Source: Bacillota bacterium (GTDB lineage: Bacteria; Bacillota; Desulfitobacteriia; Desulfitobacteriales; JAJXUE01). Taken from it: DNA of 43,347 nucleotides. Below the pieces are notes generated by a model. It ran no database searches. It had not been told where the DNA came from and saw only the letters and a program-made list of their open reading frames with translations. The stretch covers positions 1 to 43,347 of the forward strand of contig JAJYNB010000108.1 in NCBI GenBank assembly GCA_021786555.1. The letters are read 5' to 3'. A program made the position numbers and the translations under genes. This document shows positions 1 to 43,347 of this stretch, one piece after another. Numbering within the stretch: position 1 is the first letter of the stretch; each line of letters starts with the position of its first letter.

Positions 1-1
1 T

Positions 2-1084
2 CCGATCTTGCCCTATGAAAAGGAAGGCAGTATTAAGGGAACAGTTGTCAAGATTTACGAGGACCTGGATCAGCTGTCAGACGTTATGCAGCAGCTCAAC
101 CGCCTAAACATGCAGCTGAACTACTATAAGGATGAACTGCACAAGCTTAACGGCACCAGCTATACCATTGGCAATATTGTCTGTAACGACGACCGCTTGG
201 CAAAATTAAAAACCCAGGCCCTGCAAGTGGCGCGAAGCAACTCGACGGTGCTGATTACAGGTGAGAGCGGCACCGGCAAGGAATTGTTCGCCCATTCCAT
301 CCACAATGCTTCCCATCGGCGCAAGGAACCCTTCGTTAAGGTCAACTGCTCTGCTATACCGGCGGAGCTTGCCGAATCCGAACTTTTTGGCTATGATGAC
401 GGCGCATTCACCGGAGCGCGCAAGCAAGGCAAAGCCGGCAAATTTGAGCTGGCCAACGGGGGCACTATTTTCCTGGATGAAATCGGCGATATGCCCCTTG
501 CCTTACAAAGCAAACTGCTGCGGGTTATTCAGGAAAAGGAAATAGAAAGAGTAGGTAGTGTCAGGACCAGAAAGATTGACGTCAGAATCATCGCCGCTAC
601 CAACAAAGACTTAAAGCAGCTTGCTGTGGAAGGTAAGTTTAGAGAGGATCTGTATTTCAGATTAAACGTCATTGAGTTAAAGATTCCTCCCTTAAGGGAA
701 CGGAAGGAAGACATACCGGTCCTGGTGCAATCCTTCATCGGAAAATACAACAACCTGTTGTCAAAAAGGATTGCGGGCATCACAAGCGCCGCTTTGGAAG
801 CCCTGATGGAGTACCACTGGCCCGGTAATATCCGGGAGTTGGAAAACGTAATAGAACGGATTCTGAACTATCATGAGAGCGGTTATATCGATGTCCTGGA
901 TTTGCCTGAGGATACGAGATACGGGGAGAAAGCTGCTGTCAAAAAGGGCCGGAGCCTGGCGGCCATTGAGCGTGAAGCCATCCAACTGGCCTTAAACGAA
1001 GCCAAAGGAAACAAGTCTAAAGCGGCAAGACTCTTGGGGATAAGCAGATCGAAGCTATATGAAAAAATCTCCGAGTATCAGTAA
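2..1084 (+). CDS. sigma54-dependent transcriptional activator (enhancer-binding protein), 5'-truncated by the window edge
   Basis: AAA+ Walker A GESGTGKE. The sigma54-contact motif GAFTGA is encoded at nt 401-418. C-terminal Fis-type HTH ([19 protein letters not shown]). The frame is open to the window start, so the sensor domain is missing. Confidence 0.9.
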
Positions 1085-1136
1085 GGGTTTCAACGGGGGT
1101 TAGTGTCCAAGGTTGTCCTGATTGTGTCGATGTGAA

Positions 1137-1180
1137 ATGTCTGAAAAACATACAACTGTATGTTTTTCAGACATTTTTTC
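1137..1180 (+). terminator. Intrinsic terminator of the EBP gene; its arms are two inverted copies of the 17-mer TGTCTGAAAAACATACA
   Basis: Perfect inverted repeat atgtctgaaaaacata (1137-1152) / tatgtttttcagacat (1159-1174), followed by TTTTT. Confidence 0.7.
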
Positions 1181-1202
1181 CATACAAAGGGCACTTAATG
1201 AC

Positions 1203-1218
1203 TGGCATAGGAATTGCT
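1203..1218 (+). promoter_or_regulatory. sigma54 -24/-12 promoter candidate P1
   Basis: TGGCATaggaaTTGCT has the exact GG-N10-GC spacing of the TGGCAC-N5-TTGCW consensus. It lies downstream of an EBP gene and upstream of the Mo-enzyme operon. Confidence 0.7.
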
Positions 1219-1315
1219 TTATAAAAGGGTGCGGGGTTCAACTTGAACTCGCGAACTTCCCTGAAGGGGTTCCAATCAGCCCCCTTGCGAGATAGAAATT
1301 TATTTTTTGAACGAA

Positions 1316-1331
1316 GTCTGATTTTTCAGAC
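1316..1331 (+). promoter_or_regulatory. Compact dyad GTCTGA-TTTT-TCAGAC related to the 17-mer half-sites
   Basis: 6-bp perfect arms. Same GTCTGA/TCAGAC half-sites as the 1138-1173 palindrome. Sits 7 nt upstream of promoter candidate P1b. Confidence 0.35.
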
Positions 1332-1337
1332 CATGCC

Positions 1338-1353
1338 TGGTATATTTTTTGCT
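1338..1353 (+). promoter_or_regulatory. Second, weaker sigma54-like promoter candidate P1b
   Basis: TGGTATattttTTGCT has correct GG-N10-GC spacing but T instead of C at the fourth position. It is 197 nt upstream of the ATG at 1550, and the palindrome at 1138-1173 would sit about 165-200 nt upstream of it. Confidence 0.35.
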
Positions 1354-1549
1354 AGAAGTATTGGCTGCTGAGGAGGGATGTTAAAGAGGTTTTTGTTGAG
1401 GGAGCAAAATCTGGTGCGGTACCGTCCCAGGGCGCCTTGGGTATCCCCGTCTTGAGCCTGGAGAGCGCCTGTGGGGTCAAAAGCAGAATACAAATTTTTT
1501 GCAAAGGGGGAAAGTAACTGGGGTAACCGATAAACCCAGTGAAGAAATC

Positions 1550-3847
1550 ATGGAAGGTTACAGTGTTATAGGTAAAAGTGTTCCCAGGACAGATGCGTGG
1601 GACAAAGTAATAGGCAGGGCAGTGTACACCGAAGATATCAAACTGCCTAACATGCTTTACGGCAAGATACTGAGAAGTCCCCATGCGCATGCGCGCATCG
1701 TCAGCATCAATACCGAAAAGGCCGAGAAATTGCCCGGTGTCAAAATGGTGATGACCGGGAAGGACATCCTGCCGGTAAAGTATGGCATCGTGCCCTTTGC
1801 TCAGGACGAATACGGCCTGGCGATCGACAAAGTCCGCTACGTTGGAGATGATGTGGCCGCTGTGGCAGCAGTAGACGAAGCCACTGCTGCGGAAGCTTTG
1901 GAACTGATTGAAGTAGTGTACGAACCGCTGCCGGCAGTTTTCACCGTGGAAGATGCCATGAAAGACGGAGCTCCGGAGATCCACGAAGGCCCCAAAGTCA
2001 AGAACAACGTCAGCATCCAATACCGTAAGGAATTTGGCAGCATCGACAAAGGATTTGAAGAGTCCTTTCATATTCGGGAAGACGTTTTTAAGACCCATGG
2101 TCAGTACCATGCTCCGCTGGAACCCCATGCCGCGATTGCCATGTACGAGCCAAGCGGCAAACTCACCCTCTGGTCAAGCACCCAGATCCCCTTTTTCTTG
2201 AGGCACAACCTGGCCAGCACGCTGGGCATAACCGAAGACAGGGTGCGGGTTATCAAGCCGGTTGTGGGCGGCGGTTTCGGTGTGAAGATTGACATGTTCT
2301 CCAAAGACTTTTGTGCCGCTTTTATGTCCATGAAAACGGGCAGACCGGTTAAGATGGTCTATGACAGGGAAGAAGCGCTGACCTGCGTGCGCGGCAGACA
2401 TCCATCCATCGTCAAAGTGCGCACAGGGGTAGCTAAAGACGGCAGAATCATTTCCCAGTACATCGATTTGACCGTGGACGGCGGGGCCTATAACAGTACC
2501 GCTCCCCTGATTATCACCTTGTCAGGCTACTTCGCCATGATTCCTTACAACATTCCAAACCTGGTACTGGACGCCAAACACGTCTACACCAATAAATACG
2601 CTAATGGTGCTATGCGGGGCCACGGCGCTCCCCAGATGCGCTTCGCGGTGGAATCACAAATGGACATTCTGGCCGCGGATCTGGGTATGGACGCGCTGGA
2701 AATCCGCCGCATCAATGCGCTGGAAGCCGGCTGTGACCACCCGGCAAAGATGATTCTGCGCAGCTGCGGCTTCAAAGAGAGCTTAGACTTGGCTGCTAAT
2801 GCCATCGGCTGGAAAGAGAAACGCGGCAAGGGCAATTTCCGGGGTGTAGGCCTGGGTGGTTCCGGTTGGGCTTCCGGAGTAAATAACATGAGCCACATCG
2901 GCGGCGGCGCCGTGGTAAAACTCGAAAAGACCGGCGGCGTAACAGTGCTGACAGGAGCTGCGGACATTGGGCAGGGAGCGGAAAGCGTCATCGCCCAAAT
3001 CGTGGCGGAAGAACTCGGCGTATCCTTCGCGAAAGTAAGGGTCATCGCTGCGGATACCGACGTCTGCCCGCTGGACTCCGGCACCTTTGGCAGCGGCGTT
3101 ACGGTGCGTTCGGGCAAAGCGGCACAGCTGGCGGCCAGGGATATCAAGAAGCAAATCTTAACCGTGGTTGCCAAAAACATTGGAGGCGATCCTGAACATC
3201 TGACCATCAAAGACGACTATATCTGGCAAAACGGCCAGAAGAAGATGGACATCAACAAAGCTGTCAAACTGGTGCAGTATGCGGATATCCAAGTGCCGAT
3301 GATCGGGCGTGGCTATTATCAGCTGCCTGCCAAAGAGCCTACTACCCTCTTGAGGGATAACGGCGACATCTCAGGCTCCTATAGCTTTGGTACCCAGGCT
3401 GCGGAAGTGGAAGTGGACCCCAAATCCGGCCGGGTTAAGATCATCAAGATTGTGACTGCGGATGATGCCGGCAGGGCACTAAACCCGGATCAGGTGGAGG
3501 GCCAGGTCGAAGGAGCGGTAATGACGGGCTTGGGTCATACCTTGTTCGAAGATCCCGACTTCGACATGACCAACGGCCAGGCGCGCAGCACCTCTTTTAC
3601 GGATTACAAACTTCCCACCGCGCTTGACGCCCCTGACCAAGAAGTTATTCACATCGAGACTGACGATCCCGTAGGGCCTTTTGGCGCCAAGGAATGCGGC
3701 GAAGGCGCAACCATCTACACCGCGCCCGCCATCGTAAACGCAATTACAGACGCTATAGGCGTGAGAATCAATGATTTGCCGATTACTCCTGAAAAGATTC
3801 TGCGGGCTCTGGAAGAAAAAAACAATAAAGGGAGGAAGGAAGCATGA
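1550..3847 (+). CDS. Molybdopterin-binding large subunit, xanthine dehydrogenase family (4-hydroxybenzoyl-CoA reductase alpha-like)
   Basis: The N-terminus IGKSVPRTDAWDKVIGRAVYTEDI is typical of the family, and the 765 aa length fits. Start moved to the ATG at 1550 (MEGYSVIGKS); the ORF track start at 1499 is a TTG extension. Followed by FAD and 2Fe-2S subunit genes. Confidence 0.85.
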   Translation: MEGYSVIGKSVPRTDAWDKVIGRAVYTEDIKLPNMLYGKILRSPHAHARIVSINTEKAEKLPGVKMVMTGKDILPVKYGIVPFAQDEYGLAIDKVRYVGDDVAAVAAVDEATAAEALELIEVVYEPLPAVFTVEDAMKDGAPEIHEGPKVKNNVSIQYRKEFGSIDKGFEESFHIREDVFKTHGQYHAPLEPHAAIAMYEPSGKLTLWSSTQIPFFLRHNLASTLGITEDRVRVIKPVVGGGFGVKIDMFSKDFCAAFMSMKTGRPVKMVYDREEALTCVRGRHPSIVKVRTGVAKDGRIISQYIDLTVDGGAYNSTAPLIITLSGYFAMIPYNIPNLVLDAKHVYTNKYANGAMRGHGAPQMRFAVESQMDILAADLGMDALEIRRINALEAGCDHPAKMILRSCGFKESLDLAANAIGWKEKRGKGNFRGVGLGGSGWASGVNNMSHIGGGAVVKLEKTGGVTVLTGAADIGQGAESVIAQIVAEELGVSFAKVRVIAADTDVCPLDSGTFGSGVTVRSGKAAQLAARDIKKQILTVVAKNIGGDPEHLTIKDDYIWQNGQKKMDINKAVKLVQYADIQVPMIGRGYYQLPAKEPTTLLRDNGDISGSYSFGTQAAEVEVDPKSGRVKIIKIVTADDAGRALNPDQVEGQVEGAVMTGLGHTLFEDPDFDMTNGQARSTSFTDYKLPTALDAPDQEVIHIETDDPVGPFGAKECGEGATIYTAPAIVNAITDAIGVRINDLPITPEKILRALEEKNNKGRKEA

Positions 3848-4851
3848 CGCTGCCGGCTTTTGAATACCACCGTCCCAGCACTTTGAGTGAAGGCTTAAAA
3901 CTACTAAAGAATAACGCAGGTAAAACTCGACCCCTGGCCGGCGGAACCGACCTCTTGAACAACATGAAAGTTGGCTTGAACCCGGCGGAAGTTCTGGTAG
4001 ACCTTACTGGCATTGAGAGCCTATCGTCTATCGAATGCGCTGTAAACCAGCCTGTGAAGGTGGGCGCTGCGGCCACTATCTGGGATTTGGTGCAGCGCGC
4101 TGAAGTGAAAGAGAACCTTACCGCCCTTTATCAAGCGGGCTGCGGGGTGGGAGCTATCCAACTGCAGCAAATGGGTACCGTAGGCGGCAACCTCTGCCAG
4201 GACACCCGCTGTTGGTTTTATAACCAAACCAAGCACTGGCGCAGAGCGCGTCCATTATGCTACAAAACCGGCGGGGACCAATGCCTAGCGATGAAGAAGT
4301 CCGAAAGATGCCACGCTGCTTTTTGCAGTGATGTGGCGCCCGCTCTCATCGCTTACGATGCCACCGTCAAGCTGTCTTCGGCAGATGGTGAACGTGAAAT
4401 CTCACTGGCGGATTTTTACACCCGCGATGGCAAAACGTACAACGTTTTGCAAGCGGGAGAAATCCTCAGCGAAATAACGGTCCCAGCCGGCGCTTGGCAG
4501 ACGAAGAGCGCCTATGTTAAGCTGCGTTCCCGCAAGAGTATTGATTTTCCCCAGGCAGGCGTGGCTATTGCAGTGACAGAAGAAGGCGGCAAGTTGACCG
4601 GGGGCAAGCTGGTGCTTACCGCTCTGGGCAGCGGGCCCATGGACATCAAGGGGGCGGGCAACTTGTTTAAGGGGCTCAGCGTAGACAGCCTGGATGTGGA
4701 GAAGATCTCCTCCCTGGCCCGGGAGTGCGCGGCGGCAGCTGCCAACGATGTCCTGCCTGTGGCTAACATGACCTGGCGGCCTGCCTACCGGCGCAGGATG
4801 GTTGAAATCCTCATCGAGGAAAGTCTGAAAAAGATATTTATCAACAAGTAG
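3844..4851 (+). CDS. FAD-binding medium subunit with extra 4-Cys insertion loop (4-hydroxybenzoyl-CoA reductase beta-like)
   Basis: CODH/XDH FAD-binding fold (PLAGGTDL). Insertion CQDTRCWFYNQTKHWRRARPLCYKTGGDQCLAMKKSERCHAAFC. The ATGA overlap with the upstream stop indicates translational coupling. Confidence 0.85.
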   Translation: MTLPAFEYHRPSTLSEGLKLLKNNAGKTRPLAGGTDLLNNMKVGLNPAEVLVDLTGIESLSSIECAVNQPVKVGAAATIWDLVQRAEVKENLTALYQAGCGVGAIQLQQMGTVGGNLCQDTRCWFYNQTKHWRRARPLCYKTGGDQCLAMKKSERCHAAFCSDVAPALIAYDATVKLSSADGEREISLADFYTRDGKTYNVLQAGEILSEITVPAGAWQTKSAYVKLRSRKSIDFPQAGVAIAVTEEGGKLTGGKLVLTALGSGPMDIKGAGNLFKGLSVDSLDVEKISSLARECAAAAANDVLPVANMTWRPAYRRRMVEILIEESLKKIFINK

Positions 4852-4874
4852 CTAAACGAAAAAGGGGTGATATC

Positions 4875-5345
4875 ATGGCCACTAAACAAATAATAGTTTT
4901 AAATGTGAACGGCGACGATCACGAAATACTGGTTAAACCGCAGCAGACTCTGTTAGAGGTTCTGCGCGAGACGTTAGGATTTACCGGGACAAAACAGGGC
5001 TGTAACGAAGGTAGCTGCGGCGCCTGCACTGTACTCGTAAACAACAAGCCCACCCTTGCCTGCTCAACCCTTGCCGTGGCTGCTGTGGGTAAAGAGATAA
5101 TGACTATTGAAGGGTTGGCAGGGCAAGACGGGACTCTTCACCCAATCCAGAAATCTTTCGTGGAAAACGGCGCCATTCAATGCGGGTTCTGCACCCCAGG
5201 TATGGTGATGTCAACCAAAAGCTTGCTGGACAGAAATCCAAACCCCAGTGAAGAGGAAATCAAGGAGGGCCTCTCAGGCAACCTCTGCCGCTGCACCGGC
5301 TATGCCAAGATAATTAAGGCTGTCAAAGCCGTTGCAGCTGGGTAA
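4875..5345 (+). CDS. [2Fe-2S] small subunit of the molybdenum enzyme
   Basis: Plant-type motif CNEGSCGACTV plus second-cluster motif CGFCTPG...CRCTGY. 156 aa. RBS AAAGGGG upstream. Confidence 0.9.
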   Translation: MATKQIIVLNVNGDDHEILVKPQQTLLEVLRETLGFTGTKQGCNEGSCGACTVLVNNKPTLACSTLAVAAVGKEIMTIEGLAGQDGTLHPIQKSFVENGAIQCGFCTPGMVMSTKSLLDRNPNPSEEEIKEGLSGNLCRCTGYAKIIKAVKAVAAG

Positions 5346-5395
5346 ACGCCGGTTATAGAGCAAAAGTTAATAATTCACTGCCCGTTAATTGCTTT

Positions 5396-5450
5396 AAAAA
5401 ACAAGCAGTAATACCCATTGTGTAAATGCTATTTGCTGCTTGTTTTTCTT
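5396..5450 (+). terminator. Probable intrinsic terminator after the Mo-enzyme operon
   Basis: aaaaacaagcag (to 5408) pairs with ctgcttgttttt (5436-5447). The loop is long (27 nt) and a T-run follows. Confidence 0.5.
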
Positions 5451-5539
5451 TACCTCAAAACGTTAAGCAGACCTTCTTTTGCAGCCATTTGGACAATAAT
5501 GGTAAGAGCCAAAGGTGTACTGTCGTAGAACCAAACATT

Positions 5540-5556
5540 TGTCGGAAAAACAGACA
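5540..5556 (+). promoter_or_regulatory. 17-mer TGTCGGAAAAACAGACA, candidate activator/operator site
   Basis: 15/17 identical to TGTCTGAAAAACATACA at 1138-1154. Internal dyad TGTC-N9-GACA. Ends 31 nt upstream of P2. Confidence 0.45.
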
Positions 5557-5586
5557 CATTTTGGCCGTTTTGCCTACAAATTGACA

Positions 5587-5602
5587 TGGCATGGTATTTG
5601 CT
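5587..5602 (+). promoter_or_regulatory. sigma54 -24/-12 promoter candidate P2
   Basis: TGGCATggtatTTGCT, about 75 nt upstream of the ATG at 5676. Confidence 0.7.
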
Positions 5603-5675
5603 TCAATAATTCTCACAAGTTGAACCCTGATAGCAGGAAGCACTTACAGTAATGCTTAGCGGGAGGGACTGTGAT

Positions 5676-6428
5676 ATGAAATTTAAGGGGAAAGTTTGTA
5701 TTGTTACCGGGGCCTATGCCTGCATAGGCCGCGGCATCGCCTTGGGGTTGGCAAAGCAAGGAGCCAAGGTGGTCGTGGTTGATATCGACAGCGATAATGC
5801 CACAAGCGTTGCCAAAGAGATCGAAGAGCTTGGCACCAGCGCTATGGCCGCCCCGGCAGATATTACCAACAGTACGCAGATCAACGAAATCATCTCTAAG
5901 GCGATAGAGAAGTTTGGCAAAATAGATGTACTGGTGAATAATGTCGGGTGGAATAAGGTACAGCCCTTTGTGAACGGAAATGAAGAGTTTTGGGATAAGG
6001 TTCTAGGTATCAATCTAAAGGGTCCCATCATTTGCTGCCGGGCGGTAATTGACTCCATGATGCAGCAAAATTACGGCAAGATTGTAAACATTGCTTCCGA
6101 TTCAGGCCGCGTGGGTTCTACCGGAGAGGCAGTCTATTCAGCTGCCAAGGGCGGGGTAATCTCCTTTACCAAAACCCTGGCCAGAGAAATGGCCCGCTAC
6201 AAAATCAATGTGAACTGCATTTCACCGGGGCCCAGTGATACACCGTTTTTTGCCGCAGTTTCCGCAGACAATCCCAAGTTGATGGAAGCAGTGAAAAAGG
6301 CTATACCTTGGCGGCGTTTGGGAGAACCGGAAGACATTGCCAATGCGGTCTTGTTCCTGGCCTCGGACGATGCTGATTATATTACAGGCCAGACCTTAAG
6401 CGTCAGCGGCGGCCTTACCATGATGTAA
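5676..6428 (+). CDS. Short-chain dehydrogenase/reductase, 2-hydroxycyclohexanecarboxyl-CoA dehydrogenase (BadH)-like
   Basis: TGAxxxIG Rossmann motif and YSAAK catalytic motif. The stretches IVNIASDSGRVGSTGEAVYSAAKGG and GQTLSVSGGLTMM resemble BadH as I recall it. Start at the ATG at 5676 follows RBS GGGAGGGA. Confidence 0.7.
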   Translation: MKFKGKVCIVTGAYACIGRGIALGLAKQGAKVVVVDIDSDNATSVAKEIEELGTSAMAAPADITNSTQINEIISKAIEKFGKIDVLVNNVGWNKVQPFVNGNEEFWDKVLGINLKGPIICCRAVIDSMMQQNYGKIVNIASDSGRVGSTGEAVYSAAKGGVISFTKTLAREMARYKINVNCISPGPSDTPFFAAVSADNPKLMEAVKKAIPWRRLGEPEDIANAVLFLASDDADYITGQTLSVSGGLTMM

Positions 6429-6459
6429 ACCGGTAAGAAATTTGAGGAGGTTTTACGAT

Positions 6460-7245
6460 ATGAACTACCACGACATCATCTTTGAAAAAAAAGAGGGAGT
6501 TGCCTGGATTACCATCAACCGGCCCCAGGTTTTAAATGTCCTGCGCTTTGAAACTGTGGCCGAAATGACTGCCGCCTTTGAAGACGCTGAAAACGACCCC
6601 ACTGTCGGGGTAGCAGTACTGACTGGCGCAGGGGATAAAGCTTTCTGTGTCGGCGGTGATATCGCGGTCATGAGCGCCTTGAATCATCAGACCGGCCAGC
6701 AGTGGAATAACGCCCTGATGAAGCTCTCCAGCATGATGCGCAACCTGAGCAAGCCCATAATTGCTGCCGTTAACGGTTTTTGTATCGGCGGTGGGAACGA
6801 GCTGAACGTGTTTTGCGACCTGACTATTGCTTCCGCTAAGGCTAAATTCGGCCAAGCCGGGCCAAAGGTGGGGGCTTGCCCGGTGTGGGGCGCCACTCAG
6901 ATGCTGCCCCGGATCATGGGTGAGAAAAAAGCCAGGGAAATGATTTACATGTGTAATCAGTATACGGCGGAAGAAGCCAGGGAGATGGGCTTGGTGAACA
7001 AGGTGGTCCCCCATGATGAGCTTTATTCCGAAGTGCAGAAGTGGTGCGACCAGCTGTTGGATATGAGTCCGCAGTCGCTGAGACTGGCGAAACTTTCCCT
7101 CAATTTCGAATCCGACATGATGTACCCGTCCCTGATGCACGGCTCTGCCTTACTTAGCTATGTTTGGGGTTCCGAGCAGACCACAGAAGGTTTTGCGGCC
7201 TTCAAAGAAAAGAGGAAGCCGGACTTCCGCTCCTTTAGAAAATAA
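6460..7245 (+). CDS. Crotonase-superfamily MenB/BadI-like enzyme (candidate 2-ketocyclohexanecarboxyl-CoA hydrolase type)
   Basis: MenB/BadI hallmark FGQAGPKVG, GAGDKAFCVGGD, and C-terminal FKEKRKPDFRSF. Start at the ATG at 6460 follows RBS GAGGAGG. Confidence 0.7.
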   Translation: MNYHDIIFEKKEGVAWITINRPQVLNVLRFETVAEMTAAFEDAENDPTVGVAVLTGAGDKAFCVGGDIAVMSALNHQTGQQWNNALMKLSSMMRNLSKPIIAAVNGFCIGGGNELNVFCDLTIASAKAKFGQAGPKVGACPVWGATQMLPRIMGEKKAREMIYMCNQYTAEEAREMGLVNKVVPHDELYSEVQKWCDQLLDMSPQSLRLAKLSLNFESDMMYPSLMHGSALLSYVWGSEQTTEGFAAFKEKRKPDFRSFRK

Positions 7246-7275
7246 GGCCTGGCCGCAAAGAGGGGGTTTACAAGT

Positions 7276-8703
7276 ATGAAAACATCCGCTGACTACCGTC
7301 AGCGAATCAAAGCGATGCGGCCTAACGTGTATATGGGCGGCAAGGTGGTAGGCCGGGACCATCCGGATTTTGCACCGGGCATCAACACTTTGGCCTTGAC
7401 CTATGACCTGGTTGACTCACCCGAATACGCTGACCTGTTAACGGCCAAGTCCCATCTCACAGGCGAGAAAATAAACCGCTTTACCCATATACACCAGTCG
7501 GCCGATGATTTGCTGAAAAAACAGGAGCTAACCCGCCATTTGTGTTTGAAGTGCGGCCGCTGCATTCAACGCTGCATGGGAATAGACGCCATGAACGCCC
7601 TGTCGGTGGTGACCAAAGACACCGACGTGGCGAAAGGCACGGAATACCACCGGCGTTTCCTGGAGTATCTTAGATTCTTTCAGGAAAATGATTTGGTAGG
7701 AAACGCTGCCCAGACCGACGTGAAAGGGGACCGCAGTTTACGGCCCCATCAACAAGCTGATCCGGACCTCTACCTCAGGGTGGTACAGAGGAGACAGGAC
7801 GGCATCGTGGTGCGAGGGGCCAAGGCCCATAATTCCATTGCGGCTTACGCCGACGAATTACTGGTTATCCCTACCAGGGCCATGACCAAGGAAGAAGGGG
7901 ACTGGGCTGTAGCCTTTGCGATTCAGGCTGACGTCCCCGGAGTTAAACTGATCAGCCTGCCCCACATCCACCGCAAGCGTAAAGAACTCAAGGCTCCCAT
8001 CGAGGACTACGGCACTATGCATGCCTTTACAGTGTTTGATGACGTCTTTGTTCCCTGGGAGCGGGTGTTTATGGACGGTGAGACCGAATTTGCCGGCCAA
8101 CTTGCATCCCTGTTTGCCACCTTCCACCGCCACAGCTATACTGGGTGCAAGCCCGCCATGTCCGACATCTTTCTGGGCGCTGCCGCTCTGGTGGCCGAGT
8201 ATAACGGAGTAGGCAAAGCCTCCCACGTACGGGACAAACTGGCCGACCTGATTGCGGTTGGAGAGCTGGTATACGGCGCAGGAATAGCCGCCTCAGTCAA
8301 GGGGACACGCTCCGCTTCCGGTACTTATATGCCTGATGTTGTGTTCACCAACGTCGGCCGCTATCACGCCGGGGTCAACATCTATCACGAATTTGAAACC
8401 CTGGCGGATGTGGCCGGGGGCCTGGCGGCTACTCTGCCTCTGGAAGAAGATTTTAACAACCCCGAGACCAGGGAACTGCTGGAAAAATACATCATGCGCA
8501 AGGCCGACGTCCCGGCAGAATACCAGCACCGCTTGTACCGTCTGATAGAAAATCTCATAGCCTCCTCCACCGGCGCTGCCACTGGGATCAGCGGTATCCA
8601 CGGCGGAGGTTCCCCTGTGATGGAGAAGATTGCCATCATGGGCAAATATGACCTCGAAGCACGCAAACGGGTCATCAAATACCTGGCCGGCATACCGGAG
8701 TAG
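7276..8703 (+). CDS. 4-hydroxybutyryl-CoA dehydratase / vinylacetyl-CoA isomerase family (AbfD-like) Fe-S flavoenzyme
   Basis: CIQRC (Cys96/Cys100) and FHRHSYTGC (His284/Cys291) match the spacing of the AbfD cluster ligands C99, C103, H292, C299 as I recall them. 475 aa. Confidence 0.75.
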   Translation: MKTSADYRQRIKAMRPNVYMGGKVVGRDHPDFAPGINTLALTYDLVDSPEYADLLTAKSHLTGEKINRFTHIHQSADDLLKKQELTRHLCLKCGRCIQRCMGIDAMNALSVVTKDTDVAKGTEYHRRFLEYLRFFQENDLVGNAAQTDVKGDRSLRPHQQADPDLYLRVVQRRQDGIVVRGAKAHNSIAAYADELLVIPTRAMTKEEGDWAVAFAIQADVPGVKLISLPHIHRKRKELKAPIEDYGTMHAFTVFDDVFVPWERVFMDGETEFAGQLASLFATFHRHSYTGCKPAMSDIFLGAAALVAEYNGVGKASHVRDKLADLIAVGELVYGAGIAASVKGTRSASGTYMPDVVFTNVGRYHAGVNIYHEFETLADVAGGLAATLPLEEDFNNPETRELLEKYIMRKADVPAEYQHRLYRLIENLIASSTGAATGISGIHGGGSPVMEKIAIMGKYDLEARKRVIKYLAGIPE

Positions 8704-8798
8704 TAACAGAGAGTAAGACAGCTGGTAAGAGGCAGCAAGTCCGTCCAGGAATAGTATTCAGAAAATTCATATTAGTCAATCTAAAGGAGGGGTCATCC

Positions 8799-10160
8799 TT
8801 GGTTAACGACAATTTTTTAGGCCGGTTTGAGTTCGGTGAATACTGGAATCCCATGAATGAAACCATGCCGCGTGAGCAGTTGGAAAAGCTGCAGCTGGCC
8901 AAGCTGCAAAGAATCGTAAGTTATGCCTACGAAAAGAGTGCTTTTCACCGCCGAAAGTTTGAAGCAGCGGGATTTCATCCCGATCAACTTCACAGCCTGG
9001 CAGATTTGGACCGCATTCCCTTTACCACCAAAGATGAGTGGCTGGAGGAGCAAAAGCGTTATCCCATGTTCGGGGAAATGCTGACCGCACCACAGGAACT
9101 GGCAACGAGGTATCATGCCACTTCAGGGACATCGGGCAGGACGCCGCTCAGGGTGCTGGACGGGCGTAAGGATTGGCAGTGGGCGGCGGAGATGTGGGCC
9201 TACAGCCTTTATGCCTTTGGCATCCGCTCCCATGACATAGTCTATTACGCCTTCGGGTACGGTTCCTTCATCGGGTTCTGGGGGTCGCACTATGGGTCTG
9301 AAAAGATTGGCGCTCTGACCATAGCCAGCGGGGGGATGTCCACTGAGGCAAGGGTGAAACAGCTGATAGAACTGGGTGCAACCACTCTGTGTGCCACGCC
9401 CACCTATGTCCTGAGAATGGCCCAGGTGGCAAGAGACATGGGTATCGATGTTGCCAGGGAATCCAAGATTAACAAGGTTGTGGTAACCGGGGAACCTGGC
9501 GGCAACGTCCCGGCGACCAGAAAAATGATTGCCGAGAGTTGGGGCGCCGAGGTGTCGGACATTGTGGGAATGACCGAGTCTGGATCCTGCTTCGCTTTTG
9601 AATGCAGGCATCATCCGGGCGGGACGCACATCATGGAGGACCATGTACTGGAGGAAACCTTGGATCCGAAGACCGGTGAACGCCTGGGTTACGGTGAGCG
9701 CGGTGAAAGGATTTTCACTTCCTTTGGCAGGGGCTTCATACCGCTGATTCGTTTCCGCACGGGGGACTTGGTGGTTCGAGTTCCGGGCAGCACCTGCACC
9801 TGCGGCAGGACATGGGATATCTACCAGGGCGGCATTCTGGGCCGGGTGGATGATATGAAGTTAATCCGCGGCACCAATGTGTACCCCTCATCCATTGAGG
9901 CAGTTGTGAGAAAATTCGAAGAAGTGGACGAGTTCCAGATTGTGATAACCCGGGAGAACGGCATAATGGATGAAATTACGGTAGAAATTGAGCTTTCACG
10001 CGAAGCGGAAGAACGGTTCACTGTTGTGTCTGTGCAACTGGCCAAAGACCTGGCCGACGCCCACGAGAACCTGCGCTTCAACATCACACAGGCCGATTGC
10101 GGCTCGCTTCCCCGTTATGAATTAAAGGCACGCAGAATGAAAGACTTGAGGGGGATATAA
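8799..10160 (+). CDS. Phenylacetate-CoA ligase family (PaaK-type aryl-acetate-CoA ligase)
   Basis: N-terminus YWNPMNETMPREQLEKLQLAKLQRIV, P-loop-like TSGTSGRTP, 453 aa. TTG start follows RBS AAGGAGGGG. Confidence 0.8.
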   Translation: MVNDNFLGRFEFGEYWNPMNETMPREQLEKLQLAKLQRIVSYAYEKSAFHRRKFEAAGFHPDQLHSLADLDRIPFTTKDEWLEEQKRYPMFGEMLTAPQELATRYHATSGTSGRTPLRVLDGRKDWQWAAEMWAYSLYAFGIRSHDIVYYAFGYGSFIGFWGSHYGSEKIGALTIASGGMSTEARVKQLIELGATTLCATPTYVLRMAQVARDMGIDVARESKINKVVVTGEPGGNVPATRKMIAESWGAEVSDIVGMTESGSCFAFECRHHPGGTHIMEDHVLEETLDPKTGERLGYGERGERIFTSFGRGFIPLIRFRTGDLVVRVPGSTCTCGRTWDIYQGGILGRVDDMKLIRGTNVYPSSIEAVVRKFEEVDEFQIVITRENGIMDEITVEIELSREAEERFTVVSVQLAKDLADAHENLRFNITQADCGSLPRYELKARRMKDLRGI

Positions 10161-10162
10161 GA

Positions 10163-10417
10163 GTGAACCTTACGTCAGCAAGTAAAAGCAGCGAAGACCT
10201 GAACTCAGCGGAGAACAAACTGAACCTGTTGGGACAACTGCTTAGCGAGGATGAACAAACTCTGTGGCTCATCTACCGGGAACTCAAAAATCTGGCGGGC
10301 AATGCCAAGCTGCCTCCCTGCGCTCTGAGCAACATTCGGGCCGCCCTGGCGTCTATCTGGCAGGTAACAAATGACTTAGACATTGAATTTGAACAATTGT
10401 ACGAGGTTGGAGTCTGA
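10163..10417 (+). CDS. Small hypothetical protein (84 aa), predicted helical
   Basis: GTG start 2 nt after the ligase stop, with GAGGGGGA 7 nt upstream. Tightly packed between two operon genes. No recognisable motif. Confidence 0.4.
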   Translation: MNLTSASKSSEDLNSAENKLNLLGQLLSEDEQTLWLIYRELKNLAGNAKLPPCALSNIRAALASIWQVTNDLDIEFEQLYEVGV

Positions 10418-10429
10418 GGGGGTTAAACC

Positions 10430-11215
10430 ATGGTTAGGAGCAGTGAATTTGTTACATGCGAAATAACTGATGGGGCTGCCGTGGTTAGAATCGACCGTCC
10501 TCCCGTCAACGCATTGAGTTTACAGGTTTTGCAAGAGTTAAGAGGAATTTTCACAGACCTCGCTGCCCTACCCCAGGTGCTGGTGGTAATTATCACCGGG
10601 GCAGGGGAAAAGATATTTGTGGCCGGGGCGGACATCGACGGCCTAAAAGAACTCACGCCCGAGACCGGCAAAACAGTAAACGGTATGTATCAGCTTACCT
10701 TTAACCAGATTGCAGATTTCCACCGGCCTGTTATTTGTGCTGTTAACGGCCTGGCTTTGGGCGGGGGCGCTGAGCTGGCCCTGGCTTGTGACATCCGCAT
10801 CGCAGCTGAACACTCAAGTTTTAGCTGGCCTGAGGTCAATCTGGGCCTGATCCCGGCCGGCGGCGGCACCCAAAGGCTGGGGCGCCAGATTTCCATGGCC
10901 AAGGCCAAAGAGCTGATTTTTACCGGCCGTCGACTGACAGCAGTGGAAGCGGAAAGTATCGGACTGATCAACCAGGTAGTTCCTCAGGGTGAGGCCCTCT
11001 CCGCTGCCAAAGAGATGGCACGACTAATCGCAGCCAAAGGCCCGGTGGCTGTAGCCCAGGCTAAGAAAGCCATGAACCAGGGCCTTGAACTGCCCCTGCA
11101 AGAAGGGTTTGCGTTGGAACTCGAACTCAGCGCCGCCTGCTTCGGTACCCAAGATGCCAAGGAAGGAATCAGCGCTTTCTTTGGAAAGAGAACTCCCGAG
11201 TTTAAAGGAGTGTGA
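10430..11215 (+). CDS. Enoyl-CoA hydratase (crotonase)
   Basis: GAGEKIFVAGADI, GGGAELALACD and WPEVNLGLIPAGGGTQRL, so both catalytic Glu positions are present. RBS GAGGGGG. Confidence 0.85.
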   Translation: MVRSSEFVTCEITDGAAVVRIDRPPVNALSLQVLQELRGIFTDLAALPQVLVVIITGAGEKIFVAGADIDGLKELTPETGKTVNGMYQLTFNQIADFHRPVICAVNGLALGGGAELALACDIRIAAEHSSFSWPEVNLGLIPAGGGTQRLGRQISMAKAKELIFTGRRLTAVEAESIGLINQVVPQGEALSAAKEMARLIAAKGPVAVAQAKKAMNQGLELPLQEGFALELELSAACFGTQDAKEGISAFFGKRTPEFKGV

Positions 11216-11386
11216 CCGATAAATTACTAAAAATGCTACCTCAGCAAGGCTTGCTTTAGGGAGGAAACATTCATCCGACTGCCCCAGCCGACCCCCAAAG
11301 AGCTTAAAACGCTTGAGGCGACTTCTTTCGCTGGGACGCCAAAACCGTCCCCGCTGTCTTAGTGGAGTTAAAAGGAGAGAAGCAGT

Positions 11387-11587
11387 ATGGCGGAAAAGTA
11401 TCAAAACCTTGTCTTAGAAAAGAACGCAGGAATTCTGCTTGTCACTATCAACCGTCCGGAAGTGAGAAATGCCCTTGATTGGCGGACCTGGGAGGAAATC
11501 GGGGAACTGGCCCGGGACATCAACCGGGACGACTCGCTCAAGGTAGTAATTATCACCAAGTTTTCAGGGCAAATAGCGTTGAGATGA
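11387..11587 (+). pseudogene. Truncated enoyl-CoA hydratase remnant (N-terminal 57 residues only)
   Basis: ILLVTINRPEVRNALD...LKVVIIT is a normal crotonase N-terminus. It then diverges to KFSGQIALR-stop where GAGxKAFxAGAD is expected. Confidence 0.6.
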
Positions 11588-12615
11588 CCGGAGTGATGAA
11601 GTTGGGAAGTGCGGCGAGAACAACGGACAAGACACCTGCCCTGGGGACAGCGGGCCAGTATCTGGACCGTGCAGCCCAGGAGGCGGGAGACCTGCCGGCG
11701 TTAACCTTTGCAGACCAAACCCTAAGTTACCGCGAATTGGCCGCAAAAGTAGATGCCCTGGCTGTATCCCTGATTGAACTTGGTATAAAACACGGTGACA
11801 GAGCAGTAATCTTGATGCCAAACTGGCACCAATTTATCGTCGCCAGTCAGGCTGTGCTGAAGATAGGAGCTATCAAGATTCCGCTGCCAATCGATGTTAC
11901 CCCCTCAGAAATCGCCGGCGCTCTAAAACAGAGCGGAGCGAAGGCGATCATTATGATTTCGGAATGGAACGGCCTCTCCCTTGCCAGGGAACTCGATAAC
12001 ATGCGCAGCAAGCTGCCGAATCTCAAGTTTGTGATGGTAGTAGGGCAGACTTTTGCCGACATGATTCCTCTGCGCCAGCTTGTCCGACATACTTTGCCGG
12101 GCCAGGAGGTGTTCGAGAGGTACTTCCGGGACAACCCGGTAAAGCCGGATGACTTGGCCTGCATCACTTATTCCCGCGGTACTGAGAGTATCAGAAGTGT
12201 GTTATACACCCATAAAAGCATCTATGGCTTTGCGTCTGCCTGTAATAACCTGGGCAAGGTTGGCGAAGAGGACATATGGCTTGATATTCTGCCATTAGCT
12301 TCAAGCTTGGGACTGCAATATGTGGAGCCATGCCCGGTAATGAGCAACTCATCTGCTGTATTATTGGAAAGTTTTGAGCCGGCGCAGGCTTTAAGCTTGA
12401 TCGAAAAGCACCAGGTTACAGCTCTGGTCGCTGTGCCTTCAGTAATCAGTGATTTATTGGAGAGTAACCAGCTGAAAGAATTTGATCTGTCCTCCCTGCG
12501 CAAGGTTTTTTTGGCTGGCTCTGTGCACGCCAAGGAGTTGACACGTAGAATCAGGGAAAACATCGGAGGAGATGTCATCACCCTTGATGCCCCTGGGAAG
12601 ATGCAAAAATTTTAA
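11584..12615 (+). pseudogene. Truncated and degenerate AMP-dependent acyl-CoA ligase (N-terminal domain only)
   Basis: Ligase-like N-terminal region (ALTFADQTLSYRELA). The P-loop has degenerated to YSRGTESIRS versus YTGGTTGFPKG in the intact paralog at 20772. It ends after about 343 aa, before the YGxTE motif, and no C-terminal domain appears in any frame. Confidence 0.55.
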
Positions 12616-12637
12616 GCAGACAACAGGAGGGAACCTT

Positions 12638-15505
12638 ATGGAATCAGTCAAGATCAGCTTTAATGTAAACAACGAGCCTGTGGAACTGAGCTGCCCTCCA
12701 GAGCGTACCCTGTTAGATATCTTGCGGCGGCAATTAGGGTTGACTGGCGCCAAGGAAGGCTGCTCCGCCAATCTTTGCGGAGCTTGCACAGTTATCGTGG
12801 ACGGCAAAGCGATTAACGCTTGTCATGTCAAGGCTGCCGACCTCGGCGGCAAGAATGTGGAAACCATTGAAGGTCTGGCCAAGGGCGGGGAGCTCCATCC
12901 CTTGCAGCAGGCTTTTATGGACCGGCACGCTCTTCAATGCGGCTATTGCACCCCAGGCATGATTATGGCGGCCAAAGCACTGCTTAATCATAACCCTGAG
13001 CCCAGCCGGGCAGAAATTGTCAACGCCCTGCGCCGCAATCTCTGCCGCTGCACGGGTTACCTGCAGATAGTTGAAGCGGTGGAAGCGGCGGCTGGAATTG
13101 ACGGCTCGGTCCGCGAACCTCTCGTCACCGTACAGTTAGACTCGGAAGAAGAGTCGAAGGGTGAATGCCAGACCTTAAATTTGGTGGGCCGCTCGATTGC
13201 TCAGGTTACTGCTTTGGATAAGGTGACCGGGAAGGCAAAATTCATGGCCGACCTGGACGATATGCCTGGCATGTTATGGCTGCACACGGTGCGGGCTGCC
13301 TACCCCCATGCCGATATTGTCAAGATTGACACCAGAAAGGCTGAAGCCTATCCCGGCGTCATAAAAGTACTGACCCATGCCGATGTGCCGGGTAACAACC
13401 TATACGGCAAGATTGTAACTGACCAGCCGGTCCTGGCCAAGGGCAGGATCCGCTGTCTGGCTGACGCTGTGGCGCTGGTGGTGGCGGAAGATTTAGAGAC
13501 TGCCCGTAAAGCCGCAGAGTTGGTGCAAGTAGATTACAACGTCTTGCCTGGGGTCTTTTCCACCGAGCAGGCCCTGGAAAGCGATGCGCCGGTAATTCCC
13601 GAAACCCGTCTTACCTCCCACCGGGGTAAATATAGTTCCTCAAAGCTTAGTGCCGAGGACGGGCCCTTGGCTCCCCATGACAATATCCTTTACCACATGC
13701 CCATCCGCAAGGGAAATGTAACCGACGGCTTCAACGATGCCGACTACGTAATCGAACGTACCTATAAGACTCAGCATGTGGACCACGGGGTGTTGGAATG
13801 CGAAGGCGCTCTGGCTTACTACGCGGAAGACGGCGTACTCACGGTAGTTTCACGCGGCCAGCACGTTTATTTTGACCGTTTAAATATTGTCCGCGCCTTG
13901 GGCCTGCCCAAGGAAGATATCCGGGTGATCCAGCCGGCGGTAGGCGGAGCCTTTGGCCAAGGTGAGGACATCTATGCCCAGATCCATGTCACTCTGGCAG
14001 CGATGGTGACCAAACGGCCGGTCAAGGCTATCTATTCGCGGGAAGAAAACATGCTGGCGACACAAAAACGCCACCCCATGACCATAACCATCAAGAGCGG
14101 GTTCACCAAGGCAGGCAAGATTACAGCTTTGCAAGCCAGCCTGGTAAGTGACACCGGGGCCTACGTTTCCTGGGGTGAGAATATTGCCAGGAAGGCTGCA
14201 ACCCATTTGAGCGGCCCCTACGAGATCCCCAATATCAAGATTGACTCTTACGCCGTCTTTACCAATAACCTGTTTTGCGGCGCCTTTCGTGGTTACGGAG
14301 TGCCCCAGGCAGCCTTCGCCATAGAGTCACACATAGACGAGATCGCCAAAACTGCCGGTATGGATCCGTTGGAAGTGCGGCTGAAGAATGCGCTGCGGGC
14401 AGGCTCTTTAACCTCTACGCAGCAGCAACTGCCGCGGGCTTTCGCCGCGCCTACCATGGAGGCAGCAGCTGAGCAGTTCGGCTGGCGGGATTACCAAGCT
14501 TCCAACCAGGGGACTAAACGCCGCGGACGCGGGATGGCCAGCATCTGGTACGGAACCGGCTTCGGGTACGGCATTCCTGATGAGGGAGACGGGATCGTGG
14601 AACTGCAGCCCGATGGGAGCGCCACCTGCTGGATTAGTTCCCTGGACTATGGTCAGGGCAGTGATACGGTCATGACCCAAATCATCGGTGAAACCTTGGG
14701 TATCACTCAGGACCGGGTCAGCATGGTTACGGGGGATACAAAGAACACTCCCAACTGCGGCTCTACCGTGGCTACCCGGGTAACCTTTACAGTGGGTAAC
14801 GCAGTGAAAAAGGCCGCCATGCGCATTCGCCAGGATGTGGTTGCTCTGGCCGCGGAAAAACTCTCAAGCTCACCGGACGATATCGTGCTGAAGGATAATA
14901 TTGCCAGCGCCGGCAGCAGCCCGGCGGCAGGGATAAGCATTGCGGAGCTGGCCCGCGAATTGTCGGATAAAGGGTGGCCGCTCAGGCGCGAGGGAATTTA
15001 TAAGACACAGCAATTCACCTCCCGCCTGGACGGAGTTACAGGCAAGGGGAATTCCTATTGGCCCTATTCTTACGGGACCCAAATGGCGGAGGTCGAGGTT
15101 GACCTTGAAAGCGGACAGGTAACAGTGCTGCGGATGGTGGCCTCCCAATATACCGGACGGGCCGTAAACCCGCAAGCTGTGCGGGGGCAGGTGTTGGGTG
15201 GGATGTCTATGGCCCTGGGCTTCGGTCTGCTGGAAGACATGAAACTAAGTGAAGGGCGGCCGGGCGTGAAAAACTTCGACAGATACCGCATGGTCCGCTC
15301 GAACAATATGCCTGATGTGGTTGTGGTAAACGTGGAGAGTCCGGAACCCCACGGACCTTATGGAGCTGTGGGTGTGGGTGAAACCACAACCGTAGCGGGC
15401 GCCCCGGCGGTGGTTAACGCCATAGCCGATGCTTTGGGCGTCAGGGTGTATGAATTGCCGGCCACTCCCCAGCGCGTAATCTCCGGGCTTGGTAAGAAGC
15501 TGTAG
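12638..15505 (+). CDS. Fused [2Fe-2S]x2 + molybdopterin oxidoreductase, Mop-type aldehyde oxidoreductase architecture (no FAD domain)
   Basis: The N-terminus has CSANLCGACTV and CGYCTPG...CRCTGY. A linker follows, then the XDH-family Moco domain (VGRSIAQVTALDKVTGKAKFMAD). 955 aa. The ATG at 12638 follows RBS AGGAGGGA. Confidence 0.85.
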   Translation: MESVKISFNVNNEPVELSCPPERTLLDILRRQLGLTGAKEGCSANLCGACTVIVDGKAINACHVKAADLGGKNVETIEGLAKGGELHPLQQAFMDRHALQCGYCTPGMIMAAKALLNHNPEPSRAEIVNALRRNLCRCTGYLQIVEAVEAAAGIDGSVREPLVTVQLDSEEESKGECQTLNLVGRSIAQVTALDKVTGKAKFMADLDDMPGMLWLHTVRAAYPHADIVKIDTRKAEAYPGVIKVLTHADVPGNNLYGKIVTDQPVLAKGRIRCLADAVALVVAEDLETARKAAELVQVDYNVLPGVFSTEQALESDAPVIPETRLTSHRGKYSSSKLSAEDGPLAPHDNILYHMPIRKGNVTDGFNDADYVIERTYKTQHVDHGVLECEGALAYYAEDGVLTVVSRGQHVYFDRLNIVRALGLPKEDIRVIQPAVGGAFGQGEDIYAQIHVTLAAMVTKRPVKAIYSREENMLATQKRHPMTITIKSGFTKAGKITALQASLVSDTGAYVSWGENIARKAATHLSGPYEIPNIKIDSYAVFTNNLFCGAFRGYGVPQAAFAIESHIDEIAKTAGMDPLEVRLKNALRAGSLTSTQQQLPRAFAAPTMEAAAEQFGWRDYQASNQGTKRRGRGMASIWYGTGFGYGIPDEGDGIVELQPDGSATCWISSLDYGQGSDTVMTQIIGETLGITQDRVSMVTGDTKNTPNCGSTVATRVTFTVGNAVKKAAMRIRQDVVALAAEKLSSSPDDIVLKDNIASAGSSPAAGISIAELARELSDKGWPLRREGIYKTQQFTSRLDGVTGKGNSYWPYSYGTQMAEVEVDLESGQVTVLRMVASQYTGRAVNPQAVRGQVLGGMSMALGFGLLEDMKLSEGRPGVKNFDRYRMVRSNNMPDVVVVNVESPEPHGPYGAVGVGETTTVAGAPAVVNAIADALGVRVYELPATPQRVISGLGKKL

Positions 15506-15670
15506 AGCTTCCGCTGGTTCAAACATTGGGGCACCCTTGACCCCAAAAGTTATGGGGGAAAGAGCCGATGCATTGCCAACCATGCCACTTCAGGGGGGGT
15601 AACAAATCTTGTTCCCAGGGAGGTCGCGCTTCCGGATAGCGCTTAACTTCCTTGATTTCTCTTTCGCTTG

Positions 15671-15697
15671 GGAGAGGCTTTGGCCTCTCCTTTTTTT
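15671..15697 (+). terminator. Intrinsic terminator
   Basis: ggagaggc-tttg-gcctctcc followed by TTTTTTT. Confidence 0.8.
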
Positions 15698-15989
15698 GAC
15701 AAATCTAAAGTTAGTTAGGACGGTATTACCTGCAGCAGTTAACGGTGAAATCCGAACAAGGTAGCTAATTTGTTAAATTAGGTTTGCAAAATTCAAAATA
15801 TTATGAATTTAGGAGGAAATTTATTCAAGGCAGGAGAATAAAAGGAAATTAGTAGGCTGTAAAATTGCCTGCAGAAGTCTGGTTCAGCAGGTCGCAGACC
15901 AGGCCGCGGAGGGGGGTGAGGATGGGTTAACACAGCGTCGGGCAATTGACAATTCAAGCTGGTGTGTTGAAGAAGAGGAGGTTGGGTAA

Positions 15990-17270
15990 ATGAAAAAAAG
16001 AATACCGGTTTTGGTTGCGCTGTTCCTGAGCTTAAGTTTACTGGTCAGTCTTGCAGGCTGCGGCCAGCCTGCCCAGAGCACAGCGCAGAATAAAATTGTC
16101 CTGGGAGTGCCTACCGCTTTGGGTACTGTTGAAGGCAAAGACTCGCTGAACTCGGTGAACATGGCTGTGGATGAAATCAATGCTGCCGGCGGAGTGGAAG
16201 TTGGCGGCAAGAAGTACCAGCTGAGTGTAGTTTCCATTGACACCAGGGAAGCTGAAGCAGGGATACCGGTGAACGACGCATTGACGGCAGTGGATAAGCT
16301 GATCTCGCAAAATAAGCCCAACGCCATTGTGGTTGGCGCTTTCCGTTCTGAAGTTTTGTTGGCATCCATGGATTTGGTTGCTAAGTATAAAATCCCCTAT
16401 ATAACATCAATCGGCATGGCTCCGGACTACGAGAAAAAGATTGGGGAAAATTACGACAAATACAAGTACTTTTTCCGCATGGGCCTGAACTCAACCTATC
16501 TGGTAGACTACCTGAACAAAACCACGGGCTATATTGGCAAAAACTTCAATTTTAACAAAGTGTATTTTATGTACCAGGACGTTGCCTGGGCTAAGGGGAC
16601 GGCAGCCGGTGTGGCCGCCTGGGCTAAATCCAACGGTTGGACTATCGTAGGCCAGGATTCCTATCCTACCGGCGCGTCGGATTTTTCCTCCTCCCTCGCC
16701 AAAGCCAAGGCGGGCGGGGCGCAATTGATTGTGCCGATTTTCGACATGCCCCAGGCCGGTGTGCTGGTAAAACAGGCTAAATCAATGCAGGTTCCTGCCC
16801 TGCTGGAAGGTTTCATCAGTCCTGTCAGCGCGGGTAACGCCTGGACCACCTTTAACGGGGAAATCGACGGCTTTGTCAACTTCGTGTATGAGGCAGGACC
16901 AATCCCTCTGAAAAACATACCCAAATCAGCCGCGTATAATGATGCTTACGCCAAAAAGTACGGCGAGGATGCCAGGGTAAAACTTGCCGGCCATGGTCCC
17001 GGGCCTGCCTACGATTCGGTTTATGTATTGGTGGACGCAATCAAGCGGGCTAATTCCCTGGACTCCGGCAATATTGTCAGCGCTTTGGAAAAAACCGATT
17101 ATGACGGGGTTATCGGCCATATCAAGTTTAGCAAAAACCACCAGGTCATCTACGGAGAAAACGCCAAGGAAACCGCCAGCGGCCTGGCCTTCCAGTGGCG
17201 GGCCGGCAAGCGGGTGGTTGTGTTCCCGGCAGATGCCGCAGAATCACAGATTCAGCTGCCCCAGCAATAG
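15990..17270 (+). CDS. ABC transporter substrate-binding lipoprotein (Leu/Ile/Val-binding-protein family), system 1
   Basis: Signal peptide with lipobox LAGC. Type I periplasmic-binding-fold length (426 aa). Followed by LivHMGF-type genes. Confidence 0.85.
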   Translation: MKKRIPVLVALFLSLSLLVSLAGCGQPAQSTAQNKIVLGVPTALGTVEGKDSLNSVNMAVDEINAAGGVEVGGKKYQLSVVSIDTREAEAGIPVNDALTAVDKLISQNKPNAIVVGAFRSEVLLASMDLVAKYKIPYITSIGMAPDYEKKIGENYDKYKYFFRMGLNSTYLVDYLNKTTGYIGKNFNFNKVYFMYQDVAWAKGTAAGVAAWAKSNGWTIVGQDSYPTGASDFSSSLAKAKAGGAQLIVPIFDMPQAGVLVKQAKSMQVPALLEGFISPVSAGNAWTTFNGEIDGFVNFVYEAGPIPLKNIPKSAAYNDAYAKKYGEDARVKLAGHGPGPAYDSVYVLVDAIKRANSLDSGNIVSALEKTDYDGVIGHIKFSKNHQVIYGENAKETASGLAFQWRAGKRVVVFPADAAESQIQLPQQ

Positions 17271-17302
17271 TTTCCCTAAGCCGTGGTTGTGATTGAGACA
17301 GG

Positions 17303-17328
17303 GAGGAGCGTCTTTAACGGCGCTCCTC
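17303..17328 (+). other. Intercistronic stem-loop between the binding-protein and permease genes (system 1)
   Basis: gaggagcg (17303-17310) pairs with cgctcctc (17321-17328). No T-tract follows. Confidence 0.4.
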
Positions 17329-17351
17329 AACTACCGGGGGGTTGGTGAAAA

Positions 17352-18224
17352 GTGGTTGCTAATCTTTTGATTTATGGCTTGGTCAACAGTGTGGTGCTCA
17401 TGCTTACGGCCCTGGGCTTCAGCCTGACCTTCGGCCTGAGCGGGGTAGCGAATTTTGCCCACGGCGGGCTCTACCTCTTAGCCGGCTTTCTCGCCTGGAT
17501 TTTCATCAATTCTTTTGGCCTGCCTGCTGCTCTGGGGATGATCCTGGCGGTTATAGTGGTGGGCATCCTGGGGGCGCTGATCTACCGGTTTATCTTGATG
17601 CCTGTCAGGGGTATCGTTTTGTCCGAGGTAATCAGTACCTTTGCAGTGGGAGTGGCTATTCTGGAGTTTTTTCGCTGGAAGGGGTTCGTCACCTACGATT
17701 TCAGCCTGCCTGTTCTGGTACAGGGAAGTGTGAAAATCTCCGGAGTCAGCATCGATTACCAGCGGTTATTGATTATCGCTATCGGCCTGGCCCTGGCTCT
17801 TTTGCTGTGGTTTTTTACCCATCATACCAGGATCGGCCTGGCCCTGCGGGGCATGTCCCAGGATGAATATACAGCTCTTTCGGTCGGCATCGAGTCAGAC
17901 TGGGCAGGCATGCTCAGCCTGGCCCTGGGCGCCGGCCTTGCCGGGGTGGCCGCGGTCGTTATCCTGCCCTTGGGGATTATCTCCATCAATATGGGGTATG
18001 ATGTGCTGCTAATCGCCCTGGCCGTAACAGTTTTGGGAGGATTGGAAAGCACAACCGGCTTGGTGGTTGGCAGTTTTTTTGTCGGGTATGCCATGGTAAT
18101 CACCAGTACCTATTTGGGCCCGCAGTGGGGAGAAGTGGTCTATCTGGGAGCTATCGTCCTGGTCCTGGCCGTTAAACCATCTGGCTTGTTCGGCAAATCT
18201 AAGGAACTGGAAGAGAGGGTTTGA
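17352..18224 (+). CDS. ABC transporter permease, LivH family (system 1)
   Basis: 290 aa polytopic membrane protein with typical LivH-like composition and operon position. GTG start. Confidence 0.85.
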   Translation: MVANLLIYGLVNSVVLMLTALGFSLTFGLSGVANFAHGGLYLLAGFLAWIFINSFGLPAALGMILAVIVVGILGALIYRFILMPVRGIVLSEVISTFAVGVAILEFFRWKGFVTYDFSLPVLVQGSVKISGVSIDYQRLLIIAIGLALALLLWFFTHHTRIGLALRGMSQDEYTALSVGIESDWAGMLSLALGAGLAGVAAVVILPLGIISINMGYDVLLIALAVTVLGGLESTTGLVVGSFFVGYAMVITSTYLGPQWGEVVYLGAIVLVLAVKPSGLFGKSKELEERV

Positions 18225-19258
18225 TGATGAACCCAGGCTACAGAAAAGAGAGAATTGACCGGGGTATTAAAGTCAGGTCCGACGATGTGTTTGTGCTTGC
18301 TTCCATGCGGGATTTGCTGTATGTGGTCCTGCCGCGGGCCCTGGTAATCATTCTTCTGCTCATCTTCCCGGCGTTTCAGGACATACTGGGCTCCTACTGG
18401 CAGAATGTAATGTTAAGCACCATGGTCATCGCCCTGTTGGCCCTGAGCTGGGACTTGTTGGCCGGCATTGGTTTGGTGTCTTTGGGCCAATCCCTATTTT
18501 TCGGGATGGGCGGATATCTGGCAGGGTACCTGAGCTTTACCTTCGGGTGGGGTCCGCTGTATACCCTTCCTGTTGCTACCGTGGGCGGTGCGCTCCTCTC
18601 CACCTTGACCCTATATCCCATTCTCCGCTTGAGGGGAATTTATTTCGGCATGATCACCTTTGCCGTGCCCCTTTTGTTATCCCGGGTAATAGAGGTAACC
18701 AAAATTCTCGGCGGTACCGAGGGGATGAGCAGTTTGCCGTCCTTCCCCAATACTGGCTTCGAGCTTTATCTGGTCATGGCTGTTCTTTTCGTCACCGTTT
18801 ATGCCTATCGCATGCTGGTAGGGACTGATTACGGCCTGGTGTTCAACGCCATCCGCGACAACGACCGGGCCGTGGTTGCAGCAGGATATGACATCCAGTG
18901 GTATAAGGCTCAGGGGGTCTTTATCGCCGCTCTGCCCGCTTGTTTCGCAGGGGCTTTTATGACCCACCATTTTCAGTTTGTGGGCATGCCCGCTTTCGCG
19001 CTGGACTACTCTATCCTGCCCCTGACCTCAGTGGTAATCGGCGGTGTGGGCACTTTCTTCGGCGCCGTGCTGGGGAGCTTTGTCCTGGTGCCGCTTTCGG
19101 AACTGCTGCGGGAGTTCGGCTCTTTAAGGGTAGTGGTGTATTCCCTGATGCTCCTGGTGTTCACTATAGGCTTGCCGGAAGGGATTTTTCGCTTTGTCCT
19201 GAGGAAATACCACCAGTTCGAACGGCTGGTGCCGATGGAGGAAGCAAGCAATGAATAA
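18221..19258 (+). CDS. ABC transporter permease, LivM family (system 1)
   Basis: 345 aa polytopic membrane protein. ATGA overlap with the upstream gene. Confidence 0.85.
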   Translation: MMMNPGYRKERIDRGIKVRSDDVFVLASMRDLLYVVLPRALVIILLLIFPAFQDILGSYWQNVMLSTMVIALLALSWDLLAGIGLVSLGQSLFFGMGGYLAGYLSFTFGWGPLYTLPVATVGGALLSTLTLYPILRLRGIYFGMITFAVPLLLSRVIEVTKILGGTEGMSSLPSFPNTGFELYLVMAVLFVTVYAYRMLVGTDYGLVFNAIRDNDRAVVAAGYDIQWYKAQGVFIAALPACFAGAFMTHHFQFVGMPAFALDYSILPLTSVVIGGVGTFFGAVLGSFVLVPLSELLREFGSLRVVVYSLMLLVFTIGLPEGIFRFVLRKYHQFERLVPMEEASNE

Positions 19259-20015
19259 TAAAACTATTTTACAGCTTGTGGATTTGAGCAAAAGCTTCGG
19301 CGCCGTAAAGGCAGTGAACGGGGTCAGCTTTGAGCTGAAGCGGGGCGAGGCCCTCGGCGTCATCGGTCCTAACGGCTCAGGCAAGAGCACCCTGATTAAC
19401 TTGATCACAGGTTTTGTCAGGCCTACTTCGGGTAAGGTTATTTTCAAGGGCAGGGATATCACCGGCATCCCTCCCCACAAAGCAGTGAACCTGGGTATAG
19501 CCCGCAGTTTCCAGCTGGCCCGGCCCTTTTACAACATCCCGGTCTACAAGAACGTGGTCATTCCCGTTTACTCCCCCCGGGCCAGAAAGCACCTTGGCGC
19601 CAAGTATGGCGACAGGGACGAAGTGGCGATCCACTTGCTGGAGGACGTGGGTTTCGAACGGGATTCTCAGGTGCCCTATAAAAATGCGGGTGAGCTTCCC
19701 CACGGCTATTTGAAACGGCTGGAACTGGCCCGCTGTCTGGCCCTGGACCCAGACCTGATCATCCTGGACGAACTGTTTTCCGGCATGAGCATGTCGGAAA
19801 TAGCCAGCATTTTACCTCTGCTGGAGCGGATCAGGGAGGAAGGAAAAACCTTGATCATGGTTGAGCACCGCTTGAGCGAACTGTTCAGGGTTGTAGACAA
19901 AACAGTGGTACTGAACTTTGGTAAAAAAATAGCGGAGGGAACACCTCGCCAGGTTATGGCAGTAGAAGAGGTTACCAGTGCCTATCTGGGAAGCGAGGTA
20001 ATCTCCAATGCTTAA
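19251..20015 (+). CDS. ABC transporter ATP-binding protein, LivG family (system 1)
   Basis: Walker A GPNGSGKST and Walker B LIILDE. Confidence 0.9.
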   Translation: MNNKTILQLVDLSKSFGAVKAVNGVSFELKRGEALGVIGPNGSGKSTLINLITGFVRPTSGKVIFKGRDITGIPPHKAVNLGIARSFQLARPFYNIPVYKNVVIPVYSPRARKHLGAKYGDRDEVAIHLLEDVGFERDSQVPYKNAGELPHGYLKRLELARCLALDPDLIILDELFSGMSMSEIASILPLLERIREEGKTLIMVEHRLSELFRVVDKTVVLNFGKKIAEGTPRQVMAVEEVTSAYLGSEVISNA

Positions 20016-20751
20016 AGTAAAGAATCTCATGGTTTTTTTCGAAAACGCCCTGGCAGTGAATGACCTGAGCCTGGAAGTGAATGAAGGCGAGGTTATCGGG
20101 GTATTTGGCTCGAACAGCGCCGGCAAGACCACTTTGCTCAATACCATTGCCGGGCTGACCCGTCACCTCAAATACCGCGAACAGAGAAAAGGCGGCATGC
20201 GGATAACCATCAACGGGGAAATCAAATACGCCGGTGAAGAGATCAGCCGTCTTAAACCGAGCGACCGGGTGGCGCGGGGAATTGTCCTCTGCCGGGAAAG
20301 GCATCCTGTGTTGCGGGACAACACGGTGGAAGAAAACCTCAAGCTGGGCGGTTACCTGCGCAAGGACGGTGAAATCAGGCAGAGCATCTCCTCCGTGTAC
20401 GAGCTGTTTCCCGCCCTGCAAAAGCTGAAGGCCAGAAAAGCCGGGATGCTGAGCGGTGGTGAGAAGGAAATGGTGGCAATCGGCATGGCCATGATAGCTA
20501 AGCCGAAATTGCTCCTGATGGATGAACCCCTCTTGGGCCTAAGCCCCGCTATGCAGCACGAAGTGGTGAGGGGTGTAAAAGAAATTTGCCGCCTGGGAGT
20601 GACCATCCTCATATCTGAGCAGTATGCCAGGCCGATTATGCCTGTAATTGACCGGGGCTATGTCATCGAAAACGGCACCATGGTGGTGAGCGGCACTGGA
20701 GCGGAACTGATGGAGAACCCGGAAGTCAAGTCAGCTTACTTTGGCGCGTAA
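20008..20751 (+). CDS. ABC transporter ATP-binding protein, LivF family (system 1)
   Basis: Walker A GSNSAGKTT, signature LSGGEKEM, Walker B LLLMDEP. Confidence 0.9.
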   Translation: MLKVKNLMVFFENALAVNDLSLEVNEGEVIGVFGSNSAGKTTLLNTIAGLTRHLKYREQRKGGMRITINGEIKYAGEEISRLKPSDRVARGIVLCRERHPVLRDNTVEENLKLGGYLRKDGEIRQSISSVYELFPALQKLKARKAGMLSGGEKEMVAIGMAMIAKPKLLLMDEPLLGLSPAMQHEVVRGVKEICRLGVTILISEQYARPIMPVIDRGYVIENGTMVVSGTGAELMENPEVKSAYFGA

Positions 20752-20771
20752 GGAAGCGAGGTGCACAAAAC

Positions 20772-22403
20772 TTGGCAGAACATTTTAACTCTATCAGCGA
20801 AACCTTCAGGCAGATTGCCCGCAAGGTTCCCAACAAGACAGGGCTCATCTACCTGGGTGAAAAATTCAACTATGAGAAACTGGATCTCTTCTCCGACAAG
20901 CTGGCAGGGGCTCTTTTCAGGCAGGGGGTAAGAAAAGGGGACAGGATTATTATCTATGCCCCGCACTGTCCACAGTGGATCATAACCTGGCTGGCAGTAC
21001 AGAAGCTGGGCGGGGTCGCAGTACCGGTAACCCACTTATACGGTCCGAAGGACCTGATGTACATCGCCAATGACAGTGGGGCAGAAACCATTTTCTGTAC
21101 GGACACCAACTTCGGCTATGTAAACAGAATACTGGCAGACACGAAATTGAAACGGGTGGTTGTCACCGGCATTGCCGACCTCTTGCCCCGCTGGAAGAGG
21201 ATGCTGGGAGCCATGCTGGACAAAATCCCCAACGGCAAATTCAGCTTAGGGGAAAAAGTTTTCCTGTTTAAGAACCTGCTCAAGGACAGCGCTCCCCCAC
21301 CCGCTCTGGAGATGACGGGCGAGGAGATCTCAGAAACCCTCTATACGGGCGGCACCACCGGTTTTCCCAAGGGTGTGCCCATCGGCAACGCCCTGTTTTT
21401 GGAAAGCTCAGCCGAACAGCGGAAGGGCAGCCTTGCTTTGATTCCCTTAGGTGAGGATATAGTCTTGCAGGGAGCGCCGCTCTATCACATCCTGGGTCAG
21501 ATGGTGGGATTCGGCTGCCTGTTAGCGGGGGAAACCCTCGTACTCCTTCCCAAAAACCACCTTGACGCTATGTTTGACCATATCCGGCGCTACAAGGTCA
21601 AGAGCATTCTTGGCACCCCCACCATGTACAGGATGATGCTGGAGCACGACCGGATAGACCAGTATAATCTTAAAAGCCTGGAATATGCTTTTTGTGCCGG
21701 GGATGTACTGCCGCGGGAGGTTGCCAACCGGTGGCTGCGTAAGATTGGCAAGCCCCTGTACCAAGGGTACGGGGCTACGGAAACCTGCGGTGGGGTGGCA
21801 AACACGCCTGCCGGCCAGGCTGTGCCGGAGGGGGCTGCAGGGAGAATTCTCCCAATCAAGCAAATCTTGGTTGTGAACAGCGATACCCTTGAACCTGTAC
21901 GCGAGAACGAGTCGGGCGAGCTCCTGGTCTCATCCCGGCATATGGTAGCCGGTTATTGGAACAAACCCGAGGAAACCGGCCTGCACTTTGTTCAGCTACA
22001 GGGGGTGCTCTGGTACAGGACAGGTGACATCGTCAGACTCGACTCTGAGGGCTGGCTCTACTTTATGGACCGCTCGGTCGATGTGATCAAGCACAAAGGA
22101 TACAGGGTCGCAGCATCCAAGATTGACAATGTCCTGCAGGAACACGCGGCGGTAATTGCTGCCTGTACCATAGGGGTTCCCGACCCTGCTGTCGGGGAAA
22201 GGATCAAGTCCTATGTGGTGGTCAAAGATGACGTCAAGGGTGTGAGCGCCCAGGAACTGCTCAAGTGGTGCAGGGAGCGCCTGGCAACCTATGAGGTGCC
22301 CCAGTACATCGAATTCCGCGATATGCTGCCGAAATCAAAAGTCGGCAAGATCCTGCGGCGAGAGTTGAGAGCAGAAGAAAAGCGCAAGGCAGAAGCATCA
22401 TAA
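20772..22403 (+). CDS. AMP-dependent acyl-CoA synthetase/ligase (intact)
   Basis: YTGGTTGFPKG, QGYGATE and a C-terminal PKSKVGKILRREL motif. 543 aa. TTG start. Confidence 0.85.
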   Translation: MAEHFNSISETFRQIARKVPNKTGLIYLGEKFNYEKLDLFSDKLAGALFRQGVRKGDRIIIYAPHCPQWIITWLAVQKLGGVAVPVTHLYGPKDLMYIANDSGAETIFCTDTNFGYVNRILADTKLKRVVVTGIADLLPRWKRMLGAMLDKIPNGKFSLGEKVFLFKNLLKDSAPPPALEMTGEEISETLYTGGTTGFPKGVPIGNALFLESSAEQRKGSLALIPLGEDIVLQGAPLYHILGQMVGFGCLLAGETLVLLPKNHLDAMFDHIRRYKVKSILGTPTMYRMMLEHDRIDQYNLKSLEYAFCAGDVLPREVANRWLRKIGKPLYQGYGATETCGGVANTPAGQAVPEGAAGRILPIKQILVVNSDTLEPVRENESGELLVSSRHMVAGYWNKPEETGLHFVQLQGVLWYRTGDIVRLDSEGWLYFMDRSVDVIKHKGYRVAASKIDNVLQEHAAVIAACTIGVPDPAVGERIKSYVVVKDDVKGVSAQELLKWCRERLATYEVPQYIEFRDMLPKSKVGKILRRELRAEEKRKAEAS

Positions 22404-22429
22404 CACCGGTCAGGGAGGCGAAAACTGTA

Positions 22430-22456
22430 TTAAGGGGATACCCCTTAATTTTTTTT
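22430..22456 (+). terminator. Intrinsic terminator
   Basis: ttaagggg-ata-ccccttaa followed by TTTTTTTT. Confidence 0.85.
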
Positions 22457-22624
22457 GATTCTTTACGGCACTCTCAAGTTTGTGCCCGGGAAATTCCAGG
22501 TTTCTAATAAAGTTTTAATCCATGTAGCTTAAAATGACAACGATAGCACATCCGTACTTGAAAACTAATAGATGATTCGGGCAGATTGTGTTTGAAAGCT
22601 GGGCATTATAAACTAGAGGGTGTA

Positions 22625-23299
22625 ATGATGAAAATTCTGGTTGTAGAAGATGACAGCTCTTTGCTCGGGCTGATCAGCAGTGTGTTAAAAGAAGAGTCTT
22701 ACCAGGTCGATTGCGCAGACAGCGGCAGCGAGGGGTTGCTGATGGCCGAAAGGGATGTTTACGATGCCTTGATTCTGGACATCATGCTGCCTGAGATTGA
22801 TGGCTTGTCCATTGTCAAAAGGCTTCGCGCCCAGTCTGTCAAAACACCGGTCCTGTTCTTAACAGCCAGAGACAGCGTAGAAGACCGTGTCAAGGGCTTG
22901 GATGTAGGAGCAGACGATTATCTTGTCAAGCCTTTTGCCATCAGTGAATTGTTGGCCCGGGTAAGAGCACTGCTGCGCAGGACGAAGGGAGAGATGGATG
23001 GAGAAATTTCCTATGGCCCGATCTCACTCCAGCCAAACACCCATGACGGCTTTGCCGGCGAACACCAGCTTAATCTGACAGTAAAGGAATATGAGCTGCT
23101 GGAGTTCTTGCTGCGCAACAGCGAGCAGATTTTGCTGCGTGAGCAGATTTTTAACCGGATTTGGGGATTTGACTCCGAGTCCGGTATCAACGTTGTTGAC
23201 GTGTATGTGCATTATTTGCGCAAAAAACTGGCGCAATACGACTGCGGCGACTTCATCAAAACAGTGCGCGGCGTCGGCTATATGCTCAAGGGAGAATAG
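22625..23299 (+). CDS. OmpR-family response regulator
   Basis: Receiver domain (KILVVEDD, LILDIMLP) and winged-helix output (TVRGVGYML). Confidence 0.9.
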   Translation: MMKILVVEDDSSLLGLISSVLKEESYQVDCADSGSEGLLMAERDVYDALILDIMLPEIDGLSIVKRLRAQSVKTPVLFLTARDSVEDRVKGLDVGADDYLVKPFAISELLARVRALLRRTKGEMDGEISYGPISLQPNTHDGFAGEHQLNLTVKEYELLEFLLRNSEQILLREQIFNRIWGFDSESGINVVDVYVHYLRKKLAQYDCGDFIKTVRGVGYMLKGE

Positions 23300-23304
23300 A
23301 CCTT

Positions 23305-24582
23305 ATGTTTCAAAAAACCCGGGTCCGCTTGGCAGCTTTAAACACGCTGGTACTGTTTGTGATTCTCCTCCTGTTTGGGGGAGTTATCTATCTGTATTCG
23401 TACAGGCGTTTGTACGGGCGGGTTGACGTTACGCTTGAGGCGGCAGCCAATCATCTTCAACAGGAGCACTACAGGGACCTGAACCGTCCGGCTGATGACC
23501 GTCCGGCAGACCGGAGAGTAGTAGTCTTGCTCTGGAATAAAGAAGGCCGTTTGCTGGCGCAAGTGCCGCCCGATGCTTTTTTCGCCGCAGATTTGACCAA
23601 GTTTGCCGGCGCCTCCAATGGTTTTCGCAATGTGACTACCGCCGACGGCCATAAATATCGTGCTTTATCCGTTCTTCTGACTCAACCCACGCTGTCAGCA
23701 GGAAATATTACCGCAGGGTTAAGTCCGGATTCAACTATTCTGTTGGTCATGAATATTGATCCGGAATCCCAAATGCTGAGCGACCTGGTGCTGATCATCG
23801 TCATCGGCAGTCTTTCCGGTGGGTTGGTTTCTCTGCTTGCGGGCCTTTTTCTCGCCAACCGTGCCTTGATTCCAATCAAGAAGTCCTGGGACAAACAACA
23901 AGAGTTTGTGGCTGATGCCTCCCACGAATTGCGCACACCTCTTTCCGTCATTCAGGGTCATCTCGAGCTTCTGTTCCGCCATCCTGATCATACTATCGAA
24001 CAGGACAGCGAGAAACTTTCCGCCGTCCTGTCTGAAGTAAAACGAATGACTAAGCTGGTTACCCAGCTGCTGACCCTGGCCCGCTCTGATTCCAACCAAC
24101 TTGAACTGGAACTTATGGAGTTCGGCCTGGGGCGGTTAATCACAGATATAGCAGAACAGTTTAAGATGCTGGCGGAAACCAAGAATATTAGCATAGAGAC
24201 TTTATTAGATAAAAACATTGACTTTTACGGTGACAAGCAGCGTATCAACCAACTCCTGGTAATCCTTTTGGATAATGCTCTGAAGTTTACGCCTGAATCT
24301 GGCAGGATCAGGATAATTGGGAACAGGGTAAGGCACGGCATAAAAATTACTGTGGAGGACACGGGGCCGGGAATTCCCGCTAAAGCTTTACCTTTTGTGT
24401 TTGACCGGTTTTACCGCGGCGATAAGGTTCGGACGCGCAGCGGCAGTGGAACGGGACTCGGCCTGGCCATTGCCAAATGGATAGTAAAAGCTCACCAGGG
24501 AGAGATCTGGGCTGAAAGCAAAGCAGGCGAAGGGACCAGAATTCACATCTCGCTCCCGCTAAGGCGCCCCAGGCAGGCTTAA
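23305..24582 (+). CDS. Sensor histidine kinase (two transmembrane segments, HisKA + HATPase)
   Basis: H-box ADASHELRTPL, G-boxes DTGPGI and GTGLGLAI, and two hydrophobic segments flanking an extracytoplasmic loop of about 130 aa. Confidence 0.9.
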   Translation: MFQKTRVRLAALNTLVLFVILLLFGGVIYLYSYRRLYGRVDVTLEAAANHLQQEHYRDLNRPADDRPADRRVVVLLWNKEGRLLAQVPPDAFFAADLTKFAGASNGFRNVTTADGHKYRALSVLLTQPTLSAGNITAGLSPDSTILLVMNIDPESQMLSDLVLIIVIGSLSGGLVSLLAGLFLANRALIPIKKSWDKQQEFVADASHELRTPLSVIQGHLELLFRHPDHTIEQDSEKLSAVLSEVKRMTKLVTQLLTLARSDSNQLELELMEFGLGRLITDIAEQFKMLAETKNISIETLLDKNIDFYGDKQRINQLLVILLDNALKFTPESGRIRIIGNRVRHGIKITVEDTGPGIPAKALPFVFDRFYRGDKVRTRSGSGTGLGLAIAKWIVKAHQGEIWAESKAGEGTRIHISLPLRRPRQA

Positions 24583-24730
24583 GCGTCAAGCCAATCTGAA
24601 TAAATATATTTGTCAAAGCTGGGTCAAAAGCCCGGCTTTTCTAATGTTTATATTCTGTTAAGTCATTAGTGAAACTGGTGTTGTAGTTTTGCGACGGATG
24701 TTTCCAAAATGCAACAGTAAAGCTTTCAAC

Positions 24731-24760
24731 AGCGGCAAACAGGCTTTGCCGCTTTTTGTT
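24731..24760 (+). terminator. Strong intrinsic terminator about 150 nt downstream of the kinase stop
   Basis: agcggcaaa-caggc-tttgccgct followed by TTTTGTT. A weaker hairpin plus TTTT lies at 24618-24640. Confidence 0.7.
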
Positions 24761-24837
24761 GTCCAGAAGCTGCAGCTGGTGTTGCAGAATTGCCACGCCG
24801 GTGGGCGCCAGGGCGCCTTAGGACGGCTATCCTGAAC

Positions 24838-24853
24838 TGGCATAAGATTTGCT
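24838..24853 (+). promoter_or_regulatory. sigma54 -24/-12 promoter candidate P3
   Basis: TGGCATaagatTTGCT, about 43 nt upstream of the GTG at 24896. Confidence 0.7.
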
Positions 24854-24895
24854 TTAATCTGACTGAAAGATATTAGATTGGTGGAGGTGTCTGCT

Positions 24896-26869
24896 GTGAC
24901 AAAGCCAGGTGAGAAAAAACTTGCTCACTTATTTCAACCGGGCAAAATAGGGAAATTTGAGACCAAGAACAGGGTAAAGTATGGGGCGTGCTGCGTGTCC
25001 AACTACAACACAAGGGACGGCTTCATCACGGAAAGGGAACTGGCGCGCACCAAGGTAATTGCCGGGACAGGGTCTGGTATCATTACAAACCAGGGGGCAT
25101 ATCCGGATCCCAAGGGTGAAGGCAAGGCCTATTTCCGCCAGATAGCATTGTTTGACGACAAGTTTATGCCCCAATTCGAAAAGATTGCCGGGTATATTCA
25201 TGACAACGGCGGTGTGGCTATTCAACAGATACTCCATGCTGGGCGCTATGGCGGGATTGACCTGGGGTACTGCATCCAGCCTTCAGTGGTTCCCCAGACT
25301 TTGCCTCATTTCCGTCCGCCCCGGGAGGTAAGCAAAGAGGATATCAGACAAATGGTAAAGGAACACGCCGAGGCCGCCAGAAGGGCTGTCAGAGCGGGCT
25401 TCGACGGAGTGGAAATCACCAGTTTTATGGGGTATTTGCTGGCGAACTTTAATTCCAAGTTTACCAACCAACGCACCGATGAGTATGGCGGTTCGGTGGA
25501 AAACAGGGGCCGCTTCATGCGGGAACTGATTTATGCCATCAAGGATTCTATCGGGGAGGAGCACCCCCTGGTAGTCCGCCTGAACGGAGCGGAGCTTATG
25601 GACCGCTGGGGCGGAAACAGCGAGGACGAGTGTTTCGAACTGATGCAGATGGCCGGGAAGAGCGGTCTGGACATGATCAGCGTCACGGTAGGCTGGCAGG
25701 AGGCACCCGTTTCTTCCATTGGGCGTGATGTGCCCCCCGGGCACTGGAACCGTCTGGCGGCACGGGCCAAAAAACTGCTGCCCGATATACCTATCGCCTT
25801 CGGTGTAAGGCTGCCGGATCCGGTCATGGCTAACGAGTGCATTGAAAAAGGGGATTTTGATTTCTGGGAGGTCTGCCGCCCTCTCCTGGCCGACCCGGAA
25901 CTGGTACGCAAAGCTGCGGAGGACCGCCTGGATGAAGTAAGGCCCTGCCTGGGTGACATGCTCTGCCTCTCCCGGCTGTTCCGCGACCTGCCTTATCTCT
26001 GCACCTGCAACCCTGCCCTGGGCCATGAGGTGGAGCCTGAGTACCACATCAAGCCGGCAGCGGTAAAAAAGAAAATCATGGTGATAGGGGCAGGCCCGGC
26101 GGGAATGGAGTTTGCAATCAACGCTGTTAAACGAGGTCATGAGGTGACGATTTTCGAAAAGGGAGATAGCTTGGGTGGGAATCTTGCGTCCTACGCCGCC
26201 CATGACCTGGCCAATCCGGAAGACCTGCAGAAACTGCTGGCCCAGTACAAGAAGATGGTTGAAAAGCTCGGCATTGAGGTCCGGTTGAACACGGAAGTTA
26301 ACCCTAAACTTATGCGCAGTATCCTGCATAAGTTCGATGTGGCCGTAGTTGCGACCGGGGCCAGAATTGACCTGGGAGGGGTTCCGGCGGCAGAACAGCA
26401 AGGTCTGGTAATCAGCGCTCTGGACGCGGCCGCGGGAAATGCCCGGCTTGGCAGCAAGGTAGTGGTGCTGGGCGGCGGCAAAATAGGGCTGGTGCTGGCC
26501 GAGTTCCTCAAGACCAAAGGGGTGGATGTGACCATTGTCGAAAAAGCAAAACGGATTGGGGAAGATGTGATTCCAGCCTGGAAGTGGCGCCATACTTCCT
26601 GGGTCGGCGGTTTGAAGATTCCGGTCCTTACCGGCAGCGGTGCGCAAAAAATTGCAGGTGAAGGGGTTACGGTTATCAACGAAAAGGGCGAAGAAAGCTT
26701 CGTTGCTGCAGACACAGTGATAGCCGCCGCGCCGAGAAAATCGAACCAGGAACTGGCCCAGGAACTGGAGTTTATGGTAGATGAACTGCACATGATCGGG
26801 GACGCAGTTTCTCCCCGGGGCTTGTACCAGGCAATCCACGAGGGCTACCGCCTGGGGATGCGGATTTAG
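24896..26869 (+). CDS. FadH/OYE-family FMN + Fe-S + FAD/NAD(P) oxidoreductase (2,4-dienoyl-CoA reductase / enoate reductase type)
   Basis: OYE-like TIM-barrel motifs (ILHAGRYG, MGYLLANFNSKFTNQRTDEYGGSVENRGRF), a Cys cluster at aa 357-377, and two GxGxxG folds (VIGAGPAG, VLGGGKIG). The GTG start at 24896 follows RBS GGAGGTG. Confidence 0.8.
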   Translation: MTKPGEKKLAHLFQPGKIGKFETKNRVKYGACCVSNYNTRDGFITERELARTKVIAGTGSGIITNQGAYPDPKGEGKAYFRQIALFDDKFMPQFEKIAGYIHDNGGVAIQQILHAGRYGGIDLGYCIQPSVVPQTLPHFRPPREVSKEDIRQMVKEHAEAARRAVRAGFDGVEITSFMGYLLANFNSKFTNQRTDEYGGSVENRGRFMRELIYAIKDSIGEEHPLVVRLNGAELMDRWGGNSEDECFELMQMAGKSGLDMISVTVGWQEAPVSSIGRDVPPGHWNRLAARAKKLLPDIPIAFGVRLPDPVMANECIEKGDFDFWEVCRPLLADPELVRKAAEDRLDEVRPCLGDMLCLSRLFRDLPYLCTCNPALGHEVEPEYHIKPAAVKKKIMVIGAGPAGMEFAINAVKRGHEVTIFEKGDSLGGNLASYAAHDLANPEDLQKLLAQYKKMVEKLGIEVRLNTEVNPKLMRSILHKFDVAVVATGARIDLGGVPAAEQQGLVISALDAAAGNARLGSKVVVLGGGKIGLVLAEFLKTKGVDVTIVEKAKRIGEDVIPAWKWRHTSWVGGLKIPVLTGSGAQKIAGEGVTVINEKGEESFVAADTVIAAAPRKSNQELAQELEFMVDELHMIGDAVSPRGLYQAIHEGYRLGMRI

Positions 26870-26891
26870 AACAATTTAAGGGGGGAACGGA

Positions 26892-27320
26892 ATGACCACC
26901 GCTTTAATTGACTATTTGTCGGATCTGAATACCTGGCAAGCTGCGCTTGATTCGCAGCAAGCTGTGTTTGCAGCTATGCTCCCCGGCGCAAGTATTGGGA
27001 TTATTCCTAAAAGGGAGTTTCACTCACCCGGAGGGAATATGTTGGTGTGGGAAGCCCGTCAAGGCAGGATGGTGGCCTTGGAGCAGGGTTTTTCCGGCAT
27101 ACGCAGCGTTGGAGTTGACCTGCTGTTTGTATCAGACGATGAAGCCATCGAAGCTTTGCACGGTCTGAGAGGTAGTGCGGCCTTTGAGGAGATGAAGGAA
27201 TTTATCCGGCAGGGGAGCATCCTGTTTTATGTTCTGAAGACAAAGGATGCCCTCTTGGATCTGGGATTTGAGGAATTTCTCGAGGCTTTGGGCCTGGCCT
27301 TTATAGGCGCCTGCCGTTAA
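26892..27320 (+). CDS. Hypothetical protein (142 aa)
   Basis: Good RBS AAGGGGGGA. Tight spacing after the reductase gene. No motif recognised. Confidence 0.5.
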   Translation: MTTALIDYLSDLNTWQAALDSQQAVFAAMLPGASIGIIPKREFHSPGGNMLVWEARQGRMVALEQGFSGIRSVGVDLLFVSDDEAIEALHGLRGSAAFEEMKEFIRQGSILFYVLKTKDALLDLGFEEFLEALGLAFIGACR

Positions 27321-27349
27321 CTTTGAATTCTGCCGGGGGGTGGCTGCCA

Positions 27350-27529
27350 ATGATTTTTTTCAATCCCAGCGGGGCCCCGGAGTTGGCCTGCAATGCCTGC
27401 GGCTGTCGCTGGTTTGACCGTATGACCGATACTTGTTACGAGTGCGGCGCTGAAGTCTCAGAGGAGGATGTGGCCGAATTTCACAAAGCCCTGGCAGCCT
27501 TCCAGCCCGGGAGGCAGCAGGAAAAATAG
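27350..27529 (+). CDS. Small zinc-ribbon-like protein (59 aa)
   Basis: CNAC...CYEC four-Cys pattern. The ATG at 27350 follows a G-rich RBS. Confidence 0.45.
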   Translation: MIFFNPSGAPELACNACGCRWFDRMTDTCYECGAEVSEEDVAEFHKALAAFQPGRQQEK

Positions 27530-27649
27530 GTGTTCCTGGCTGTCCGGCAGGACTGGCTGCCCGAACCGCCAGGTGGCTGATTTAGTCAGCTATAACCTAA
27601 AAAACTGCATTTTAACGAGAAATAGCTGAGTTTGGAGAGCCTTTGTGCT

Positions 27650-28195
27650 ATGCTCAGACCCAAACAGACAGTTGTCACATTCTGTATCATCCCACAAAAG
27701 GAAACGGAGTTGATTTTTTTGGAGGATAAGTTTAAGCGGTTGGAAAAAGACTGGCGCTCAATGATTTTAATTGCCCACGATTTCTTTCACCGTTGGCGGC
27801 AGGTCGTGGAAGGAAGGTATGGAGCCGAAGAGGGTGCGGCTCTGGTCAACCTTTTTTGGGAAGCAGTCGGCCGGGGTACGGGAGAGAGTTATTTGCAGCG
27901 GGGCCGTGATGTTTCAGATCTGGCCCAGGTGGTTCAGGCTATGGCCCGGGCCAGTAAAGTCATGGGAGAAACGGTGCGTGTAGTCAAGGATGGCGATGAG
28001 TACCTGCTGATCCATGACGCCTGCCCGTGGACCGATTCCTTCCGGGATTATGGCGCACCCGGCCAATGCCAGGCAGGGTGTGACCGCTGGTTTGGTACAG
28101 CGGCAAAGACTATCTCCCCCAAGCTTGAGGTCAGAACGGACAGCTGCCTGGCAGCGGGGGACAGCACTTGTACCAGGCGCTACTCCAAAGTCTAA
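27650..28195 (+). CDS. ATC-hydrolase-like (L-2-amino-thiazoline-4-carboxylate hydrolase family) protein
   Basis: The C-terminal pattern DACPW...G...CQAGCDRW...T...G...C resembles that family as I recall it. The start is uncertain: TTG at 27632, ATG at 27650 or ATG at 27761. Confidence 0.4.
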   Translation: MLRPKQTVVTFCIIPQKETELIFLEDKFKRLEKDWRSMILIAHDFFHRWRQVVEGRYGAEEGAALVNLFWEAVGRGTGESYLQRGRDVSDLAQVVQAMARASKVMGETVRVVKDGDEYLLIHDACPWTDSFRDYGAPGQCQAGCDRWFGTAAKTISPKLEVRTDSCLAAGDSTCTRRYSKV

Positions 28196-28308
28196 AATAT
28201 GGCTTCACGCCCTACTTAGGGGGCTTGTCCCTTCAAAAACGGCCGCCTATTCATTGCATTGGTACTGCCAAATTTGCCTGCATCCGGGAAAGAGAAGGTG
28301 ATGATAAG

Positions 28309-30108
28309 ATGGATAGCCGCGACCGTGGCAAGAAATCAGTGTCATCCGAACAGTACCTCCAGGCCTTAGGCGATATCGCCGGGATTATAAACCAGGGAAC
28401 CGATTTTCAGGCTGCGATTGCGTCAATCCTGGAAAAGGTAGACCAGTTTATGGGCTGTGAAAGCGGCGGCATATTATTATACGATGAACACCGGCAAGAA
28501 CTGGTTTTGCAGGAGCCGTCTTTCGGCAGTCAGGGAAGCCGGATTGAGCCCTACCGCCTACCGGTCAGACAGGGCCAGCAGTACAGCCCGGGTACCGCTG
28601 TGGAAGTATTTCTTAACCGCAAACCCTTTGTCTGCAACAGGCCGGCCGAGGACAAAAATGCCAGGCAGGATATAATTTCGCGTTTGGGTATTTATAACTT
28701 TGCCACCATTCCCTTGACTTTGAAAGACAAAGGCTTGGGAGTCTTACATGCAGTCAACAAACGCAATGGTCATTTTACCCGGGCCGATTTGTTATTCCTC
28801 AACACTTTGGGTACTTCCATAGCCATGATTTTGGAGATGGCCCGCCAGCAAAAGACCTTGAGACACTTGGTGCATATTCAAAATGCTTTGACAGAAAAGG
28901 TTTTGCAGGGTCAGGGCTTGCATGAAGTTGTGAACACCTTGACCGATGTTTTGCAGCGGCCCGTATTGCTGGAGGACCGCTTTTTTAAGACCTTACACTT
29001 TGCCAAGCCTCATGCCGGCAGTGATGAAGACGAGAATTTTCTCATGCCGAATCTCACGGATGAATTTTGGTTGTCCGGCATGGGCAGAACCTATTACAGG
29101 GAAATGATCAAGAGCAAAAAACCGGTCAGGCTGCCGGCTCTGCAGGAAATCGGCAGTCCTTATCCGCGCCTGGTTGCGCCTATTGTGGTGGAGGAAGAAA
29201 TATTCGGCTACCTCTCCGTAGGCTGCGTGCACGACGAAGTGGAGAGTTTTGAAATTGCCGCAGTTACTCATGCAGCGACGATTTGTTCGGTGGAATTTGT
29301 CAAGCAGTTGATTGCCTTGAAAGCGGAGAACCGGGTAAAGGGAGATTTGATCAGGGATCTTCTGACCAACCGCCTGCCAATGAGCGACATTCTGGAACGG
29401 GCTTCAATCATGGGGTACGATTTGACGCGTCCTTGTCGGGTGATGGTCCTAAACGCAGGGGAGAAGCCAAGGCCCGATTTGTTGCGGAAATTGTACGAAG
29501 TGGCGTGCGGCTTCGTAAATGCCCGAAATCCGCACACCATGGTGCTCACCCTTGACGGCGCGGTTGTGGTCTTGACTTACATGGAAGGTCTGGGCAGCGG
29601 GCCTTTTCTCCCTTATCTGCCGTTAGCCGAGAATTTGCTGCAAAACTGTGAAGAACTGTTAGGAGTAAAAGTTCAGATTGGCATGGGGCGGGTCGTATCA
29701 GAACCTGGTCAGATAAATCAATCCTACCAGGAAGCATTATTCGCTTTACGGGCCCTGCCTCAGTTTGCTGCCAAGAAGAACATTCTGAGTTTTGAGGACA
29801 TGGGGATTTTCCGTCTCCTTTCCAAAGCACGGGAAAAGGATGAACTGGTTGATTTCGCCCAAGAACTGCTGCGGCCGCTCTTAGACTATGACCAGGAAAA
29901 TAATACTTTTCTGCTCCAGTCCCTGCAAGCTTATTTGGACTGCAACTGCAGTGTCCAAAAAACTGCCCAGAAGTCGTATTTACACCCTAATACTTTGCTG
30001 TACCGTCTAAGGAGAATTCAAGAAATAACCGGATTTAACTTAAACGACACGGAAGACCGCTTAAACCTGCAAATCGCCATCAGGGTTTTCCGATTTTATG
30101 CCTCCTGA
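28309..30108 (+). CDS. GAF-domain / PucR (CdaR)-family transcriptional regulator
   Basis: N-terminal GAF-like region (GVLHAVNKRNGHFTRADLLFLNTLG). C-terminal PucR-type HTH (QKTAQKSYLHPNTLLYRLRRIQEITG). The ATG at 28309 follows RBS GAAGGTGA. Confidence 0.8.
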   Translation: MDSRDRGKKSVSSEQYLQALGDIAGIINQGTDFQAAIASILEKVDQFMGCESGGILLYDEHRQELVLQEPSFGSQGSRIEPYRLPVRQGQQYSPGTAVEVFLNRKPFVCNRPAEDKNARQDIISRLGIYNFATIPLTLKDKGLGVLHAVNKRNGHFTRADLLFLNTLGTSIAMILEMARQQKTLRHLVHIQNALTEKVLQGQGLHEVVNTLTDVLQRPVLLEDRFFKTLHFAKPHAGSDEDENFLMPNLTDEFWLSGMGRTYYREMIKSKKPVRLPALQEIGSPYPRLVAPIVVEEEIFGYLSVGCVHDEVESFEIAAVTHAATICSVEFVKQLIALKAENRVKGDLIRDLLTNRLPMSDILERASIMGYDLTRPCRVMVLNAGEKPRPDLLRKLYEVACGFVNARNPHTMVLTLDGAVVVLTYMEGLGSGPFLPYLPLAENLLQNCEELLGVKVQIGMGRVVSEPGQINQSYQEALFALRALPQFAAKKNILSFEDMGIFRLLSKAREKDELVDFAQELLRPLLDYDQENNTFLLQSLQAYLDCNCSVQKTAQKSYLHPNTLLYRLRRIQEITGFNLNDTEDRLNLQIAIRVFRFYAS

Positions 30109-30137
30109 TATCTTTAACCCCAAAAGGTCAAGTTTTT

Positions 30138-30158
30138 AGCCGGCTCAGCCGGCTTTTT
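30138..30158 (+). terminator. Intrinsic terminator
   Basis: agccggc-tca-gccggct followed by TTTTT. Confidence 0.8.
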
Positions 30159-30311
30159 CCGTTTGGGCCGGTTTAGGAGCAACTGGTTGGTTTATCAAAC
30201 CGTTTGGCTTGGGTTTCAGATATTTGCACAAATAATCAGGGTGGTTTTTGTAAGAAACATCTGTATAAAGCAGGGCCTGAAGCGTTTAGAATAGCCATAA
30301 TCAGAATATTC
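30159..30311 (+). promoter_or_regulatory. Promoter/operator region A (colinear with region B at 39632-39765)
   Basis: CCGTTTGG repeats at 30159 and 30200, TTTGCA at 30223, a -10-like TAGAAT at 30287, and the palindrome GAATATTC at 30304. Confidence 0.5.
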
Positions 30312-30436
30312 AGAATAAAATTAGAAGATTTTTCATGGGAAGGGGGGCAGGGCAAGGTTTCATTGCCAAACCGGGGATGCTCATAAGGAGAAGTTTGTCG
30401 GTAAAAACAAGAGACCGTGAAAGAGGGGGAAAAGGA

Positions 30437-31678
30437 TTGAGAACCTGGCGTTTTTCGCGCGGCTTGTCATTTGTTATGATCCTAGTGTTCTTGCTGGTAT
30501 TAGTCTTAAGCGGTTGTGGAACAACCGGAGGAACGAGTGCAAAATCGGGCTCCTCCGGTCTGACAATCAAGGTAGGTATTATTGACACCTATACCGGACC
30601 GCCCACCGCCTACACCCAGGATGCCTTGGACGGATTCAAGCTTGCTGTTAACGACATTGCCAAAGAGGGAGGTCCAAAAATTGAATATGTAACCCGCGAT
30701 GACCAATATAAGGTAGACCAGGCCTTAAGCTGGGCCAAAGAACTGGTGATGAATGAAAAAGTAGACGTACTGGCCGGGACCATCAACAGTGCGGTATCCT
30801 TGGCAGTATCCCAATACGCCAAGCAGAACAAGATTCCCTTTATCAACTGGGGCGCTCTCAGTGATGAAATTACCGGCGCCAAGGGACATCGCTACGTTTT
30901 CAGTACGCCGCCTAATACTGCAATGATTGCCAAGACAGGGGCAATTCAAATTTCCCAGCTGCCTTATACCAAGTTTTGGCTGGCAGGCAGTGATTACGAG
31001 TATGGCCACCTGGTTGTCAGTGATTTTTGGACTGACCTTCAGAAGCTTAAGCCAGGGGTACAAAAATTGGGTGAAACCTGGTGGAAGATTGGTGAACCGG
31101 ATTTTACACCCTACCTGACCGCAATCAGGGCGGCAAAGCCCGATGCCGTAATTGTAGGCGCCGGTGCAGCCGACATTATTCCTTTCATGAAAGCTTTAAA
31201 AGCGACAGGTTTGTCGAAGCAAATACCTGTTTGGATACCCCAGTCGATTGATGCAGGCACATTAAGAGCCTTGGGCAATGATCAGCCGGAAGGTGTTTTG
31301 GGCACGAATCAGTATTTTTATTACTACCCCGATACAGCCGCAAACAAACAGTTCGAACAAGAGTTTAAGCAAGCCACAAACCGTGAACCGGGTTTTGCCG
31401 GTTTGTATGGCTATATGGCTGGAAAATATCTCGGGGCTGCCATTCAAAAAGCCGGCAGCACTGACCGGGAAAAAATCGTGGACGCGCTGGAAGGGCTGAC
31501 TCTTGATACACCGGTCGGCCAACTTACGATGCGAAAAGAAGACCACCAATCACTCGATCCCCTGTTCTACGGCAAAACCCCCGGCACAGGCGTGGTCGCC
31601 AACGGCCTTGTCCAGTTGTCCCCTGACAAGGTAATGCCTTCGGTTGAAGACGTAATGAATGCAAGAGCCAAAAAGTAG
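30437..31678 (+). CDS. ABC transporter substrate-binding lipoprotein (Leu/Ile/Val-binding-protein family), system 2
   Basis: Signal peptide with lipobox LSGC. The TTG start at 30437 follows RBS GAGGGGGA; the ORF track start at 30335 would add a non-signal extension. Confidence 0.8.
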   Translation: MRTWRFSRGLSFVMILVFLLVLVLSGCGTTGGTSAKSGSSGLTIKVGIIDTYTGPPTAYTQDALDGFKLAVNDIAKEGGPKIEYVTRDDQYKVDQALSWAKELVMNEKVDVLAGTINSAVSLAVSQYAKQNKIPFINWGALSDEITGAKGHRYVFSTPPNTAMIAKTGAIQISQLPYTKFWLAGSDYEYGHLVVSDFWTDLQKLKPGVQKLGETWWKIGEPDFTPYLTAIRAAKPDAVIVGAGAADIIPFMKALKATGLSKQIPVWIPQSIDAGTLRALGNDQPEGVLGTNQYFYYYPDTAANKQFEQEFKQATNREPGFAGLYGYMAGKYLGAAIQKAGSTDREKIVDALEGLTLDTPVGQLTMRKEDHQSLDPLFYGKTPGTGVVANGLVQLSPDKVMPSVEDVMNARAKK

Positions 31679-31688
31679 AAGAATCTAT

Positions 31689-31721
31689 AGGTTAATAGGC
31701 GGCTCTGCCGCCTATTAACCT
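31689..31721 (+). other. 15-bp perfect intercistronic stem-loop between the binding-protein and permease genes (system 2)
   Basis: aggttaataggcggc-tct-gccgcctattaacct. No T-tract follows; the next RBS starts immediately after. Confidence 0.6.
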
Positions 31722-31734
31722 TAGGGGGAATACG

Positions 31735-32613
31735 ATGAGTGTATCCATGCTGGCCAGTCAGCTGCTGGTGGGTTTGAGTCGAGGGATGATTTACTTCATT
31801 GTGGCTGCCGGATTGACTTTGGTTTTTGGGGTACTAAGGGTCATCAATTTTACCCACGGCTCCTTTTATATGCTGGGGGCCTTTATCGGGTACAGCGTGG
31901 CTGCTGGGATTGGACATGGGTCAGCGGGGTTTTGGCTGATGTTGGTCTTGGCTCCCTTAGCGGTAGCGGGCATCAGTTTGCTGGTGGAGCGTGGTTTTCT
32001 CCAGTTTGTCTATCGCCGCGAACATCTGATTCAGGTGCTGCTCACCTATGCCTTAGTCCTGATAGCCGGCGATCTGGTCAAATTCTTTTGGGGCAGCCAG
32101 TATAGATCTTTATCCACTCCGCCAATCTTTACCGGTTCGTTTGCGACAGGGAGCATTACCGTTCCCAAGTACAATGTGTTTCTGCTGCTGGTGGGTCCCC
32201 TGGTTGCGCTCGGCCTTTGGTTGTTCTTAAGTCACACCCGTTTCGGCAAAATCTGCCGGGCGACCGCCACTGACAGGGAAATGGTCGACATTTTGGGGGT
32301 CAACAGTACCTGGATTTTTGCAGCAGTTTTTGCCTTGGGCGGCTGGCTGGCCGGCCTTGGCGGGGCTCTAATGGCGCCGGTGGTTAATATTTCGCTCGGC
32401 ATGGACGCCAATACCATTATTTACGCTTTTCTGATAGTGGTAGTAGGCGGTCTGGGCAACATCTGGGGAGCTTTGATCAGTTCCTTGATAATCGGAGTGG
32501 GAGAAGCCTTTGGGGCACTCTTTATGCCGGACTGGGCAGTTGTACTGCCTTACATTATTACGGGAGTACTGTTGATTTTACGACCGTCGGGATTGCTCAA
32601 ATCTGTTTGGTAA
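31735..32613 (+). CDS. ABC transporter permease, LivH family (system 2)
   Basis: 292 aa polytopic membrane protein. RBS AGGGGGA. Confidence 0.85.
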   Translation: MSVSMLASQLLVGLSRGMIYFIVAAGLTLVFGVLRVINFTHGSFYMLGAFIGYSVAAGIGHGSAGFWLMLVLAPLAVAGISLLVERGFLQFVYRREHLIQVLLTYALVLIAGDLVKFFWGSQYRSLSTPPIFTGSFATGSITVPKYNVFLLLVGPLVALGLWLFLSHTRFGKICRATATDREMVDILGVNSTWIFAAVFALGGWLAGLGGALMAPVVNISLGMDANTIIYAFLIVVVGGLGNIWGALISSLIIGVGEAFGALFMPDWAVVLPYIITGVLLILRPSGLLKSVW

Positions 32614-32626
32614 AGAAGGGAAAAGT

Positions 32627-33622
32627 ATGTCGATGAGTTGGCTGGACAGATCAAAGGAAAAAACAGCCAGGGTTATCCCGTTCCGGCCCATCTTGCTGGT
32701 TAGCCTGCTGGGGGTAGCGGCTTTACTCCCGCCAATCCTGCCAGCCTACTACCTTTACCTGCTGACCACTGTCTACATGACGGCGCTGTTAGCCACCAGC
32801 CTTAATTTTGTGCTTGGGTATGGGGGCCTCCTGCAGCTGCATCACGCGGTATTTTTTGGGGTAGGCGCTTATACTGTGGCCCTGGTCTTAACCAAAACTA
32901 CTTGGCCTTTTTGGCTGGCGGCCGTCTTGGCCCCGTTAGTTGCGGCCCTGCTGGCAGCGGTGATCGGCTGGTTTTGCGTCCGGCTGAGGGGGCTCTATTT
33001 TGGTATGCTCACCTTGGCTTTGGGCCAGTTGGTCTGGGCCATCATCTACAAGTGGCGCAGCTTCACCTCTGGGGACGACGGCATTCACGGCATCCCGCTG
33101 CCCGGTTTGGTGAGTTCCCCCACCTCAGTGTATTATATCAACCTCGGTGTACTGGTAGTGTGCTTGCTGATCCTGTATGCAGTGATCAAGTCGCCCTTTG
33201 GCCTGACTCTTGTTGCTATCCGGGATAACCCGGTGCGCAGCCAGAGCGTAGGGGTTAACATCAAGCGGCACCAGTTGGCGGCTTTTGTCCTTTCGGGTTT
33301 CTTTGCCGGGGCAGCCGGTGTCCTGTTTGTGCTGATTGAGCAGTCTGTATCTCCGTCTCTCCTCTACTGGAGCAAATCGGCAGAGATTCTGATCATGGAT
33401 CTGCTGGGCGGTATGGCTGTATTTCTGGGTCCGAGTCTCGGGGCCGCGATTCTGGTGGTCTTGTCCATGGTAGTTGGTACGTATATGGACTACTGGCTGT
33501 TGGTCATGGGACTGATCCTCTTGCTGCTGGTCTTGTTCCTGCCCCAAGGAGTCCTGGGTTACCTGCAGGAGCTTTTCGGGCGCAAAACTGTACAGGGAGG
33601 GGAACGGGATGCTGCAAATTGA
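32627..33622 (+). CDS. ABC transporter permease, LivM family (system 2)
   Basis: 331 aa polytopic membrane protein. Confidence 0.85.
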   Translation: MSMSWLDRSKEKTARVIPFRPILLVSLLGVAALLPPILPAYYLYLLTTVYMTALLATSLNFVLGYGGLLQLHHAVFFGVGAYTVALVLTKTTWPFWLAAVLAPLVAALLAAVIGWFCVRLRGLYFGMLTLALGQLVWAIIYKWRSFTSGDDGIHGIPLPGLVSSPTSVYYINLGVLVVCLLILYAVIKSPFGLTLVAIRDNPVRSQSVGVNIKRHQLAAFVLSGFFAGAAGVLFVLIEQSVSPSLLYWSKSAEILIMDLLGGMAVFLGPSLGAAILVVLSMVVGTYMDYWLLVMGLILLLLVLFLPQGVLGYLQELFGRKTVQGGERDAAN

Positions 33623-34346
33623 GTCCCTGGCCAAATCCTTCTCAGGCTTTCAGGCTGTGGGAGATGCCAGCCTGAGTGTGCCGCGGGGGCAGGTGGTAGC
33701 GGTCATTGGCCCAAACGGGGCCGGAAAAAGTACTCTGTTTAATCTTATTACGGGTCATATTAAGCCTGATGCGGGGCGCATTGTGTTTAAGGGAAGGGAA
33801 ATCACCGCCCTGCCCCCGCACCAGGTCTCACGTCTGGGTGTTGCCCGCTCTTTCCAGTTGGTGAATATCTTCCCTCGCCTTACTGTGTTCGAAAACGTCC
33901 AGGTAGCTGTACTGGCCCGCCTGAAGCAAAGCGGCAGGCTGTTTACTCCGGCCAGACGGTTGGTGGTACAGGAAACGTTTGAGGTTTTACACAAGCTTGG
34001 TCTCAAAACCAGTTCAGACCGGATTTGCAGTTCCCTCTCTTATGGGGACCAGAAAGTACTGGAGATAGCTATTTCCCTTGGCAGCAGCCCGGAACTGCTT
34101 TTGCTCGACGAACCCACGGCCGGCATGTCCCCGGAAGAGACCAGAACCATTGTCCAGCTTATCAAGCAGCTGTCCCAGAGGGAAGGACTGAGCATTTTGT
34201 TGACCGAGCATGATATGGACCTGGTGTTTGATGTTGCCCAGCGCATCATGGTGATGCACCAGGGGCGCACAATTGCCGAAGGACATCCTGCCGAGGTAAG
34301 AAGGGACAGAGCAGTGCAAAACGCTTATTTGGGGGAGACGGGCTGA
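33609..34346 (+). CDS. ABC transporter ATP-binding protein, LivG family (system 2)
   Basis: Walker A GPNGAGKST, signature LSYGDQK, Walker B LLLLDEP. Confidence 0.9.
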   Translation: MLQIESLAKSFSGFQAVGDASLSVPRGQVVAVIGPNGAGKSTLFNLITGHIKPDAGRIVFKGREITALPPHQVSRLGVARSFQLVNIFPRLTVFENVQVAVLARLKQSGRLFTPARRLVVQETFEVLHKLGLKTSSDRICSSLSYGDQKVLEIAISLGSSPELLLLDEPTAGMSPEETRTIVQLIKQLSQREGLSILLTEHDMDLVFDVAQRIMVMHQGRTIAEGHPAEVRRDRAVQNAYLGETG

Positions 34347-35044
34347 TGTTGGAAGTTAAGGACATCCACGCGTATTACGGGCTGAGCCATATCCTGTTCG
34401 GCGTATCCCTAAGCGTGAAGCAGGGTGAAGCGGTCTGCTTGCTGGGGCGGAACGGGGTTGGCAAAACCACCACTCTAAAGAGCATTATGGGTCTTAATCC
34501 GCCCAAAAGCGGCAGAGTATGGTTTAAGGGGCAGGATATCACCGCACTGCCAACCCGCCGCAGGGTATCCCTGGGAATCCGTTATGTTCCGGATACACGG
34601 CGGATTTTTGCGGACCTGACTGTGCGCGAAAACATGGAGGTTGCCGCATCAGGTATCAAACAAGCTGGCGAGTGGACCATAGACAAGGTATTTGACTTGT
34701 TCCCGGTGCTGAAAAGCTTTTCGGACCGCCGGGGCGGGCACCTTAGCGGGGGCGAGCAGCAGATGCTGGCAATAGGCCGGGCCCTCTTGGGTACTCCACA
34801 GCTGCTGATCCTGGATGAACCCACGGAAGGTTTAGCTCCGTTAATCGTGGAGGAGCTGGAAGAACAGATTCTAATGCTCAAGGCTGCGGGAATTTCCATC
34901 CTGCTGGCGGAGCAGAACTTGAAATCTGCTCTAAAAATATCGAACCGCTGTTATGTAGTTGAGAAAGGTCAGGTGCGCTTTCAGGGATCAGTGGAGGAAC
35001 TGCGGCAAAACGCGGAAGTAAGAGCCAAGTATTTGCTGGTGTAA
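34346..35044 (+). CDS. ABC transporter ATP-binding protein, LivF family (system 2)
   Basis: Walker A GRNGVGKTT, signature LSGGEQQM, Walker B LLILDEP. TGATG overlap with the upstream gene. Confidence 0.9.
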   Translation: MLEVKDIHAYYGLSHILFGVSLSVKQGEAVCLLGRNGVGKTTTLKSIMGLNPPKSGRVWFKGQDITALPTRRRVSLGIRYVPDTRRIFADLTVRENMEVAASGIKQAGEWTIDKVFDLFPVLKSFSDRRGGHLSGGEQQMLAIGRALLGTPQLLILDEPTEGLAPLIVEELEEQILMLKAAGISILLAEQNLKSALKISNRCYVVEKGQVRFQGSVEELRQNAEVRAKYLLV

Positions 35045-35093
35045 GACTCCGGCGCATTTAGTGGAAGCTGAGAAGTTTGAGGGAGCGGGCATA

Positions 35094-36878
35094 ATGCAAA
35101 AAGTGCTGCTAATGGGCAATGAAGCGATTGCCAGGGGAGCCATCGAGGCAGGAGTCATGGTTGCAACGGCATATCCCGGCACACCATCCACAGAGGTATT
35201 CTCCACTTTGGCGGACCTGGCGCCTGAATACGGCTTTTACGCTGAATGGTCAGTGAACGAGAAGGTGGCTCTGGAAGTAGCTGCCGGCGCCGCATATACC
35301 GGGGCGAGAGCTATGGTGTCAATGAAGCAAATGGGGCTCAATGTGGCATCGGATGCTTTGATGAGCCTTGCCTATATCGGGGTGAAGGGCGGGCTGGTTT
35401 TGGTGGTTGCGGATGACCCGGGTCCCCAAAGCTCCCAGACGGAGCAGGACACGAGGAAGTTCGCCGCCTTTGCAGGTGTGCCGGTTTTTGACCCGGCGAC
35501 ACCCCAGGAAGCCAAGGACATGGTGCAAGCAGCTTTTGAATTGTCGGAGAAGTTTGGCCTGCCGGTAATTTTGCGTCCGACTACACGGGTAAGCCATGTG
35601 AGCCAGGACATTACCTTGGGGGATGTGAAGAAGCTGGAACGCTCCTGTCATTTTCAACGCGACCCCAGATGGGTAATTTTGCCGAAACTCGCATACAAAC
35701 AACATATATGGCTGGACAGAGTACAGGCTGAGGTGGCGGAAGAGTTTAATGATTCACCTTTCAACCGGCTGAGCCTGAAAGGAAAAGCCGGAATCGTCAC
35801 CTCGGGAGTCGCTTACAACTACGTGTTGGAAGCCTGCCAGGAACTGAAACTGGAGCCTTCATTGCTAAAAATAGGCACACCCTACCCGCTGCCGCCAAAG
35901 CCCGCGCTGGAAATGCTTGCAAGCTGCGGGCAGGTCCTGGTGATTGAGGAGCAGGAAGCGGTGGTTGAGGACCAACTGATAAAGCTGGCCTGGCAGAACA
36001 GGCTGGGTACTGCAATTTCGGGCAAGCACGACTCTTATGTCCCCAGGGAAGGGGAACTGAGTGTTGATAAGGTCAAGACCGTGCTGATTTCTTATTTCAA
36101 TTTGCCGCGGGACGACATGCCTGAGATGGATGTGGCGCCCCTTCCGCTCCGGGCGCCGGGGCTTTGTGCCGGCTGCCCCCACCGGGCCAGCTTCCTGGCT
36201 TTTAAGGAGCTGATGAGAAGGGATGATGTGGTCTTCACCGGGGACATTGGCTGCTATACCCTCGGCGCTGAACCGCCGCTGGAGATGCTTGACACCTGTC
36301 TTTGCATGGGCGCCGGGATTACTTTGGCGGTAGGAATGAGCAAGATAGAGCCGGAGCGGAAACATGTGGCGTTTATCGGAGATTCAACCTTTTTTCACAG
36401 CGGCGTGCCTGGCCTGATCGATGCGGTATACAACAACGCCAATATAGTGGTGGTGGTGCTTGATAACGGGACCACGGCCATGACCGGGCATCAGCCGCAC
36501 CCGGGTACGGCCCGAACCGCCACAGGGGTAAATGGCGCAGTGCTGGACCCAGGGGAGATAGCCCGCTCCTGCGGGGTTAAGTTTGTCAGGGAAGTTGACC
36601 CCTATCTCGTCTCAGAGATGAAAACCTGTGCCCGTGAAGCACTGGAGTTTGACGGACCGAGATTTATAGTGGCCAGGCGGGCGTGTGTCCTGCAGGCGGA
36701 TTCCCTAAGAGCATACTCCATAGACGCGGAGCTCTGCACAGGGTGCGAATTATGCATCAAAAAACTGGGATGCCCTGCTATAGTCAAAAACCAGGTAGTC
36801 CAGATATCTGCTGCTTGTGCCGGGTGTGGGGTTTGCGCCCGGATTTGTCCCAGCCAGGCCATTTGCGAGGTGGTGTAA
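35094..36878 (+). CDS. iorA: Indolepyruvate (arylpyruvate):ferredoxin oxidoreductase alpha subunit
   Basis: N-terminus LLMGNEAIARGAIEAGVMVATAYPGTPSTE, a TPP-binding region (GDSTFFHSG), and C-terminal 2x[4Fe-4S] motifs CTGCELCIKKLGCP and CAGCGVCARICP. Confidence 0.85.
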   Translation: MQKVLLMGNEAIARGAIEAGVMVATAYPGTPSTEVFSTLADLAPEYGFYAEWSVNEKVALEVAAGAAYTGARAMVSMKQMGLNVASDALMSLAYIGVKGGLVLVVADDPGPQSSQTEQDTRKFAAFAGVPVFDPATPQEAKDMVQAAFELSEKFGLPVILRPTTRVSHVSQDITLGDVKKLERSCHFQRDPRWVILPKLAYKQHIWLDRVQAEVAEEFNDSPFNRLSLKGKAGIVTSGVAYNYVLEACQELKLEPSLLKIGTPYPLPPKPALEMLASCGQVLVIEEQEAVVEDQLIKLAWQNRLGTAISGKHDSYVPREGELSVDKVKTVLISYFNLPRDDMPEMDVAPLPLRAPGLCAGCPHRASFLAFKELMRRDDVVFTGDIGCYTLGAEPPLEMLDTCLCMGAGITLAVGMSKIEPERKHVAFIGDSTFFHSGVPGLIDAVYNNANIVVVVLDNGTTAMTGHQPHPGTARTATGVNGAVLDPGEIARSCGVKFVREVDPYLVSEMKTCAREALEFDGPRFIVARRACVLQADSLRAYSIDAELCTGCELCIKKLGCPAIVKNQVVQISAACAGCGVCARICPSQAICEVV

Positions 36879-37484
36879 GTGTTGAATATTGTTATCAGCG
36901 GTGTAGGGGGGCAGGGCACGTTATTGGCAGCCAGGGCTATCGCCGAGGCTGCAATCTGCAAAGGTTTTGAGGTGAGGACCTCTGAAACCATCGGCATGGC
37001 CCAGCGGGAGGGCTCGGTGGTCAGTCATGTAAGGCTCGGCCATAATCTCAACGGCGCCCTAATACCGGACCACAAGGCGGACATTCTCTTGGGGTTTGAA
37101 CTGGCCGAAACTGTAAGAGCAATAGGCAAGCTCAAACCCGGAGGAGTAATCATCTCCAATACCCACCGGATAATGCCGGTGAGCGTCTCCTTGGGGAGTG
37201 CCGGCTATCGGAGTGACAAAATGATTTCCAGCCTGGCACAGGCAACTGACCGGCTGATTTTGCTGGATGCCACGCAAGCGGCCTCGAAGGCCGGCGGCTA
37301 CAAAAGCGCTAACGTAGTTCTGCTGGGAGTGCTTTCCGGGTTGCCTGAACTGCCCTTTCATCCTGCTGACCTTTGGCAAGCCATCATGCAGCACGTTTCA
37401 CCCCGCACCAGGCAGATCAATCAGGCGGCCTTTGAACTTGGGCAACGGATAATCGCTGAAAACAGAAACACTGTTTCCGGTTAG
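36879..37484 (+). CDS. iorB: Indolepyruvate:ferredoxin oxidoreductase beta subunit
   Basis: N-terminus ISGVGGQGTLLAARAI, 201 aa, directly after iorA. Confidence 0.85.
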   Translation: MLNIVISGVGGQGTLLAARAIAEAAICKGFEVRTSETIGMAQREGSVVSHVRLGHNLNGALIPDHKADILLGFELAETVRAIGKLKPGGVIISNTHRIMPVSVSLGSAGYRSDKMISSLAQATDRLILLDATQAASKAGGYKSANVVLLGVLSGLPELPFHPADLWQAIMQHVSPRTRQINQAAFELGQRIIAENRNTVSG

Positions 37485-37497
37485 GGGGTAAGAAACA

Positions 37498-38592
37498 ATG
37501 GAAGTAGCCATCATCGGCGGAGGAAACGGCGCTTACGCAGCAGCGGCTGATCTGGCGGAGAAAGGGCACAGGGTACGCCTGTGGCGAAGGAGCGCGGCAG
37601 AGCTGGGCACTCTTCTCGAGACCGGTGTGCTCAGACTACAGGATTTTAGAGGGGTACGCGAGGTTCAGCTGTCACTGGTAAGCCAGGATTTAGCTTGCGT
37701 TATTAAGGGCGCCCAGTTGATTATTGTGCCTTTGCCAGCCACGGCTCAGGAGTCAGTTTCAGAAAACTTGGCGCCATATCTGGAGGACGGTCAGGTAATT
37801 TATCTGACCCCGGGAAGCTTCGGCAGTTATGTGATGTCCAGGGTGCTGCGTTCCAAAGGGTGCAGGGCAGAGGTGGTGTTTGCCGAATCTGGTACTCTGC
37901 CCTATTTGGCCCGCAAGCACGCTCCTCAGACGGTGGTAATCTCCGGCCGGACCACCCGTCTTCCCACCGGAGTATTTCCCAGCAGCAAATCAGAGTATGG
38001 TTTTCCCATTCTGAAGGAAGTATTTCCTGCGGTGGAACCTCTGGTTGACGCTCTGGATGGAGCACTGATGAATGCCGGCCCGATTATCCATCCACCCCTG
38101 ATATTGTTGAATGCCGGACCTATAGAGCATTTTGAAAAATGGGATATTCACAACGAAGGCACACAGCCCTCCATTCGCCGGGTTCATGACGCATTGGATG
38201 CGGAACGGATCGAGGTGCGTCGTAAACTCGCTTACCCCGGCCCCCATTTTCCCCTGGCAGACCACTATGCCACAGAAGGGGAGGAATGGATGTACGGACG
38301 GGCAGCCCACGAAAAGCTGGTTGACAGCACCGACTGGCATGAACATCTGGACCTGCAGACCCACCGCTATATGCGGGAGGATGTGGCCTGTGGGCTGGCA
38401 CTACTGGTATCGGTCTCCGACTGGGCGGGTGTGCCGGCCCCGATGGCCCACGGTCTGCTGGCTGTCGCTTCGGCTGTGGCGGGAGAGGATTTAAGGGCTA
38501 CAGGCAGGACGTTGGAGAACCTTGGTTTGGCAGCTAAGACGCGGGAAGAGATGCGGCAGCTGTTGACAAACGGAATTGGGTTTGGCCTATGA
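37498..38592 (+). CDS. NAD(P)-dependent octopine/nopaline (opine) dehydrogenase-family oxidoreductase
   Basis: N-terminal Rossmann motif VAIIGGGNGAYAAAADLAEKGHRV. Length and helical C-terminal half fit that family. The assignment is by recollection of family features only. Confidence 0.55.
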   Translation: MEVAIIGGGNGAYAAAADLAEKGHRVRLWRRSAAELGTLLETGVLRLQDFRGVREVQLSLVSQDLACVIKGAQLIIVPLPATAQESVSENLAPYLEDGQVIYLTPGSFGSYVMSRVLRSKGCRAEVVFAESGTLPYLARKHAPQTVVISGRTTRLPTGVFPSSKSEYGFPILKEVFPAVEPLVDALDGALMNAGPIIHPPLILLNAGPIEHFEKWDIHNEGTQPSIRRVHDALDAERIEVRRKLAYPGPHFPLADHYATEGEEWMYGRAAHEKLVDSTDWHEHLDLQTHRYMREDVACGLALLVSVSDWAGVPAPMAHGLLAVASAVAGEDLRATGRTLENLGLAAKTREEMRQLLTNGIGFGL

Positions 38593-39578
38593 GAGAGAAC
38601 AAACCGGCCATAGCCGTAGTAGGACCCGGACGGATGGGAAACGGCATATCACAAGTCTTTGCCTATACAGGGTTTAGGGTTGACCTGATTGACATCAAGC
38701 AGCGGCCCAAGGCAGAGGCACAAACCGCTCTGGCTGCTGCAGCAAGCCAAATTCAGGGGAATCTGGAGTTTTTGGGGTCCCTGGGCTTGCTTCCGCCTGA
38801 GAGCGTGGAGAGCATCGCCCGGCGGATTAACTATCATGAACGCAAAGACGCCGCAGCGGCCCTTGCCGGGGCTCACGTGGTTTTCGAGGCCGTGCCTGAG
38901 GTACTGGAAATCAAGCAAGCCGCCTTTACTGAGATTGCCTCTGCGGTTGCCCCGGACACTCTCATTTCATCCACAACCTCGACATTTTTGGTGAATGAAT
39001 TGGCCGGGTATGTTCCTAACCCTGAGCGGTTTATGAATACCCACTGGCTCAATCCGGCTTATCTCATTCCAATTGTTGAAGTAAGCCCCGGGAGGGAAAC
39101 CAGCCCTTTGGCGCTGGAAAAAATGATTGGATTGCTGGAAAGCGCAGGTAAGGTGCCTATCAAGTGTTCCGCCTCCCCGGGGTTCATTGTGCCGCGCATC
39201 CAGACCCTCGTGATGAATGAAGCCGCCCGCCTGATTGAAGAAGGGGTAGCCACACCCGCGGAGGTGGACAAGGCATCACGCTTGGGGTTTGGCCTGCGCT
39301 TTGCAATTCTTGGTTTACTCGAGTTTATTGATTGGGGCGGTGGGGATATTCTCTATTATGCCGCCAACTATCTGCAATCTGCCTTACAGGACCAGCGTTT
39401 TGCGCCGCCGGCTATTATCAGCAGCAACATGCGTGAAGGTAGGATTGGCATGAAGTCCGGGCAGGGTTTTTACGATTTCAGCCAGGTGGATGTACTGCAG
39501 TATCAGCGGGACACCATCAAGAAGTTTGTGGATCTGCTGCAGCATCTGGGGCTGATGGCGCTGCCTGAAATCCAGTAG
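38589..39578 (+). CDS. 3-hydroxyacyl-CoA dehydrogenase (NAD-binding)
   Basis: IAVVGPGRMGNGISQV Rossmann motif. Typical core motifs (SSTTSTF, NTHWLNPAYLIPIVEV, PGFIVPRI). ATGA overlap with the upstream gene. Confidence 0.8.
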   Translation: MRENKPAIAVVGPGRMGNGISQVFAYTGFRVDLIDIKQRPKAEAQTALAAAASQIQGNLEFLGSLGLLPPESVESIARRINYHERKDAAAALAGAHVVFEAVPEVLEIKQAAFTEIASAVAPDTLISSTTSTFLVNELAGYVPNPERFMNTHWLNPAYLIPIVEVSPGRETSPLALEKMIGLLESAGKVPIKCSASPGFIVPRIQTLVMNEAARLIEEGVATPAEVDKASRLGFGLRFAILGLLEFIDWGGGDILYYAANYLQSALQDQRFAPPAIISSNMREGRIGMKSGQGFYDFSQVDVLQYQRDTIKKFVDLLQHLGLMALPEIQ

Positions 39579-39631
39579 GACTTGGTGCAGAGAGTGACAG
39601 GAAGTTAGATAATTCGGGCCGCCATAAAGAA

Positions 39632-39765
39632 CCGTTTAGGCTGAAAAGGTCAACCGTTTGGGTTTGGTTTTGTAGGTTTGCAACAAACCAGCGCTGATTA
39701 TTCGTTGATTAATCCATATACAAAAGGAAAGCGCACTGGCTAGAATGTAAATAGGCTGAATATTC
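39632..39765 (+). promoter_or_regulatory. Promoter/operator region B (colinear with region A at 30159-30311)
   Basis: CCGTTTAGG at 39632, CCGTTTGG at 39654, TTTGCA at 39677, TAGAAT at 39741 and GAATATTC at 39758. The anchor spacings are identical to region A. Confidence 0.5.
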
Positions 39766-39791
39766 TCACAACAGGAAGAGAGGAGATGTAT

Positions 39792-40685
39792 ATGTCGCGT
39801 CACAAGGTGGTGATTTCCCTGCCGGAAGCCGCCGCGATGATAAAGGATGGAGACCGGGTGGGTATCGGTGGCTTTGTCACCACCAACAAGCCCTTGGGGA
39901 TACTGCGAGAGATTATGCGCCTGCGGCGACAGGATTTGACAGTTGTTGCACCACCCTCAAGCATGGAAGTTGACTTACTTCTGGGGCTGGGAATGGTTAG
40001 GAAACTGATAACCCCATACCTGGGTGCTGAGGCTATCGCACCCCTCGGGCCTTTTCACAGCGGTTGGGCCGGAAAACACTTTGCGATTGAAGAGACAGAC
40101 CTGGGTACCCTGGTGGCGGGACTGCGCGCATATGCCCTGGCGCTGCCCTTTATGCCCACCCGAGGTATAGTGGGCACGTCGATTGCCAGCCTGAATCCAA
40201 CTTTGCGCCCTGTAGAAGATCCTTTTGGCGGTCCGCCCTTAATCGCAGTGCCGCCACTGGAAATGGATGTAGTCCTGATCCACGCCAGCCAAGCGGACTG
40301 TTACGGCAACGTACAGCACTTGGGTGCGGTGTTTCTCGACCCGTTGCTGGCCCAGGCCGGCAAAAAAGTCATCGTCCAGGTGGAAAAAATTGTTTCCTCG
40401 GAAGAAATCCGCCGCAACCCGGGAAATACCACCCTTGCCTGTGAGTTTGTTGATGCCGTGGTCCTGGCGCCCTACGGCGCCCATCCCATGGCGTCTCAAA
40501 ACTACTACCGGGTAGATGCAGACTTTCTCAACGAGTATGTGCGGGTGGCCAAGGCCTGTGTCAAAGGTCAGCCTGAGCAGTTTGAGGAATTTGTGGCCAG
40601 ATACATCGATGCTCCCGCCGGGCTTAGCGAGTACCTGGAGAGGGTTGGCCTGGAAAGACTATTTGCCTTGGGGGAGGGAGCTTAA
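39792..40685 (+). CDS. Family I CoA-transferase subunit A (glutaconate CoA-transferase GctA-like)
   Basis: N-terminus SLPEAAAMIKDGDRVGIGGF, 297 aa, followed by a B subunit. The ATG at 39792 follows RBS GAGAGGAG. Confidence 0.75.
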   Translation: MSRHKVVISLPEAAAMIKDGDRVGIGGFVTTNKPLGILREIMRLRRQDLTVVAPPSSMEVDLLLGLGMVRKLITPYLGAEAIAPLGPFHSGWAGKHFAIEETDLGTLVAGLRAYALALPFMPTRGIVGTSIASLNPTLRPVEDPFGGPPLIAVPPLEMDVVLIHASQADCYGNVQHLGAVFLDPLLAQAGKKVIVQVEKIVSSEEIRRNPGNTTLACEFVDAVVLAPYGAHPMASQNYYRVDADFLNEYVRVAKACVKGQPEQFEEFVARYIDAPAGLSEYLERVGLERLFALGEGA

Positions 40686-40687
40686 AC

Positions 40688-41467
40688 ATGCAGGCTACAG
40701 CAAAGGAATTGGCAGCAATTTTCATAGCCCGGCAAATCAACAATGGTGATTACATATCCCTTGGCACCAATTTGCCTGTTCCGGCTGCGGGGGTACTATT
40801 GGCGCAGATAACCCATGCGCCCGATGCCAAAATCAACGTGCTGAGCTATTTCGTCAACCTGGCGGGCATGGACAGTTTCCCGGACTTAGGCCAGATTGCC
40901 AACCCCAGTGTGGTGCGGTGGGCAGACGGGGTTATGCCGGTAGAGCAACTGATTTACGGCATCCGGCGCATGGACCTGTGCTTTGCCGGCGGGATCCAGA
41001 TCGACCGCTACGGAAATACCAATCTGATCGGTATCGGAGATGACCCTCAGAACCTGAAATTCCGCGGTCCGGGCAGCGTAGGTACCGCCACAGTGATGGC
41101 CAATTGCCGCAAATTCTTCATCTATACCAACGATCATTCACCCCGCACGTTCGTTCCCAAGTGTGATTTCATTTCCGCTTTTGGTTGGGGGGACGGAGGA
41201 GCAGACAGCAGAACCAGGCTGGGACTGCCCGGCGAGGGACCGCGCTTTGTCATAACCCCCAAGGCAATAATGGATTTTGACGAAACCAGCAAGGCTATGC
41301 GGTTAAAGCACCTCCTGCCTGGGACCAGTCTGGAGGAGCTGCAGGCAAGCGCGGGCTTTGAACTACTGGTCCCGGACCAACTGCCGGAGATGGAACCCCC
41401 CAGCGCGGAAGAGCTCAGTCTGCTGCGCACCAGGGTGGATGCCAAAGGGTACCTGCGGCAGACCTAA
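40688..41467 (+). CDS. Family I CoA-transferase subunit B
   Basis: 259 aa. Starts 2 nt after the subunit A stop. Composition is typical of beta subunits (GGIQIDRYGNTNL). Confidence 0.75.
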   Translation: MQATAKELAAIFIARQINNGDYISLGTNLPVPAAGVLLAQITHAPDAKINVLSYFVNLAGMDSFPDLGQIANPSVVRWADGVMPVEQLIYGIRRMDLCFAGGIQIDRYGNTNLIGIGDDPQNLKFRGPGSVGTATVMANCRKFFIYTNDHSPRTFVPKCDFISAFGWGDGGADSRTRLGLPGEGPRFVITPKAIMDFDETSKAMRLKHLLPGTSLEELQASAGFELLVPDQLPEMEPPSAEELSLLRTRVDAKGYLRQT

Positions 41468-41543
41468 GGCAGATTTCCATACCAGCTTCGGATGCAAGCA
41501 TGAAAAACGCTAGTCATGGGTCGGCAGGGGCAGTCGGGTGAAT

Positions 41544-41569
41544 GTGTCATGGGGACGCGTACACTGACA
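41544..41569. repeat. Degenerate solo copy of the MITE terminal repeat
   Basis: gtgtcatggggacgcgtacactgaca versus gtgtcagggggacgggtacactgaca: 24/26 identical. Confidence 0.6.
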
Positions 41570-41584
41570 GTAACTTTAGAGAGT

Positions 41585-41699
41585 GTGTGTCAGGGGGACG
41601 GGTACACTGACACTAGCTTAACCGAGTGGGAAGAGGGACTGCAGTCAGTGAAACGGTAAGAAAGGTTGGGCTGTCAATGTACCTGTCCCCCTGACACTA
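41585..41699. repeat. MITE-like element copy 1 (115 nt, 26-bp terminal inverted repeats)
   Basis: Left end gtgtcagggggacgggtacactgaca (41587-41612). Right end tgtcaatgtacctgtccccctgacac (41672-41697), which is 24/26 complementary to the left end. No coding capacity. Confidence 0.8.
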
Positions 41700-41938
41700 T
41701 TTGACCCGTGCTTTGACAAATCCGCCGCCAGCCGGGGTCCCCGCGAAATCTTTGCCCCAAATTGTGCTAGACGATTTCGTGGGGTGGACGAGGGGATTCC
41801 TTGGCTGACGGTCAGCACGGCGGCTTGGACTACCAGAACCGGGAAAAATTTTGCTCCGGAAACATTCAGCCTCCCTGAAGCAGCTAAATCTTTCGGGTAA
41901 CGTTTTTCATAATAGTTGATGCTGCCACAGGTTCATTG

Positions 41939-42053
41939 GTGTGTCAGGGGGACGGGTACACTGACACTAGCTTAACCGAGTGGGAAGAGGGACTGCAGTC
42001 AGTGAAACGGTGAGAAAGGTTGGGCTGTCAATGTACCTGTCCCCCTGACACTA
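41939..42053. repeat. MITE-like element copy 2 (115 nt), direct orientation
   Basis: 114/115 identical to copy 1, with a single A/G difference in aaacggtRagaaagg. Confidence 0.8.
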
Positions 42054-42108
42054 AGAAATTCTGTGGAAGAGTAGTTGCTAACTGGATAGAGAAAGGAGTG
42101 GTTTGAGG

Positions 42109-43347
42109 ATGGTGGACGCCAGTAAGGATTTAGAGGAAGCTTTACATGAGTGGTACCTAAAGAACGGCGTGGACCACTACCCTGTGGTGTCGACCAGCGG
42201 CGGCCTGCCTGTAAAGGCCCTGTATACCCCGCTGGAAACGGCAGGAACAGAATATATTGAGAAAATCGGCCTTCCGGGCGAGTACCCCTTTACCAGGGGA
42301 GTATACCCGCTGATGTACCGCAGCAAGGTTTGGACCATGCGCCAGTACTCGGGCTATGCCACGGCCAAGGAAAGCAACGAACGCAACAAATTCCTTTATC
42401 AGCAGGGAGTGACCGGGTTAAGTGTGGCTTTCGATTTGCCCAGCCAGATGGGGTACGACTCAGACGACCCGGAAATCGTGGATGAGGTCGGCAGGGTCGG
42501 AGTAGCTATCGATACCCTGGCCGACATGGAATTATTGTTTAAAGACATACCCCTGGATCAGATCAGCACATCATTTACCATCAACGCCATCACCCCGATA
42601 ATCCTGGCCATGTATATCGCGGTGGGCGAGAAGCAGGGGATTCCCCGGGCCAAGCTTACCGGAACGGTGCAGAACGATATCCTGAAAGAGTACTTTTCCC
42701 GCGGAGCATTTATCTTCCCGCCCCGCCCAGCCCTGCGCATGATAGCGGACACATTTAGTTTTTGCAGCCAGGAGATGCCCAAGTTTGTGCCGGTCAGCGT
42801 TTGCGGCTATCACATCCGGGAAACCGGAGCGGACGCGGTGCAGGAGATCGCTTACGCCTTTCTCAACGCCATGGCTTACATAGATGAGGCCCTGGCCAGG
42901 GGGCTGAACATTGATGACTTTGCGTCGAGGATCAGCTTTAACTTTGCCGCCCACATGAACCTGTTTGAAGAGGTTGCCAAATTCCGGGCTGCCAGGCGCA
43001 TCTGGGCCAGGCTCTTGCGCGAACACTATCAGGCCAAAAACCCCAAGTCGTGGAAGATGCTGTTCTTTGCCGGCACGGGCGGCAGCACCTATACCGCGCA
43101 GCAACCGGAGAACAATATCGTGCGCGGCACGATTGAAACCTTGGCCATAGTATTAGGCGGCGGACAGGCGCTTACTGTAAATACCAAAGACGAAGGTCAT
43201 GCCATCCCCTCGGCAAAGGCAACCCTTACCGCCTTGCGCACGCAGCAGCTTGTGGCCCTGGAGTCCGGGGTGACGGACACAGTCGACCCTCTGGGCGGGT
43301 CCTATTACATTGAGAGCCTGACTGATGGAATGGAAGCAAGCATTCTG
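42109..43347 (+). CDS. Methylmalonyl-CoA mutase-family (coenzyme B12-dependent acyl-CoA mutase) catalytic subunit, 3'-truncated by the window edge
   Basis: Absent from the ORF track because no stop lies in the window. My own translation gives YPFTRGVYPLMYRSKVWTMRQYSGYATAKESN, GLSVAFDLPSQMGYDSDDP, GTVQNDILKEY and CGYHIRETG, colinear with MutB as I recall it. The ATG at 42109 follows GAAAGGAG/TGAGG. Confidence 0.85.
   Translation, partial: MVDASKDLEEALHEWYLKNGVDHYPVVSTSGGLPVKALYTPLETAGTEYIEKIGLPGEYPFTRGVYPLMYRSKVWTMRQYSGYATAKESNERNKFLYQQGVTGLSVAFDLPSQMGYDSDDPEIVDEVGRVGVAIDTLADMELLFKDIPLDQISTSFTINAITPIILAMYIAVGEKQGIPRAKLTGTVQNDILKEYFSRGAFIFPPRPALRMIADTFSFCSQEMPKFVPVSVCGYHIRETGADAVQEIAYAFLNAMAYIDEALARGLNIDDFASRISFNFAAHMNLFEEVAKFRAARRIWARLLREHYQAKNPKSWKMLFFAGTGGSTYTAQQPENNIVRGTIETLAIVLGGGQALTVNTKDEGHAIPSAKATLTALRTQQLVALESGVTDTVDPLGGSYYIESLTDGMEASIL

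Follow-up and report, generated by a model that had tools for sequence, protein, structure and literature searches.

Organization of the Island

Does a co-directional run of genes for anaerobic aromatic-acid breakdown encode one pathway or several? The question is raised by a 43-kb stretch of DNA (the window, meaning the whole stretch analyzed) whose host is an uncultured, strictly anaerobic, Gram-positive, Peptococcaceae / Desulfitobacteriaceae-like bacterium. A sequence-only reading had described one co-directional, composite block. The block is indeed composite, and each enzyme family on that reading's module list was recovered at the family level by profile and PDB matches. All of the ∼37 genes lie on the plus strand, as does every feature given below, and GC skew is positive across the whole window, a combination that fits leading-strand bias and not a single operon. 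Co-directionality holds, but at least seven transcription units and four regulators are found within the window, and terminators between genes set units apart (15670–15691, 22429–22449, 24615–24639, 24731–24753, and 30138–30154). Judged from its sequence, the island is a mosaic of separately regulated modules for the breakdown of aromatic and ring-shaped acids; we favor its interpretation as a leading-strand catabolic island with several separately controlled modules, rather than one operon.

It is decidedly unlikely that the whole island forms one continuous pathway that needs no benzoyl-CoA reductase to mineralize tryptophan or indoleacetate. Such a pathway would have the part resembling the anaerobic indoleacetate (iaa) cluster deliver 2-aminobenzoyl-CoA, which the HcrABC-type enzyme would reductively deaminate; and/or an NCR-like OYE and an ATC-hydrolase-like protein would reduce/deaminate the ring to 2-oxocyclohexanecarboxyl-CoA, to be opened by the BadI-like hydrolase. 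All parts do lie on one contig. Benzoyl-CoA reductase genes are absent from the window, as the earlier reading had it, and likewise from the next 15 kb (about 58 kb together), which is also in keeping with such a pathway. The differences in regulators and terminators between the units argue against it.

The HcrABC-Type Cassette and the BadH/BadI/AbfD Module

The window opens within the gene for a sigma54 enhancer-binding activator (8–1084; Pfam Sigma54_activat, E = 1.5e-72); the C-terminal 358 aa remain, with the AAA+ domain, lid, and Fis-type HTH, and the sensor domains are lost to the window start. Full-length orthologues, 77–80% identical, carry CBS and PAS domains; in relatives, their neighbor is the Hcr cassette or, alternatively, the BadH/BadI/AbfD module. 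In the region 1135–1218, a perfect hairpin (1135–1180) followed by a T-run, a candidate terminator of the activator gene and/or putative activator binding site, precedes a sigma54 −24/−12 box, TGGCATAGGAATTGCT (1203–1218). L087 (5540) and L089 (9715) have an equivalent box at the corresponding site, and sigma54 boxes are kept at orthologous sites in five loci. The 4-hydroxybenzoyl-CoA-reductase-type Mo enzyme (HcrABC-type, 1499–5345) comprises alpha (1499–3847), beta (3844–4851), and gamma (4875–5345) subunits. Alpha and beta have 1rm6_A (E = 5e-151) and 1rm6_B (E = 9e-59) as best PDB matches; the best NCBIfam matches, TIGR03194 and TIGR03195, are under cut-off. The beta subunit retains the ∼40-residue insertion, with all four cysteines of the extra [4Fe-4S] loop (Cys122, Cys138, Cys146, and Cys155). 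Activator and cassette would together provide a ferredoxin-dependent aryl-CoA reductase that takes off a ring 4-hydroxy or possibly an amino group. Hcr-annotated proteins of Desulfatiglans anilini are induced by 4-aminobenzoate and aniline, and a 4-aminobenzoyl-CoA reductase has been proposed there (PMC7500099), a point in favor of the continuous pathway.

Orthologues of the cassette (alpha 85–87%) occur in two other contexts, making three with this window. The orthologue in L087, directly beside HydAB, would also favor the continuous pathway; it is the only such contig, however, and the junction may be a chimeric assembly. In L089 the cassette has BcrAD/BadFG-type ATPase genes and BenE in its vicinity, as is conventional for benzoyl-CoA metabolism; this argues against that pathway and lends something to another, the Tyr / 4-hydroxyphenylacetate route offered as an alternative by the earlier reading. 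There, IorAB would form 4-hydroxyphenylacetyl-CoA; chain shortening would lead to 4-hydroxybenzoyl-CoA, from which HcrABC would remove the hydroxy group. The IorAB family accepts arylpyruvates, and a genuine 4-HBCR-type enzyme with its Fe-S loop is present in the window. We nonetheless consider this route very improbable: no alpha-oxidation genes support it, those for phenylacetyl-CoA:acceptor oxidoreductase and phenylglyoxylate oxidoreductase being absent from the window and the next 15 kb; IorAB is predicted to share transcription and regulation with the mutase cluster rather than with Hcr; and the hydantoinase, Mo hydroxylase, and mutase would be left without a role.

A second −24/−12 box, TGGCATGGTATTTGCT (5587–5602), lies upstream of the BadH-like gene. 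The core of this alicyclic / beta-oxidation-like module (5652–8703) consists of a BadH-like SDR (5652–6428), a BadI/MenB-like crotonase (6442–7245), and an AbfD-type [4Fe-4S]/FAD dehydratase (7276–8703). For the first two genes (5652–7245) these are the top NCBIfam matches, but under the equivalog cut-offs; the third matches 1u8v (E = 7e-115) and conserves Cys99, Cys103, His292, and Cys299. With the enoyl-CoA hydratase (ECH) encoded nearby (10430–11215), these enzymes would hydrate, oxidize, and hydrolytically open an alicyclic acyl-CoA, or beta-oxidize a hydroxylated acyl-CoA. Orthologues of the three proteins (76/70/84% in Desulfosporosinus; 77/82–86/85% in L139/L140) form stand-alone clusters, and the Desulfosporosinus clusters have an orthologous sigma54 box ahead of the module (L001, 5345; L003, 5331; L048, 5327). 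The module is alone in Desulfosporosinus, L138, and L139/L140, and no iaa-like gene was found within 10 kb of it in five relatives, which counts against the continuous pathway. On this gene context, the module is independent of the iaa-like cluster. In relatives, BadH/BadI/AbfD behaves as an independently regulated unit that does not co-occur with the rest, the outcome that the earlier reading had named as speaking against it; this does not apply to the OYE unit and probably not to the Hcr cassette.

Beyond this core, profile matches identify a divergent PaaK-family CoA ligase (8799–10160) with a conserved small partner ORF (∼10211–10417; together 8799–10417). Paradesulfitobacterium aromaticivorans has a 71% orthologue of the ligase; a small ORF (54% identical) and a Liv transporter come after it, and Bad and Hcr genes are absent from the vicinity. 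The ECH gene is followed by a 50-aa remnant of a second hydratase (crotonase; 11387–11536) and by a gene for an AMP-binding protein that has no C-terminal subdomain (called 11479–12615, with 11584 the probable start). L138 shows the same succession of ECH, ECH2, and a short AMP-binding gene.

Uptake, Two-Component, and OYE Units

A fused 2Fe-2S and MoCo enzyme of Mop / Se-XDH architecture, with no FAD subunit (12638–15505), falls under every equivalog cut-off; the intrinsic terminator after it (15670–15691) is strong. An uptake/activation unit follows (15990–22449), with a first Liv-type ABC transporter (15990–20751), a FadD-like acyl-CoA ligase (20772–22403), and the terminator at 22429–22449. 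The pairing of Liv and ligase is also seen beside AbfD homologues in several archaeal loci. The PaaK-like ligase and small ORF, the Mop-like enzyme, and Liv1 with FadD would contribute extra uptake, activation, and oxidation functions. The earlier reading had counted both Mo enzymes of the window (Hcr-type and Mop-type) as iaa members, along with the SDR, the crotonases, and the PaaK ligase at 8799. They sit instead in sigma54-controlled units, and in Desulfosporosinus and other Clostridia their orthologues stand alone: no gene of the iaa-like type lies within 10 kb. A two-component system (22586–24753) comes next, composed of an OmpR-type response regulator (22586–23299) and a histidine kinase (23305–24582) and closed by the terminators at 24615–24639 and 24731–24753.

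The sigma54-dependent OYE unit (24838–28195) has a −24/−12 box (24838–24853) and genes for an NCR-like OYE/FadH reductase (24878–26869), a 142-aa protein (26892–27320), a 59-aa Cys4 zinc-ribbon ORF (27350–27529), and an ATC_hydrolase-family protein (27632–28195). The nearest solved structure to the reductase is 2-naphthoyl-CoA reductase (6qkg, E = 1.5e-124). Desulfosporosinus sp. BICA1-9 has the four genes (76/52/60/66% identical) and the same sigma54 box beside its iaa-like cluster; this second linkage indicates that the unit travels with the cluster. Its enzymes probably work on a CoA-ester intermediate of the iaa-like cluster. The tie in two genomes would suit the continuous pathway as well; against that pathway, the OYE promoter has upstream motifs unlike those at the two other sigma54 promoters, and we know of no precedent for OYE-type reduction of a monocyclic aryl-CoA.

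The iaa-like Cluster

The last third of the window, from 28.3 kb to its end, is probably the first half of a ∼30-kb iaa-like cluster encoding a variant of the anaerobic indoleacetate pathway. It begins with a GAF / GGDEF-like / PucR-HTH regulator (called start 28309, end 30108; terminator 30138–30154) that is 70% identical to the regulator inside the Paradesulfitobacterium ferrireducens cluster. The feeder operon (30199–39578) encodes a second Liv transporter (SBP 30437–31678, rest 31735–35044), IorA (35094–36878, over the TIGR03336 cut-off), IorB (36882–37484), an octopine-DH-like enzyme (37498–38592), and a 3-hydroxyacyl-CoA dehydrogenase (HCDH; 38589–39578); the last two are 75% and 62% identical, respectively, and syntenic in P. 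ferrireducens. The core operon starts within the window (39653–43347) with a family-I CoA-transferase (alpha 39792–40685, beta 40688–41467), two MITE-like insertions (41585–41699 and 41939–42053), and the large subunit of a B12 acyl-CoA mutase (42109–43347, cut by the window; full protein 551 aa). A promoter/operator-like motif is common to the Liv2-IorAB operon (30199) and the CoA-transferase operon (39653).

An overlapping public contig carries on with a B12-binding subunit, SucCD-like genes, a caprolactamase-like hydantoinase A/B, a V4R protein, an ADP-forming acyl-CoA synthetase, a second PaaK-type ligase (only 33% identical to that at 8799), an XDH-type Mo hydroxylase, and a thiolase. The FAD subunit of this Mo enzyme lacks the Hcr-type Fe-S loop. 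The sequence-only reading was correct that an iaa-like gene set is combined with IorAB in this genome, and that the window has no hydantoinase-like genes, although these lie ∼4 kb past its end. It had looked too early for the Mo and ligase members: the Mo hydroxylase, PaaK-type ligase, and hydantoinase A/B that are syntenic with the mutase and CoA-transferase are all beyond the window.

From CoA-transferase to thiolase, the core is found in the same order, at 70–88% identity, in P. ferrireducens. L086/L088 largely keep the conserved core, but their Mo enzyme close to the cluster is only distantly paralogous. The core of Desulfosporosinus BICA1-9 is partly deleted; only CoA-transferase to HydA is left, and a deletion has fused HydB to an ACAD. 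The feeders upstream differ: IorAB here, a class-III aminotransferase with AlaDH and AOR in L086, and a TRAP transporter in L085. Three feeders onto the same core fit an arylacetate / arylacetyl-CoA entry point.

HydA and HydB score highest against caprolactamase CapA/CapB (659 and 315 bits), above acetophenone carboxylase subunits. This raises the prospect, unlikely in our judgment, of a 3' cluster that attacks some other lactam or N-heterocyclic compound, or whose genes are juxtaposed without a functional relation. HydAB would then act as a lactamase on an aliphatic lactam or a compound resembling oxoproline, and ordinary succinate / methylmalonyl-CoA metabolism would account for the mutase, SucCD, and CoA-transferase. 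Also in favor of this reading, the SucD-like subunit clears the succinate-CoA ligase cut-off, and the mutase keeps the MCM-type carboxylate-binding Tyr (RQYSGY) and Arg (FSRGAF), in contrast to the Ile and Gln of HcmA. The mutase scores 561 bits, well under the 876-bit MCM equivalog cut-off, a shortfall that, with the lack of a methylmalonyl-CoA epimerase or carboxyltransferase, argues against this reading. So do the tight, conserved synteny with the XDH-type hydroxylase, PaaK-type ligase, and thiolase-DUF35 / MaoC / SDR / ACAD set, and the feeders (IorAB, or amine transaminase and AOR), which supply arylacetyl units. The thiolase-DUF35 / MaoC / SDR / ACAD set is associated with aryl-substituted acyl-CoAs.

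For the preferred indoleacetate reading, the comparison is with Aromatoleum, for whose pathway Ebenau-Jehle reportedly described Mo-hydroxylase and hydantoinase-like steps in 2012. Published accounts (PMC8360864; PMC11659651) give steps by the IaaB ligase, the IaaL transferase, the IaaGH mutase, and the IaaF dehydrogenase, as well as beta-oxidation, and the 3' cluster agrees in chemical logic. Against this reading, the best solved relative of the mutase is a 2-hydroxyisobutyryl-CoA mutase, the CoA-transferase here is of family I, whereas Aromatoleum IaaL is of family III, and the ACAD of the relatives' clusters has an ordinary YEG motif in place of GGG in IaaF (PMC8360864; PMC11659651). The absence of an IaaL-type transferase from the cluster and of an IaaF-type dehydrogenase from the relatives' clusters would favor the other-lactam reading. 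We infer the link to iaa from family content and chemical logic.

Proposed Route for Indoleacetate

Gene context suggests the following route. Indolepyruvate would be converted to indoleacetyl-CoA by IorAB (the window has no tryptophan aminotransferase), or the PaaK-type ligase encoded downstream would activate imported indoleacetate. Hydroxylation at C2 by the XDH-type Mo enzyme would give the oxindole, and the caprolactamase-like hydantoinase A/B would open the lactam in an ATP-dependent step to (2-aminophenyl)succinyl-CoA. After the thioester had been moved or renewed by the CoA-transferase and the SucCD-like enzyme, the B12 mutase would form (2-aminobenzyl)malonyl-CoA. No decarboxylase for the malonyl-CoA intermediate was identified, which, like the missing aminotransferase, weighs against the route; decarboxylation would be followed by beta-oxidation (ACAD, MaoC hydratase, SDR/HCDH, and thiolase-DUF35) to 2-aminobenzoyl-CoA and acetyl-CoA.

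A Firmicute Gene Set Resembling the Anaerobic Indoleacetate Cluster

Judged from gene context in metagenome assemblies, the window is a real mosaic catabolic island, and its most informative part is a predicted Firmicute variant of the anaerobic indoleacetate (iaa) gene set, although the window covers only one half of that set. Pfam and NCBIfam scans detected every family named in the sequence-only reading. That reading had likened the block to the iaa cluster of Aromatoleum and Azoarcus; the resemblance holds for the 3′ end of the window and the DNA past it, but not for the window genes on which it had been based. The window's PaaK-like ligase (8799–10160) is a paralogue, 33% identical, of the PaaK-type ligase in the cluster proper, and belongs to another unit.

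Looking up the HCDH protein returned a 59,877-bp metagenome contig from ENA; it overlaps the window and continues past the window end, and a second look-up extended the view. Beyond the mutase large subunit, this contig encodes a 140-aa B12-binding subunit, SucC-like and SucD-like proteins, and then HydA (686 aa) and HydB (559 aa). The last two start ∼4 kb past the window end, so the claim that hydantoinase-like genes are missing is correct inside the window and fails beyond it. A V4R protein, an ADP-forming acyl-CoA synthetase, and a second PaaK-type ligase follow HydAB. Further along are a three-subunit XDH-type Mo enzyme (FAD subunit, 293 aa; 2Fe-2S subunit, 170 aa; MoCo subunit, 758 aa), whose FAD subunit has no Hcr-type loop, and a thiolase.

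This arrangement is conserved in relatives. In Paradesulfitobacterium ferrireducens, the XDH-type Mo enzyme is syntenic and 60%–81% identical. The syntenic set as a whole (60%–88%) comprises the OcDH-like protein, HCDH, PaaK-type ligase, PucR regulator, α and β subunits of the CoA-transferase and mutase, HydA, HydB, V4R protein, Mo enzyme, and thiolase, and the cluster there continues with zf-ChsH2/DUF35, MaoC, SDR, and ACAD genes. Two JGI contigs (L086 and L088) carry the CoA-transferase, mutase, SucCD, HydAB, V4R protein, and thiolase at 69%–90% identity; the Mo enzyme near their cluster is a distant paralogue (36% for the FAD subunit). Desulfosporosinus sp. BICA1-9 has kept the CoA-transferase through HydA (75%–84%), and the thiolase end is absent. 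The BICA1-9 copy appears to be decaying; at its locus (L131–L134, 12065–16093), a deletion has joined HydB to the C-terminal portion of an ACAD, and a tungsten AOR gene is split in two.

HydA and HydB gave their best matches to caprolactamase CapA/CapB (659 and 315 bits). Acetone or acetophenone carboxylase was rejected as an assignment because the carboxylase subunits scored far lower, HydB is only 559 aa long, and there is no carboxylase γ subunit. The mutase, with large and small subunits, conserves the MCM-type carboxylate-binding Tyr (RQYSGY) and Arg (FSRGAF), unlike HcmA or ICM, which points to a substituted succinyl- or malonyl-CoA substrate. A 2-hydroxyisobutyrate pathway was considered because the best solved relatives of the 8799 ligase and the mutase are 2-hydroxyisobutyryl-CoA synthetase and mutase. 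It was rejected because HcmA has Ile and Gln at the Tyr and Arg positions, the ligase scores equally against PaaK, and 32 kb separates the two genes, which belong to different units. The PaaK-family ligase of the cluster (428 aa; 73% identical in P. ferrireducens) scored 416 bits against TIGR02155, below the cut-off. IorA exceeded the TIGR03336 cut-off (785 versus 651 bits), and the top matches of the adjacent IorB were IOR β models, below their cut-offs. Combination of an iaa-like set with IorAB, as the sequence alone had suggested, is real and, among the genomes examined, specific to this one.

A Predicted Indoleacetate-Type Pathway

The enzyme set of the cluster fits an anaerobic indoleacetate pathway in which we infer every catalytic step. 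The PaaK-type ligase would activate the acid to indoleacetyl-CoA; with IorAB in the operon, the CoA ester could also arise directly from indolepyruvate. The XDH-type hydroxylase would place a hydroxyl adjacent to the ring nitrogen, giving a lactam that the putative ATP-dependent lactamase HydAB would open to (2-aminophenyl)succinyl-CoA. After a CoA transfer step, the B12 mutase, acting on the carboxylated CoA ester, would produce (2-aminobenzyl)malonyl-CoA. Decarboxylation and a β-oxidation set suited to bulky substrates would then lead to 2-aminobenzoyl-CoA. The order of activation, arylsuccinyl-CoA rearrangement, decarboxylation, and β-oxidation is that of the iaa pathway, in which IaaB is the ligase and IaaGH the two-subunit mutase (PMC8360864; PMC11659651).

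The genes that precede the core differ among loci. In the window they encode IorAB and a Liv transporter. In L086 and L088 their products are a class-III aminotransferase, alanine dehydrogenase, and tungsten AOR, and in P. ferrireducens a TRAP transporter. These three predicted feeders (oxoacid, amine, and free acid) would meet at arylacetate or arylacetyl-CoA, which provides an independent argument for an indoleacetate-type pathway. The pathway that Ebenau-Jehle set out in 2012 reportedly includes a Mo-hydroxylase step next to the ring nitrogen and a hydantoinase-like lactam opening.

Likeness to the iaa operon of Aromatoleum aromaticum and Azoarcus evansii (Ebenau-Jehle 2012; Schuhle 2016, 2021) was judged from family content and chemical logic. 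Both have a PaaK-family CoA ligase, predicted here to act on an aryl acetate, together with a Mo hydroxylase of the XDH family, hydantoinase A/B-like genes, a CoA-transferase, β-oxidation enzymes, and a Liv-type binding protein. Both also have a two-subunit B12 mutase, whose predicted substrate here is a carboxylated acyl-CoA. The shared logic would be hydroxylation beside the ring nitrogen, lactam opening, arylsuccinyl-CoA rearrangement, and β-oxidation. IaaL is a family III (Frc) phenylsuccinyl-CoA transferase (PMC11659651). No transferase of that type was found here; the sole CoA-transferase belongs to family I (PF01144) and has two subunits, and SucCD-like genes lie next to it. In IaaF-type decarboxylating dehydrogenases, GGG replaces the YEG motif (PMC8360864), whereas the ACADs of the relatives (L086, 17393–18529; P. 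ferrireducens, partial at the locus end) read IMQIYEGTNQ and so retain YEG. Thiolase-DUF35, MaoC, and SDR genes stand in place of the fused hydratase-dehydrogenase of the iaa operon. Also unlike that operon, the regulator is of the PucR-GAF type, IorAB is part of the operon, and a σ54-controlled NCR-like OYE unit, a V4R protein, and OcDH-like proteins are associated; the host, unlike the iaa hosts, is Gram-positive. Given the family I transferase, the YEG-type ACAD, and a likeness drawn from families and logic, we regard the set as one that probably works like iaa and not as an established member.

Indoleacetate is a plant hormone and a metabolite of tryptophan. To our knowledge, its anaerobic breakdown has been characterized biochemically only in denitrifying Betaproteobacteria (Aromatoleum and Azoarcus). 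In the literature consulted, clusters related to iaa are predicted only in a few other Proteobacteria (sulfate reducers and Rhodopseudomonas palustris) and in archaea (PMC8360864). A conserved Firmicute version would extend the distribution of the pathway to a form that has neither IaaL- nor IaaF-type enzymes, with IorAB as its direct feeder and a link to an NCR-like reductase. Such a version would also imply that the two most unusual iaa enzymes, IaaL and IaaF, are replaceable. Cultured organisms for a test are available in P. ferrireducens and Desulfosporosinus spp.

Transcription Units and Regulators of the Window

The sequence-only reading treated the stretch as one co-directional, composite block. 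Its single orientation stands, as all of the ∼37 genes lie on the + strand; the single block does not. GC content is 49%–57%, and GC skew is positive along the entire length. Together with the shared strand, this fits a leading-strand segment of a Firmicute chromosome, so that co-directionality is insufficient to demonstrate a single operon. On the + strand, strong intrinsic terminators follow the Mop-like gene (12638–15505; terminator at 15670), the FadD-like ligase that ends the first Liv unit (15990–22449; terminator at 22429), the histidine kinase (24615 and 24731), and the PucR-type regulator (28309–30108; terminator at 30138). A perfect hairpin and T-run lies 3′ of the activator gene. 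The window encodes four regulators: a σ54 activator, an OmpR/kinase pair, and a GAF-PucR protein. From these signals, the window is predicted to comprise at least seven transcription units rather than one operon, and the composite character of the block is borne out in the form of separately regulated modules.

Intergenic σ54 −24/−12 boxes of the form TGGCAT-N5-TTGCT occur on the + strand just 5′ of the Hcr α gene (1203), the BadH-like gene (5587), and the OYE gene (24838). Three matches in the window are not above chance expectation; five related loci, however, have matching boxes at the orthologous sites. A TGTC..GACA-type palindrome is common to the Hcr and BadH-like promoters. Activator sites shared by all three promoters were considered and rejected, since the OYE promoter carries a different repeated motif.

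A 36-nt motif, AACCGTTTGGSTTKGGTTT..TTTGC.ACAAA, is found on the + strand at 30199, 5′ of the Liv2-IorAB operon (30199–39578), and at 39653, 5′ of the CoA-transferase operon. This shared motif scored 30, whereas the highest score among 500 shuffles was 26, and the region upstream of the CoA-transferase is conserved in three relatives. Both observations are compatible with one regulon under the PucR-type protein, of which the motif is likely to be the operator. A search of the whole window against Rfam at gathering thresholds detected no structured RNA and hence no B12 riboswitch 5′ of the mutase.

The gap between the CoA-transferase and mutase genes has been widened by MITE-like copies to 641 nt here, compared with ∼55 nt in relatives. 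The element (within 41544–42053) is 115 nt long with 26-nt terminal inverted repeats (GTGTCAGGGGGACGGGTACACTGACA) and is present as two copies, 99% identical, at 41585–41699 and 41939–42053, with a solo arm at 41544–41569. It folds as a hairpin of −63.7 kcal/mol (z = −7.5).

The Hcr Cassette and the OYE Unit

The Hcr-type Mo enzyme (1499–5345) has three subunits, and 4-hydroxybenzoyl-CoA reductase was the top match for both α (PDB 1rm6_A, E 5e-151) and β (1rm6_B, E 9e-59). The β subunit (335 aa) aligns through the enzyme-specific insertion and keeps all four cysteines of the extra [4Fe-4S] loop of 1rm6_B (Cys122, Cys138, Cys146, and Cys155). The α-β-γ gene order and this loop are those of Thauera aromatica HcrABC (1rm6). 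In contrast to the T. aromatica enzyme, the subunits here fall below the equivalog cut-offs (TIGR03194, 735 versus 994.6 bits; TIGR03195, 268 versus 404.6; TIGR03193, 194 versus 257.8), and the genes form an apparently σ54-controlled, portable cassette seen in three neighborhoods. Orthologues elsewhere are 79%–80% identical for the activator and 85%–87%, 71%, and 80%–82% for the subunits. The cassette lies directly 5′ of HydAB in one locus (L087); in another (L089), it has BcrAD/BadFG-type ATPase genes on one side and a BenE transporter on the other. The Tyr/4-hydroxyphenylacetate route to 4-hydroxybenzoyl-CoA, which had been put forward as the alternative, is improbable because the α-oxidation enzymes that it requires are absent from the window and the next 15 kb. 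In Desulfatiglans anilini, Hcr-annotated proteins are induced by 4-aminobenzoate (PMC7500099).

Contigs L086 and L087, from different samples, are 100% identical over >12 kb from 118 nt 5′ of HydA and unrelated further upstream (position 9883); beyond this point, one has SucCD and the other (L087) the Hcr cassette. Strain variation, duplication, and chimeric assembly could each account for the Hcr-HydA junction of L087.

The closest solved relative of the OYE (unit at 24838–28195) is 2-naphthoyl-CoA reductase (NCR) of culture N47 (6qkg; 420 bits, compared with 288 for 2,4-dienoyl-CoA reductase), and the two have the same FMN/Fe-S/FAD domain layout. Unlike the N47 enzyme, the window OYE has no naphthalene (thn) genes around it; its links are to the iaa-like cluster and an ATC_hydrolase-family protein. 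The OYE, a 142-aa protein, a 59-aa Cys4 zinc-ribbon ORF, and the ATC_hydrolase-family protein recur in BICA1-9 (76%, 52%, 60%, and 66% identity) with the same σ54 box. There the unit lies 3′ of the iaa-like cluster, and here it lies 5′; a link that persists in both arrangements points to a common function. The 142-aa protein (26892–27320, +), which precedes the zinc-ribbon ORF (27350–27529, +), gave no family match, and its single-sequence AlphaFold model was unusable (pLDDT 49.6).

The σ54-HcrABC cassette and the OYE unit are candidate genes for removal of the amino group of aminobenzoyl-CoA or for ring reduction. Taken furthest, this idea would have the island of a Gram-positive anaerobe convert tryptophan or indoleacetate all the way to aliphatic CoA esters, independently of benzoyl-CoA reductase, which we consider improbable. 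2-Aminobenzoyl-CoA would be handled in either or both of two ways: the 4-HBCR-type enzyme would act as its reductive deaminase, or the NCR-type OYE and an ATC-hydrolase-like deaminase would yield 2-oxocyclohexanecarboxyl-CoA for the BadI-like ring hydrolase. We know of no gene yet assigned to anaerobic 2-aminobenzoyl-CoA deamination, for which the island would, if this were true, supply candidates.

The BadH/BadI/AbfD Module

The BadH-like and BadI-like proteins (module at 5652–8703) bear these names as top NCBIfam matches only, far under the cut-offs (281 versus 431 bits for TIGR03206; 271 versus 468 bits for TIGR03210), and the latter scores almost as high against MenB (262 bits). As in the benzoate/cyclohexanecarboxylate pathway of R. 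palustris (BadK/BadH/BadI), genes for a crotonase hydratase, an SDR, and a MenB/BadI-type crotonase lie side by side. The R. palustris pathway has no AbfD-type dehydratase, whereas the module here and in relatives always has one. This HpaB-family protein matches Clostridium aminobutyricum AbfD (1u8v, E 7e-115) over its full length and conserves the [4Fe-4S] ligands Cys99, Cys103, His292, and Cys299 (CIQRC and HRHSYTGC align with CFQRC and HRQSYGGC). Unlike the C. aminobutyricum gene, it sits in a BadH/BadI/ECH module and not in a 4-aminobutyrate or 4-hydroxybutyrate cluster. The module would carry out hydration, oxidation, and hydrolytic C–C cleavage of an alicyclic 2-enoyl or 2-oxo acyl-CoA, and the AbfD-type enzyme would remove or shift a γ-hydroxyl or double bond.

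A scan of species genomes found AbfD homologues of 55%–66% identity in Asgard archaea, Bathyarchaeia, Chloroflexota, and many other anaerobes. The family was rejected as a marker of the module because it is too broad; a Bad-like context occurred only with homologues ≥84% identical. In three Desulfosporosinus genomes and at loci L138 and L139/L140, the nearest BadH/BadI/AbfD orthologues share a cluster with additional crotonases, HCDH, and an acyl-CoA ligase; in the Desulfosporosinus genomes, the module follows a 77%-identical activator. No Hcr or iaa-like gene was found within 10 kb of the module at any of these loci. A single pathway may run through all modules of the window, in view of the aminobenzoate response of D. 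anilini and of the association that both the OYE unit and the Hcr cassette show with the iaa-like core; the Bad-like module, however, occurs independently, which speaks against such a pathway. A full-text literature search for the BadI, AbfD, and Hcr combination and for catabolic genes of Paradesulfitobacterium found nothing.

Compared with its relatives, the module in the window is rearranged: it has no HCDH, which theirs include, an insertion behind the AbfD-type gene brings in the PaaK-like ligase and a small partner ORF, and the Mop-like Mo enzyme follows. In P. aromaticivorans, the ligase and small ORF pair is found beside a Liv transporter only. The small ORF (∼10211–10417, +; ∼70 aa), directly 3′ of the ligase, is conserved, unannotated, and without a Pfam match; it is 54% identical to its counterpart after the orthologous ligase in P. 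aromaticivorans (L135, 11347–11577) and 48% identical to that in a Chloroflexi MAG (L136). A 50-aa crotonase remnant (within 11387–12615, +) is 72%–76% identical to the N terminus of the full genes in L138–L140. The AMP-binding gene that follows it has no C-terminal subdomain. Because its L138 counterpart (316 aa, 52% identical) is also short, shortness here may mark a functional form and not decay. In Desulfosporosinus nitroreducens (L001, 174–2829), a second σ54 box followed by 4-hydroxybutyrate-CoA-transferase-family and Amidohydro_2 genes lies just 5′ of the activator of the module, a hint that a lactonase- or decarboxylase-type step precedes activation of the free-acid substrate by CoA transfer.

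Follow-up and report, generated by a model that had tools for sequence, protein, structure and literature searches.

The window, by which we mean the whole stretch of 43,347 nucleotides analysed here, carries an SDR oxidoreductase gene, a gene for a crotonase that we call crotonase-X and a gene for an AbfD-like protein, in this order behind a sigma-54 promoter, P2 (Table 1). The gaps between the three genes are 31 nt (SDR to crotonase) and 30 nt (crotonase to AbfD-like gene), as expected from the earlier note, which had described a triad spaced 30–31 nt apart downstream of P2. The crotonase gene starts with an ATG preceded by the ribosome-binding site GAGGAGG, and a search for intrinsic terminators on the plus strand between the triad genes found none. 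The -24/-12 pattern occurs three times in the window, against 0.22 occurrences expected. The sigma-54 activator is cut off by the start of the contig and retains only its C-terminal AAA+ and HTH part; its relatives with 77–80% identity adjoin related modules in Desulfosporosinus (locus L004) and in genome G032 (L095).

Table 1. Genes, promoters and diagnostic codons of the window (nucleotide positions within the window).
Feature	Position	Strand	Basis or remark
Sigma-54 enhancer-binding activator (EBP)	8–1084	+	Pfam Sigma54_activat, AAA_lid_14, HTH_8
Sigma-54 -24/-12 promoter P1, TGGCATAGGAATTGCT	1203–1218	+	5' of the HcrABC-like genes
Three-subunit Mo enzyme resembling 4-hydroxybenzoyl-CoA reductase (HcrABC-like)	1499–5345	+	TIGR03194, TIGR03195, TIGR03193
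Mo subunit	1499–3847	+	
FAD subunit	3844–4851	+	
2Fe-2S subunit	4875–5345	+	
Sigma-54 -24/-12 promoter P2, TGGCATGGTATTTGCT	5587–5602	+	drives the SDR/crotonase/AbfD-like operon
SDR oxidoreductase with no more than a family resemblance to BadH	5676–6428	+	Pfam adh_short_C2
Crotonase-X, uncharacterised subfamily in the MenB/BadI clade	6460–7245	+	family scores, homologue alignment
AbfD-family [4Fe-4S]/FAD protein, 475 aa, of the Glu455-less sister clade ('clade Q')	7276–8703	+	
Cys96 and Cys100 codons (AbfD Cys99 and Cys103, cluster ligands)	7561–7575	+	1U8V alignment
His249 codon (position of AbfD Glu257)	8020–8022	+	gap-free local alignment
His284 to Cys291 codons (AbfD ligands His292 and Cys299), with Tyr288 (AbfD Tyr296) in between	8125–8148	+	
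Lys292 codon (AbfD Lys300)	8149–8151	+	directly after Cys291
Ser439 codon (position of AbfD Glu455)	8590–8592	+	aligned without gaps as far as the HGxGSP motif
Glu450 codon, clade-specific invariant Glu (AbfD Gln466)	8623–8625	+	
PaaK-type acyl-CoA ligase, same operon as the AbfD-like gene	8799–10160	+	Pfam AMP-binding_C_2
84-aa ORF between ligase and hydratase	10163–10417	+	no Pfam match
Ordinary enoyl-CoA hydratase (ECH2), recurrent partner	10430–11215	+	Pfam ECH_1

The product of the third gene, approximately 45% identical to both AbfD (1U8V) and the N. maritimus enzyme (6VJR), matched the former with E=7e-115 and the latter with 9e-108, whereas its best match to an HpaB oxygenase reached only 7e-42. 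Cys96, Cys100, His284 and Cys291, previously proposed as equivalents of the AbfD cluster ligands, indeed pair with Cys99, Cys103, His292 and Cys299 of 1U8V, and all four are invariant both in the 120 nearest homologues (120/120) and in the clade members drawn from genome contigs (84/84). An AlphaFold2 model of the protein (pLDDT 93.2) superposed on 1U8V with a TM-score of 0.94 and an rmsd of 2.3 Å; acyl-CoA dehydrogenases occupied ranks 42–50 in this fold comparison. Membership of the AbfD family and conservation of the ligands are thereby established, and the earlier assignment as an Fe-S enzyme rather than an HpaB-type oxygenase holds. An HpaB-type flavin monooxygenase, the function implied by most database names ('4-hydroxyphenylacetate 3-hydroxylase family', 'aromatic ring hydroxylase') and by the Pfam HpaB_N and HpaB domains of the protein, is almost certainly not encoded here: the TIGR02309 score was 163 bits against a cut-off of 480, HpaB structures matched far worse than AbfD, the Fe-S ligands are invariant, the protein falls inside the Cys-Cys-His-Cys clade of the tree, and the hosts are strictly anaerobic.

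In a phylogeny, the protein's clade (SH-aLRT 96–98%) was separate from the clade of proven 4-hydroxybutyryl-CoA dehydratases (99%), so that the grouping with 4-hydroxybutyrate enzymes, which would have spoken against the earlier note, was not observed. This sister clade is very large, comprising Bacillota, Chloroflexota, Asgard archaea and further phyla. No assay of any of its members was found in the searchable literature, and our literature search gave no paper on a role of the kind envisaged, in agreement with the earlier claim that the classical benzoyl-CoA pathways do not include it. An ordinary 4-hydroxybutyryl-CoA dehydratase, serving fermentation of 4-aminobutyrate, succinate or 4-hydroxybutyrate or a 4-hydroxybutyrate carbon-fixation cycle, would suit the degree of identity to AbfD and 6VJR, the complete set of ligands and the name that some database sources give to clade members. 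However, the position outside the well-supported proven clade makes this function very improbable, as do the replacement of Glu455 and Glu257 and the conserved partners, namely crotonase-X, SDR and hydratases, which belong to a sigma-54 regulon of the aromatic/acid type. Further, among the window ORFs scanned, which were all but some shorter ones and four that appear to encode ABC transporters, there was neither an AbfT-type CoA-transferase (acetyl-CoA hydrolase/transferase family) nor any gene recognisable as one for 4-hydroxybutyrate dehydrogenase or succinate-semialdehyde dehydrogenase.

With regard to catalysis, the passages of 10.1101/2020.02.05.935528 that cite Zhang et al. 2015 name Glu455, Glu257, Thr190 and Tyr296 as non-ligand residues of AbfD important for dehydratase activity. 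Two of the four residues named there are replaced in the AbfD-like protein, Glu455 by Ser439 and Glu257 by His249; in addition, Thr190 is Ser and Ala460 is Gly, while equivalents of Tyr296, Lys300, Arg90 and Gln101 are retained. At the Glu455 position, the 120 nearest homologues carry Ala (77), Ser (40) or Gly (3) and never an acid, and no Glu455-type acid was found in the 84 clade members, which represent at least 14 phyla. The Glu257 position is occupied by Asp (53), His (42) or Glu (25) in the same 120 homologues, the change to His being common to the protein's own subclade. Glu450 is kept in 120/120 nearest homologues and 83/84 clade members and, judging from this pattern, may be a relocated base that possibly compensates for the loss of Glu455. 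The earlier note had carried the radical chemistry of AbfD over to this enzyme. Ligands and fold favour such a transfer, but since Glu455 is absent throughout the clade and Glu257 is His, AbfD chemistry is plausible rather than assured, and AbfD-type radical generation is therefore unproven for this protein. The best explanation of the gene is that it encodes an AbfD-family enzyme with [4Fe-4S] and FAD that is sensitive to oxygen and belongs to a distinct, uncharacterised clade.

The two upstream neighbours had been called BadH- and BadI-like, labels that the curated models sustain only as a best-scoring resemblance: the SDR scored 281 bits with the BadH model TIGR03206 (cut-off 431), and crotonase-X scored 271 bits with BadI (cut-off 468) and 262 with MenB (cut-off 380). 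The SDR, with orthologues of 76–80% identity at L004, L092 and L102, may serve the pathway as keto-reductase or as alcohol dehydrogenase. Compared to E. coli MenB, crotonase-X has Pro for Asp163, lacks Tyr97 and has Glu for Val136 in 120/120 homologues, and its invariant Glu lies at the Glu1 position of hydratases; on these alignments, the crotonase is assigned to a subfamily of its own.

Inspection of other genomes, which the earlier note had called for, bore out the coupling of the crotonase and AbfD-like genes and extended it to a conserved pair, present in about nine loci: the window, the Desulfosporosinus-type loci L004/L010, L009, L054 and L092, and L089, L090, L096 and L103. The pairing spans 74–85% identity of the AbfD-like protein, and crotonase-X orthologues of 65–85% identity adjoin AbfD-like genes in L004, L089, L090, L092, L096 and L103. 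In relatives, a 3HCDH gene lies between the two, its stop overlapping the start of the AbfD-like gene in L004 and L089; the L102 contig (crotonase-X 85% identical) ends within the 3HCDH gene, before the position of the AbfD-like gene. Across 112 genomes of the class, a crotonase orthologue (at least 66% identity) was detected in only five, and in all five an AbfD-like gene (at least 76% identity) lay no more than 2 kb away. A P2-type -24/-12 pattern also precedes the modules of L004, L009, L054, L092, L096, L102 and L103. These counts weigh against the triad being adjacent by accident of island assembly, with no common pathway. Such a mosaic would be in line with the patchwork character of the window, where a truncated ligase and a second molybdenum enzyme occur, with the separate Hcr-like unit of G032, and with the wider clade, in which no universal gene partner was found. 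Nevertheless, the pairing in about nine loci, the confinement of the crotonase orthologue in the class sample to sites beside an AbfD-like gene and the conserved sigma-54 promoter make it improbable. The conserved pairing thus points to an undescribed route of acid breakdown.

The fullest operon, L103, comprises ligase, OYE, crotonase-X, 3HCDH, AbfD-like, ECH, SDR, MFS transporter and thiolase genes, together with an EBP gene in divergent orientation and a -24/-12 promoter. OYE reductase genes lie directly upstream of the crotonase in L103, L096 and, as a weak partial match, L090. In Desulfosporosinus the module adjoins genes for an AbfT-family CoA-transferase and an Amidohydro_2 protein, which have a second -24/-12 promoter in front of them. 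ECH2 has orthologues of 62–69% identity at L004, L088 and L092. The ligase of the window scored 293 bits with TIGR02155 (cut-off 646), its nearest solved structures being 2-hydroxyisobutyryl-CoA synthetase and phenylacetate-CoA ligases. The window module is without the 3HCDH and OYE genes of its relatives and has Hcr-like and PaaK-like genes instead, which may mean a different pathway here. The three Hcr-like subunits, for which TIGR03194, TIGR03195 and TIGR03193 were among the best matches, all below cut-off, have orthologues in G032 (86%, 71% and 81% identity) within a separate EBP-Hcr-ligase-TRAP unit, and none were found in the module-carrying Desulfosporosinus genomes; they are co-regulated context rather than a constant companion of the AbfD-like module. 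Elsewhere in the window, the truncated ligase fragment lies at 11479–12615, a FadH-type OYE gene at 24878–26869 under the third -24/-12 promoter, and a two-subunit CoA-transferase unrelated to the AbfT type at 39786–41467.

While the observation behind the earlier note is thus confirmed, its interpretation is supported only in part. Regarding the reaction, step order and substrate of the module, we infer that the AbfD-like enzyme may eliminate water from a gamma-hydroxyacyl-CoA to give a 2-enoyl-CoA, replacing the acyl-CoA dehydrogenase step, a proposal to which we give an even chance. Entry of gamma-hydroxyacyl-CoAs into beta-oxidation is known to depend on a dedicated enzyme, such as LvaABC of P. 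putida or mammalian ACAD10/11 (10.1101/2024.01.09.574893). In the wider clade, at least one beta-oxidation gene was present at 20 of the 44 loci that measured 15 kb or more, which speaks for the proposal. The AbfD-like enzyme would feed its product, with no net oxidation, into a sigma-54-controlled module resembling beta-oxidation, the 3-enoyl to 2-enoyl shift being part of its reaction. The ligase would make the CoA ester; in relatives, the OYE ene-reductase would saturate an enone; the SDR would reduce the gamma-oxo to the gamma-hydroxy group; after dehydration, enoyl-CoA hydratase and 3-hydroxyacyl-CoA dehydrogenase (or the SDR) would yield the 3-oxoacyl-CoA, whose C-C bond would be cleaved by the MenB/BadI-clade crotonase or by thiolase.

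No acyl-CoA dehydrogenase was found in the operon and the scanned window ORFs, nor among the called genes of L004, L089, L090 and L103. In L093 and in Neobacillus L104, crotonase-X stands with an ordinary acyl-CoA dehydrogenase and without an AbfD-like gene, which could mean that the AbfD-like protein is a redox enzyme for a saturated substrate. It would then work without oxygen as an acyl-CoA dehydrogenase, in place of the missing one, or as an enoyl-CoA reductase, with the chemistry done by FAD and electrons passing between the cluster and ferredoxin. The fold relationship to acyl-CoA dehydrogenases agrees with this, but we consider it distinctly unlikely: the Glu455 position, where the acid is missing, is presumably that of the catalytic base of acyl-CoA dehydrogenases; in AbfD the cluster binds the substrate as a Lewis acid and has a His among its ligands, a residue that is invariant in the homologues; and modules of the near clade have no conserved adjoining ETF or dedicated ferredoxin genes. 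It also seems unlikely that the enzyme, no longer capable of radical dehydration, has kept only the 3-enoyl- to 2-enoyl-CoA shift, as an analogue of the vinylacetyl-CoA delta-isomerase activity of AbfD, acting on a beta,gamma-enoyl-CoA from an ene-reductase or dienoyl-CoA reductase (e.g., cyclohex-2-ene-1-carboxyl-CoA to cyclohex-1-ene-1-carboxyl-CoA). The clade-wide loss of Glu455, the OYE genes upstream of the crotonase and the FadH-type OYE of the window would fit, and work from the Buckel laboratory reportedly found that the isomerase activity of AbfD outlasts the loss of dehydratase activity. However, the strict conservation of the ligands, Tyr296, Lys300 and the Thr190/Glu257-type pair would be hard to explain if a simple proton shift sufficed, and such shifts are normally carried out by crotonase-family isomerases, while several crotonases are already present in the module.

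For the proposed dehydration, two kinds of substrate fit about equally. One is an alicyclic acid with oxygen at ring C3, such as 3-oxo- or 3-hydroxy-cyclohexane-1-carboxyl-CoA, or the 4-hydroxypimelyl-CoA formed from it by ring opening; in this alicyclic version every conserved gene would have a job. The 4-hydroxylated ring suggested previously does not stand, since the gamma carbon of cyclohexanecarboxyl-CoA is ring C3 and, on chemical grounds, a ring substrate would be 3-hydroxylated. The open-chain acyl-CoA suggested alongside it does: an open-chain gamma-oxo or gamma-hydroxy acid would make the module an anaerobic counterpart, by analogy, of the levulinate/4-hydroxy-acid route.

Among known systems, the nearest is 4-hydroxybutyryl-CoA dehydratase/vinylacetyl-CoA delta-isomerase (C. 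aminobutyricum AbfD, 1U8V; Nmar_0207, 6VJR), with the same fold and ligands and a similar size (approximately 475–490 aa). The window enzyme differs in the Glu455, Glu257, Ala460 and Thr190 replacements, in its separate clade with the invariant Glu450 and in its context of crotonase-X, SDR, hydratase and ligase under sigma-54, without 4-hydroxybutyrate genes. The Hcr-like unit shares Mo, FAD and 2Fe-2S subunits with 4-hydroxybenzoyl-CoA reductase (HcrABC/HbaBCD), although all three fall below the equivalog cut-offs. R. palustris BadK/BadH/BadI, for benzoate and cyclohexanecarboxylate, likewise combine in one operon an enoyl-CoA hydratase, an SDR (2-hydroxycyclohexanecarboxyl-CoA dehydrogenase) and a MenB/BadI-clade crotonase (2-ketocyclohexanecarboxyl-CoA hydrolase). 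Of the NCBIfam models, BadH and BadI score best with the window SDR and crotonase, yet far below their equivalog cut-offs; the crotonase departs from them in the Pro at MenB Asp163, the missing Tyr97 and the hydratase Glu1, no AliB-type acyl-CoA dehydrogenase was found among the scanned window ORFs, and the AbfD-like enzyme is an addition missing from the classical pathway. The lva system, which also has an SDR and a sigma-54 regulator, and ACAD10/ACAD11 share the problem and the product, 4-hydroxyacyl-CoA to 2-enoyl-CoA without net redox change, by analogy and not homology. The lva operon encodes an acyl-CoA synthetase, and in the lva/ACAD systems the hydroxyl is phosphorylated and the phosphate eliminated on an acyl-CoA-dehydrogenase-type protein (10.1101/2024.01.09.574893). 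The present module, by contrast, has no kinase; the elimination would fall to an Fe-S/FAD protein of the AbfD type.

The earlier note had described three genes packed 30-31 nt apart behind a promoter that it called P2, and this layout was recovered: the SDR and crotonase genes are separated by 31 nt and the crotonase and AbfD-like genes by 30 nt, no plus-strand terminator was found between the three, and a sigma-54-type -24/-12 element lies ahead of the first. The window contains three copies of this pattern (at 1203, 5587 and 24838), compared to 0.22 expected from shuffles. The operon appears to continue past the AbfD-like gene through a PaaK-type ligase gene, an 84-codon ORF and an enoyl-CoA hydratase (ECH) gene.

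Positions of the operon elements and of other window features discussed in the text
Feature	Position	Strand	Remark
sigma-54 -24/-12 element	5587-5602	+	TGGCATGGTATTTGCT, ahead of the SDR gene
SDR gene	5676-6428	+	first gene behind the sigma-54 element
crotonase gene	6460-7245	+	ATG start preceded by GAGGAGG
AbfD-like gene	7276-8703	+	475 codons
PaaK-type ligase gene	8799-10160	+	apparent operon continuation
84-codon ORF	between PaaK-type ligase and ECH		apparent operon continuation
ECH gene	10430-11215		apparent operon continuation
truncated AMP-binding ligase gene	11479-12615
indolepyruvate-type 2-oxoacid:ferredoxin oxidoreductase pair	35061-37484
3-hydroxyacyl-CoA dehydrogenase (3HCDH) gene	38589-39578
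two-subunit CoA-transferase	39786-41467
methylmalonyl-CoA-mutase-like gene	42103-43347		runs off the contig

The AbfD-like protein has the HpaB_N plus HpaB_C fold (Pfam matches of 1e-94 and 1e-62). It matched AbfD, the 4-hydroxybutyryl-CoA dehydratase of Clostridium aminobutyricum (1U8V), at E = 7e-115 and the archaeal enzyme of Nitrosopumilus maritimus (Nmar_0207, 6VJR) at 9e-108, while its best HpaB oxygenase match reached only 7e-42. An AlphaFold2 model (pLDDT 93.2) superposed on 1U8V with a TM-score of 0.94 (Foldseek) and an rmsd of 2.3 Å. As the earlier note had claimed, the [4Fe-4S] ligand positions are kept: Cys96 and Cys100 (nt 7561-7575) and His284 and Cys291 (nt 8125-8148) aligned with Cys99, Cys103, His292 and Cys299 of AbfD, and all four residues were invariant in the 120 nearest homologues and in 84 of 84 relatives from genome contigs, which represent at least 14 phyla. 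From alignment and predicted structure, the protein is assigned to a broad Fe-S AbfD branch within the HpaB superfamily. An HpaB-type two-component flavin monooxygenase was rejected given the scores far below cut-off (163 of 480 bits for TIGR02309 and 64 of 885 for TIGR02310) and the presence of the Cys-Cys-His-Cys ligands; the earlier reading as an Fe-S protein rather than an HpaB oxygenase was thus upheld, and an oxygenase function has virtually no chance of being correct. Window positions 7543-7575 also encode a ferredoxin-like CxxCxxCxxxC spacing (Cys90, 93, 96 and 100). A second cluster site there was discarded, as Cys93 occurs in just 13 of 120 homologues (Cys90, found in 115 of them, is typical of the clade), and the motif is probably accidental.

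A preprint on the Nitrosopumilus enzyme structure (10.1101/2020.02.05.935528), citing Zhang et al. 2015, gives Thr190, Glu257, Tyr296 and Glu455 as non-ligand residues important for dehydratase activity and Thr190 and Glu257 as proposed to protonate the flavin semiquinone; the residue roles used here draw on this secondary statement and on an AEM 2026 summary. At positions 190, 257, 296, 455 and 460 the proven enzymes carry the signature Thr-Glu-Tyr-Glu-Ala, and the AbfD-like protein has Ser187, His249, Tyr288, Ser439 and Gly444. The alignments around both glutamates (257 and 455) are gap-free and flanked by the conserved VFDxVFxP and HGxGSP motifs. Position 455 was never acidic, neither in the 120 nearest homologues (Ala in 77, Ser in 40 and Gly in 3) nor in the 84 genome-derived members, and position 460 was Gly in every sequence of both sets. 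The residue at 257 was Asp in 53, His in 42 and Glu in 25 of the nearest homologues; among the genome-derived members it was mostly Asp or Glu, with His solely in one Bacillota subclade. Position 466, Gln in AbfD, is occupied by Glu450 and its counterparts in all 120 nearest homologues and in 83 of the 84 genome-derived members. The equivalents of Tyr296, Lys300 and Arg90 are invariant and that of Gln101 is almost invariant, so that the protein retains the cluster site together with part of the proton relay.

Zhang and colleagues reportedly proposed that Glu455 deprotonates Tyr296, thereby starting the radical. This glutamate, whose mutation inactivates AbfD, is by alignment missing from the whole clade examined, and Glu450 might possibly be a relocated base. 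The AbfD chemistry assumed by the earlier note is plausible rather than assured: the ligands and Tyr296 are kept, but Glu455 and Glu257 are replaced by Ser439 and His249.

The phylogeny that the earlier note had called for was built as a maximum-likelihood tree of 117 sequences, comprising superfamily representatives from an exhaustive search, selected close homologues, AbfD and the Nitrosopumilus enzyme, with a Thermus HpaB as outgroup. Both proven 4-hydroxybutyryl-CoA dehydratases shared one clade (99% SH-aLRT) and the AbfD-like protein fell in a different one (26-28 tree rows, 96-98% SH-aLRT), so that it does not group with the bona fide 4-hydroxybutyrate enzymes. This sister clade is very large, as 7,998 of 8,000 scored candidates had E below 1e-30; its range takes in Bacillota, Chloroflexota, Actinomycetota, Thermodesulfobacteriota, Bathyarchaeia, Hadarchaeota and many Asgard archaea. 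Neither a 4-hydroxybutyrate CoA-transferase or ligase nor a succinate-semialdehyde or 4-hydroxybutyrate dehydrogenase was found in the operon or the scanned window ORFs, although an AbfT-family transferase does adjoin the Desulfosporosinus module. Residues, tree position and gene context all argue against a bona fide 4-hydroxybutyryl-CoA dehydratase, an identity that we regard as highly improbable. The window's own genome holds a second AbfD-like copy (G000:C325:2051-3226, locus L002) with 87% identity and the same signature; it is truncated by the contig end, and a different hydratase and an SDR come after it. A third family member (G000:C215:505-1926, locus L003), 40% identical, has the signature RCYC..E.H.C of a different subfamily, and neither of the two is a canonical AbfD.

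The partner genes had been read earlier as BadH- and BadI-like ring-opening enzymes. The best NCBIfam match of the SDR was indeed BadH (TIGR03206), at 281.2 bits vs. a cut-off of 431.2, and that of the crotonase was BadI (TIGR03210), at 270.6 vs. 467.6 bits; both fall far under the equivalog cut-offs and are not demonstrably BadH or BadI. The SDR passed generic SDR subfamily models. For the crotonase, the MenB model was practically tied with BadI (262.5 of 380 bits), and MenB identity was rejected as well, the score being under the equivalog cut-off and the catalytic Asp163 and Tyr97 gone. Compared to E. coli MenB, Ser161 is replaced by Ala, Asp163 by Pro and Tyr258 by Trp, and Tyr97 is deleted; the Pro and the deletion were present in 120 of 120 nearest crotonase homologues. 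BadI is said to share the Ser/Asp/Tyr active-site triad with MenB, a finding credited to Eberhard and Gerlt in 2004. No authentic BadI above the TIGR03210 cut-off was detected in 401 Bacillota genomes.

Where MenB has Val136, an invariant Glu is found in the crotonase and in each of its 120 nearest homologues; this is the position of the first catalytic glutamate of ordinary enoyl-CoA hydratases. At the second hydratase glutamate position they carry Gly, like MenB. By these residues, the protein represents a separate, uncharacterized subfamily of the MenB/BadI clade, here termed crotonase-X. Because single-Glu crotonases such as hydroxycinnamoyl-CoA hydratase-lyase cleave C-C bonds, a C-C-cleaving role is plausible for crotonase-X by analogy.

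When same-strand neighbors were clustered across 78 loci, no universal partner of the whole clade emerged: no neighbor family occurred in more than 7 of the 78, and the clade-wide context consequently supports only the statement that these genes are often near beta-oxidation genes; in 20 of 44 long loci, families of this kind lay no more than 10 kb away. A recurrent module, preceded by -24/-12 promoters, is present in the near subclade (identity 74-87%; signature Ser187/His249/Ser439). In Desulfosporosinus nitroreducens, D. lacus, D. sp. SRJS8 and a metagenome contig it consists of a sigma-54 enhancer-binding activator (EBP), two ECH, SDR (76%), crotonase-X (70%), 3HCDH and AbfD-like (84%) genes. 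Locus L089 has crotonase-X (83%), 3HCDH, AbfD-like, ECH, ligase and SDR genes, and L090 the same set (crotonase-X 65%) save the ligase. Genome G032 carries ligase, ene-reductase (OYE), crotonase-X, 3HCDH and AbfD-like genes, and L103 a complete operon of ligase, OYE, crotonase-X, 3HCDH, AbfD-like, ECH, SDR, MFS transporter and thiolase genes with a divergent EBP. The ene-reductase genes bear on a reading of the AbfD-like enzyme as an isomerase only, acting downstream of such a reductase, which we consider quite unlikely. The 3HCDH gene lies between the crotonase and AbfD-like genes in L004 (Desulfosporosinus), L089, L090 and L103, and in the first two its stop overlaps the start of the AbfD-like gene; a 3HCDH gene is directly upstream in L088 and L008 as well. 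Directly after the module of D. nitroreducens (L004:12087-15379) are genes for DAHP synthase, prephenate dehydrogenase and EPSP synthase, which may be a coincidence or a hint of hydroaromatic (shikimate-type) acids.

Crotonase-X orthologues were found in 5 of 112 genomes of the class, each within 2 kb of an AbfD-like gene (at least 76% identity), and a metagenome scan with the crotonase returned only four loci. Co-occurrence in other genomes, suggested as a check by the earlier note, was thus observed for the crotonase/AbfD-like pairing in every orthologue-bearing genome of the class. Both genes are missing from G073, the closest sequenced relative (same genus, 99% complete). Together, the consistent pairing and this joint absence indicate that the pair is an accessory, co-inherited unit, and the module was probably acquired horizontally; that the adjacency of the genes is accidental has very little probability. 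No acyl-CoA dehydrogenase was found in the near-subclade modules, and crotonase-X occurs with an ordinary acyl-CoA dehydrogenase and without an AbfD-like gene in a high-GC metagenome contig (L093, 459-1406) and in Neobacillus sp. YX16 (L104, 10068-11234). This suggests that the AbfD-like protein and acyl-CoA dehydrogenase fill the same pathway slot, in anaerobes and aerobes. That the former does so as a redox enzyme standing in for the dehydrogenase is, in our judgment, decidedly unlikely.

The window version has lost the 3HCDH gene between the crotonase and AbfD-like genes (7245-7276 holds none, a different 3HCDH gene being located elsewhere) and has acquired the PaaK-type ligase gene and the 84-codon ORF. 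A full-length, 49%-identical counterpart of the truncated AMP-binding ligase heads a related module (L102:148-1758), consistent with the truncated gene being a degraded relic of the ligase that belonged to the module itself. The upstream Hcr-like molybdenum enzyme, which resembles 4-hydroxybenzoyl-CoA reductase, has its own -24/-12 promoter. In G032, an EBP (80%), HcrABC-like subunits (86%, 71% and 81%), a PaaK-type ligase (40%) and a TRAP transporter form one unit (L095, G032:C58, 5767-16881), on a different contig from the crotonase-X/AbfD-like module, and the Hcr-like unit is absent from the other module-bearing Desulfosporosinus genomes. It was therefore rejected as a constant partner and is local context outside the module core; the window looks like a fusion of the two units. 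Neither Oah nor class I benzoyl-CoA reductase was detected above cut-offs in the genome to which the window belongs; three AOR-family genes are present. At the far end of the window (35061-43347), the oxidoreductase pair, the CoA-transferase and the mutase-like gene suggest that the island contains additional modules for acid fermentation.

The conserved set comprises a ligase, an ene-reductase, a keto-reductase/SDR, the AbfD-like enzyme, a hydratase, 3HCDH and a C-C-cleaving crotonase or thiolase and, as it lacks an acyl-CoA dehydrogenase, its simplest reading is that 2-enoyl-CoA is made without net oxidation. We propose that the starting compound is a gamma-oxygenated acyl-CoA and that the AbfD-like protein is a dehydratase, which we see as an even call. 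Judging from gene context, the SDR would convert a gamma-oxo into a gamma-hydroxy compound, the AbfD-like enzyme would dehydrate it to the 2-enoyl form, ECH would add water to give the 3-hydroxy form, 3HCDH would oxidize this to the 3-oxo form, and cleavage of a C-C bond would be the last step.

With regard to the substrate, the 4-hydroxylated alicyclic compound of the earlier note has to be revised. With counting started at the thioester carbonyl, the alpha, beta and gamma carbons are ring C1, C2 and C3, and a ring substrate would thus be 3-hydroxy- (or 3-oxo-), not 4-hydroxy-. The enzyme would convert 3-hydroxy- (or 3-oxo-) cyclohexane-1-carboxyl-CoA to cyclohex-1-ene-1-carboxyl-CoA or, after ring opening, 4-hydroxypimelyl-CoA to 2,3-dehydropimelyl-CoA. 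Such an alicyclic version, which seems doubtful within the general dehydratase reading, would employ every conserved gene, with crotonase-X as the ring hydrolase, and would suit meta-oxygenated acids; delivery of a meta-hydroxy aryl-CoA through para-dehydroxylation by the Hcr-like enzyme of the window is speculation. An open-chain version (levulinate-like acids, gamma-lactones) fits all genes but crotonase-X and is favored by the AbfT-family CoA-transferase and Amidohydro_2 gene, with a second sigma-54 promoter, in Desulfosporosinus. Rather improbable in our estimate is a hitherto unrecognized anaerobic funnel: a radical enzyme of the AbfD clade that lacks Glu455 would remove a secondary gamma-hydroxyl, on the ring or from 4-hydroxypimelyl-CoA, and a new single-Glu crotonase of the MenB/BadI type would cleave the skeleton. 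If true, strict anaerobes could process meta-oxygenated alicyclic or aromatic acids without a dehydrogenase, and ketyl-radical chemistry would have a new start, with Glu450 or His249 replacing Glu455 and Glu257.

In the AbfD-like protein, an already known fold and cluster site occur together with an altered catalytic set, and its operon is conserved and uncharacterized. In the literature searched, the coverage of which was incomplete, we found no AbfD-type enzyme with BadH/BadI-type or crotonase partners, no assayed member of the sister clade and, in agreement with what the earlier note had said of the classical benzoyl-CoA pathways, no description of a role of the kind it suggested. To our knowledge, AbfD belongs to a handful of enzymes able to begin radical chemistry with no need for S-adenosylmethionine, B12 or ATP, and we know of only a C4 substrate for it. 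Many sources name sister-clade members 4-hydroxybutyryl-CoA dehydratase or aromatic ring hydroxylase, the former name being given to members from Asgard, Bathyarchaeia, Chloroflexota and Desulfobacterota (loci L019-L087). These names may mislead metagenome pathway calls, including carbon-fixation-cycle claims, and using sister-clade genes as 'abfD' markers of 4-hydroxybutyrate pathways in metagenomes may be unsafe.

Within one subclade, a compact sigma-54-type operon without acyl-CoA dehydrogenase ties the AbfD-like enzyme to a novel subfamily of crotonases. This pairing is a testable candidate for the entry of gamma-oxygenated acids into beta-oxidation in strict anaerobes, and the presence of the module in cultured Desulfosporosinus strains opens it to growth, induction and enzyme work. 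The lva operon of aerobes and ACAD10/11 of mammals accomplish this entry through phosphorylation followed by elimination.

Follow-up and report, generated by a model that had tools for sequence, protein, structure and literature searches.

Two intergenic regions, designated A and B, in the 43,347-nt window analysed here (Bacillota bacterium, GCA_021786555.1, contig JAJYNB010000108.1, positions 1–43,347 of the forward strand) carry two copies of one regulated promoter design; the two are colinear to a degree reached by none of 2000 shuffles, and the design recurs in related loci. On the sequence, the somewhat favoured reading is that A and B belong to one family of regulated sigma-A type promoters, with a PucR-type activator acting upstream and a separate repressor, possibly CodY, acting at the start site. 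The regulator gene, its terminator and the promoter elements mapped in the window lie on the forward strand.

The gene context is as originally described, with a regulator gene ending at 30108, before A, and with A preceding the transporter/iorAB genes and B the CoA-transferase genes. The regulator gene (28309–30108, ATG at 28309) encodes a 599-aa protein, identical to P0001 (599 aa), with GAF, GGDEF-like and C-terminal PucR-type HTH domains (Pfam GAF_2, GGDEF_2 and HTH_30). The HTH_30 domain (PF13556) was matched over its full-length profile (E = 3.1e-24, ORF residues 582–640) and is preceded by the GGDEF-like domain PF17853 (E = 3.6e-16), these being the two hallmarks of the PucR family (PMC13599513). 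The sensor at the N-terminus is a GAF domain, and no Pfam match to the PucR N-terminal purine-catabolism domain (PF07905) was found in the regulator at E ≤ 0.001; the protein is thus a GAF-sensor variant of the PucR family. PF07905 was found in a distant homologue of the regulator, P0015. Only about five close orthologues (55–73% identity) were found among 5.8 billion protein clusters, and all six proteins (the regulator and five orthologues) have a nearly identical HTH segment, KTAQKSYLHPNTLLYRLRRIQEI. The regulator gene is followed by an intrinsic terminator hairpin (30138–30154), the T-run of which runs into the first CCGTTTGG copy.

Downstream of A lie genes for a LIV-type ABC transporter, iorAB, an octopine-dehydrogenase-like gene and a 3-hydroxyacyl-CoA dehydrogenase gene. 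Downstream of B, the genes for CoA-transferase subunits A and B are followed by a B12-mutase-like gene and hydantoinase-like genes. These genes are part of an anaerobic aromatic-acid catabolic cluster of Desulfitobacteriaceae similar to the indoleacetate (iaa) cluster. Known RNA elements were considered for the leaders and for the gap at 41.5–42.1 kb and rejected, because nowhere in the window did an Rfam family attain its gathering score.

The original prediction was built on four anchors at offsets 0, +23, +87 and +104 in both regions, and all four were recovered. In A these are CCGTTTGG (30200–30207), TTTGCA (30223–30228), TAGAAT (30287–30292) and GAATATTC (30304–30311), and in B the same words occur at 39654–39661, 39677–39682, 39741–39746 and 39758–39765, respectively. 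The additional upstream copies are also present (CCGTTTGGG at 30159, 41 nt upstream, in A and CCGTTTAGG at 39632, 22 nt upstream, in B), and identity between the two regions is 22/30 in the first block, 16/57 (28%) in the stretch between and 18/25 in the last block, as had been reported. Taken alone, neither CCGTTTRG (six matches against 3.5 expected) nor GAATATTC (two against 0.45) is significant. The composite patterns that had been proposed for searching, CCGTTTGG-N15-TTTGCA and TAGAAT-N11-GAATATTC, each match A and B only. The two regions share 30 bases on one ungapped diagonal, in four exact runs of at least 6 nt. Shuffled controls gave a mean of 8–9 and a maximum of 22 shared bases, and the next best of 78 real intergenic pairs in the window scored 18.

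Region A can be mapped relative to its −35-like hexamer, TATAAA (30264–30269; family consensus TATACA). Two distal boxes, CCGTTTGG at 30159–30166 (−105) and CGGTTTAG at 30169–30176 (−95), are followed by the main upstream box ACCGTTTGG (30199–30207), which begins 65 nt upstream of the −35, corresponds to offset 0 of the earlier description and overlaps an inverted repeat, GGTTT-ATC-AAACC (30189–30201). Next come TTTCAGATA and TTTGCA (together 30214–30228); the TTCAGA at −49 is common to A and the related promoters L003 and L007a, and the TTTGCA anchor is common only to the two window promoters. A proximal TTYGTWGA-like word, TTTGTAAGA (30247–30255), begins 17 nt upstream of the −35. The −10 hexamer TAGAAT (30287–30292) lies 17 nt after the −35-like hexamer, giving a predicted start at about 30299. 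The start-site element (30296–30319) is made up of the 15-mer CATAATCAGAATATT (30296–30310), which contains most of the GAATATTC word at 30304–30311, and an overlapping second 15-mer, AATATTCAGAATAAA (30305–30319), each with four mismatches to the CodY consensus. The rest of the leader (30320–30436) runs up to 30437, where the LIV-type binding-protein gene begins with TTG (gene call in L014), so that the whole leader would measure about 138 nt from the predicted start.

Region B has a distal box, ACCGTTTAG (39631–39639), beginning 86 nt upstream of its −35 hexamer, and a main box, ACCGTTTGG (39653–39661), beginning 64 nt upstream of it. The distal repeat TTTGTAGGT (39669–39677, −48) is followed by the overlapping TTTGCA (39677–39682), and this stretch (39669–39689) also holds an inverted repeat, GGTTTG-CAA-CAAACC (39675–39689), which overlaps TTTGCA. 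The proximal repeat TTCGTTGAT (39701–39709) begins at −16, 32 nt after the distal repeat, and an identical −48/−16 pair is found in four B-type promoters. The −35-like hexamer TATACA (39717–39722) and the −10 hexamer TAGAAT (39741–39746) are separated by an 18-nt spacer, with the start predicted at about 39753 and the ATG of CoA-transferase A (P0017, 297 aa) at 39792. The start-site element (39750–39765) comprises AATAGGCTGAATATT (39750–39764) and the palindrome GAATATTC (39758–39765). A third, partial copy, AGTATTCAGAAAATT plus C (8753–8768), immediately follows a TAGTAT −10-like hexamer and stands 31 nt ahead of a PaaK-like ligase gene at 8799; neither a TATACA hexamer nor a forward ACCGTT box was found beside it. 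This site is the best match to the CodY consensus in the window (13/15).

The same layout was found in related Desulfitobacteriaceae loci, which are given here by their L numbers. Counted from the −35 hexamer, each promoter has one to three ACCGTT(T/C)RG boxes (CCGTTTGG) at about −64, −85 and −105 and a pair of TTYGTWGA-like words at −48 and −16; these are followed by the −35 hexamer TATACA itself, by a TAnnAT −10 hexamer 17–18 nt further on and by a 15-nt AATAnnCWGAAWATT at the predicted transcription start, usually beginning 3 nt after the −10. The identification of TAGAAT as the −10 hexamer is supported. A composite scan (TATACA with ≤1 mismatch, N16–18, TANNAT, N0–18, CWGAAWATT with ≤1 mismatch) returned eight distinct promoters from the two strands of 404 kb, where block shuffles gave an expectation of 0.47; all eight are intergenic and on the gene strand, the whole of the sequence searched being centred on the cluster and its relatives. 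Unbiased k-mer enrichment among promoters chosen by position gave TATACA in 8 of 11 (p ~6e-11), together with CAGAAAAT, CCGTTTG and ACCGTT. When five CoA-transferase promoters and A were aligned, the only invariant columns were AC.GTT, the −48/−16 words, TATA.A, TA.A.T and C.GAA.ATT.

The original claim of a phased upstream box extends to the related loci. ACCGTT occurs at −64/−65 in A, B, L002b, L007b and L017 and at −84 to −86 in B, L002a and L003, with an overlapping CCGTTTGG box at the latter position in L012 and with A having a box also at −105; it is missing or degenerate in L007c, L011 and L015. Since the steps between boxes equal two helical turns, the boxes would lie on the same face of the DNA. 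The most conserved element, which the original prediction lacked, is the hexamer TATACA, located 17–18 nt before the −10 and found without mismatch in 11 of the 12 anchored promoters (A has TATAAA instead), a count which, like the others for this set, is not fully independent because four of the promoters are B orthologues. Such invariance is unusual for a simply weak −35, and the hexamer may itself be a protein-binding site. The anchors had been expected to persist in orthologous intergenic regions, and this held for the CCGTTTGG box, the −10 and the start-site element and failed for the position of TTTGCA and for the exact GAATATTC word. As a positional anchor TTTGCA had to be abandoned: TTGCA stands at −39/−40 from the −35 only in the window, occurs at −53 in two orthologues and is absent there in the others. 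The perfect palindrome GAATATTC does occur at both A and B but is specific to the window, as ...ATTA or ...ATTT is the ending in four of the five B-type promoters; what is conserved is the 15-nt AATAnnCWGAAWATT, which begins 8 nt upstream of the palindrome.

The design also follows the regulator gene. In L002, L007 and L012 the promoter immediately follows the gene of the regulator orthologue, and L011 has a weaker version in the same place. All of the elements are absent upstream of CoA-transferase homologues of 58–63% identity and upstream of a binding-protein homologue of 65% identity, and these loci have no GAF-PucR regulator in the sequence covered. Because the design follows the orthologues of the regulator, it is this protein that is the natural candidate to bind some of the elements. 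The binding-protein homologue (L023) is the closest one and stands in an unrelated context; region A is so far unique to this genome. Autoregulation was considered and rejected: the sequences upstream of the regulator genes hold CodY-like 24-mers 80–110 nt before the regulator start in L007 and L012 and a ACCGTTTA word in L007, but nothing convincing was found in the corresponding region of the window (28196–28308).

Two other candidates for the regulator site were discarded. A CCGTTTG ... CAAACGG pair in L003 and L007a is probably a terminator, because it folds into a long hairpin with a T-rich tract behind it, and the functional box would instead be the ACCGTTCAG word at −86 in L003 and ACCGGTCAG in L007a. 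A dyad-axis scan for a conserved inverted repeat gave weak signals only, at axes −35 and −4.5 (best axes 51–53 of 120 pairs against a mean of 33, sd 6.5, about 3 sd with 260 axes tested), and no conserved 17–24 bp dyad of the kind seen in other PucR-type proteins stood out among these axes.

All 12 promoters of the set carry the start-site element. When aligned, these sites agree with the CodY consensus AATTTTCWGAAAATT in 10–13 of 15 positions (2–5 mismatches), with four mismatches each in A and B and two in the 8753 site. Matches with at most two mismatches number only three in about 200 kb, all at these promoters, and about 20 of the 27 best matches to the 24-nt double site fall there as well. 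Among promoters scoring ≤7 over the 24-mer, the second overlapping 15-mer has 3–6 mismatches, A having 4 + 4; B has at least eight mismatches to the double site. The right arm CWGAAWATT is nearly invariant. The left arm departs from the CodY consensus consistently, with A at position 4 in 10 of 12 sites and variable positions 5–6 (TTT in CodY), AAT and the final C being kept; the pseudo-palindromic A/T-rich left arm of CodY, AATTTTC, is absent across the 12 sites. CodY operators typically consist of two 15-mers overlapping by 6 nt and work with up to five mismatches, and CodY sites can overlap those of the PucR-family activator PutR (PMC10415144). The CodY protein has been detected in Desulfitobacterium hafniense (PMC9888536). 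An element present at every promoter is commoner for a dedicated regulator than for a global one. Distant CoA-transferase loci (L020–L022) were uninformative for distinguishing CodY from a dedicated regulator, as all of the elements are lost together. Matches to AATANNCWGAAWATT at ilv, leu, opp or other amino-acid genes would mark a global CodY-type element, and matches confined to the cluster a dedicated site.

In the favoured reading, the weak, non-consensus −35 TATACA suggests that the promoter needs an activator. The cluster-encoded GAF/GGDEF-like/PucR-HTH protein would bind the phased upstream elements as an oligomer, at roughly −100 to −45 from the start, and may activate once its GAF or GGDEF-like domain has bound a pathway metabolite. 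The start-site element, outside the activator site, would be a repressor operator; a CodY box is the best fit for its sequence, for the overlapping copy that begins 9 nt further on and for its position, and CodY-type binding would add nutritional repression over specific induction.

An unlikely but plausible alternative, close to the view taken in the original prediction, is that one protein does both, the regulator binding the upstream boxes and the start-site element and keeping the promoter shut without inducer, perhaps by looping, and active with inducer. The element is found at all of the promoters in a nearly fixed position (9 nt after the −10 in five), strictly accompanies the other elements and is lost along with them in more distant homologous loci. 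GAWWATTC-like words also occur upstream (GATTATTC at −21 in B and at −54 in L003 and L007a, GGATTTTC at −21 in L002b), the −21 copy in B being 62 nt, about six helical turns, from the start-site copy, and B. subtilis PucR is both activator and repressor (PMC13599513, PMC7652997). The proposal of the regulator as binder stands for some of the elements, but its role at the start-site operator is doubtful, because the other characterised PucR-type proteins act as activators only (PMC13599513), the mapped site of GabR lies immediately upstream of the −35 (PMC7652997) and the element is CodY-like. A single HTH would also have to recognise dissimilar sequences, as the ACCGTT and TTYGTWGA words are unlike the start-site element, which is nearer to the CodY consensus than to any upstream word and stands alone at 8753–8768 without the others. 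A more elaborate form, judged rather improbable, has a single GAF-sensing PucR protein on four or five phased sites over about 150 bp in the manner of AraC, looping the promoter shut without ligand and activating it with ligand. That its sites would be the ACCGTT boxes, the −48/−16 words, TATACA and the start-site element, the CodY likeness then being a coincidence, is held to be similarly doubtful. If true, a GAF-type PucR regulator, here one of anaerobic auxin/aryl-acid catabolism, would for the first time have a defined DNA code and an AraC-like dual switch.

The elements could also be parts of a core promoter for an alternative sigma factor or special initiation region, with TATACA, TAGAAT and the start region not being factor sites at all. 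This is improbable: TATACA is indeed more invariant than expected of a degenerate activator-dependent −35, is fixed at 17–18 nt from the −10 and is followed in most cases by the element at an almost fixed distance, but both hexamers are ordinary sigma-A variants and a simple sigma-70 scan calls B (9/12 matches). The distance from −10 to element ranges over 5–17 nt among promoters with the TATACA/−10 core, the element directly follows, or follows by 1 nt, a −10-like hexamer in L011 and at 8753, and L003 and L007a have another copy upstream of the −35. No Bacillus consensus for sigma-B, D, E, F, G, H, K, W, X or M is known to agree with these promoters; sigma-H and the sporulation sigma factors were rejected by comparing the promoters by eye with the consensus sequences. 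Shared ancestry alone, by which one promoter was duplicated during assembly of the cluster and left functionless common words, is given very little weight. A and B do lie in one cluster that has clearly been rearranged between species, the same promoter standing before different genes in L002, L007, L011 and L012, but identity across the 57 nt that separate the conserved blocks is no better than random (28%), the blocks survive in orthologues with proteins only 55–82% identical and the boxes keep their helical phase, and this block-wise pattern argues for selection and not recent copying. The probability that TTTGCA is the −12 element of a sigma-54 promoter is close to nil. TGGCAT-N5-TTGCT promoters are present at 1203, 5587 and 24838 and an enhancer-binding-protein gene at 8–1084, but a pattern search (TGGCAC-N5-TTGCW) matches exactly those three positions and neither A nor B, the regulator is without a sigma-54 interaction domain, and the reading was rejected on spacing, the GG-to-GC distance being at least 14 nt in A and B where 12 is obligatory.

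The arrangement favoured here, a PucR-type activator upstream and a separate repressor at the start, has the same layout as the promoter PgabTDP of Corynebacterium glutamicum, where a catabolic and transport operon likewise adjoins the gene of a PucR-family regulator. GabR is an octamer binding two repeats between −87 and −23, and a site for the global regulator GlxR lies downstream of the start (PMC7652997). The GabR sites occupy about 60 bp directly before the −35, and the separate global site after the start gives nutritional repression; for a GabR-like oligomer, several phased sites would be expected. GabR differs from the window's regulator in having neither a GGDEF-like nor a GAF domain and in binding two 21-bp inverted repeats, whereas the upstream elements here look like phased direct words (ACCGTT, TTYGTWGA) with no clear dyad, and the start-site element resembles a CodY site and not a GlxR/CRP box.

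A Firmicute precedent for pairing both types of regulator is the catabolic operon putBCP of B. subtilis, turned on by PutR (PucR family) and off by CodY (PMC10415144, PMC7652997). At putBCP the sites for CodY overlap that of PutR, upstream of the promoter, whereas the CodY-like element here is at the start, away from the upstream boxes (PMC10415144). PutR binds a 17-bp inverted repeat, unlike the upstream words of the window. CodY at putBCP reportedly acts by displacing the activator. The CodY operators of Firmicutes (AATTTTCWGAAAATT) share with the sites described here a near-invariant right arm, a second copy 9 nt on in several promoters and a position at or just after the predicted transcription start (PMC10415144); the left arm here is AATAnnC and not AATTTTC, and the element is found at every promoter of one small regulon. 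The regulator of the window has the same C-terminal HTH family and GGDEF-like domain as B. subtilis PucR. The PucR box, which we take to be WWWCNTTGGTTAA, has a TTGG core in common with CCGTTTGG, and whether PucR activates or represses is said to be set by the position of the box. Several operons of the PucR regulon share a non-palindromic box, and PucR activates or represses them (PMC13599513, PMC7652997). The window's regulator differs in its GAF sensor and in the sequence of the box, and the pathway is anaerobic aromatic-acid catabolism and not purine catabolism.

The A/B design is a real but fairly ordinary regulon signature, for which the DNA-binding proteins named here are candidates. 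Its consequences are local, namely better annotation of operons and regulons and a possible metabolite-responsive promoter part for anaerobes, with no new regulatory principle. How PucR-family proteins recognise DNA is still ill-defined (PMC13599513), and the elements described provide a testable cis-regulatory map for the uncharacterised GAF-type branch of this family. They also predict a regulon for an anaerobic aromatic-acid pathway in Desulfitobacteriaceae, possibly an indoleacetate-like one, and suggest that in these organisms specific induction may be layered with CodY-type nutritional repression.

The promoter regions upstream of the LIV-type transporter/iorAB operon (region A) and of the CoA-transferase genes (region B) had been noted to share four anchors at offsets 0, +23, +87 and +104, and sequence reading with pattern searches located all of them: CCGTTTGG at 30200, TTTGCA at 30223, TAGAAT at 30287 and GAATATTC at 30304 in region A, and at 39654, 39677, 39741 and 39758, respectively, in region B. 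Additional upstream copies were present as CCGTTTGGG at 30159 (41 nt upstream, A) and CCGTTTAGG at 39632 (22 nt upstream, B), and the block identities of 22/30, 16/57 and 18/25 were exactly as noted. In the pattern searches each anchor word alone occurred at a frequency within chance, whereas the colinear set was beyond it. Along a single ungapped diagonal, four exact runs of 6 nt or longer account for 30 bases shared by A and B; shuffles gave a mean of 8–9 and a maximum of 22 (0/2000 reaching the A–B value), and the best score among the other 77 real intergenic-region pairs of the window was 18. A recent duplication is an unlikely source of this likeness, as identity between the blocks falls to the random level while the blocks themselves are kept in distant orthologues.

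Pfam scans and gene calls of the source contig placed the regulator gene (28309–30108), encoding GAF, GGDEF-like and PucR C-terminal HTH domains, and its terminator (30138–30154) directly before region A. Five LIV-type ABC transporter genes follow after a leader of about 138 nt (binding-protein gene start TTG 30437), then iorA, iorB, an octopine-dehydrogenase-like gene, a 3-hydroxyacyl-CoA dehydrogenase gene and region B, downstream of which lie CoA-transferase A and B (ATG 39792). Past the window end are a B12-dependent mutase-like pair, succinyl-CoA-synthetase-like genes, hydantoinase A and B, a V4R protein and an ADP-forming acyl-CoA synthetase, while the upstream part of the window encodes xanthine-dehydrogenase-family enzymes, PaaK-like ligases and enoyl-CoA hydratases. 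In gene content this set appears to resemble the anaerobic indoleacetate (iaa) cluster, which comprises a CoA ligase, CoA-transferase, B12 mutase and binding protein (PMC8360864).

The regulator is rare: 5.8 billion protein clusters yielded only five close relatives (55–73% identity), which belong to Desulfosporosinus, Paradesulfitobacterium and metagenome bins of Desulfitobacteriaceae. Its HTH segment is almost identical in all six orthologues, which fits a conserved DNA target. The gene following the regulator differs between the related loci, namely CoA-transferase A and B (L002), a PaaK-like ligase (L007), a family-III CoA-transferase (L011) or a TRAP transporter (L012), yet the intergenic DNA behind the regulator keeps the same promoter words, and in several genomes a composite promoter lies directly 3' of the regulator gene. 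Further copies of region B were obtained through CoA-transferase orthologues (73–82% identity) in L015, L017 and L007. In homologous loci without such a regulator in the sequence examined, all elements are lost together.

Three independent analyses (k-mer enrichment, composite scan and alignment) agreed on the conserved elements. Among promoters chosen by position, TATACA was enriched in 8/11 (p about 6e-11), as were CAGAAAAT, CCGTTTG and ACCGTT. A scan of 404 kb on both strands for TATACA (up to 1 mismatch), N16–18, TANNAT, N0–18 and CWGAAWATT (up to 1 mismatch) identified eight separate promoters, where block shuffles that preserve composition would give 0.47. These comprise regions A and B, two sites in L002 and single sites in L003, L007, L012 and L015; all are intergenic and lie on the gene strand. 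When five CoA-transferase promoters (B class) were aligned with region A, the only invariant columns were AC.GTT, two TT-words, TATA.A, TA.A.T and C.GAA.ATT. Counted from the first base of the −35 hexamer (TATACA, exact in 11/12 promoters), ACCGTT lies at −64/−65 in regions A and B, L002b, L007b and L017 (suffixes denote separate promoters in one locus) and at −84 to −86 in region B (second copy), L002a, L003 and L012 (a CCGTTTGG box in the last), with CCGTTTGG at −105 in region A; the steps of 20–22 nt equal two helical turns. TTCGTWGAT-like words occupy −48 and −16 in the B class, 32 nt apart, and TTYGT..GA is found at −16/−17 in 9/12 promoters. The −10 hexamer follows a spacer of 17–18 nt in all composite promoters, and CWGAAWATT begins 9 nt after it in five promoters and 5–17 nt after it in the others.

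A shared regulated design linked to the PucR-type gene is supported, with CCGTTTGG real, conserved and helically phased and TAGAAT being the −10 hexamer, while the operator assignment and the other two anchors have to be revised. TTTGCA is common to the two window promoters only; in L002b and L007b, TTGCA is displaced upstream by 14 nt, and the remaining promoters lack it in that stretch. Likewise, GAATATTC is a perfect palindrome in the window only, reading GAAAATTA in L002b, L007b and L017 and GAATATTT in L015. The strongest conserved signal, TATACA, had been missed because region A has TATAAA.

Leaders were 120–250 nt at transporter-gene promoters compared with about 40 nt at CoA-transferase promoters. 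The long leaders (window 30312–30436; L002 3070–3178; L007 5800–6021; L012 3110–3278) include some with strong hairpins, e.g., L007 5860–5930, and the transporter operons may be under a further layer of control at the RNA level. Two promoters stand before gene remnants. At L003 2890–3550 the ORF behind a complete composite promoter encodes 175 aa with 73% identity to regulator residues 235–400 only, and is thus a gene fragment; a sigma-54 activator gene lies before it and a zinc alcohol dehydrogenase gene after it. In L007 (Desulfosporosinus BRH_c37) a 34-aa ORF at 13090–13193 (MSRQKLVISLPEAAAMINDG...) is all that is left of a deleted CoA-transferase A gene, namely its 5' end; it still lies behind a complete composite promoter, which now drives the mutase genes.

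A non-consensus −35 with conserved upstream words on one helix face is the usual design of activator-dependent promoters. Characterised PucR-type proteins are all activators except PucR itself (PMC13599513), and GabR of C. glutamicum binds as an octamer covering −87 to −23, with a global-regulator site downstream of that promoter's start (PMC7652997). On the basis of regulator linkage, HTH conservation, co-loss of the elements and this family behaviour, the GAF/PucR-type protein would bind the upstream elements as an activator, with the GAF or GGDEF-like domain presumably serving as ligand sensor. A dyad-axis scan of the promoters gave no evident conserved inverted repeat like those bound by other PucR-type proteins.

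The start-site unit is a 15-mer, AATAnnCWGAAWATT, that starts 8 nt upstream of GAATATTC and has a weaker nnGAnnA after it. At 10–13/15 positions it agrees with the CodY consensus of Firmicutes, AATTTTCWGAAAATT. Searched within this cluster and its related loci, matches with up to two mismatches numbered only three in about 200 kb, all at these promoters, which also held about 20/27 of the best matches to a 24-nt double CodY site. Binding by CodY is tentatively suggested: its operators typically comprise two 15-mers with a 6-nt overlap, tolerate up to five mismatches, repress from at or after the start and can overlap sites of the PucR-family activator PutR (PMC10415144), and CodY is present in Desulfitobacterium (PMC9888536), all of which fit. 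However, the left arm is consistently AATAnnC and not the AATTTTC of the consensus, and the element is found at every promoter of a small regulon. The PucR-type protein itself and some other protein are, equally with each other, only somewhat less likely binders of the element than CodY, and no one candidate is more likely than not. A third, partial copy (8753–8768; the 15-mer, adjacent C and a −10-like hexamer only) lies directly before a PaaK-like ligase gene. About 63 nt upstream of the would-be −35 of this partial promoter at 8750, the 3' end of an HpaB/AbfD-like gene contains CAAACGG (8664–8670), which is CCGTTTG in reverse complement; this could be a coincidence or an upstream box in reversed orientation. 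CodY-like 24-mers also occur 80–110 nt before the regulator start codons at L007 9232–9290 (with a ACCGTTTA word in the same region) and L012 1085–1108, hinting at autoregulation or shared repression; nothing comparable was seen upstream of the window's own regulator (28196–28308).

A sigma-54 promoter at A or B was ruled out by spacing. Elsewhere in the window, three exact sigma-54-type promoters (TGGCAT-N5-TTGCT) were found at 1203–1218, 5587–5602 and 24838–24853 (also 1338–1353), ahead of xanthine-dehydrogenase-like, SDR/hydratase and OYE-type reductase operons. With an enhancer-binding-protein gene at 8–1084, this indicates a cluster split between sigma-54 and PucR-type control; long palindromes near 1140–1180 (TGTCTGAAAAACATACAACTGTATGTTTTTCAGACA) and 1318 (GTCTGATTTTTCAGAC) are probably binding sites of this protein. 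It should also be noted that the 640-nt gap between CoA-transferase B and the mutase-like gene contains two 115-nt direct repeats (41585–41699 and 41939–42053, 99% identical), each bounded by 26-nt inverted arms, GTGTCAGGGGGACGGGTACACTGACA and TGTCAATGTACCTGTCCCCCTGACAC, and a 43-nt third copy of the left end (41543–41585). The corresponding gap is only 15–70 nt in orthologous loci, which suggests that the unit (41543–42053) was inserted as a MITE- or REP-like element; no Rfam family matched it or any other part of the window.

For a previously unstudied branch of GAF/PucR regulators, the analysis yields a well-supported prediction of a regulon with a familiar layout, pairing a local activator with a start-site repressor site.

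Follow-up and report, generated by a model that had tools for sequence, protein, structure and literature searches.

Tryptophan-derived indoles are abundant substrates for anaerobes of the Desulfitobacteriaceae-like kind. To our knowledge, the biochemistry of anaerobic indoleacetate (auxin) breakdown is known only from denitrifiers of the Aromatoleum type, and its mutase IaaGH is among the very few acyl-CoA mutases known to take bulky substrates. IaaGH, encoded by the iaa operon of Aromatoleum aromaticum and A. evansii, interconverts phenylsuccinyl-CoA and benzylmalonyl-CoA (PMC8360864). The mutase gene located at the end of the DNA analysed here (43,347 nucleotides, the whole of contig C37, hereafter the window) resembles it in several respects. 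Both enzymes are split into large and small subunits, both keep the Tyr/Arg/Tyr-His residues of methylmalonyl-CoA mutase (MCM) and have lost its His328, Gln330 and His364, both contain the motif PVSVCGYHIRE, and both are encoded near a HydAB (IaaCE-like) lactamase and an XDH-type Mo-hydroxylase. The pocket residues are F/G/T/N in the clade of the window mutase and I/A(G)/A/C in IaaG, and the hosts are a strictly anaerobic Firmicute-type MAG and denitrifying betaproteobacteria, respectively. Unlike iaa, the island surrounding the window mutase contains a Glu-less GctAB-like pair, a SucCD-like ligase, a V4R protein, an NDP-forming acyl-CoA synthetase, PaaK-type ligases and IorAB. The reverse holds for the IaaF-type dehydrogenase and the family III IaaL transferase of iaa: the genome, which is 84% complete, yielded no IaaF-type (GGG-motif) acyl-CoA dehydrogenase, and the island no IaaL-type CoA-transferase. 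With MCM (1REQ from P. shermanii, 2XIJ from human and the enzyme encoded on contig C72 of the same genome), the window mutase shares the fold and is expected to share the radical chemistry; it differs by Phe/Gly/Thr replacements, by its separate clade and by a context devoid of epimerase and carboxylase. According to its sequence, the product of this cut-off gene is not a housekeeping MCM and probably belongs to a so far unstudied sister group of the mutase of indoleacetate degradation.

The reading frame 42109-43347 (+) is open up to the contig end, which cuts the gene after residue 413 of 551, as the first-pass annotation had seen when it described an ORF running off the window. This fragment matches positions 2-383 of the 512 positions of PF01642 in order (E 1.8e-158, 528.8 bits for a cut-off of 22.1), in agreement with the colinearity with the MCM catalytic chain that had been claimed from the sequence. 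The 3' remainder of the gene was not found in the genome's own assembly, where the downstream island genes are partly present on contigs C256 and C85. The extension proposed in the first-pass annotation was obtained with a contig of the same strain (99.8% nucleotide identity) that carries an intact copy. Its full-length product, P0002, is 100% identical to the window ORF across all 413 amino acids and scores 664 bits with TIGR00641 (cut-off 303.8). Directly downstream on this contig, outside the window, lies the B12-binding subunit, a 140-residue PF02310 protein with the sequence DGHDRG (DxHxxG). From these matches, we assign the window ORF as the large, substrate-binding TIM-barrel subunit of a two-subunit adenosylcobalamin-dependent acyl-CoA mutase. 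It is 56% identical to the genome's own MCM on C72. A search of 40 related genomes gave no orthologue above 60% identity, and the gene is therefore considered as accessory.

The residues of the active site were located by alignment with 1REQ_A, human MCM and HcmA. The equivalent of MCM Tyr89, which contacts the carboxylate, is Tyr80 (42346..42348, +), the tyrosine of the motif RQY(A/S)G. The first-pass annotation was right to consider this tyrosine as retained, although it had designated Tyr70 (42316-42318, in PLMY), a residue that aligns instead with Tyr79 of P. shermanii. Its two other assignments were confirmed by alignment: Arg198 (42700..42702, +) corresponds to the second carboxylate contact, Arg207 of the P. 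shermanii enzyme, and Tyr234-His235 (42808..42813, +) to Tyr243-His244. The equivalent of Gln197 is also present. Since the Tyr/Arg carboxylate pair and the Tyr-His thioester contact are kept, the enzyme most likely catalyses an MCM-type 1,2-shift of the -CO-SCoA group on a succinyl-type CoA ester. In mutases of the ICM/HCM/PCM type, position 89 is Phe, Ile or Leu and position 207 is Gln, a pattern that does not agree with Tyr80 and Arg198. Position 89 is occupied by Ile in HcmA and by Phe in the ICM-like paralogue encoded on contig C11 of this genome, which has Gln at position 207. It is true that HcmA (4R3U) is the best PDB sequence match of the window mutase (502 bits, against 452 bits for human MCM), a rank that probably reflects the common split architecture. 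The ICM and HCM markers (Phe/Ile at 89, Gln at 207, Asp at 117) are nevertheless missing, and putative ethylmalonyl-CoA mutases (ECMs), recognized from synteny with Ccr alone (one neighbouring Ccr has 611 bits on TIGR01751), are only 36-39% identical, show YGVQVN at the motif positions and lie in the opposite part of the tree. A named ECM was sought by tblastn against a plasmid and none was found. An ethylmalonyl-CoA, isobutyryl-CoA or 2-hydroxyisobutyryl-CoA type mutase is thus largely refuted by residues and tree, and we regard this function as extremely improbable.

Three barrel residues of the canonical MCMs, unmentioned in the first-pass annotation, are replaced in the window mutase. Phe320-Ala321-Gly322 (43066..43074, +) stand in place of His328-Ser329-Gln330, and Thr356 (43174..43176, +) in place of His364; Asn358, equivalent to Asn366, is kept. 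From the nine positions Tyr89, Arg207, Tyr243, His244, His328, Gln330, Ser362, His364 and Asn366, we have defined a signature that reads YRYH-FG-[AS][TS]N in all 25 homologues with at least 63% identity, YRYH-HQ-SHN in 91 of 94 homologues with 57-63% identity, and YRYH-I[GA]-TAC in all 120 IaaG orthologues. The search with IaaG gave only orthologues at 84% identity or above, and thus no added diversity. Among 118 representatives (clustering at 50%), just 16 possess the canonical H/Q motif; judged from these sequences, the mutases of the Tyr/Arg type without this motif make up a very large radiation of uncharacterised enzymes. The Phe/Gly/Thr replacements would give a larger and more hydrophobic pocket able to accommodate a bulky substituent. 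The AF2 model (pLDDT 75) is poor precisely at the signature loops, where residues 323-329 and 359-367 have values under 50; the pocket argument is therefore inferential. A full-text literature search gave nothing usable describing His328 or Gln330 of MCM.

In a careful maximum likelihood tree, the window clade is supported by values of 100/99 and is included with IaaG in a superclade of 23 rows (97/98), the interior of which is a polytomy. None of the lineages of this superclade is covered by a specific NCBIfam model. Identity between the window mutase and IaaG is 46%, and the best BLAST match of IaaG in the genome is the housekeeping enzyme on C72 (512 bits, versus 473 bits). With groups named after inspection of the tree, the AU test rejected the union of the window clade with the housekeeping split MCMs (p-AU 0.00046); it did not reject an exclusive sisterhood with IaaG (p 0.17), nor, at the 0.05 level, a position beside all enzymes of the H/Q type (p-AU 0.065). 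On these grounds, the window mutase is probably a cousin of IaaG in a separate clade, and not its orthologue.

The first-pass annotation had left room for plain succinyl-CoA/methylmalonyl-CoA metabolism, and had named two observations that would refute its own proposal: a grouping with the housekeeping MCMs, which the AU test rejects, and epimerase/decarboxylase genes of the propionate pathway after the mutase. In place of such genes, those for the B12 subunit, for a SucCD-like ligase and for a HydAB lactamase follow. An ordinary MCM interconverting succinyl-CoA and methylmalonyl-CoA, and paired with the SucCD-like ligase, would agree with the retention of the Tyr89, Arg207, Tyr243 and His244 equivalents, with the position of the SucCD-like genes directly 3' of the mutase genes and with an mmdA-like carboxyltransferase in one homologous locus (L054). 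The alpha subunit of this ligase is above the SucD cut-off; its SucC-like subunit is below the SucC cut-off (328 versus 370). Against such a function stand also the loss of His328, Gln330 and His364, fixed in 91/94 canonical relatives and present in the MCMs of the PDB, the accessory nature of the gene, the absence of an epimerase from the island, and the existence of a canonical set elsewhere in the genome (contigs C69/C72), composed of sucCD, MCM, a B12-epimerase fusion, carboxyltransferase, biotin carboxylase and BCCP. We consider this explanation as very unlikely.

On the same-strain contig, the genes follow the order GctAB-like pair, MutL, MutS, SucCD-like, HydA, HydB, V4R, ACS(ADP), PaaK, XDH, thiolase, DUF35 and MaoC. 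HydA scores 659 bits with the CapA model and 375 bits with acetophenone-carboxylase models. HydAB is placed with caprolactamase CapAB and IaaCE among the ATP-dependent lactamases, a branch of the hydantoinase/oxoprolinase family; neither of its subunits reaches the CapAB equivalog cut-off. The iaa cluster of Aromatoleum buckelii, identified by means of the iaaF primer of PMC8360864 and of the GGG motif of IaaF, was used for comparison. Its Mo subunit and that of the island are reciprocal best matches with 47% identity (699 versus 432 bits forward, 620 versus 440 reverse), in a genome that holds about 18 XDH-family Mo subunits. HydA is also a reciprocal best match (39-40% identity; 491 versus 299 bits forward, 389 versus 315 reverse), and HydB obtains 228 versus 126 bits in the reverse direction. 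The Mo enzyme concerned is the set encoded downstream of the mutase; in the comparison with iaa, it outscores the three-subunit XDH-family Mo-hydroxylase of the window (1499..5345, +; Pfam), another of the three sets of the island. No BamA/Oah ring hydrolase was found above cut-off.

The first-pass annotation had placed a two-subunit CoA-transferase upstream of the mutase. Two PF01144 genes with the family I CoA-transferase fold are indeed present. The GctA-like alpha subunit (39786..40685, +) has 1POI_A as best PDB match (128 bits), with IpdA and AibA ranking next, and the GctB-like beta subunit (40688..41467, +) aligns over its full length with 1POI_B (118 bits). The beta subunit lacks, however, the catalytic Glu, expected in the family I motif (S/V/Y)E(N/S/A)G: Leu52 (nt 40841-40843) occupies this position, in INVLSY versus IIVESG of GctB. 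The five beta subunits adjoining mutases of the window clade all have Leu or Met there, and the paralogue encoded on C11 of this genome retains Glu (IYEAG). The pair is therefore probably not a CoA-transferase. A GctAB fold without the beta Glu is also found in AibAB (3-methylglutaconyl-CoA decarboxylase, 5MZW) and IpdAB (steroid ring-opening hydrolase, 6CO6/6CON), which do not act as CoA-transferases. In sequence, true GctAB resembles the upstream pair far more (118-128 bits) than AibAB and IpdAB do (29-113 bits). Two palindromic MITE-like repeats of 115 nt (41585-41699 and 41939-42053, span 41585..42053), detected in the sequence and by blastn, widen the gap before the mutase to 641 nt, compared with 15-55 nt in four homologous loci. 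Nothing credible was found in this gap as a cobalamin riboswitch or other RNA.

Further upstream, the window encodes IorA and IorB, an indolepyruvate:ferredoxin oxidoreductase (35061..37484, +; TIGR03336, 785 bits for a cut-off of 651; IOR_beta-type models match IorB below their cut-offs), followed by an Octopine_DH-family gene and a 3-hydroxyacyl-CoA dehydrogenase (37498..39578, +; Pfam; NF006125, 462 bits for a cut-off of 427). A Liv-type ABC uptake system, with a binding protein, two permeases and two ATPases, is located at 30335..35044 (+; Pfam), and a PucR-type regulator, recognized by its GAF-GGDEF_2-HTH_30 domain content, at 28168..30108 (+). A PucR-type regulator also heads a compact homologous operon in locus L083. 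The PaaK-like aryl-acetate-CoA ligase at 8799..10160 (+) contains AMP-binding_C_2 and scores 293 bits with TIGR02155, below the cut-off; a second PaaK-like copy is found downstream of the mutase, outside the window.

The window clade occurs in Desulfitobacteriaceae-like anaerobes. In every locus of the clade that was examined (mutases with 89, 75, 74, 65, 63 and 63% identity), the two mutase genes are adjacent to HydAB. The basal member P0073 adjoins an acyl-CoA dehydrogenase with 51% identity to IaaF and with the diagnostic GGG motif, and its locus also contains a family III CoA-transferase, HydAB and a PaaX regulator. Locus L056 contains TrpB2 and a HisC-type aminotransferase. A full-text literature search gave nothing usable on a Firmicute iaa-like cluster. 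Some loci would also suit a mutase acting on another substituted succinyl-CoA, produced by ATP-dependent lactam opening of a different N-heterocyclic or cyclic-amide carboxylate; candidates are other heteroaryl-acetates, reduced pyridone- or pyrrolidone-acetates and aminoalkyl-succinates. Locus L016 (89% identity) has TRAP-DctPQM, fumarase-like and DHODH-like genes, with no XDH or PaaK within 10 kb, and L081 an NMT1-type ABC system and an FAD oxidase. The numerous Mo subunits of the genome suggest a broad N-heterocycle metabolism, and the size of the radiation lacking the H/Q motif and the pocket residues unlike those of IaaG point in the same direction. However, IorAB, the PaaK-like ligases, PaaX and TrpB2, spread across four loci, indicate indole or arylacetate compounds, the Mo enzyme and HydAB match iaa specifically among many paralogues, and the IaaF orthologue adjoins P0073. 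We hold another substrate to be rather unlikely, while giving it more weight than the ordinary MCM function.

We favour, with moderate confidence, a role as arylsuccinyl-CoA/benzylmalonyl-CoA mutase; the pathway served would be a Firmicute form of the anaerobic catabolism of indoleacetate or tryptophan. The first reading of the first-pass annotation was of this type, and it gains from the common superclade with IaaG and from the iaa reciprocal best matches; the alternative of plain succinyl-CoA/methylmalonyl-CoA metabolism has lost ground to it. The reaction would be the interconversion of 2-(2-aminophenyl)succinyl-CoA and (2-aminobenzyl)malonyl-CoA, which is the IaaGH step of anaerobic indoleacetate degradation. 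We infer the substrate and the order of the steps as follows. Indoleacetyl-CoA or indoleacetate would be formed from indolepyruvate by IorAB, or supplied by uptake and the PaaK-like ligase; the XDH-type Mo enzyme would hydroxylate C2, and the ATP-dependent HydAB lactamase would open the oxindole ring. The SucCD-like ligase and the Glu-less GctAB-like protein would provide the correct CoA regioisomer, the mutase would rearrange the carbon skeleton, and the MaoC hydratase, the 3-hydroxyacyl-CoA dehydrogenase and the thiolase-DUF35 proteins would shorten the side chain to 2-aminobenzoyl-CoA.

This locus corrects the default annotation as methylmalonyl-CoA mutase that is carried by all database relatives, and defines a separate clade recognisable from sequence, in which Tyr/Arg are kept and His328/Gln330/His364 are changed into Phe/Gly/Thr. 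The signature residues are candidate specificity determinants for the engineering of B12 mutases, and the catalytically "dead" CoA-transferase fold is a candidate for a new activity. More tentatively, the island may encode a route not described before, leading from tryptophan or indoleacetate to 2-aminobenzoyl-CoA in a strictly anaerobic Firmicute. The arylsuccinyl-CoA rearrangement would there be carried out by a second, independently specialised mutase clade with a Phe/Gly/Thr pocket, and the Glu-less protein of the GctAB fold would have a new catalytic role. It may move CoA from one carboxyl of arylsuccinyl-CoA to the other via a cyclic anhydride derived from the substrate, in replacement of IaaL, or may instead decarboxylate the benzylmalonyl-CoA product, in replacement of IaaF. 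We consider this wider reading as doubtful.

The mutase gene is on the forward strand at 42109-43347, in a frame open up to the contig end, as the first-pass annotation had claimed, and its product (413 residues) aligns colinearly with positions 2-383 of the 512 of the PF01642 profile (MM_CoA_mutase; E 1.8e-158). The window spans the entire contig C37 of the MAG G000 (434 contigs, 84% complete); the remaining 3' portion of the gene was searched in this assembly and is absent. The full-length protein P0002 (551 amino acids), encoded on a 59.9-kb ENA contig, is identical to the window protein across all 413 residues. This contig was treated as the same strain as G000, because its overlap with the window end is 99.8% identical at the nucleotide level and its downstream part matches the G000 contigs C256 and C85 at 99.9%. 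Among named homologues, the closest belong to Desulfitobacteriaceae and Desulfosporosinus MAGs. The gene is accessory, since no orthologue above 60% identity was found among 40 related genomes.

The window protein was aligned to the methylmalonyl-CoA mutases (MCM) of P. shermanii (1REQ_A) and human and to HcmA. This alignment confirms that Arg198 and Tyr234-His235 correspond to MCM Arg207 and Tyr243-His244. The Tyr89 equivalent is also retained, but as Tyr80 (Y of 'RQY', nt 42346-42348) and not as the Tyr70 (PLMY) first proposed, which aligns with Tyr79; this position is a Phe in the G000 isobutyryl-CoA mutase (ICM)-like paralogue (C11) and an Ile in HcmA. With this correction, the conclusion that the carboxylate contacts are retained holds. 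The first-pass annotation missed that MCM His328-x-Gln330 is replaced by Phe320-Ala-Gly322 and His364 by Thr356. The replaced positions are presumably located on barrel strands 7 and 8, facing the substrate channel of MCM; the AF2 model of the mutase is unreliable at exactly the signature loops. A nine-position signature was defined (in order Tyr89, Arg207, Tyr243, His244, His328, Gln330, Ser362, His364 and Asn366). The form YRYH-FG-[AS][TS]N is found in 25/25 homologues at 63% identity or more to the window protein, the canonical YRYH-HQ-SHN in 91 of the 94 homologues at 57-63% identity, and YRYH-I[GA]-TAC in all 120 orthologues of IaaG, the mutase of the anaerobic indoleacetate (iaa) pathway.

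A maximum likelihood tree was obtained from 43 rows with LG+C20 PMSF. The window clade, which carries the Phe/Gly signature, and the IaaG clade are supported by values of 100/99 and 99/97, respectively. Together with several unnamed lineages they form a superclade (97/98), inside which the tree is a polytomy, and which is separate from the group of P. shermanii MCM, human MCM and the G000 enzymes of C72 and C11. A grouping with housekeeping split MCMs, named beforehand as the outcome that would speak against the first reading, was rejected by the AU test (delta lnL 67.6, p 0.00046). Exclusive sisterhood of the window and IaaG clades (p 0.17) and a placement of the window clade with the H/Q-type enzymes as a whole (p 0.065) were not rejected at 0.05; the groups were chosen after viewing the tree and the tests are indicative only. 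Putative ethylmalonyl-CoA mutases (ECM), one of them near a Ccr gene scoring 611 bits on TIGR01751, are on the H/Q side, display 36-39% identity to the window protein and have a different motif. The window protein thus belongs to none of the MCM, ECM, ICM and 2-hydroxyisobutyryl-CoA mutase (HCM) families; it is probably a cousin of IaaG and not its orthologue.

In the same-strain contig, the genes of the island are ordered as follows: Liv-type ABC transporter, IorA (785 bits, against an IOR_alpha equivalog cut-off of 651), IorB, Octopine_DH-like, HADH, GctA-like, GctB-like and two MITE-like repeats; then the large and small mutase subunits (MutL, MutS), SucC-like, SucD-like, HydA, HydB, V4R and NDP-forming acyl-CoA synthetase; and finally PaaK-like ligase, XDH (FAD, FeS and Mo subunits), thiolase, DUF35 and MaoC. 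HydA and HydB both belong to the lactamase (CapAB) type, not to the carboxylase type. The palindromic 115-nt repeats, inserted inside the operon at 41585-41699 and 41939-42053, account for the gap of 641 nt between the GctB-like and mutase genes, vs 15-55 nt in four homologous loci. Elsewhere in G000 these repeats occur only as diverged or partial copies (19 blastn matches on 15 contigs, 5 of them of at least 100 nt). Farther upstream, at 7276-8703 and in a strict-anaerobe context, the window encodes a protein of the HpaB/4-hydroxybutyryl-CoA-dehydratase family that scores far under the HpaB cut-off; its gene is flanked by those of an enoyl-CoA hydratase and a PaaK-like ligase.

The adjacency of MutLS and HydAB is found in every other window-clade locus fetched. 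The locus L016-18 (89% identity) also contains GctAB-like, SucCD-like and V4R genes; L083 (75%) is a compact operon of PucR, GctAB-like, MutLS, HydAB, V4R, PaaK and XDH; in L054/55 (74%), an mmdA-like carboxyltransferase lies upstream of MutLS, HydAB, PaaK, XDH and ACS; L081 (65%) has the adjacent pairs. In L056/57 (63%), a TrpB2-type enzyme (752 bits against a cut-off of 366), HisC-type and class V aminotransferases and a PGDH-like dehydrogenase lie between the mutase and HydAB genes (L056 8140-14837), an insertion that suggests an indole-to-tryptophan entry route. The basal member L082 (63%; Logan SRR8648376 contig, 5549-14815) is an iaa-like operon with PaaX, SDR, MaoC, MutL, an acyl-CoA dehydrogenase (ACAD), a family III CoA-transferase, HydAB, a thioesterase and an arylmalonate-decarboxylase-like (Amdase-like) gene. 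Its ACAD is an orthologue of IaaF, the decarboxylating ACAD of the iaa pathway (51% identity, GGG motif as 'SGGGTSE').

The GGG motif is diagnostic of IaaF (PMC8360864), and the iaaF cloning primer printed in the same paper, used as an exact DNA pattern, matched in Aromatoleum buckelii U120 a gene encoding an acyl-CoA dehydrogenase with this motif. The same strand carries AMP-ligase, HydA, HydB, iaaF, a small B12 subunit, a 537-aa IaaG and an XDH-type Mo enzyme. Identity of this IaaG is 46% with the window protein, 50% with the C72 MCM and 42% with the C11 mutase. The A. buckelii iaa genes and their G000 counterparts are reciprocal best hits for three components, the Mo subunit (699 vs 432 bits forward, 620 vs 440 reverse, with about 18 G000 paralogues), HydA (491 vs 299 forward, 389 vs 315 reverse) and HydB (228 vs 126 reverse). 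Such a number of XDH-family Mo-subunit genes in a 3-Mb, 84%-complete genome, with three sets within the island alone, is an unusually large expansion, suggestive of a broad capacity to hydroxylate N-heterocycles or aromatics.

Both subunits of the upstream pair, first described as a two-subunit CoA-transferase, indeed have glutaconate CoA-transferase (1POI) as their closest match, with 128 and 118 bits; IpdAB and AibAB, which come next among the solved relatives, are GctAB-fold enzymes that are not transferases. The pair is probably not a transferase: the GctB-like subunit (40688-41467) has Leu52 (40841-40843, 'INVLSY') at the catalytic Glu of GctB ('IIVESG'), and L or M is found in the four other beta subunits beside window-clade mutases (L016, L056, L081, L083). 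The family I catalytic Glu is absent in 5/5 loci examined and present in the C11 paralogue, which makes ping-pong CoA transfer unlikely. The pair may instead catalyze an intramolecular CoA shift on arylsuccinyl-CoA, the role of the family III CoA-transferase IaaL. When the ring of oxindole-acetyl-CoA is opened, CoA ends up on the carboxyl distal to the aryl carbon, but the mutase requires it on the proximal one, hence the need for such a shift. Notably, a family III transferase is present in L082 in place of the pair. Alternatively, the pair may decarboxylate the benzylmalonyl-CoA product; no IaaF-type ACAD was found in the 84%-complete G000.

Three other mutases were detected in G000. The C72 enzyme is a canonical MCM, preceded by SucCD (on C69 and the C72 edge) and followed by a B12-binding/glyoxalase (epimerase-type) fusion, carboxyltransferase, biotin carboxylase and BCCP. 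The C11 enzyme, in a gene group at 1453-7137, is ICM/HCM-like, with Phe at 89 and Gln at 207; its neighbours are MeaB, a CobA-type adenosyltransferase and a GctAB-type CoA-transferase with the catalytic Glu, then ACAD, ECH and HADH. The pair in the region 6536-13053 of C308 is very divergent, its large subunit lacks equivalents of Tyr89, Arg207 and Tyr243-His244, and it adjoins an AMP-ligase and an acetone-carboxylase-like HydAB (707-aa HydA; 761-aa HydB with a C-terminal acetone-carboxylase gamma domain).

Altogether, plain succinyl-CoA/methylmalonyl-CoA metabolism, the alternative of the first-pass annotation, is disfavoured, and its primary reading is supported: the window protein is probably an AdoCbl-dependent mutase of the arylsuccinyl-CoA/benzylmalonyl-CoA type, serving a Firmicute variant of the anaerobic pathway for indoleacetate or tryptophan. 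The polytomy inside the superclade and the missing equivalents of IaaF and IaaL are weak points of this assignment, as is, for the fate of the aromatic product, the lack of a BamA-type ring hydrolase above cut-off in the 84%-complete G000. The main rival, in which the mutase would perform this chemistry on a different substituted succinyl-CoA of lactam origin, seems distinctly less likely.

A profile search against 1.84 billion representatives yielded 150 diverse relatives (50%-identity representatives P0242-P0391). Only 16 of the 118 representatives of 500-730 aa have the canonical Y/R and H/Q pattern, and dozens keep Tyr/Arg but depart from it at positions 328 and 330. The latter form a large unannotated radiation, presumably of substituted-succinyl-CoA mutases, all labelled "methylmalonyl-CoA mutase" in databases.
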